Origin: an uncultured Nitrososphaeraceae archaeon
GTDB lineage: Archaea; Thermoproteota; Nitrososphaeria; Nitrososphaerales; Nitrososphaeraceae
Assembly: GCA_963837175.1 (NCBI GenBank)
Contig: CAWIMJ010000027.1
Location: 1-28,407, forward strand
Direction: 5' to 3'
Length of the DNA stretch: 28,407 nucleotides
The notes under the pieces are model-generated. The model was not told the DNA's origin. It saw nothing but the letters and a program-made list of their open reading frames with translations, and made no database searches. Position 1 is the stretch's first letter, and every line of letters begins with the position of its first letter. Positions 1-28,407 of the stretch are shown one piece after another. Made by a program: the position numbers and the translations under genes.

Positions 1-1074
1 ATAGTTGTTCGTTACTGAAGAAAAAGACGAATCTATCCAAATTATTGTCAGTACCTTTCCTTTTTTATTAATAGCTTATACTTGTAATAATAAACAATAT
101 TGCTGATTTGTTAAAGTGAGTTTTGATTTCTAAAAAAGATTGCTTAGAATAATAGTAATACTTGCCAAACGAAATAAAGATGGATATGTTCAAGATAACA
201 AAATTCAACATCTGCATCATCGGAATGCTGGTAGGAATAGGACTTATTAGTCTCCTTCCTTTTATGGGTTTAACATGCAGATGGGGCTGTACTCATGGCA
301 GTTAGGAAGATGAGATATTAAAGTATTCATCTTCCTATTTTATGCCTCTCTTGGGTACGTTTGTTTAAAACGTGTATTGCTGCAGATGAAAATTCAATTG
401 AATAGCATATTTTATTTTGTTTGTAATTTTTAAAGAATCAAAAGATAGAAAATAAAATGTTATTAAAATTAATCATGTATAAATGATGTTGCCCTAAGGA
501 TGTTCTAGTTCGAATAATAATAATAATACACTATCTCTATTCTTGTCATATTAAAGACTAATCATATTTCTCTTCATCTTCTAGTTCTTGTTCTTCTCTT
601 GATGTCTCTTTATCTTCTTTTTCCTCTTCTTGTTGGTTACTCATAAGTAGAAGGCCTAATAGGAGCATTGGTATATAACTATTATTATTTTGGATTATGT
701 CAAGTCTTCGGTTGATTTAATCTAAAATCATAATTATAAAAATTCGGTTGGTAGATGAGATTATTTCGGTGGTATATCTTTAATTGATGATTTGAGTTCG
801 ACTCAAGTTATAACTCCTCATTGGTTACTACCAACTATCAATAGTCATCCTTTATGGTTTTGCAAATGGAGCAGGTCAAGTGGGATTTGAGCTTTTAGTG
901 GTATATGAGGGTTCAACACTTTTTTCTTCTTATATTCCATTCTTCATATTGCAGTTAAAACATAATTCGTGACGTTCAATTAAATAGTGAAATAATAGTA
1001 ATATTTTTGTCAGGAATTATCATTATTGACTCCTATACAATACATAAATGCAGCTAATGCACAGGAGCAGAAAA

Positions 1075-1216
1075 AGCTTGTTCCAATATTTTGGCACCTA
1101 TAAGTGCATATGGAGACAAAGTATATATGACATGGTGGTACAACAAGACTCGTACTAGAAAGGTGTTTTTCAGAGGTAGTAGAGATGGTGGAAAAACTTT
1201 TGGTAAACAATTATAG
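1075..1216 (+). pseudogene. Remnant of an Asp-box (BNR/sialidase-like) secreted protein
   Basis: Manual translation gives ...APISAYGDKVYMTWWYNKTRTRKVFFRGSRDGGKTFGK. SRDGGKTF (1178-1201) matches the Asp-box SxDxGxTF/W. An ANAQ signal-cleavage-like segment lies upstream in another frame; there is no intact ORF. Confidence 0.6.
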
Positions 1217-1698
1217 TAAATGGTACTAGTGATGGAGCGCTCTTAGTATAGAAACGAAAGGATGTAAAATAAATTGATAGCATAATTATACCCAAGAAAT
1301 AAGAATTTTTTCTATGTGAAGTATATATAATATATACTAACAAACACCACCAGCCATGGGCCAATACGACAGTATGTCTTGGCAGATCTTTATTCATGGC
1401 TTGAAGCTCATTCTGGGTTTACATCTTTCACTCCTTCCTCCTCATCCCACTCTTCCTCTACTACAGCTCCAGGTTAGCACTAGTTCGATGGAATGTAAGA
1501 CAGATTTGACGTCAGGGTTTGGCCCACATTATGCAAATATAGAGACTTCAGAACAAAAGAATACATATAGTGGAGAAAGAGATGACAAATTTCATTATAT
1601 TTATCTACTATCTCTAATTATGCGGCAGTCGCAACATTAGGCTTTACATGTAAATGTCTAACTATATATTCAAGTATAATGATTCAATAAAAGAGAAC

Positions 1699-2040
1699 AT
1701 GCAACAAAAACAAAGACCTCTTGGTGTTACAATAATAGCAATATTGGCGATAATTGGCGGAATAGCATTGCTTAGTAGTGGAGCAGTTCTTATAGTGATT
1801 GGAGTCGGTGTCGTACTTATTCTGTTAGGCATAGCATATTTTGTTATGGCTTATGGTTTATGGAAAGGTAAGAGATGGGCCTGGACTATAACTTTGATAT
1901 TATCAGTGATAGGAATTATAAGCGGTATCTTTTCAATTACAACTCGTCACTATGAAGTAATAATTCATATAATTATAAATGCCGTAGTTATCTATTACTT
2001 ATACAGACCAAATGTCAAAGCATTTTTTGGTAAAGTATAA
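1699..2040 (+). CDS. Small multi-pass membrane protein (RPLGVTIIAIL...GLWKGKRWAW...YYLYRPNVKAFF type)
   Basis: ORF track 1654..2040 with about four hydrophobic segments. ATG 1699 is the more plausible start, with a TATA-like element about 30 bp upstream. Confidence 0.8.
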   Translation: MQQKQRPLGVTIIAILAIIGGIALLSSGAVLIVIGVGVVLILLGIAYFVMAYGLWKGKRWAWTITLILSVIGIISGIFSITTRHYEVIIHIIINAVVIYYLYRPNVKAFFGKV

Positions 2041-2360
2041 TCACCGGCAGTAAAATAGGACGCCCTCATGATTGGATAGTATGTAGTGCAACCTTGATGC
2101 TACAGTGAGTATGATGTATAAGGTTTGTATACCCTAACAGGAAGGAAGAAAGAAGCAAACGGAAAACAGTTCCACTATGCTTTTGGTACAAAACCTTCAT
2201 TTTCAATGCTGATCTAGCGATAATAATGCTTTCAACAATTTGTAAAGAATTGACATTATAAAGAAATTGCAATTACTCATAAATGCTACAGTAGCACAAA
2301 ATAATAATAATTGTTTTCTTAATACTATAATACTATATAATTATCATCAAATAATACGAA

Positions 2361-2807
<447 letters not shown>

Positions 2808-3299
2808 GTGATTGAATAAGCAACTCAATAAAAAGCCTTTACAAATTGTTTTAGAATTAATGTATATAATATTTCTTGTATTTGCCGCAATTCTGTAAAA
2901 ATAAAAACATTTTTGCAGTAATATAACTAACTGCTGGATTATACTGTGGTAAGGAATTATCCATGAAAAGGAGAGGTTACATCATGCAAGGATAGAACAT
3001 GAAAAAAGGGATTAGATTATCGAACCACAAAGACGAATATAAGCACAAGACACTAAAAGGTCTTCAAGGAGTAAACGGGCACATGAGAAACCTTGGTAAT
3101 AAATTTAATAATTTATTATTATATTTTCCATTATATTAAAGACTTTTAAAGAAATACTAACTTTAAGTAGAGTATATTTAAATAGATATCAGGAGTAATA
3201 GTAGAGTCAAATCTGCTTATATATTCTAAATTCGACATTAAAATTACAAGCTGATAATGATAATCTTTTAATCTCTATAAAGAAAATAAATGCTATTAT

Positions 3300-3671
3300 A
3301 TGGATGCTTATTATCGTGTTACTATAATTATTTTAGTTTCTATTGTTGCAATAGGTTTGGTTGCAATTCCCTTTGGAAATCCCAAATTCATTGATAGGGC
3401 AATTATTTTGGAATTATCATTTATTACACTGTCTGTTTTAGTATGGAAAGGATATAGTAAAGCACTATATCCTTGTATTCCATTAGCTCTTTTAGTCATT
3501 GTTGGAAATAGTCTTGCACCACCACATGTTCATCTTATGATGACATTTTCCAAACCAGTAAATGCAATTGTGCTGATTGTAGGTGGATATGTATTGCAAA
3601 TAGCTTTAATATACACTAGTTTAAGATCCATATTGAATATAAGTTCAAAGAGACTAACTGCAACACCATGA
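3300..3671 (+). CDS. Hypothetical membrane protein, about four TM helices
   Basis: 123-aa ORF with four hydrophobic stretches, 50 bp upstream of the co-oriented Rieske gene. Confidence 0.8.
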   Translation: MDAYYRVTIIILVSIVAIGLVAIPFGNPKFIDRAIILELSFITLSVLVWKGYSKALYPCIPLALLVIVGNSLAPPHVHLMMTFSKPVNAIVLIVGGYVLQIALIYTSLRSILNISSKRLTATP

Positions 3672-3721
3672 TCTTATCTATATCCTATTGTCTTTATAAA
3701 TAATAGGAAGAATGAAACCAC

Positions 3722-5588
3722 ATGACTAATTCAAAAATAGGTGATAATTCTCATTATGTATTTGCTGCCAATATATCAGATATACAAGCTGCTGGTGGAT
3801 GTCTTTCTGTACAGATTCAAAAGTATACGATTGCTCTTTTCTATTATGATTTTAAAGTACATGCAGTCGATAATAGATGTCCTCATATGGGTTTTCCTTT
3901 AAGCCGTGGCACTGTTAAAGATAGTATTCTTACTTGCCACTGGCATCATGCACGTTTTGACCTTACAAGCGGAGGAACATTTGATCAATGGGCTGGTGAT
4001 GTACGTTCTTTTCCTCTAGAGATTCGCAATGGAAATGAGGTATGGATAGACGTTTCTTCATCTTCATTGGATCCTCTTTCTTATCATCAAAAGCTATTAC
4101 AAAATGGACTTAAACAGAATATCTCCTTAATGATTGCCAAGGTGATTATTGCAATGTTAGGGGAAAAAAGGAAAGATAATGATGTAGATAAAGAAGATAA
4201 TGACAATAAAAGATATTCAGGTATAGCAAAAGCATTTCTTACTGGGCTTGATTTTGGTACTCACTATAAACAATCAGGATGGGGACAAGGATTAACAATA
4301 CTCAGCTGTATGATGAATATTCTATACTACCTTGATATCAAAGATAGACCCCATGCATTATACCATGGTCTTGCTGCTGTTGCACAGGATTGTGCTTCCA
4401 TGCCCCCCAGATTTGAACTATCTCCTTTACCGTCGTCTTGGCTTGACTTGCCCACACTTAAACGCTGGTTTAGACAATTTATCGAATCCCGTGATGCTCA
4501 AGCAGCTGAGAGATGTATTGTTACTGCCGTACGGCTTGGTGCTGATAGCTGCCAGATGGCTGATATGCTTTTTGCAGCAGCCACAGATCATCGTTATCTA
4601 GATATTGGACATGTTCTTGATTTTACTAATAAGGCATTAGAAGCACTTGATATAGCTGGATGGGATAATAAAGAATTAGTAGAATCTGTATTAAGTAGCC
4701 TTGTGTATGGGTATGCCAATGCTGAAAGAATGGAAGAATCTAGTTCATGGCGACATCCAGTAGACTTGATAGCAATTCTTGAATGCGCCTTCAGAGATCT
4801 CCCATCCGTATTAGAGAATGGCAGAAGCAAACAAACGAGAGAAAAAAAATGGAATGGCAAAGATCAATTAGTAAAGGTGTTATTATCTGATGATCCACAA
4901 TCAATATCTAATGAATTATTAAATGCCTTGAAAGGAGGAGCTAGTGAAGTATTATTGGCAAGTACTGTAGCATATGCTGCAGCCTTGCGTATAGCACAAT
5001 TCCATACACGTAATGAATTCGGTGATTGGGATACTGCACTACACACATTTACTTACACTAATGCTGTACATCAGGGATTAAGACGGGTTGCTACACAGGA
5101 GCTATTAAGAGGCGTATTTGATGGTGCAATGAGAGTCTATCTTAATCGTTTTTTGAATGTACCTGCTGTACCGCTCGCCAACGCCGACAATAATAGAAAA
5201 CAATAACAGTGGTAGTACATTTAAAGATCCTGAAAATTTGCTAAAAGAGTTTCCATTACTTTTGGATAAGCAACAGCAGGTAAATCAAGCAGGACAATTA
5301 GTAATAGATTATCTGTATAACGATGGAAATCCAGATCGACTTTTGGTTGTCATGGGAAATGTTTTACTACGTGAAGACCGCAACTTTCATTCTGTTCAGA
5401 TGATTGAAGCAGGTTTTCGACAATATTCTCTTCTATCTGTTCAAGATGCAGATGAACGGACGAACATTTTGATAGCAATAGCTAGATACCTAGCATCTCA
5501 TACGCCAACTATGCGTGTACAAGAACGAACATATCAGATAGCAAATCAACTTTATCAAGGAGAACGACTGTTTGAAGATCAACAGTAG
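3722..5588 (+). CDS. Rieske [2Fe-2S] domain protein with long helical C-terminal region; one frameshift at about 5197-5200
   Basis: CPHMG...CHWH Rieske motif at the N-terminus. ORFs 3722..5206 and 5157..5588 join (…DNNRNNNSGSTFKDPENLL…) if one A is removed from the A4 run. Confidence 0.88.
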
Positions 5589-5990
5589 GTTAGATTTAAA
5601 AATAAAATCATAAAAATTATGTCTTTCAAATTTCGTTTCCACTCTATATGCATATGGTTAGCAGATATGATCTTTTTACCTTCATTATGAATATTATTTT
5701 TATTTATCTCTAGAATTGCTCATACTCTTTTACTACGTTACTGGCTTGCCTCTTTATTTTTTTGAAATTTTCTCGATTGGTATAATATACAGTTTCTACA
5801 GAAGCTTTTATATGTCGTATTTCTACTTTGCCGCTTAGAATTTTTTGTTTATTGTTATATGAGTTAATAGAAATATGTTAGTGTTATTGATACTAGTTCT
5901 AATCAAGAACCAACCACACTGTATTGTTGGGTACACACAACCTTAAAATTGAAAATAGGTGAGCGATATAATATCAAGAAGAATTATAAA

Positions 5991-6935
5991 TCATTGAATT
6001 GACTTCTTTTTTGCAGTCTGGCATTTAGGACACCAATATGTTACACGGGAACTTGATTGCCTATCAATAGCAATCTTTGTACCACAAACCCAACATGGCC
6101 GACCTGTTCTTCGAAAAACCCAATGTCTAAATTCCCATTTATTTGATTCATCTCCTTGTTTCTTAGGTCTTGTACGGCCTGCACTCATATAACCCATTTT
6201 CAATACAGAAGGAATTTCTTGTATTAATTTTTGTTCTTCTAGTGGAGACAGATTATTTGCAAATCTAAAGGGATAAAGCTTTCGTAAAAACAATATTTCT
6301 GATTTATACTTGTTTCCAATACCTGCAACGAAGGTTTGATCTAATAACAAGTCAGCTAATTTCATCTCACCTCGTTTATGCAACCGATTTCGAACACTTT
6401 CAATATCGAATGTTGACTTTAACGCATCAGGACCGAGCTTTGCAATAGAAGTATGTTTTGATGGATCATTCATAGTGAAATGAAGGATAGGTCCATTAAA
6501 TTGGACAGCTACTTGAGCATGAGTGCTTAGGATAAGCCTTACTCGGGAGTCATTTCGAACATCTTTTACGGTTTCGTGAATTAATGATGATGAGGTGGTG
6601 TTGTTATTCAATTTGTTGTTGTTATTTTTTGTTATTTTCTGGTTTGACCAAACGATACGTCGAGGAGGTGGTTTTGATTTGCCATCATCAAATTCTTTTT
6701 TATCATATATTCGCCATTTTCCCCACATCATCATATGATTGTGAAGGTATACTCCAGATGTAAAGATGATAACAATATTTTTGCCATAGGTATCTATGGA
6801 TTTAACTTTGGAATCAATTATATTTTCTTTCATATTATCTTTTAATGTTTTACAATAAATATCTACAATCGTTTTTCCCAAAATAGCCTCAGATATTTTA
6901 TCTGCTGTACGTTTTACTTCTGGTCCTTCAGACAT
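5991..6935 (-). CDS. Fpg/Nei-family DNA glycosylase/AP lyase
   Basis: N-terminal (S)EGPEV, GK motif, H2TH motif LLDQTFVAGIGNKYKSEILF and C-terminal zinc finger CWVC...CPKCQ. Confidence 0.92.
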   Translation of the reverse strand: MSEGPEVKRTADKISEAILGKTIVDIYCKTLKDNMKENIIDSKVKSIDTYGKNIVIIFTSGVYLHNHMMMWGKWRIYDKKEFDDGKSKPPPRRIVWSNQKITKNNNNKLNNNTTSSSLIHETVKDVRNDSRVRLILSTHAQVAVQFNGPILHFTMNDPSKHTSIAKLGPDALKSTFDIESVRNRLHKRGEMKLADLLLDQTFVAGIGNKYKSEILFLRKLYPFRFANNLSPLEEQKLIQEIPSVLKMGYMSAGRTRPKKQGDESNKWEFRHWVFRRTGRPCWVCGTKIAIDRQSSSRVTYWCPKCQTAKKKSIQ

Positions 6936-6937
6936 TT

Positions 6938-8398
6938 TTATTTCTTGTGGTCTTTGTTTATTGTTGTTTTACCTAATGTATGTCTGAGAGCAAATTCTAA
7001 ATTGGAAAAACGGAACTGATAACCAGTCTTCTGCAGGATGCGACTTGGTACTACTCAGGTACTTGCAAGTAGAGATGCATCAGCGAGATCTCCAAATACT
7101 TTTTTAACAATAAAGGAAGGTATGGTAAATTTTGCTGGTTTTGATAGAATAGCTGCTAGCGTATTTGTAAAATCGGCATTAGTTACGGGATTTGGTGCCA
7201 CTGCGTTAATTGGACCTTTGATTGATTCATTATTAATAGTATGTAAAATAATTCCTAAAAGGTCATCTAACGAAATCCAGCTTATCCATTGTTTACCACT
7301 CCCTACTTTACCTCCCAATCTCATCTTAAATAGTGGAAGTATTTTTGCAAGTATACCTCCTGCAGCGCCCAAGACTACTCCTATTCTAATATTGATTACT
7401 CGAATTCCTGCTTGTTTTGCTATTTCTGTGGCGTTTTCCCATTGATAGCAAACTTCAGACAGAAAATCAAAAGAGTCAGCTGGAGGACTGTTGTCTTCAG
7501 ATAGAATCTCGTCTCCTATATTATTGCTGCCATAATATCCTGTCGCAGAAGCTGATACCAGTACTTTAGGTGGTTTATTAAGAGATGCTAGAGACTTGCA
7601 TAGAAATTTAGTGCTTTGTACTCTGCTTAATAGAATTCTTTTCTTTTTTTCTTTAGTCCACCTTCCATAGATATTTTCTCCTGCAAGATTTACTACTGCA
7701 TCTACTCCTTCTATTGATGGTAAATAAAGAGAACCTGATATAGGGTCCCAGGGAACAGACTTTTGAGCATTGTTCTCAAATTGTGGAGAAGGAGATCTGA
7801 GCAAACGTACTATTTTATTTCCTCCTGCAGTAAGAAAGGATGCCAAAGCTGAACCAATAAATCCCGTAGAACCTGTAAGAAGTATGGTCATAGGAATTAT
7901 ATTATTATTATTATCATCCCTCTTCCACCTTACAGAATTATTATGAATAGAAATATCCTGATTAGTTATTGTATGTCTGTACTCAAATATCTCCTTTAAT
8001 TTTTTCTTGACCATGGTTTGAGAAAATACTTTACCAAGAATTCCCAGAGGTAAAGAATATTCTATTCTATCTTCTAAGATAGAAGAGGCAGCATCTTTAG
8101 ATTCAAACAAATGAGTATGGCTCCATGAAGAAAAAGGTCCTGAGATTTGAATATCACGAAATTGTTTACCTTCTATGTAGTCGATATGTTTTAAAATCCA
8201 CGTAATACTGATAATATGTTTAATTAAGGGCATTTGAATAGTAACGTAACCACCGGTATCAATGTGTCCTTTTCTCTCTTTAACAATGAAAGGTTGCCAT
8301 GGTGGATTAAGTCGTTCAAAAGCACCGTCTCTACAATGCCAACCAAAGACTTGAGTTGAGGGAGCCGCAATACTACTGCAATAAACAAATAGTTCCAA
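6938..8398 (-). CDS. SRPBCC-domain + TIGR01777-family (YfcH-like) NAD-dependent epimerase/oxidoreductase; in-frame TGA at 7055-7057
   Basis: N-terminal WH...GAFERLNPPW...GPFSSWSHTH...DRIEYSLPLG, Rossmann TGSTGFIG, VVNLAGENI, SASATGYYG, GSGKQWISWI. The frame continues past the TGA (VVPSRILQKTGYQFRFSNLEFALRHTLGK) to a TAA at 6938-6940. Confidence 0.9.
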
Positions 8399-8465
8399 TA
8401 TGCTGTATTCCTAAATAAGGGAATAAAATAGTAAGGGTTAATTACAGTATAGATAAATATTTATT

Positions 8466-8666
8466 TTATCTTAGTTCCATAGCTACTTCTGGCTTCAATC
8501 TCTTTTTCTCTATCTCTTGTCTTACTAAGAGAGCTGTGACCATTGCCGATCCTCCGAGAATAACACTTGCTATTCCCATTATAGCTGTTCCATTAAAAGC
8601 GCCTGCGATAGTTATGCCCGCTGTACCCATTACCAAAGTCCATGGTATTTTATTTTTGATATTCAT
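8466..8666 (-). CDS. Small membrane protein (two Gly-rich hydrophobic helices)
   Basis: 66-aa ORF with ATG start and a TTTATATA box about 25 bp upstream on the minus strand. Confidence 0.65.
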   Translation of the reverse strand: MNIKNKIPWTLVMGTAGITIAGAFNGTAIMGIASVILGGSAMVTALLVRQEIEKKRLKPEVAMELR

Positions 8667-9404
8667 ACTGGATATTAAATACTCATAATATATAAAACTA
8701 GTGGTAATAAATGTTATCTAGTGCTAACTGACTAAAAGATCAAGACTTCAGCTTAGCAAATCATGTAGGACCGATTAATAAAGATAATTAGCATATCTCC
8801 GAACACTGACAATTTAGTTTAGATGGTTTAGTTTATACATCATACTCATCTCGTGTCTCATAGGATGATATTTATTCGGCCAATTTACCTACATAATATC
8901 TAGTAACGATTTTATCGCATATCATTTTATATACTTACGAATTTATAGTAACTAACGTTATGCAACAAAGAAAGACTTTGCTTAAGTCTACCTCCTATAG
9001 ATATATTTCTAATAATAACAATACTGAATTTGAAGGGAATAAATGTTGGTATTATAACTAGTAACAGTAATGACAAATCTGAACAAATATTAATTCAAAA
9101 GGGAGAGAATGAAACTCCATTTGTAAAATTAATACCAAGCAAAAAGATGAGCTGAGGGTTTTTAGAAGAATGAATACGTCAGATGCGAAAATTTCAAATA
9201 TTTATAAGGACAGGTATTTTGAATGACTAAGTGAATCAGCGAATTGTAATTTTAAAGAAAATTACTTTGTATGAGTCCTGTCATAACTATGAAATGAATC
9301 CTAGTACAGAATGAAGATGATTGGGATATTATTGTCCGTCCTAGGAGATCAGCACCAAGAGAAAACATAATAGCGTTGACAAAAGATGATAGAAAAGACT
9401 TCCG

Positions 9405-9683
9405 TTACCAGAATCTTAGCTTTGATTTTAAATATTTCAAAAGTATAATTAATGTCATCGCCCTTAGATTTCCCTCTATTTTATGACCTGTTAAAAACAA
9501 GCCAATTGCTATTGGAAATAAAATAATGCCAATTATAGGAGATAAGATATCTAGACTACCAAGATAATAACCTGCAAGTAGAGTGAATCCAATAGCATAA
9601 AGAGATAATCCTATAAGATGCAGGACTCTACTGATAGCATTTCTATGGGTGCTTTTTATTGCCTTAAATAGATTGAGTTGCAT
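9405..9683 (-). CDS. Small membrane protein, DUF962/Mpo1-like
   Basis: HRNAISRVLHLIG and GHKIEGN motifs flank two TM helices, resembling the His motifs of DUF962. Confidence 0.65.
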   Translation of the reverse strand: MQLNLFKAIKSTHRNAISRVLHLIGLSLYAIGFTLLAGYYLGSLDILSPIIGIILFPIAIGLFLTGHKIEGNLRAMTLIILLKYLKSKLRFW

Positions 9684-9836
9684 TATCGTTATATAATATC
9701 TCTTCTAACTCTCAATATAATAAAGCTTGCCTAGTAATTAAGATAATCCAATTTCATTCGATGGTTCCTACTTCATAACATCATTTACTAGTTTTCGTAT
9801 CTTTTTCCATACAAAAAGTCATTGACTAAGCAAATT

Positions 9837-9962
9837 TCCGTACACTCCATAGTTTTCCATACAAAACTCCGTACACTCCATAGTTTTCCATACAAAACTC
9901 CGTACAGTTTTCCGTACACTCCATAGTTTTCCATACAAAACTCCGTACAGTTTTCCGTACAC
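9837..9962. repeat. Nested tandem repeat: 3 x 31-bp unit (TCCGTACAC-TCCATAGTTT-TCCATACAAAAC), 2 x 12-bp TCCGTACAGTTT, plus a partial unit
   Basis: TCCRTA cores at 9837, 9846, 9856, 9868, 9877, 9887, 9899, 9911, 9920, 9930, 9942 and 9954, with an outlying copy at 9806. Confidence 0.95.
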
Positions 9963-10807
9963 TAGTGGGATGTGGAAAGTTGGTATACCTATCTTATATC
10001 TAGTCTACTATACATTACAGCTAATTATATAGTATTTTCTACACAAAACACAAACTGGATAAACAAAGAAGAAACTAAATATATCATCAACACAACTATC
10101 GATAGAATATTATAATGTCTTTTCATGCTGCTAGCCAAGCTTAATATCAAGCTGGATTGATTAAAGAAGAAAATACATCGGAATTACCTAGGTTTATAAT
10201 ATATCATATGTTATTTCAAATTTGTAAAAATCCAATATATCTTCTACTTTGATAAGACTAACAACATAAACCTCAATACGATCAGCATCAGCATCAGGAG
10301 CATATTCATCATTTACACTAGAGTTTTGAGCTAACTTATTAATATCTCACGATGGGCAGGATTTAGAGCAGAATGACCTGCCCACTATTGAAAATCGTGT
10401 TTTGTCAGATCATTTGTCATCTCTGTATTACAATATAATCACACAATTATCAGAATGTTTAAAGCGACAGGTGCATTGATTCACAGTCTTCAGAATTATT
10501 AGAGACAGAAGGAATTCTCTATCACAGTAGTAATAAAGTGTTATTATTCTAATGAGTGCATCTTCTAACTAATGTCGTATATATTGCTATGGAAACATCT
10601 ATCATATTCATTATAGTGTCATGAATTATTTTTTCTATAATACCGTTAAAAACTTAAAATTGAATCAAAAGGCATAACTACAATTTTTATCTTGCAGCAG
10701 AGCATAGTTTAATAAGACTCTGTTAATGGGATTCTTGTTATTTTTATCGTCTATCATTTTCATTTATTAGCAACATAAATATCTATGCTGTTCCCTACAA
10801 AATACCT

Positions 10808-11455
10808 TTAACTTTTTTGGTTTCTTGTTATTTCTTTATTATAGATCGGTGTCAATTTTTGTAGCTCATTTAGATATATGATGTATCTTTTATTAAACCC
10901 ATTACCATCTGCATCAAAGTATACATCTATATTATTTGGCTCTGTAATTCGTGCAAGCAATGTGAGAAGTTGTCTCACATCATTATCATACTTTAATGAG
11001 CTTTCATTCACAATTACAGATAGCAATTGAGTGAGTCTTCCATGCAATCCAAGAAGATAAAGAGAATGTGTAAGATATAATTTGGCATCCAAGATATCTC
11101 CTTCTAATGCTGTCAGACAAAAATCAAACAGAAGATTCCTTAAAGGCAAACCAGATCGACCTATATTTTGTATTTGTATGTGCTGTTGTTTACCTATTAT
11201 CTCTTCTACCGATGCATCTCTTAAGAATTTGTTGAAAAGTTTTACAATGTCTTTTAAGCTAACTGTATTTCTTCCTACTTCAATTATACCTAATCTTGTT
11301 GCAACACCATCTATGTCTTGGAACTGAAACTGTGAATCCATCGTTGTACCTTTTGAAAGTTTACTATTGCTTAAAATACTACTATCTATAGGTATATATT
11401 CTATTAACCTCTCTATCTCTTCAAAAATTGCTAATGTCATAAAACCTTCCCCCAT
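10808..11455 (-). CDS. Hypothetical protein
   Basis: 215-aa ORF with globular composition and no recognised motif. The true start may be 11495 or 11486 if the G5 run near 11450 has an extra base. Confidence 0.7.
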   Translation of the reverse strand: MGEGFMTLAIFEEIERLIEYIPIDSSILSNSKLSKGTTMDSQFQFQDIDGVATRLGIIEVGRNTVSLKDIVKLFNKFLRDASVEEIIGKQQHIQIQNIGRSGLPLRNLLFDFCLTALEGDILDAKLYLTHSLYLLGLHGRLTQLLSVIVNESSLKYDNDVRQLLTLLARITEPNNIDVYFDADGNGFNKRYIIYLNELQKLTPIYNKEITRNQKS

Positions 11456-11706
11456 TTATTTTAGTTTTATATTCATTTATTCTCATATTTCTCATTCTGA
11501 ATCTCGTGCCTTGAATTATCTATCTGTAGAGAATATGTTATGGATATATTAGCACTTTCAAATGTGCAGATTTAGAAGTTTGTATGCAAATATTTCCACA
11601 AACCAGAGAATATGTTATTCTGACACCAAATTGCACAAGATATAATATTTTTCAATATTATCTCGTATTGCAATAGTATATAATTATCTTCTTAGGTAGA
11701 TTGCCA

Positions 11707-11732
11707 GTGTGCGTGTGTGTGTGTGTGCGTGT
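11707..11732. repeat. (GT/GC)13 alternating purine-pyrimidine tract
   Basis: gtgtgcgtgtgtgtgtgtgtgcgtgt read directly. Confidence 0.9.
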
Positions 11733-11738
11733 CATCGA

Positions 11739-12150
11739 ATGAAAGAAAGAAAGAGAGGGGATAATAATAATAGTGTTTAATCTTCTATGATTATTACAAC
11801 AACAGGCAGCAGCCAAAGGCAAAATAAATAATAAAACTAGAGAGACAGGAAGAGGAGGCAATGAAGAGGAAAATATAGAAAAGTTTGGCCTTGAACTTTC
11901 ACAAAAAATAGTTAATGCAACTGAAGGAGGTCTGTTTGTATTCATACATAATGCAATGATATCCGATATCAAATTCAGTATGTTAAGGAGCATTATAGGA
12001 AGGTGAAAGTAGTTAAGTTAACACAGCCAATAAGAGCGACAAAAAACCTATAAGAAGATCATTGTATTCTATTACCCCAAAAGTTAAGAGATTGTTAAAC
12101 TGTTGGATGGCATTCGTTTCTGCATTATAGAATATCCTTCGTCCTCAGAT
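11739..12150 (+). pseudogene. Decayed hypothetical gene
   Basis: Protein-like frame LLQQQAAAKGKINNKTRETGRGGNEEENIEKFGLELSQKIVNATEGGLFVFIHNAMISD is bounded by stops and frameshifts; boundaries are approximate. Confidence 0.4.
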
Positions 12151-12608
12151 ACCTGTCATATTATCATTATTTGATGATCAGATAGCAATCATATCGTAAT
12201 CTAATGTGAGTGGGATGGCTTTCATAGAAGTCGTATATGCATACACGACGTTTGAATTTTAATCACTCATCATTATCAAATAAATAATGCAAAATTTTAT
12301 CGTGCGAAATTGTAAATTATATGATACTATGAGAGCAAAAATTGCCAAAATCAATTACGAACATGTCATACATTATTATCTACGGAGGAATTTATTAACG
12401 CATTCATCAAATGAATGAAAGATAGACCTGCTGATAATGTGTCATATGTGTGTGCAAATATTATATTATTTACGAATATATGATTTAAAAGATTGAAATA
12501 TCACTTGCTGTGACACAAACAGAATCATTGGAATTATCTCCAAACATTGGGTATCTTCAGATAACATTGACGCAAAGCTGAATTTTGCAATTCCCCCAAT
12601 TCCTTAGA

Positions 12609-14162
12609 TTAGCTTGCTGTTGTTGTTGCCACCTTCGATGCAGTTGAAGGATCCAACAGGAGCTTATCTGCTAAATGTCTGTTGCTGTTAAAGTCAAACA
12701 TATTTGTAAGCAAACCAGCTTTTTCATCAAAGGATTGGTTACCAATACGTCCTAGATTCCAGTTATCTTCTATGAATCGAAGGATTGATGTCTGGTCAGT
12801 TATTTGGTGGTCTATAAAGTTGACTTTTGCATATGGAGATATTACCAATAATGGTAGACGCGGTCCATACCCACAGCGGTCTTGATATGCGTCTGCTGGA
12901 GCATGTCCACAGAGCTCGGTAGAGCCAAGAAGAGCATCATATTTAGGGTCATTTGATTGGCTAACTATTGGAGGCATGACATGGTCATACCAACCATCTG
13001 AATCATCATAGGCTATTATTACTGCAGTACTATTCCATACTGGTAGGCCTTGCAACTTGTTGGTGGTATTAACAAGGAATGCCTGTTCATCTATTGGATT
13101 GGAATATCCTGCATGTCCATCTTGATACCTAGAAGCCTTCAAGAAGCTTACAGATGGCATGTTTCCTGCCCGCTGCGTTCCAGAAATCACTCAAGTCATA
13201 TTGATGATTTGCTTGGTCAGTCTTACCAATCATTGCAATAGAAGTGGGAGGTAGATGATGAGGATTTGCTGTTGATTTGTAATACTGAAAAGGTTCGTGG
13301 TGGGCGCTGTAATCTTTTTGAATCTTGTTAGCGATGTTCTTGTGAGTGGAATCACAAATGGCTTTGCCATCAGCTGTCTTACTAGTTGGTTTGAATCCTC
13401 CTTGAAACCATCCCCAATCTATGTTTTTGGCATTTAGAAGATCACCAATATTCTTTCCTTGCATCATAACCTGTGCTTTTGAACAATCGTCAAACTTGGG
13501 ATATGGGTCTTCTATGATGGTTCCATTTATAACATTATCATCAGCAACATTGGGTGGGATTGCACCATGTGTTTGACCAGAAATTAAATTAATGGCACCT
13601 GGTGTTGATGGTCCAAATGTAGAGCTATATGAGTTGTCACTCATTGAAAAGTGCTGGGCATAATTCCATAGTGCTGTTACAGTATTGCCATCGTAATATC
13701 CCATAACCTGCTTTGGGTTACATCCAGGATCAGTTGAACCGGTAAATTCTACAAATTTATCTACCAGTCCTCCATGGTATGCCTTCTGTTCAGCCAAATA
13801 ATCATGATTCATATCACAAGTTACAGCTTCTGACCTGCCTAGTCTGAATGGGTTGACCGAGAAATTGCCGTTAGGGTTGTTGGTCAAAAGAGCTTTTGTT
13901 AATCCGTTAGCCGAAGGTGTGTTAGGATCAGCACTAAATTTAGGTTCTTGTTGTGAGTGGTTGGTTGCATTAGGATATGTACCAAAGTAGTGATCATAAG
14001 AGATATTTTCCTGAAAGATGACTACAAGATGCTTGATAGGTGTAGTTGTTGTAGTTGCTGAAGGCGCCAAAGAAGAGCTTCGGCATTTATCGCCCCACCT
14101 GTAACAAGAGACAATATTAATGCAAACGATATAGACGATGATAATACTAATATTGTTTTCAT
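12609..14162 (-). CDS. Secreted phosphoesterase (phospholipase C / AcpA acid phosphatase family); frameshifts at about 14078 and about 13170
   Basis: PIKHLVVIFQENISYDHYFGTYP, FGPSTPGAINL, SAHHEPFQYY, DGHAGYS, YDDSDGWYDHV and GYGPRLPLLVISPYAK motifs. The signal peptide MKTILVLSSSISFALILSLVTGGAINAEA starts at ATG 14162 in another frame. Confidence 0.9.
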
Positions 14163-14326
14163 TGAATCAGAATAGTTAGACTGACATTTCAGATAATAGT
14201 TACTACATGTAAATATATGAGACTGGGACATAATTGATTTTCTAAATTATACAATATTTATATAGATTAAGCATTTTTGTCATGTTTTTTTAGAAAGAAT
14301 TAACTATCTCCAGTATGTAGTGTCCG

Positions 14327-14680
14327 ATGAATTATACTAAACTTCAAAATCCAAAATACCAAACATGCATAGATGTCTGCAATAACTGTATGGAAGCCTG
14401 CGAAGCTTGTTGTACAGCTTGTCTTTCTGATGCAAATAATGTTAGCATGATGACAAGATGCATAATGATGTGTCGTGATTGTGCTGATATGTGTATGATG
14501 ACATCTACTATGATGTGTAGAGGCAGTGAATATGTAAGACAGATGTGCAATATGTGTGCTGATATGTGTGATGCTTGTGCTATGGAATGTGAAAAATATG
14601 GTAACAAGATGGAACAATGTAAGCAATGTGCTGATATGTGTCGTGCATGCGCTCAAGAATGTAGGAATATGATGCGTTAA
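14327..14680 (+). CDS. Four-helix bundle copper-binding protein (DUF326 / Csp3-YhjQ-like), copy 1
   Basis: Repeated CxxxC/CxxC spacing, 22 Cys and 19 Met in 117 aa, no signal peptide. Confidence 0.9.
   Translation: MNYTKLQNPKYQTCIDVCNNCMEACEACCTACLSDANNVSMMTRCIMMCRDCADMCMMTSTMMCRGSEYVRQMCNMCADMCDACAMECEKYGNKMEQCKQCADMCRACAQECRNMMR
14335..14672 (+). repeat. 338-bp direct repeat, copy 1 (copy 2 at 18873-19210)
   Basis: Endpoints read by eye; antisense ORF translations in the track are identical for both copies. Confidence 0.92.
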
Positions 14681-14842
14681 AAGCCAAAAAAATTAATTAA
14701 AATACACACATATACACACAAAATAAAAGAATTATCAACTTCTTTATTCCCAATTTATTATAACTTTTTGTTGTTGATGAAGGTCAGATTATGCATGTCA
14801 TCTAGGTTTACAGAAAAAAGAATTAATTGATGCTTCATATAT

Positions 14843-14877
14843 ATGCAAATTGTGCATTTTTCATGGTAAATTAGCAT
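14843..14877. promoter_or_regulatory. Tandem 15-bp dyad boxes upstream of Zn-ribbon gene 1
   Basis: ATGCAAATTGTGCAT (14843) and ATGGTAAATTAGCAT (14863); TTATAT at 14890. Confidence 0.75.
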
Positions 14878-14928
14878 ATTTAGATTTAATTATATTGCCA
14901 ATGTATCATATATACAATACTCATAGAA

Positions 14929-15189
14929 ATGTCTCAATTCCTTAGCTCAAAAGCACTGCCACCACAACAAAGAAACAAACTGTTACCATATGTCAGATAC
15001 AAAAAGGAAGAACAGCAACAAGGTAATGAAAGGATATTAGTTATGTACAAATATTTCCTATCCTGCAATTCCTGTGCATGGAACATATCGTATTGTGAAT
15101 CTTCCGGATTGCTAGATGTTTCTGAGGAATTTGTAAACTGTCCTATCTGCAAAACTGGTAGAGTAGCATCATCCAAACACCTGCTGTAG
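14929..15189 (+). CDS. Small Zn-ribbon-like protein (CxxC...CxxC)
   Basis: FLSCNSCAWNISY...CPICKTGRV; paralogous to 19585..19926. Confidence 0.75.
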   Translation: MSQFLSSKALPPQQRNKLLPYVRYKKEEQQQGNERILVMYKYFLSCNSCAWNISYCESSGLLDVSEEFVNCPICKTGRVASSKHLL

Positions 15190-15825
15190 GTAATATTCCT
15201 TGATGTTGTTCATTGGATCTTTATATTATACTAATGCAGAAAATAGGATAGTTGCATTGATTTGGGGCCGAAACTAGTAATCTTGGCTAAACACTAGCTC
15301 TGTTATAGTAGTGATATATTCTCTATAACATCTATCAGAAAAAGCGCAAGCTATAATAAAATGATAAGATTACCATCAAATACAGAATGATATGGTAATT
15401 TTTGATGTGATAATTTGATGGTGACAAATCATTTCCTCTAATTATATAATACAAATAAAATTATTGGATATATTATTATTTTAGAGGCAATGATGCTGAT
15501 ACATAGTGACAAGTTCGGCAATAACATCTATTGGAATTATCGGGACGATATTATAGAAAAGAAGAACCAGAGGAGTTTTTACTTGAAGAAAAATGTAGAA
15601 AAGATGTATTGCAGAGCGTTACAATAAAAGAATATTGATAATAAATCTGATTTTATATTATTTGTTTTTATTCTGTAGTGACTTATCATTCATCACCAAT
15701 AGTATCATTAAGCAGCAAGCATTAGTAGTCGCTGATCACTTGGTAGAAGTATAAAACAGATGATCACATAATTCAGATACCCAATAAAACCTGACTTGTA
15801 CTCATAATTATATACTCAAATATTC

Positions 15826-16029
15826 ATGAAATATATGCAAATTTATAAGACTAAGAAATTCATTTTTGTTATAGCCTTAACTATTGTTGTTATTGTTGCT
15901 CTTACATTCACCTTCATATCTATAGATAACCTATTTGTCACTGCACAAACAAATGACCTGCTCCTCTCTTATTCCTCCAATCAAATCATCTGTGCTGCAG
16001 TAATTATCTATATTCCCAAACCCGTTTAG
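15826..16029 (+). pseudogene. Probable truncated secreted protein (signal peptide plus short tail)
   Basis: KTKKFIFVIALTIVVIVALTFTF...VTAQ signal-like N-terminus followed by an early stop. Confidence 0.4.
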
Positions 16030-16385
16030 CCAAAGTGATACATACCGAATAGAAGATTCAATAAATTATCATAATAGTAAAGGTGATATTGCTGATTGAT
16101 TTAATAAGAGCAGTATTAGTTTCAATGTCATATTACTATATTATTCATCATCAACAATTAGTATTCTTTTCATTAATTGCTGCTCCAAAAATTACTTGCC
16201 GATTAATTATTTATTATTGCTTCTGAAATGCTAATTTCAAAGTTTACATCCACCTATTATCACTAACTTGAGTAAATTAATTCAAAGATTAGAAGATTAC
16301 ACCTATTTTAGATGGAAATAACAAAACAACAAAAAGGTATTGATAATAGGACATATTAGGCTGGCAACATAACTAAATCCGAAGT

Positions 16386-16514
16386 ATGCAAAATGGATGT
16401 GATATATGCATTATTGACATGATTTGAAAATGAGCCGATATGTAGTGTTGAATATACAATATCTATTGATACTGAATACAGGTAACAAATACCTATAACC
16501 TTAGTATTTTGCAT
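16386..16514. promoter_or_regulatory. Two pairs of dyad boxes upstream of the secreted protein
   Basis: ATGCAAAATGGATGT (16386), ATGCATTATTGACAT (16406), AGGTAACAAATACCT (16480), CTTAGTATTTTGCAT (16500); ATATAT at 16527. Confidence 0.6.
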
Positions 16515-16558
16515 CTTTAAAAGCGGATATATGTAGAACATTACAAAATAATAAGATA

Positions 16559-16897
16559 ATGTCATATACAAAACATTACCTGACAATTGCAGCATTGATG
16601 ATGTTGCTATTGGCTGCAGCCATCGTAACTAATCCTATAAATGTTGCAATTGCACAGCAACCAACTACAACAACAACAAATCAATCTGACATAAATGTAG
16701 ACGAGAAAATAGATGAGTTGAAGGCAAAGTTTCCAGAATTAAATTCACCTCAAGGAAATGAAGTGAAGGATTTAATTCAAAAAGTACTGAGTTTAGACAA
16801 AGAACAAGCCCTCAAGGTGTTAGCGGCTTTCCACATTCTGAGAAATCTGCAGGAATACAAAGAGATTTCGTCTGGAGGTACTAATAGCACTAGTTGA
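16559..16897 (+). CDS. Small secreted hypothetical protein
   Basis: Signal peptide ending AIA-QQ, Thr-rich linker, helical-looking mature part. Confidence 0.8.
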   Translation: MSYTKHYLTIAALMMLLLAAAIVTNPINVAIAQQPTTTTTNQSDINVDEKIDELKAKFPELNSPQGNEVKDLIQKVLSLDKEQALKVLAAFHILRNLQEYKEISSGGTNSTS

Positions 16898-17001
16898 TTT
16901 TCATAAGTACCACACAGATCATTGAAATGAACTTTCCTATCCTATTTTTTGTGATTACAAGTAATGTTAATTCAGAATAGATGTTAAAATATTTCATTTT
17001 T

Positions 17002-17310
17002 CTAAAAGATTATAATTGACAAATTCCATTCTCTTCTGTCTATTTTATCATCAGATGCAGCGGCTAAAATATTATTATTAGTAGTAACTCTATCTTTGAA
17101 TTTAAATTGAGACTTTGGAGAATTGATTCAAACATACTATTGCGTATTGTCCTACCTCTATTTTTTCCCTTTGGTTTTGTGGATTCTTTAGAATTTTTTT
17201 CGATATTGTCATCATATCTATCTATCTATACCAATTAGCATAGGTTTTCTAATTGATTTTTGAAATAGTTCTTCATATTCATGTTGAAATGTTGGTTCTG
17301 AAATACTCAT
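17002..17310 (-). pseudogene. Hypothetical gene interrupted at a tetranucleotide (ATAG) repeat
   Basis: MSISEPTFQHEYEELFQKSIRKPMLIGIDR then stop. Removing one 4-bp unit near 17216-17229 restores YDDNIEKNSKESTKPKGKNRGRTIRNSMFESILQSLNLKF... Confidence 0.5.
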
Positions 17311-17520
17311 TTATTACTTTTGTAGATTCTGTGAATGATGATTGCATCCTTTATACAAATATTCAAAAAAAAAACGATTCACAAAGTTTAGTCTTGTTAT
17401 GTCAAATTTATTGTTTATTACCATTCCTACTAATATTTGTGGATAATAGCGGAAAGCCTGAGAGACAATGCAGACTTTTACTTAACCAACATTTTAAGAG
17501 CCATTCTGTGTGTTTTTCAC

Positions 17521-17805
17521 TTATCTTTCCTTTATTTGATATTTTGGAAGTATGTTGATATCTATCACAGTATAATGTGTATGTATCAAGGGATTATCTA
17601 ATATTATTTTTAAATATGCTATTTCGGATTCTATATACTTTTTATCAATTTCATTATTAATGTTGTAATCTGTGGCGTATTTTAAAAGCCTTTCACACGC
17701 ATTCAATTCTTCAAATATGATTTCTCTTTTATCAAGACATACGTTATGATATGAATCAACCATTCTGTAAGTTATTTTCTTAGTACTACCGGTTGTATTG
17801 CACAT
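17521..17805 (-). CDS. Small helical hypothetical protein
   Basis: 94-aa ORF with amphipathic helices (CLDKREIIFEELNACERLLKY...IESEIAYLKIILD). Confidence 0.65.
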   Translation of the reverse strand: MCNTTGSTKKITYRMVDSYHNVCLDKREIIFEELNACERLLKYATDYNINNEIDKKYIESEIAYLKIILDNPLIHTHYTVIDINILPKYQIKER

Positions 17806-18088
17806 TACATATATCTATATGATATGCTTTTTCCAGATTTGCGGACTTATATCTGAGTTAGATGTGTTTCACATGCTGTACAAGAAACTGGGGCAATTCT
17901 TAAAGTCTTAAAATTATATAGCAAAATCATATAATTTTATTTGAGGAGACTATTTTCATTTGCCATTACATTTCGTGTAATTGTTATAATGTTTTTTTAG
18001 CTGTTGTAATATAATCATTATATAAGTATAATTGTGTGCGTGTTTTATGTATATTACTTCTATCACATACGCATCTTTGAAATGATAT

Positions 18089-18185
18089 GTGCAAATATCG
18101 AATGCAAAATTGCTAATTTGCATATTTGATTATATAACTAATTTTGATTTATGCTAAGGTTGCATTTTATTTGTTAAAATTACAC
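18089..18185. promoter_or_regulatory. Two pairs of dyad boxes
   Basis: GTGCAAATATCGAAT (18089), ATTGCTAATTTGCAT (18109), ATGCTAAGGTTGCAT (18151), TTGTTAAAATTACAC (18171); TTATAT at 18198 and ATG at 18229. Confidence 0.7.
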
Positions 18186-18228
18186 ATTTAAAATGAGTTA
18201 TATCAAACCGTTTGTATTATATACAGTA

Positions 18229-18501
18229 ATGTCTGTTACCAAAATGTCGTCATCATCATCAATAAGAAAGATGAATGATAATGATGATATTACTGCAAAT
18301 CAAAGACCACCAAAGATCTTTATTCTTGTAGAAGGTAACAGAAAGGAGGCTGAAATATGAGGTAAATAAATAACAAATAGACCTAGACTATGTTTTGTTC
18401 AAAGGTCAAAGGGGTAAAGACAAAATTAGATAGAGGATGAACGAAGGAGGTCAACTGTTCCTATAGTAGAGTTATCTGTCATGTCAGATAATAATAGTAT
18501 A
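18229..18501 (+). pseudogene. Short or decayed ORF behind an intact dyad promoter
   Basis: MSVTKMSSSSSIRKMNDNDDITANQRPPKIFILVEGNRKEAEI* (to 18360). The same frame continues protein-like through further stops (ITNRPRLCFVQRSKG*...IEDERRRSTVPIVELSVMSDIIV*). Confidence 0.5.
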
Positions 18502-18731
18502 GCAGTGTTATTCATATTATCTTCTCCGGAAATTGTACCGGTTGTCATATAATTCACCTATCTCTCTCTTCCTCTTCCCTCCTTCTCTACTACTTCTCTT
18601 TTGTCAACTAAATTAGTATATTATTCAAAAATATCTATTATCAAGCAACAAAACCAATGATCCTCTACAATAATGAGGATCTTTTATTTTTCATTATTCT
18701 CCACATCATTTCACTTTAACATAAAATGTAT

Positions 18732-18819
18732 ATGCAATTTTTGCATGTTATATGTGTATTTAGATCACAATATTGATATTTTATATGCTAATATTGCATA
18801 TTTTTGATTAATTTTGCAT
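18732..18819. promoter_or_regulatory. Two pairs of dyad boxes upstream of copper-binding protein copy 2
   Basis: ATGCAATTTTTGCAT (18732), ATGTGTATTTAGATC (18752), ATGCTAATATTGCAT (18785), TGATTAATTTTGCAT (18805); TTTATATA at 18823. Confidence 0.75.
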
Positions 18820-18852
18820 ACTTTTATATACTATACTTTGGATGGTAATGCA

Positions 18853-19218
18853 ATGAGTAATAAAACAACTACTACTAAACTTCAAAATCCAAAATACCAA
18901 ACATGCATAGATGTCTGCAATAACTGTATGGAAGCCTGCGAAGCTTGTTGTACAGCTTGTCTTTCTGATGCAAATAATGTTAGCATGATGACAAGATGCA
19001 TAATGATGTGTCGTGATTGTGCTGATATGTGTATGATGACATCTACTATGATGTGTAGAGGCAGTGAATATGTAAGACAGATGTGCAATATGTGTGCTGA
19101 TATGTGTGATGCTTGTGCTATGGAATGTGAAAAATATGGTAACAAGATGGAACAATGTAAGCAATGTGCTGATATGTGTCGTGCATGCGCTCAAGAATGT
19201 AGGAATATGACACGCTAA
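18853..19218 (+). CDS. Four-helix bundle copper-binding protein (DUF326 / Csp3-YhjQ-like), copy 2
   Basis: Identical to copy 1 except at the termini. ATG 18853 (MSNKTTTTKLQ) is preferred over the track's TTG at 18814. Confidence 0.9.
   Translation: MSNKTTTTKLQNPKYQTCIDVCNNCMEACEACCTACLSDANNVSMMTRCIMMCRDCADMCMMTSTMMCRGSEYVRQMCNMCADMCDACAMECEKYGNKMEQCKQCADMCRACAQECRNMTR
18873..19210 (+). repeat. 338-bp direct repeat, copy 2
   Basis: Matches 14335-14672. Confidence 0.92.
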
Positions 19219-19505
19219 TCCTTTTCTTTTTAATTTGTGTTATGCTAAGATCCGATTAAATAATGTAGATAAACTCCAGATATTGTGTTTTTTTGATCTA
19301 TCAATCCCAACGTCTTGATCCATCAAAAAATCATATTTGAAAGCAATCGATTATTAGTATATCTACATCCCATCGCATTGGACTGGTTTCATCTTGCTTC
19401 TTTTAGAATATTTCTGATGGATATTTAATTACAAATCACTTAATAACATGTTTTAAAGAATAGTTCAGGTTATGAATATCCTAATTATAGTTTATTTATC
19501 ATTTA

Positions 19506-19540
19506 CTGCAAAAAAGGCATGTAATATGTTTACATTGCAT
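19506..19540. promoter_or_regulatory. Tandem dyad boxes upstream of Zn-ribbon gene 2
   Basis: CTGCAAAAAAGGCAT (19506) and ATGTTTACATTGCAT (19526); TTATAT at 19553. Confidence 0.75.
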
Positions 19541-19584
19541 ATTTGAATCCACTTATATCCTGGCAGCATATATACATATGATTA

Positions 19585-19926
19585 ATGTCTGTCATAGAAG
19601 CACTACCACCATCAGTAGAAGACAAAGAACAAATAAGAAAAACGATAAGGACTGTAGAAGAACAGAATGAAAGAAGAAGGAGTGATGCTACAACAAGACT
19701 AAACGTTCAAAATGTTATAACACAAATACAATTCTTATTATGTCAGTCTTGTTTTTGGTGTGCATCTTATATTGGTTTATCAAGCAACGTAAAGACAGTC
19801 GACTTAATTAAATGTCTAATTTGCAAAAATGGTAAAATAGAATCATTACCAATTGCAAATAATGAACGTTACAAATTTGATCACAATCAGAATTATGGAG
19901 TGATGCTACAATTCCTCAAAAGATAA
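19585..19926 (+). CDS. Small Zn-ribbon-like protein (CxxC...CxxC)
   Basis: FLLCQSCFWCASY...CLICKNGKIESLPI. Confidence 0.8.
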   Translation: MSVIEALPPSVEDKEQIRKTIRTVEEQNERRRSDATTRLNVQNVITQIQFLLCQSCFWCASYIGLSSNVKTVDLIKCLICKNGKIESLPIANNERYKFDHNQNYGVMLQFLKR

Positions 19927-20279
19927 AGATAAAAGATAAAGAGAGTAGATGATGATTAATAATATTAGTTGTATCAAAGACAAAGGAGTCTGATCAAACA
20001 AATTTAAAGATATATTTTATTTTATTTTTCTATAGTATTAGCAACTATTTTTCCATATTTTGACCAAGAGCCGCCATAATTCTTTATGTGTGTGTTTCAA
20101 ATAAATATTTTAGAATAAACTAGGTACGTGAAGACTTTGATTTATTCTGCAGTATGCGATGACTTCATTGCTATGAGTTGTTGGTCTAGATTGATCTTCC
20201 ATCTCCTCTTTGGTTTAATGCGCCCATCAAAGATGATGGCTTGTCCTCAAATTATGCTTTTTCTGCTCTTGAATATGTC

Positions 20280-20820
20280 ATCCAATATGAGAATATTATG
20301 TCGCATATTCCGGTGAAGTAAAGATTTCTCCGGTAAATTCTTTTTGGCTTCTAACATCGACCAATAATCTTTGTTGCTAAGGATTTCTTTACCTATTCGA
20401 GAAAGACCCATCTGATATTATTATTGGTTCTGCGGCCTTGAAATTCCTTTGGAATAAGTTGGAAGGTCTTTGATAATTGGCCAAACTTCTTCCAGCCATT
20501 TCTTTCTTCCTTCGTTCTTGTCAATCTTTAATTCTTATAGATATAATACTTGAATACCCAGAATGTAATGCTCCAAACCAATTGTTGAAATCTCTAGACT
20601 ATTAACATTGCACCATTGCTGGCATCTGAACTCCAATAATTCCTCACATATTTATCTACTCAGCACAATCATGTTAAGCAGTTCATTAATTTCTTTTTAC
20701 TACTCAAATAAAACAGCTTCTGGATCATTACCTCTTACCTTATAATCTTTTATGTGATTCTCTGCCTACCCTATTAATCTACCAAACTTTGCATAGTCAG
20801 ATGTAACCTTTCTGCTTGAT
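20280..20820 (-). pseudogene. Heavily decayed gene of unknown family
   Basis: Protein-like fragments (SRKVTSDYAKFGRLIG*AENHIKDYKVRG; KKWLEEVWPIIKDLPTYSKGIS; LSRIGKEILSNKDYWSML) broken by many stops; boundaries are approximate. Confidence 0.35.
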
Positions 20821-21065
20821 TATGCTTAAACTCAGACATATTGATATGTATATCGGATTTACAATATAAGCTAAGTCAAAAGATGCAAATAAGGGAAAAC
20901 CATGTAATTTCTTGTTTGGTCATTCTAAAATTGATTTACGCAGCTAATAAGTGAACATAAATAAATGGTCTGGGATGGTAAACAGAGTTGCTCTAAACAC
21001 TGAATTAGTATATTCATGTTTTTCTATGCTGCATCCTCTATTATGTTCCCAATCGTCATTAATTG

Positions 21066-22191
21066 TTAAAGAACACTATCAATACCTGTTTGTTCTTGTC
21101 CTCCTCCACCAATTGTAGGTAATCCTTTTTCGGATAATACTTCGTCTAATAGTTTCAAATCATATATTCCTGATAAATCAGGTCGTGTTTTTCCTAAAAA
21201 TCCAATATCAAATGCGCTGTTAGCTGACTGAAAGAGTGATAATTTAATAGGGTCATATGTTAATTCTAATCTTGCTAAAGATTCTCTTAACTGATCCTCA
21301 GGAATTGCCTGACCGGTAAGTTTTTTGAGCTCGACATTGAATGCTTTTATTGCTTCTTCTTTATGGCTGTTGATCCATTCTGTTTCATCTACATGTGCTG
21401 CCAACAATTTCTTTATCACATCTGGATTGTTTTGAAGATAATCTGTCCTAGCAACTATGTTTGATGTTACAAACTGTCCGTTTGGTGGCCAAAGATCTCT
21501 TTCATCTAAAAATAGTCTCGCATTTGCTTCTTTTATTAACCGTGCACCCCAAGGCTCTGGTACCCATGCACCATCAATCTCTTTCTTTAACATCAGAGTC
21601 AGTATATCAGCAGGTTTTGCAGGTACTACTTCTACATTTCCTCCATTCTCTTTTGTTTTGTATCCATTATTTAGTAAGTATTTTCTAAGAGCTACATCCT
21701 GAGTATTACCAAGCTGTGGAGAAGCAAATTTTTTATTTGCAAAATCTTTGGTTGATTGTATTCCTGAATCATTTCTAACTACGAAAACTGCTCCTCCACT
21801 TGATGCACCAGAAATTATTCTAAGATCTTTTCCTTGTGAAACAACATATGCATTGATTGCAGGATTGGGACCAACATATGTTACGTCAACTTGCTTTGCG
21901 AATAATGCCTCCATTGCTGATGGACCTGCGTTGAAAACAAATGTCTTGACCTCAACATTGTCGCCTAAATCTTTCTGAAATGTACCATTCCCCAAACCTA
22001 TTACTGCCTGTGCGTGATTGATATTTGGAAAATAGCCAATCTTCAAAGTTTTCTTTACTACACTGCCTTTTTCTCCACTAATACTAGAGTTATTAGTTTG
22101 CGAAAATGCTGGTGCAGTAGTAGGTATAACAATTGCTGCCTACAAGAATAATTGCGGCAGCAGTTATAGCAGATATTGTTTTTATATGCAT
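21066..22191 (-). CDS. ssuA: Aliphatic sulfonate/nitrate-type ABC transporter substrate-binding protein, copy 1; frameshift at about 22140
   Basis: IGYFPNINHAQA, FNAGPSAMEAL, YVGPNPAIN, ASPQLGNTQDVALR and DGAWVPEPW motifs. The signal MHIKTISAITAAAIILV-AAIVIPTTAPAFSQ is restored by removing one G. Confidence 0.88.
21336..22040 (-). repeat. 705-bp inverted repeat, left arm (right arm 26689-27393); second 81-bp identical block 21160-21240 / 27489-27569
   Basis: Endpoints read by eye; three antisense ORF translations are identical between the two arms. Confidence 0.92.
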
Positions 22192-22236
22192 ATGACGATA
22201 ATAATTTAATATCAGTGTATATGACTGCTTTCAAAT

Positions 22237-22302
22237 ATGCAAACCCTGAACAATATGCGCAAAAAACTATCATAAATAATATATATTTAGCACGCTTTGC
22301 TA
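22237..22302. promoter_or_regulatory. Dyad boxes in the divergent ssuA/comA-HTH intergenic region
   Basis: ATGCAAACCCTGAAC (22237, 46 bp from the ssuA ATG), GCGCAAAAAACTATC (22257), and palindromic TAGCACGCTTTGCTA (22288-22302, 44 bp from the comA TTG). Confidence 0.5.
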
Positions 22303-22345
22303 GTATCGCAAGTTCAATATATGTCATTTTAACACATATTATCAA

Positions 22346-23333
22346 TTGCTTGACGACCTAGCCATAAATAGAATAGATAAAAAAAAACCTCGAAAAGAAG
22401 GTTTAACCTTTATAGTAGATAAGATGCAAGGGCTAGATAGAGAAAATCTCGAAATATTAGCACCGTTGATAGACGTGGTAAAGATTTATGGTGCGTATCC
22501 ATTATTAATGTCTGAATCTCAGCTAGAGAGGAGAATAAAATTTTATCATGATTTTAATATTTTGGTATCGACTGGAAGTACTATTACAGAATACGCTATT
22601 ACGGAAAGCACTCTTGAGAAATTTGTTAGAGAAGCTGCTAAAGTTGGATTTGATATAATAGAAATTGGCGAAAATAATATTGATCTAAATATAGAACAAA
22701 AGAAAAAGATTACTGATACTATATTATCTATAAATCTTGATTCTCATTGGAAAATAGGCAAAAAGGATCCTCGTCATCAGATTGGAATAGATAAAACACT
22801 GTCAAAAGTTGAAGAAGCACTAACCATAGGGTACTGACAAGGTAATACTTGAAGCTAATGAAGGAATCAATGTCGGTATTTATGATGAAAAAGGATTAAT
22901 AAAATGGAATTTTGTAGCAGCGCTTACTTCAAAATATCCACCAAATAGATTTATTTTTGAAGCACCTCTGGAGACTCAGCAATCTGCTTTAATAGCAGAA
23001 TTTGGTCAGCGGGTGAATTTAGCTGAGGTTCGTCATGATATTGTTGCATCTGTGGAATCCCAGCGAAGAGGATTTTTATCTAAAGCTTCCTTTGGTGTAT
23101 CGATCCTTCACAAGGAACCAGAAGGTGGACCTGCTTCAAAATTCATTTATTATATAATAAAGACAAAACATCCTATAGAACAAGCAGAGTTGATGCGGCT
23201 AACTCGTCTGCCTAGACGAACTGTTCAAAGTGCTGTAGACGAACTTAAAGAACAAGGATTGATAGCAGAAAAAAGCAGTCTCGAAGATGCTAGGAGGAGA
23301 ATTTATTATCCTATTCAATCAGACTGGATTTAA
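22346..23333 (+). CDS. comA: Phosphosulfolactate synthase (ComA)-like TIM barrel fused to a C-terminal winged HTH; frameshift at 22828-22830
   Basis: KPRKEGLT..DK, IDVVK, GFDIIEI, GKK, VILEA, FIFEAP, FGQRVNLA and ESQRRG motifs. The C-terminus ASKFIYYII...EQAELMRLTRLPRRTVQSAVDELKEQGLI...EDARRRIY is MarR-like. Removing one G joins ORFs 22346..22837 and 23013..23333. Confidence 0.88.
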
Positions 23334-23435
23334 TTGCATAAATATATGACACCACAATAGATACGTGTAATGCCATGAAGTATAGGTATTAGGTTTTAGA
23401 GTACTAGCTTATTAGAGACATACTCATAAAATAAT

Positions 23436-23702
23436 ATGATGTCAGATTCAGGATGTAAACATCTTAAATTAATTCAAGAACACGTAAAGCCTAGTGCAGA
23501 TGGTTGTGAGGATTGTCTTAAAATTGGTGATTCTTGGGTTCATTTGCGTCTTTGTCTTATTTGTGGCCATGTAGGATGTTGTGACTCGTCAAAGAATAAA
23601 CATGCGACTAAACATTTCCATTCAACAAAACACCCGATTGTCCAATCTTTTGAACCTAATGAAAATTGGAGATGGTGTTTTGTGGATCAGACATTTCTTT
23701 AA
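23436..23702 (+). CDS. UBP-type zinc finger (zf-UBP) protein
   Basis: CKHL...GCEDCL..GDSWVHLRLCLICGHVGCCDSSKNKHATKHF..TKHP..QSFEPNENWRWCFVD. Confidence 0.92.
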   Translation: MMSDSGCKHLKLIQEHVKPSADGCEDCLKIGDSWVHLRLCLICGHVGCCDSSKNKHATKHFHSTKHPIVQSFEPNENWRWCFVDQTFL

Positions 23703-25058
23703 CACACACTGAACGTTGTAGATGTCCTGAATAAATATCCAGAATTCAAGATTTGGAATTTAGGTCTTGGCGTCATAGCTTTTGCTACTTTTTTAACTAC
23801 TTGTTAATTCATTCATGCATAGCACAAAAAGTTCCCAAACGTGGACTACCATAACTTTTCTTTGTATTTATTATCATGCAAGATAAAATCATACTCACCG
23901 TCACTATTAGCCGGTCTCCTACCGAGAAAATCATTATCATCACCACATGCAAGAGCCGACCATCTGGTGTAGGAATGGAGGAAACAAATGCAGACCCTAT
24001 CCATAGATATACAAACAAAGATTCTCAATAAGTTGGATGAAAGAATACATTGACTTACCCAGACTATGGTTGAGCGACCAGAACTAATTAATTAAAGTAA
24101 TAAGCAATATTCCAGCAAACTATTCTTCACCAGATATATCATTTTCTTATCATATCCTATACACATTTGCACATGTTTTCCATATGCGTCAAAGAGGGGT
24201 TGTAGGTATTAATGAATTGAATGGATGGTTACGGCGGATTAAAAGCCGTCTTTAAATAAGGCATGATAGCGAAATTTGGAAAACTATAGATGCAGAGAAA
24301 TGATTTGATACTGCCTTTGAGGAATTCATTAATAGGGAATTAGCACCTGTGGCTACTAAAAAATACTCAAACCCATAGTGACAGATACTATTTTACAAGA
24401 TTTTATTAATCGTATTCATTGATATTTATTCAGCTGAAGTTGAACCTACTTCTTGATTGTTCGATAAAGTTTTTTTAAATTCTTGATAAGACTTGGAATC
24501 TCTTTCATCTACTTATGCAATTTTCAGGAATGTGTCTTCGTAATATCTGACTATAGTAGGTTAGATGTGTTCTATCATCTTCGTATCACTAATCACTTTT
24601 TCATTGACTATAAATGAAAGCCAGTTCACACTATTAAATGTGCGAGAATACCATTGACTCCTAGCATAGTCATATTGAGATCCTAAAGGTAATTTAGCGA
24701 GCTCGCGATCCAAATCTCTAGATCATTGAAAATATTATTTGACAATGTAATCTGATCTAGTCTTTTCGTACGCCGAAATGTTACGATAGTATAAAATAAT
24801 GCTATTGCGTATATTCCAGCGGTAATAATCTGAAAGTATTCAGAAGGTATTACCATGTGTGGATTTAGAGAATAGCATGATTTTAGATTTAGGTTTTTTA
24901 ATTGACTACGTCTTTATCTGTAGCGGAAGTTCAGTATCATATGAATCAAACAGTCTCCAGAAATACCTTTACTAGGATCGTCGGATCGGTGCGCACATTT
25001 AGATTGGGTTGAGTTATTCTTGGATGATTTCAAAGATAGTGTTTTCTTACTACTGCTA

Positions 25059-26137
25059 TTATCTTTCGCTAAAGAACGCTGCGAGCTGCTCAATGACAAA
25101 ATCTGGCTGCTCTTCTGGAATCCAATGTCCTGAAAGAGGAACCGTGACTCCCTTTACATTTGTAGCTAATGATTGTAACGAGCTTAACGCAAAGTTTCCA
25201 GGAAGATCACCACCTAATGCTGGATAAATATCACCACCTAATGCTAATACAGGCATTGTTATCTTAGCCTTAGCTGATTCTTTATTTTGCTCTGCATCTA
25301 TTGGGAAAGCTCTAAAATGTTCAAATGCTGCACGCATTCCACCAGGAGCTGAAACATGACTTGCAAATACATCTATATCTTCTTCTGTAATTGCAGATGG
25401 ATTATAAGCCAATCCTTTGAAGAACCATGATATATATTCCCGCTCCTTACCTTCTACAAGAAATTCTGGTAAGTTAGGCACTTGATGAAAAGCAAACCAC
25501 CAAGGTCCATTCTCACCAAATTCTGGAGGTAAAAATCCTGGGAATGGAAAATCCATGATCACTAATTTATTTACATTGTCAGGATGAGCTGCGAGCATAT
25601 GAATAAGCTGTCTGTGAGCCTACGTCATGTGCTACCAACAAAATTTGATTAAAACCTAATTGAGATGTCAATTGATAGATATCTTCTGCAGTAGTCTTAC
25701 CGTCGTAACCTGTAACTGGCTTTGAAGAATCACCAAATCCTCGAAGATCAGGTACGATTACAGTGTAATTCTTGGCCAATTCTGGCATAATAAGTCTCCA
25801 TTCATACCATGATTGTGGAAATCCATGTAATAGTACTAAAGGATCTCCTTGACCGCCTATTACATAATGCAATTGAATTCCATTAACAGAAGCCATATGA
25901 TGGGAAAAAGTCATGTTATCGATGTCAAAAGATGCACCTAGCAAATTAGGCTGCTGTTGTTTTAGAACAAAAGATGTTTGGTTAACTTGTGATTGTTGCT
26001 GCTGTTGTTGTGCCATTGTAATCTGAGACTGATTTGAACCAATTTCAATTAGAGATATGCTAGATGCAATAACAATGAAAACGACGATTACTGTAGAGCG
26101 TGATGAATGTACCTATGGAGTTTGTCCTACTACTCAT
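25059..26137 (-). CDS. Alpha/beta hydrolase (epoxide hydrolase / haloacetate dehalogenase-like), probably secreted; frameshifts at about 26113 and about 25593
   Basis: HGFP oxyanion motif, PDLRGFGDS, nucleophile elbow AHDVG, WWFAFH and catalytic GHWIPEEQP. A hydrophobic signal-like segment lies upstream of 26016 with ATG at 26137. Confidence 0.88.
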
Positions 26138-26462
26138 CGAAGATTGCTTAATGATATTATATTTAAGTATATCACAACTTGGAGGGTTGTTGGTTAATTC
26201 AGTTTAACACTATCCCTGCTATCTGATTGATCTGCATTTTGTTTCCTCCTGGATAGGTTCTGATTTGGGATTTCAGTAAACTGAAAGTCCATAAATTTCA
26301 TCTATTTTCTATACGATCAGCAATATTATCAAGTTAAAATCTTGACTTCAAAACAACCACTGATAGTTTACACTAAATGACCAAATGGGTTCTTTACAAT
26401 GCTGATAACCTTATTCTGGGTATTTGTAGCCTGACAATAAATACATAAGTATGAGGCTATAT

Positions 26463-26497
26463 ATGAGAATATTGCGTATAATATTTCTAATCTGCAT
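26463..26497. promoter_or_regulatory. Tandem dyad boxes upstream of ssuA copy 2
   Basis: ATGAGAATATTGCGT (26463) and ATTTCTAATCTGCAT (26483); TAATAT at 26510 and ATG at 26541. Confidence 0.6.
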
Positions 26498-26540
26498 ATT
26501 TGTAAGCGGTAATATGTATGGCCTACTTTTTTTATGATAG

Positions 26541-27624
26541 ATGAATGCAAAAGGAAAGTTAGTAATAGCATTTGGAATAATTGTTGCAGTTATATTATCA
26601 TCTATATTTTATTCTGATTCATCCTCGCTATTTGTAGAAAGTGTTAATGAAAGTACCTCAAAATAGCAACTCTTCACAAATTCTTAGAATTGGCTATTTT
26701 CCAAATATCAATCACGCACAGGCAGTAATAGGTTTGGGGAATGGTACATTTCAGAAAGATTTAGGCGACAATGTTGAGGTCAAGACATTTGTTTTCAACG
26801 CAGGTCCATCAGCAATGGAGGCATTATTCGCAAAGCAAGTTGACGTAACATATGTTGGTCCCAATCCTGCAATCAATGCATATGTTGTTTCACAAGGAAA
26901 AGATCTTAGAATAATTTCTGGTGCATCAAGTGGAGGAGCAGTTTTCGTAGTTAGAAATGATTCAGGAATACAATCAACCAAAGATTTTGCAAATAAAAAA
27001 TTTGCTTCTCCACAGCTTGGTAATACTCAGGATGTAGCTCTTAGAAAATACTTACTAAATAATGGATACAAAACAAAAGAGAATGGAGGAAATGTAGAAG
27101 TAGTACCTGCAAAACCTGCTGATATACTGACTCTGATGTTAAAGAAAGAGATTGATGGTGCATGGGTACCAGAGCCTTGGGGTGCACGGTTAATAAAAGA
27201 AGCAAATGCGAGACTATTTTTAGATGAAAGAGATCTTTGGCCACCAAACGGACAGTTTGTAACATCAAACATAGTTGCTAGGACAGATTATCTTCAAAAC
27301 AATCCAGATGTGATAAAGAAATTGTTGGCAGCACATGTAGATGAAACAGAATGGATCAACAGCCATAAAGAAGAAGCAATAAAAGCATTCAATACTCAAC
27401 TTGCAAAGATTACAGGCAAGACTATACCAGAGGATGAACTACATTCAGCATTATCAAGAATGGAGCTAACATCTAATCCTATAAAAGAATCACTCTTTCA
27501 GTCAGCTAACAGCGCATTTGATATTGGATTTTTAGGAAAAACACGACCTGATTTATCAGGAATATATGACTTGAAACTGTTGAATGACATACTAGCAGAA
27601 AAAGGAAAAGAGACAATTAAATAA
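26541..27624 (+). CDS. ssuA: Aliphatic sulfonate/nitrate-type ABC transporter substrate-binding protein, copy 2; frameshift at about 26660-26663
   Basis: Same motifs as copy 1. The N-terminal anchor MNAKGKLVIAFGIIVAVILSSIF joins the body if one A is removed. Confidence 0.88.
26689..27393 (+). repeat. 705-bp inverted repeat, right arm
   Basis: Reverse complement of 21336-22040. Confidence 0.92.
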
Positions 27625-27678
27625 AAATACATAGCATACATGCGTTTTTGATATATATCCAGAAGAATGGTTTGCCCT

Positions 27679-28053
27679 TTATCTGTTTATCATGATATTT
27701 ACCATTTTCAATAGATCTTCATTTCCTATAGGTTTTTGAATAAAGCAATTTTCACCTACTAAATCATATATTTCTTTTCTAAATGGTTCATAGTACTTTT
27801 CGCTAGCAGTGATAAAACATAACTTAACCTTTTTATCTATCTTTCTCATTTCTTGATAAAATTCAAGACCATCCATTTCTGGCATTTTAATATCTACAAG
27901 TATTAAGTCGTACAAATCAGGTTTAAAATTTTCTAATGCCAATAGAGGATCAGTAAATGAATGCACTATATACTCACTATTTTGTTCCAATATGATCTTA
28001 AACAATGAGCTAATATCTGGCTCATCATCAACAATTAAGATCCTTTTCTTCAT
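27679..28053 (-). CDS. Stand-alone response regulator receiver (CheY-like) protein
   Basis: ILIVDDE, DLILVDIKMPEMDG, ITA and FIQKP motifs; no output domain. Confidence 0.93.
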   Translation of the reverse strand: MKKRILIVDDEPDISSLFKIILEQNSEYIVHSFTDPLLALENFKPDLYDLILVDIKMPEMDGLEFYQEMRKIDKKVKLCFITASEKYYEPFRKEIYDLVGENCFIQKPIGNEDLLKMVNIMINR

Positions 28054-28407
28054 TGTATATACAAAATTGATCTATTCAAGCTGGTATTTTAGTACTCTTA
28101 AAGACTCATTATGATTTTTAAAAAGATATAGTAATAAATAAGAATTATATATGATTATTCTACTTGCTAACTATGAATTTGATATTTACGATAATATTGA
28201 CAAAGTTTTACAAATTTCCTTTTATCTTGTTAAAGGTGGAGGTATATTATTATAGCTCATGAAATACATCATATTATTCTTAATTATTTTCATAGCTTGA
28301 TGCAGACAAACCTTGTGTTTATTCTTAGATATCTGATTGAATGTTATAACTCTGAGTCTTTTTTTCACTAAATTATAAACTGTTTTTTTAAATAAAATAT
28401 TTTGTTT

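What the first reader, a model, noticed from the sequence alone, without database searches (positions are those of the whole stretch)
11564..26497. Island-wide regulon signature: paired ATGC-N7-GCAT boxes at a 20-bp period in fixed position before TATA and start codon
Seen: four perfect ATGC-N7-GCAT dyads (14843, 18151, 18732, 18785), all intergenic. Together with degenerate copies they occur as pairs exactly 20 bp apart: 11564/11584, 14249/14269, 14843/14863, 16386/16406, 16480/16500, 18089/18109, 18151/18171, 18732/18752, 18785/18805, 19506/19526, 22237/22257 and 26463/26483. The proximal box ends 44-46 bp before the start codon for 14327, 16559, 18229, 19585, both ssuA genes and comA-HTH (52 bp for 14929). 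A TATA-like hexamer starts 13 bp after it at 14890, 16527, 18198, 19553, 26510 and (minus strand) 11551. Known: 15-bp dyads with an AT-rich centre just upstream of BRE/TATA are the geometry of archaeal activators such as Ss-LrpB (TTGCAAAATTTGCAA) and Ptr2. Inference: one cooperative activator, with two dimers on one helix face, co-regulates sulfonate-binding, Cys-rich copper-binding, Zn-ribbon and secreted genes. I know of no such regulon described in ammonia-oxidising archaea. Caveat: the weaker boxes were picked by eye in AT-rich DNA.
Basis: partly seen in the sequence, partly recalled or inferred. Interest (0 to 1): 0.85.

Follow-up and report, generated by a model that had tools for sequence, protein, structure and literature searches.

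The report
Conserved two-box promoter regulon, soil archaea
A roughly 55-base promoter unit with two TTGCAT boxes 20 bases apart, set just upstream of the TATA box, precedes about ten transcription units in this stretch and the same kinds of genes in many related soil ammonia-oxidising archaea, marking an apparently undescribed co-regulated gene set whose likely regulator is encoded beside it.

Summary
All four perfect ATGC-N7-GCAT dyads exist. Of the 12 claimed box pairs only two are good dyad pairs. Ten of the 12 nevertheless lie in a longer repeated unit: distal dyad ATGCA-N5-TGCAT, 5 nt, proximal ..TTGCAT, ATTTG plus a purine-rich stretch, then TATA 13 nt after the box.

A model built only from 59 copies in other genera finds 10 units in the window. 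Its only other hits in the 3.81-Mb genome are on two near-identical contigs. So this is not a general promoter element.

The unit scores E<=0.001 in 30 of 60 other Nitrososphaeraceae genomes, against 1 of 100 genomes of other families. Spacing is kept. The same gene kinds follow it: SsuA-type binding proteins, ABC parts, rhodanese, beta-carbonic anhydrase, Cys-rich DUF326, Zn-ribbon and small secreted proteins.

The likeliest regulator is a ComA-barrel/MarR-wHTH fusion. It is divergent from ssuA across a box-filled spacer and has the same family-restricted distribution. Whether it activates or represses, and what it senses, are not shown.

The parts
11544..11601 (-). Promoter module P10, pointing to the unknown-function gene 10808-11455(-). 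TATA at about 11546-11551, and an unusually long ~96 nt to the ATG.
   Evidence: CM R1 E 1.9e-11. Independent model E 2e-5. Homologues of the gene in two other genera carry a module 95-104 nt upstream.
14840..14897 (+). Module P1: perfect distal dyad at 14843, one-mismatch proximal box at 14863, TATA at 14890. It precedes Zn-ribbon gene 14929-15189.
   Evidence: E 1.4e-10; E 0.0026. A homologous stretch exists in same-genus genome G001.
16366..16423 (-). Module P9, on the minus strand and divergent from P7. TATA is degraded to TTATGT and no gene follows it, so it is probably an orphan copy.
   Evidence: I3; E 2e-10; E 0.0017. In G021 the equivalent divergent pair drives a Zn-ribbon gene and a sec16559 orthologue.
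16477..16534 (+). Module P7, before the secreted-protein gene 16559-16897. The distal box is weak, the proximal half-site is good, and TATA is at 16527.
   Evidence: E 7.7e-11; E 0.0016. The G021 orthologue has a module 25 nt before its ATG.
18051..18134 (.). Two overlapping modules sharing the box at 18089: 18051-18100(-) and 18087-18134(+). No convincing gene follows the minus one.
   Evidence: E 0.0012 and 2.2e-5; neither was in the training set. (minus copy E 0.001).
18148..18205 (+). Module P8: perfect distal dyad at 18151, degenerate proximal box, TATA at 18198. It precedes the short ORF 18229-18360, which starts MSV like the Zn-ribbon gene at 19585.
   Evidence: E 3.1e-10; E 8.6e-5.
18732..18746 (.). 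Lone perfect dyad ATGCAATTTTTGCAT, 53 bp upstream of the next dyad.
   Evidence: Matches the models only partially.
18782..18830 (+). Variant module P3, before Cys-rich DUF326 gene 18853-19218: perfect dyad at 18785 and half-site at 18805. TATA lies only ~5 nt after the proximal box.
   Evidence: E 2.3e-5, not in training; E 0.0097. DUF326 genes in other genera carry the two boxes without the canonical TATA block.
19503..19560 (+). Module P2, before Zn-ribbon gene 19585-19926. Both boxes have one mismatch; TATA at 19553.
   Evidence: (E 3.1e-12). In G001, similarity to the window starts at the distal box and runs into the gene.
22217..22274 (-). Module P6, driving the ssuA copy 21066-22192(-). 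It lies in the divergent spacer shared with comA-wHTH.
   Evidence: E 1.7e-10; E 8.3e-6.
22288..22335 (.). The comA side of the spacer: palindrome TAGCA-N5-TGCTA (22288-22302), TATA-like CAATATATG (22315-22323), and a degenerate box ATGTCATTTTAACAC (22321-22335) between that TATA and the TTG start.
   Evidence: Read. The block is conserved across three genera, and in genus g18 the same place holds a perfect ATGC-N7-GCAT dyad.
22346..23333 (+). comA-wHTH gene, the candidate regulator. In this contig it is broken by one extra G at 22829; it is intact on contigs C26 and C48.
   Evidence: Pfam ComA E 3.8e-35 and MarR_2 E 1.5e-7. The frameshift is shown. PDB profile hits.
26460..26517 (+). Module P5, before the ssuA copy 26543-27624(+). 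TATA at 26510. It is the best-scoring copy.
   Evidence: E 1.4e-13; E 1.6e-7. Near-identical units precede ssuA in three same-genus genomes.
21066..22192 (-). SsuA-family substrate-binding protein gene, with a frameshift near its 5' end in this contig.
   Evidence: Pfam NMT1_2. The frameshift, against the intact C26 copy, is shown.
26543..27624 (+). SsuA-family substrate-binding protein gene, with a frameshift near its 5' end in this contig.
   Evidence: NCBIfam SsuA_fam 211 bits, above the 163.5 cut-off. The frameshift, against the intact C48 copy, is shown.

Best explanation
The boxes belong to a conserved promoter module of about 55 nt that marks a dedicated regulon of Nitrososphaeraceae.

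Anatomy of the module (shown by sequence):
- a distal 15-bp dyad, ATGCA-N5-TGCAT
- 5 nt
- a proximal site that keeps mainly its right half (..TAAT.TTGCAT), so the two GCATs lie 20 bp apart, about two helical turns
- then ATTTG and a purine-rich, BRE-like stretch
- a TWATAT TATA box starting 13 nt after the proximal box
- the start codon 23-34 nt further on, implying leaderless or very short-leader mRNAs.

Mechanism (inferred). A sequence-specific dimeric factor binds the distal dyad and helps a second dimer onto the weaker proximal site. From there it touches the TBP/TFB complex on the adjacent BRE/TATA.

The most likely factor is the protein encoded divergently from ssuA. It is a ComA (phosphosulfolactate-synthase-like) barrel fused to a MarR-type winged helix. 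It also has a box on its own promoter at or just after its TATA, which would give autorepression.

The barrel would act as the sensor of a sulfur-related small molecule such as sulfite or a sulfonate. The regulon would serve sulfur acquisition and handling: SsuABC-type uptake, rhodanese, beta-carbonic-anhydrase-like enzyme. It also includes Cys-rich DUF326, Zn-ribbon and small secreted proteins of unknown role.

My odds:
- module is a functional regulon signature: about 0.85
- the ComA-wHTH fusion is the binding factor: about 0.5
- it acts as an activator at the canonical modules: about 0.55, given that a specific factor binds
- the signal is sulfur-related: about 0.5.
For: Local and specific. 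The top enriched word in the island's intergenic DNA is ATGCAA/TTGCAT. A profile built from the window's copies has E<0.001 hits only on C27 and the near-identical C26 and C48. A profile built only from other genera gives 16 hits at E<0.01 in G000, all on those three contigs, and the next best hit is E 0.47.

Conserved beyond paralogy. CM R1 scores E<=0.001 in 30 of 60 other family genomes, covering 13 of 18 genera. It does so in only 1 of 100 genomes of other families of the class.

Spacing is kept: 20 bp in 58 of 71 copies, and the 12-nt gap to TATA in 71 of 71.

In G001 the alignment with the window is unalignable upstream. It becomes about 90% identical from the distal box of P2 onward, although the protein is only 69% identical.

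The same gene kinds recur downstream. Of 80 unique modules of at least 45 nt from 25 other genomes, 65 have an ORF of at least 40 aa within 120 nt (Pfam labels):
- 19 SsuA-like, in 8 genera
- 12 Zn-ribbon, in 5 genera
- 4 beta-carbonic anhydrase
- 3 rhodanese
- 3 receiver domains
- 2 ABC ATPase
- 2 homologues of 10808
- 1 each of the sec16559 orthologue, the 17521 homologue and DUF326
- 17 unclassified.

Regulator candidate.
- Pfam finds ComA plus MarR_2. A PDB profile search hits ComA at 1e-40 and a SlyA/MarR regulator at 5e-5.
- The C-terminal part of the AF2 model is helix-helix-helix-strand-strand.
- The fusion is found in 50 of 60 family genomes. No fused form appears in 100 outside genomes.
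- Of the 10 family genomes without it, only 1 has a module at E<=0.001, against 29 of 50 with it. Fisher p is 0.012, not corrected for kinship.
- Its start codon lies 70-85 nt from the distal end of a divergent ssuA module in 13 loci of genera g1, g17 and g18 (coordinates).
- The whole spacer is conserved, and in g18 a perfect ATGC-N7-GCAT dyad overlaps the gene's own TATA.
Against: There is no binding, transcription-start or expression evidence.

Soil metatranscriptome contigs cover the Cys-rich, sec16559 and ssuA genes. Two of them (16354-16579 and 16401-16756) run across the predicted P7 promoter, and such libraries can hold DNA.

The fusion gene is also present in genera where R1 finds only weak modules (g2, g15). 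There the box next to the gene has a different spacing, ATATGC-N9-GCATAT.

Many family-specific genes would share the same distribution as the module. Adjacency is a heuristic, not proof.

The window's own copy of the gene is frameshifted.

Part of the in-window repetition is recent duplication.

Against a simple sulfur-starvation reading:
- no desulfonating enzyme was seen among the downstream genes
- Cys/Met-rich proteins are odd members of a starvation regulon
- about half of the members have no known function.

At the Cys2 promoter the proximal box sits only ~5 nt from TATA. That looks more like a repressor position.
Confidence: 0.55

Rival explanations
1. The module is a real operator pair, but it is read by a different transcription factor encoded elsewhere. 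The ComA-wHTH protein is merely a regulon member, or an enzyme with a separate local role.
For: The ComA-wHTH gene occurs in genera with weak or no R1 modules. The module also precedes receiver-domain genes and two conserved unknown families, either of which could be regulatory. The resemblance of the dyad to Lrp-type boxes is recalled, not tested.
Against: No other DNA-binding domain was found among the 28 window ORFs scanned. The divergent arrangement is conserved, and dyads sit on the fusion gene's own promoter in several genera. The module and the fusion share the same family-restricted distribution.
Confidence: 0.2
2. The module is a specialised core promoter. The TTGCAT/ATTTG/BRE-like/TATA block would be recognised as a whole by a dedicated TFB/TBP paralogue, as an alternative basal factor, and not by a classical regulator.
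For: The most conserved part is the block from the proximal TTGCAT through ATTTG and the purine-rich stretch to TATA, with invariant spacing. That Nitrososphaeraceae carry many TFB paralogues is recalled, not tested here.
Against: The distal element is a true dyad 35-50 nt upstream of TATA, outside the reach of TFB as known from other archaea (recalled). Dyads also occur alone (18732) and at or just after the TATA of the comA-wHTH gene. DUF326 promoters keep the boxes without the canonical TATA block.
Confidence: 0.12
3. The specific factor is a repressor and not an activator. When bound to both boxes, with extra boxes nearby, it occludes or distorts the BRE/TATA until a ligand releases it.
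For: Most characterised MarR-family proteins are ligand-released repressors (recalled). At the Cys2 promoter the proximal box abuts TATA, and at the comA-wHTH promoter the box overlaps or follows TATA. The conserved ATTTG runs to within 8 nt of TATA.
Against: In canonical modules both boxes lie upstream of the BRE-like stretch. The box-to-TATA distance is invariant in 71 of 71 copies. That is expected for a factor that must touch TBP/TFB, less so for simple occlusion. Archaeal MarR-type and Lrp-type activators with this geometry exist (recalled: BldR, Ptr2).
Confidence: 0.4
4. The repetition is only the trace of recent duplication of genes with their promoters inside a fast-evolving, pseudogene-rich island, and has no shared regulation.
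For: The window holds paralogue pairs (two DUF326, two ssuA, several Zn-ribbon genes). It is 97-98.6% identical to three other contigs. Promoters P1, P2 and P8 align over ~95 nt.
Against: The module precedes unrelated gene families. It is conserved with fixed spacing in 13 of 18 genera, while the flanking DNA is unalignable. Diverged Zn-ribbon paralogues elsewhere in the genome and in relatives lack it, so it does not simply travel with that gene family.
Confidence: 0.04
5. The regulon responds to copper or another metal and not to sulfur, with the Cys-rich DUF326 (Csp-like) and Zn-ribbon proteins as the core members.
For: DUF326 matches the Csp1 copper-storage family weakly: TIGR04401 at 40 bits, below the cut-off of 100. 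Copper is central to ammonia oxidisers (abstract of PMC7785015).
Against: The commonest members are SsuA-family transporters, rhodanese and a ComA-derived protein.

In the N. viennensis copper-limitation table (PMC7785015, supplementary file 3, rows seen), comA changes by -0.68 log2. The two 'sulfonate transporter' genes change by -0.72 and -0.91, and the rhodaneses by -0.34 to +0.02. None of these is a strong copper response. Orthology to the genes here was not checked.

The motifs reported in that paper are different sequences.
Confidence: 0.15

Closest known systems
Ss-LrpB of Sulfolobus solfataricus and Ptr2 of Methanocaldococcus jannaschii (Lrp-family archaeal regulators; recalled, not looked up here)
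   Same: They have 15-bp dyads with an AT-rich centre and several regularly spaced sites upstream of BRE/TATA. Binding is cooperative, and Ptr2 activates by recruiting TBP.
   Different: No Lrp/AsnC-domain gene was found in the window. The proximal site here is a half-site. The box-to-TATA distance is invariant across dozens of promoters. The candidate factor has a MarR-type wHTH fused to an enzyme barrel.
MarR-family one-component regulators with divergent, autoregulated operators (for example BldR of Sulfolobus as an archaeal MarR-type activator; recalled)
   Same: The DNA-binding domain is a winged helix of MarR type. The regulator gene is divergent from a target operon, with dyads in the shared spacer and on its own promoter.
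   Different: The sensor part is a ~245-residue ComA TIM-barrel and not the MarR dimerisation/ligand pocket. The regulon is large, with about ten promoters in one island and many more in relatives.
(2R)-phospho-3-sulfolactate synthase ComA (PDB 1QWG and others)
   Same: Residues 18-244 of the fusion family match ComA chains at E about 1e-40. Databases name the whole protein 'phosphosulfolactate synthase'.
   Different: It scores 163.7 bits against the NCBIfam equivalog cut-off of 280. It carries an extra C-terminal wHTH, and it occurs in organisms not known to make coenzyme M (recalled). Whether it still catalyses anything was not tested.
Regulons found by promoter-motif comparison in archaea, such as the TrmB/TrmBL1 'Thermococcales glycolytic motif' and SurR of Pyrococcus (recalled)
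   Same: A lineage-restricted palindromic motif sits at fixed places relative to BRE/TATA in front of a functionally coherent gene set, with the regulator encoded in or near the set.
   Different: The motif, regulator family, lineage and gene content all differ. Here two sites at 20 bp form part of a longer module that is conserved through to TATA.
Bacterial sulfur-starvation regulons controlling ssuEADCB/tauABCD (CysB/Cbl of E. coli; recalled)
   Same: SsuA-family transport genes are under a dedicated regulator that senses a sulfur-pathway metabolite.
   Different: Those are LysR-type bacterial activators with different sites. No SsuD/TauD-type desulfonating enzyme was seen among the archaeal module genes.
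Promoter motifs reported for Nitrososphaera viennensis under copper limitation (PMC7785015; passages read)
   Same: They are shared upstream motifs in a soil ammonia-oxidising archaeon, conserved in related species.
   Different: The reported consensus sequences (TTCSGSMTTTGWACYANT and RATTTAAABATAGATTTAAATAATAAS) are unrelated to ATGCA-N5-TGCAT / TTGCATATTTG and precede other genes.

Membership tests
General (basal) promoter element of this genome | Occurs before a large fraction of genes genome-wide | tested here: not met
   The words are not over-represented genome-wide, with observed/expected ratios of 0.82-1.02. Profile hits are confined to C27, C26 and C48. PWM hits elsewhere split 48 intergenic of 84, with no fixed distance to starts.
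Lineage-conserved regulon motif (transcription-factor operator) | Conserved in orthologous and non-orthologous promoters of related genomes while flanks diverge | tested here: met
   E<=0.001 in 30 of 60 family genomes against 1 of 100 outside. The footprint edge in G001 falls at the distal box. The same gene classes recur downstream.
Lineage-conserved regulon motif (transcription-factor operator) | Co-expression of the member genes and binding of a factor | not testable with these tools
   Only metatranscriptome contigs were available. They show presence of some genes in RNA libraries, not starts or co-regulation.
Archaeal upstream activator sites of Ptr2 / Ss-LrpB type | 15-bp dyad with AT-rich centre, in two or more phased copies | tested here: met
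   The distal box is a dyad, perfect at 14843, 18151 and 18785. A second site lies 20 bp away in 58 of 71 copies. The proximal site is mainly a half-site.
Archaeal upstream activator sites of Ptr2 / Ss-LrpB type | Sites lie upstream of BRE/TATA relative to a mapped start | tested here: inconclusive
   TATA-like hexamers start 13 nt after the proximal box, and ATGs follow 23-34 nt after the module end. No transcription start is mapped.
Archaeal upstream activator sites of Ptr2 / Ss-LrpB type | Regulator of the Lrp/AsnC family | tested here: not met
   No Lrp/AsnC Pfam match among the 28 window ORFs scanned. Smaller ORFs and the rest of the genome were not scanned for it.
MarR-type one-component regulator with its operator | MarR-like winged helix-turn-helix domain | tested here: met
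   PF12802 at E 1.5e-7, 31.9 bits against a cut-off of 27. Profile hit to the SlyA/MarR chain 4MNU at E 5e-5. The model's C-terminus is H-H-H-strand-strand at pLDDT 64-75.
MarR-type one-component regulator with its operator | Gene adjacent or divergent to a target, with dyads in the spacer and on its own promoter | tested here: met
   13 loci in three genera have the start 70-85 nt from a divergent ssuA module. Spacer alignment of 10 loci. Boxes next to the gene in further genera.
MarR-type one-component regulator with its operator | Specific DNA binding, relieved or induced by a ligand | not testable with these tools
   No experiment was possible. Complex prediction does not take DNA and was not used.
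Phosphosulfolactate synthase (ComA) enzymes | Scores as an equivalog of archaeal ComA | tested here: not met
   TIGR03849 gives 163.7 bits against a cut-off of 280. The fold family is clearly ComA: Pfam E 3.8e-35 and PDB E 1e-40.
Phosphosulfolactate synthase (ComA) enzymes | Catalytic and substrate-binding residues kept | not tested
   I found no held paper giving the residues. In the printed alignment the ComA stretch EGRESG reads EANEG in the fusion, but I cannot say what that means.
SsuA family (aliphatic sulfonate binding proteins) | Scores above the curated family cut-off | tested here: met
   TIGR01728 SsuA_fam gives 211.4 bits against a cut-off of 163.5 for 26641-27624. The ligand itself is not shown.

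The most novel reading that the evidence does not exclude
Soil ammonia-oxidising archaea of the family Nitrososphaeraceae run a previously undescribed sulfur-linked regulon through a new kind of one-component regulator. This is an enzyme barrel derived from phosphosulfolactate synthase, which senses sulfite or a sulfonate, fused to a MarR-type winged helix.

The protein would bind ATGCA-N5-TGCAT boxes. It would repress its own gene at the TATA box. From a two-site array locked 13 nt upstream of TATA, it would activate sulfonate uptake, rhodanese, beta-carbonic-anhydrase-like, Cys-rich storage and Zn-ribbon genes.
Probability: 0.35. Interest if true: 0.8.

Novelty: new variant of a known kind. 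Interest (0 to 1): 0.72.

Why it matters
Almost nothing is known about specific gene regulation in ammonia-oxidising archaea, which carry out a key step of the soil nitrogen cycle and are hard to manipulate.

This finding offers a sharply defined, family-wide promoter module with a short list of target genes and a named candidate regulator. That gives directly testable handles: gel shifts, in vitro transcription, and expression under different sulfur sources.

It also suggests that hundreds of database entries called 'phosphosulfolactate synthase' in this family may be regulators, or bifunctional proteins.

It links several unknown but highly multiplied small-protein families (Zn-ribbon CxxCxW, DUF326, small secreted proteins) to one physiological response.

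The strictly fixed geometry between the boxes and TATA makes it a good natural model for how archaeal activators or repressors talk to TBP/TFB.

Tried and rejected
Most fail. I replaced this with the longer module.

(2) Is the motif a feature of the Zn-ribbon gene family? No. Diverged paralogues elsewhere in G000 show no boxes on reading their upstream 120 nt. A window-trained PWM found no upstream box in 19 loci from relatives, except the closest orthologue in G001, which the PWM threshold missed and the alignment showed.

(3) Positional base composition upstream of 1,894 crude ATG starts gave no usable genome-wide promoter profile. My gene calls are home-made: 3,215 genes, 59% coding. They serve only to separate coding from intergenic DNA.

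(4) RNA evidence. Four soil RNA runs hold 5-7% of the words of 14200-22400. Laid as contigs, they cover parts of the DUF326, sec16559 and ssuA genes and give no starts or strand. Two contigs run across the predicted P7 promoter. A part without cover means nothing, and DNA may be present in such libraries. I draw no conclusion from them.

(5) The AF2 model of the fusion has mean pLDDT 61.8, with 206-273 below 50. I used only its C-terminal secondary structure and ran no fold search.

(6) Literature. Searches returned no paper on this motif, on a sulfur regulon in ammonia-oxidising archaea, or on ComA residues. These are keyword searches of an open-access library only. I read passages of PMC7785015 and rows of its supplementary file 3, not its other supplements.

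(7) Chance was rejected.

(8) I did not test the 10808-family or receiver-domain proteins as alternative regulators, beyond Pfam and NCBIfam scans that found no DNA-binding domain.

Full report
**Setting**

The window is a whole 28,407-nt contig (C27) of a 3.81-Mb, 58-contig, 34% GC genome. Sources of related proteins name the family Nitrososphaera/Nitrososphaeraceae.

Pfam on 28 ORFs gives the following for the region of the finding:
- a split phosphoesterase
- two DUF326 Cys-rich genes (14327, 18853)
- two NMT1_2/SsuA-type binding-protein genes in inverted orientation (21066-22046 minus, 26641-27624 plus)
- a ComA domain (22346-22837) followed by a MarR-type HTH (23013-23333)
- a zf-UBP protein
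- a split alpha/beta hydrolase
- a receiver domain
- several ORFs with no family, including two Zn-ribbon-like proteins at 14929 and 19585.

**Checking the observation**

The four perfect ATGC-N7-GCAT dyads are there and are the only ones. Shuffles expect 0.66, and 0 of 100 shuffles reach four.

Genome-wide the perfect dyad is at chance level, with 95 copies. Related words such as TTGCATATTT are also at chance: 56 seen, 58 expected. Four of those 56 lie in the window, where 0.42 are expected.

It compared the 8,049 nt of intergenic DNA between 11000 and 27000 with the rest of the genome's intergenic DNA. ATGCAA/TTGCAT comes first (25 against 7.5, p 3.4e-7 over 1,589 words), and ATGCAAA/TTTGCAT is first among 7-mers. 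The repeat finder independently reports a 44-nt family with copies at 14839, 18085, 19502 and 26459, and inverted matches that tie in 16382-16420 and 22219-22262.

The mismatch sums are 1, 2, 4, 4, 4, 4, 4, 4, 5, 6, 7 and 8 of 16. The 20-bp distance is the commonest same-strand GCAT-GCAT distance (4 against 0.9; 0 of 200 shuffles), but on its own it would not survive correction for the 40 distances examined.

**What the repeated thing is**

I lined up the promoters on the proximal GCAT. They share an ungapped unit of about 58 nt:
- a distal box, ATGCAA-N3-TTGCAT
- 5 nt
- a proximal box in which only the right half is well kept (..TAAT.TTGCAT)
- ATTTG(A/T), then a purine-rich stretch such as AAGCAG
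- a TATA-like TTATAT/TAATAT starting 13 nt after the box.

Eight copies have this exact geometry:
- 14840-14897 (+)
- 16477-16534 (+)
- 18148-18205 (+)
- 19503-19560 (+)
- 26460-26517 (+)
- 11544-11601 (-)
- 16366-16423 (-)
- 22217-22274 (-)

Two variants, at 18087 and 18782, have TATA closer.

Part of this is recent paralogy. The promoters of 14929, 18229 and 19585 align all the way to the ATG. The window is also full of duplicates.

**Is it a general promoter element?**

No. A profile of the eight window copies has E<0.001 hits only on C27 and on C26 and C48. Those two contigs are 97-98.6% identical to parts of the window.

To remove circularity I built a second profile from 59 unique copies found in other genera only. 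In the whole genome all 16 hits at E<0.01 are on C27 (10), C26 (3) and C48 (3), and the next hit is at E 0.47. The pair 14249/14269 and the partner of 18732 are not units.

**Other genomes**

A sequence-only covariance model of the eight copies (R1) was run over 60 other genomes of the family. Thirty of them, in 13 of 18 genera, have a best match at E<=0.001, down to 1e-10 (my count from its table). The model's E-values are rough.

Over 100 genomes of the other families of the class, including 36 of the AT-rich family f13, one genome reaches E<=0.001, at 5.7e-4. That is both a negative control and a statement of range.

In other genera the matches again cluster in islands and often form divergent pairs. 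There are about 16 on G021:C54, and several on each of G008:C158, G061:C154, G051:C339 and G019:C162.

In 71 unique full-length copies the two GCATs are 20 bp apart in 58, 19 in 12 and 21 in 1. The gap to TATA is 12 nt in all 71. The alignment is fitted to the model, so variants with other spacings would be under-sampled.

The consensus over genera is tATGCaAAt.TTGCATaT..t.T.c..ta.aTTGCATATTTG.A....gTWATAT.

The closest orthologue of the gene at 19585 is in G001 and is 69% identical as protein. Its DNA is unalignable upstream. It becomes about 90% identical from the distal box onward, through the promoter and into the gene. A relative of the P1 unit also survives in that contig.

**What lies downstream**

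I took 80 unique modules of at least 45 nt from 25 other genomes. Sixty-five have an ATG-started ORF of at least 40 aa within 120 nt, and 15 do not. The distance is mostly 22-37 nt after the module end.

By simple sequence signatures, checked with Pfam on 34 representatives, the downstream genes are:
- 19 SsuA/NMT1_2 binding proteins, in 8 genera
- 12 Zn-ribbon CxxCxW proteins, in 5 genera
- 4 beta-carbonic anhydrases
- 3 two-domain rhodaneses
- 3 receiver domains
- 2 ABC ATPases
- 2 homologues of the window's 10808 gene, with the same long ~95-104-nt spacing as in the window
- 1 orthologue of sec16559
- 1 homologue of 17521
- 1 DUF326
- 17 unclassified. One of these is an ABC permease by Pfam; most of the rest read as small signal-peptide proteins rich in Ser, Thr and Asn.

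DUF326 genes are mostly preceded by the two boxes without the canonical TATA block, as at the window's 18853 gene. ComA-type genes have partial modules.

NCBIfam places the window's binding protein in SsuA_fam above its cut-off. It places DUF326 near the Csp1 copper-storage family, below the cut-off.

Rhodanese, beta-carbonic anhydrase and the transporter's other parts add to it.

**The candidate regulator**

The ComA and MarR pieces of the window are one gene, broken in this contig by an extra G at 22829. The copies on C26 and C48 are intact, at 328 aa from a TTG.

A profile of 25 homologues matches ComA structures over residues 18-244 (E about 1e-40). It matches a SlyA/MarR regulator over 248-323 (E 5e-5). 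The AF2 model is poor overall (pLDDT 61.8) but shows a helix-helix-helix-strand-strand C-terminus.

More than 1,000 homologues exist, named 'phosphosulfolactate synthase' where a source names them. The family scores below NCBI's ComA equivalog cut-off.

The fusion is found in 50 of 60 other family genomes. In none of 100 outside genomes is it found as a fusion; one has a ComA-only match. That is the same range as the module. Of the 10 family genomes without it, only one has a module at E<=0.001, against 29 of 50 with it. Fisher p is 0.012, and kin are not independent.

In 13 loci of genera g1, g17 and g18 its start codon lies 70-85 nt from the distal end of a module that points the other way, into ssuA (coordinates). 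In genus g3 partial modules on both strands lie within about 130 nt.

An alignment of ten such spacers shows that the comA half is conserved too. There is a TATA-like CAATATATG about 25 nt before the start, with a box at or just after it. That box is a perfect ATGCAAAACATGCAT in g18, a one-mismatch box in g17, and a three-mismatch box at 22321-22335 in the window.

In further genera a related element, ATATGC-N9-GCATAT or two GCAT elements, sits directly before the gene.

This is the classic picture of an autoregulated factor divergent from its target. It is inference, not proof. I saw it after forming this reading, and it is not independent evidence.

**Mechanism and its limits**

Shown by sequence: the module anatomy, its conservation, its gene set, and the synteny with the fusion gene.

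Inferred: a dimer on the distal dyad helps a second onto the proximal half-site two helical turns away. From about -43 to -77 the array acts on TBP/TFB at the adjacent BRE/TATA.

The invariant 13-nt offset favours a factor that must touch the basal machinery, that is an activator. The close approach to TATA at the DUF326 promoter, and the box on the regulator's own TATA, are repressor positions. One protein may do both.

The signal is guessed to be sulfur-related, from the ComA chemistry (sulfite plus PEP, recalled) and from the transporter and rhodanese content.

A copper reading is less likely. In the N. viennensis copper-limitation table, the genes named comA, sulfonate transporter and rhodanese move by at most -0.91 log2 (PMC7785015, supplementary file 3, rows seen; orthology not checked). 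That paper's own motifs are different.

RNA evidence from public soil libraries was uninformative.

**Novelty**

Keyword searches of the held library found no description of this module, of a sulfur regulon in ammonia-oxidising archaea, or of the fusion as a regulator. Subscription journals are not covered.

It is a new regulon and a new regulator architecture within a well-known kind of system, a transcription factor with dyad operators.

One unpublished genome (G055) was among those searched. It counts in the tally of 50 of 60 (fusion present) and in the denominators. Its best module match is E 0.0016, so it is not among the 30. No other claim rests on it.

Noticed in passing
whole window against G000 contigs C35, C26, C48: The window is 96-98.6% identical over long stretches to three other contigs of the same assembly: 1-7355 to C35, 1-11662 and 18867-25742 to C26, and 19213-28407 to C48. 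This means either large recent duplications or two co-assembled strains.
   Followed up: partly
window 22829; 26543-26660; 22040-22192: Genes that are intact on C26/C48 are frameshifted in this contig: comA-wHTH (an extra G in a G run at 22829) and both ssuA copies near their 5' ends. The phosphoesterase (12609-14070) and alpha/beta hydrolase (25059-26016) are split as well. This is either consensus errors at homopolymers or a decaying copy.
   Followed up: partly
window 14335-14672 and 18873-19210: The two DUF326 genes share a 338-nt stretch that is 100% identical. Contig C26 has a single gene joining the upstream side of the first to the downstream side of the second, and lacks 14673-18866. 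That is what recombination between the two copies would produce.
   Followed up: partly
window 15970-16125: A ~100-150-nt stretch at the 3' end of, and beyond, the small ORF 15826-16029 has dozens of 72-90% identical copies in this genome and in all six other genomes of the genus. It is a short dispersed repeat of unknown nature.
   Followed up: no
window 14929-15189 and 19585-19926; loci L002-L020: The Zn-ribbon proteins (core FLLCxSCFWCASY...CPxC) belong to a family with 1-16 matches per genome in 20 of 24 family genomes searched and 1 of 16 genomes from other families. No Pfam or NCBIfam model matches it.
   Followed up: partly
window 11700-11740: An imperfect (GT)n/(GTGC) microsatellite sits inside the doubtful minus-strand ORF 11658-11993.
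   Followed up: no
L092, L095 (genus g15) and L087, L088, L091 (genus g2): Directly before the comA-wHTH start, these genera keep a different box layout. In g15 it is ATATGCGCAAAAYCTGCATATATCA. In g2 there are two GCAT elements 31 nt apart. This hints that operator and factor have changed together.
   Followed up: no
window 9831-9963: A short tandem duplication: 9831-9920 matches 9862-9963 at 86%.
   Followed up: no
G001 contig C26 (L041): In the same-genus genome G001, a two-domain rhodanese gene lies between a relic of the P1 unit and the orthologue of 19585. The window has no rhodanese at that place.
   Followed up: no
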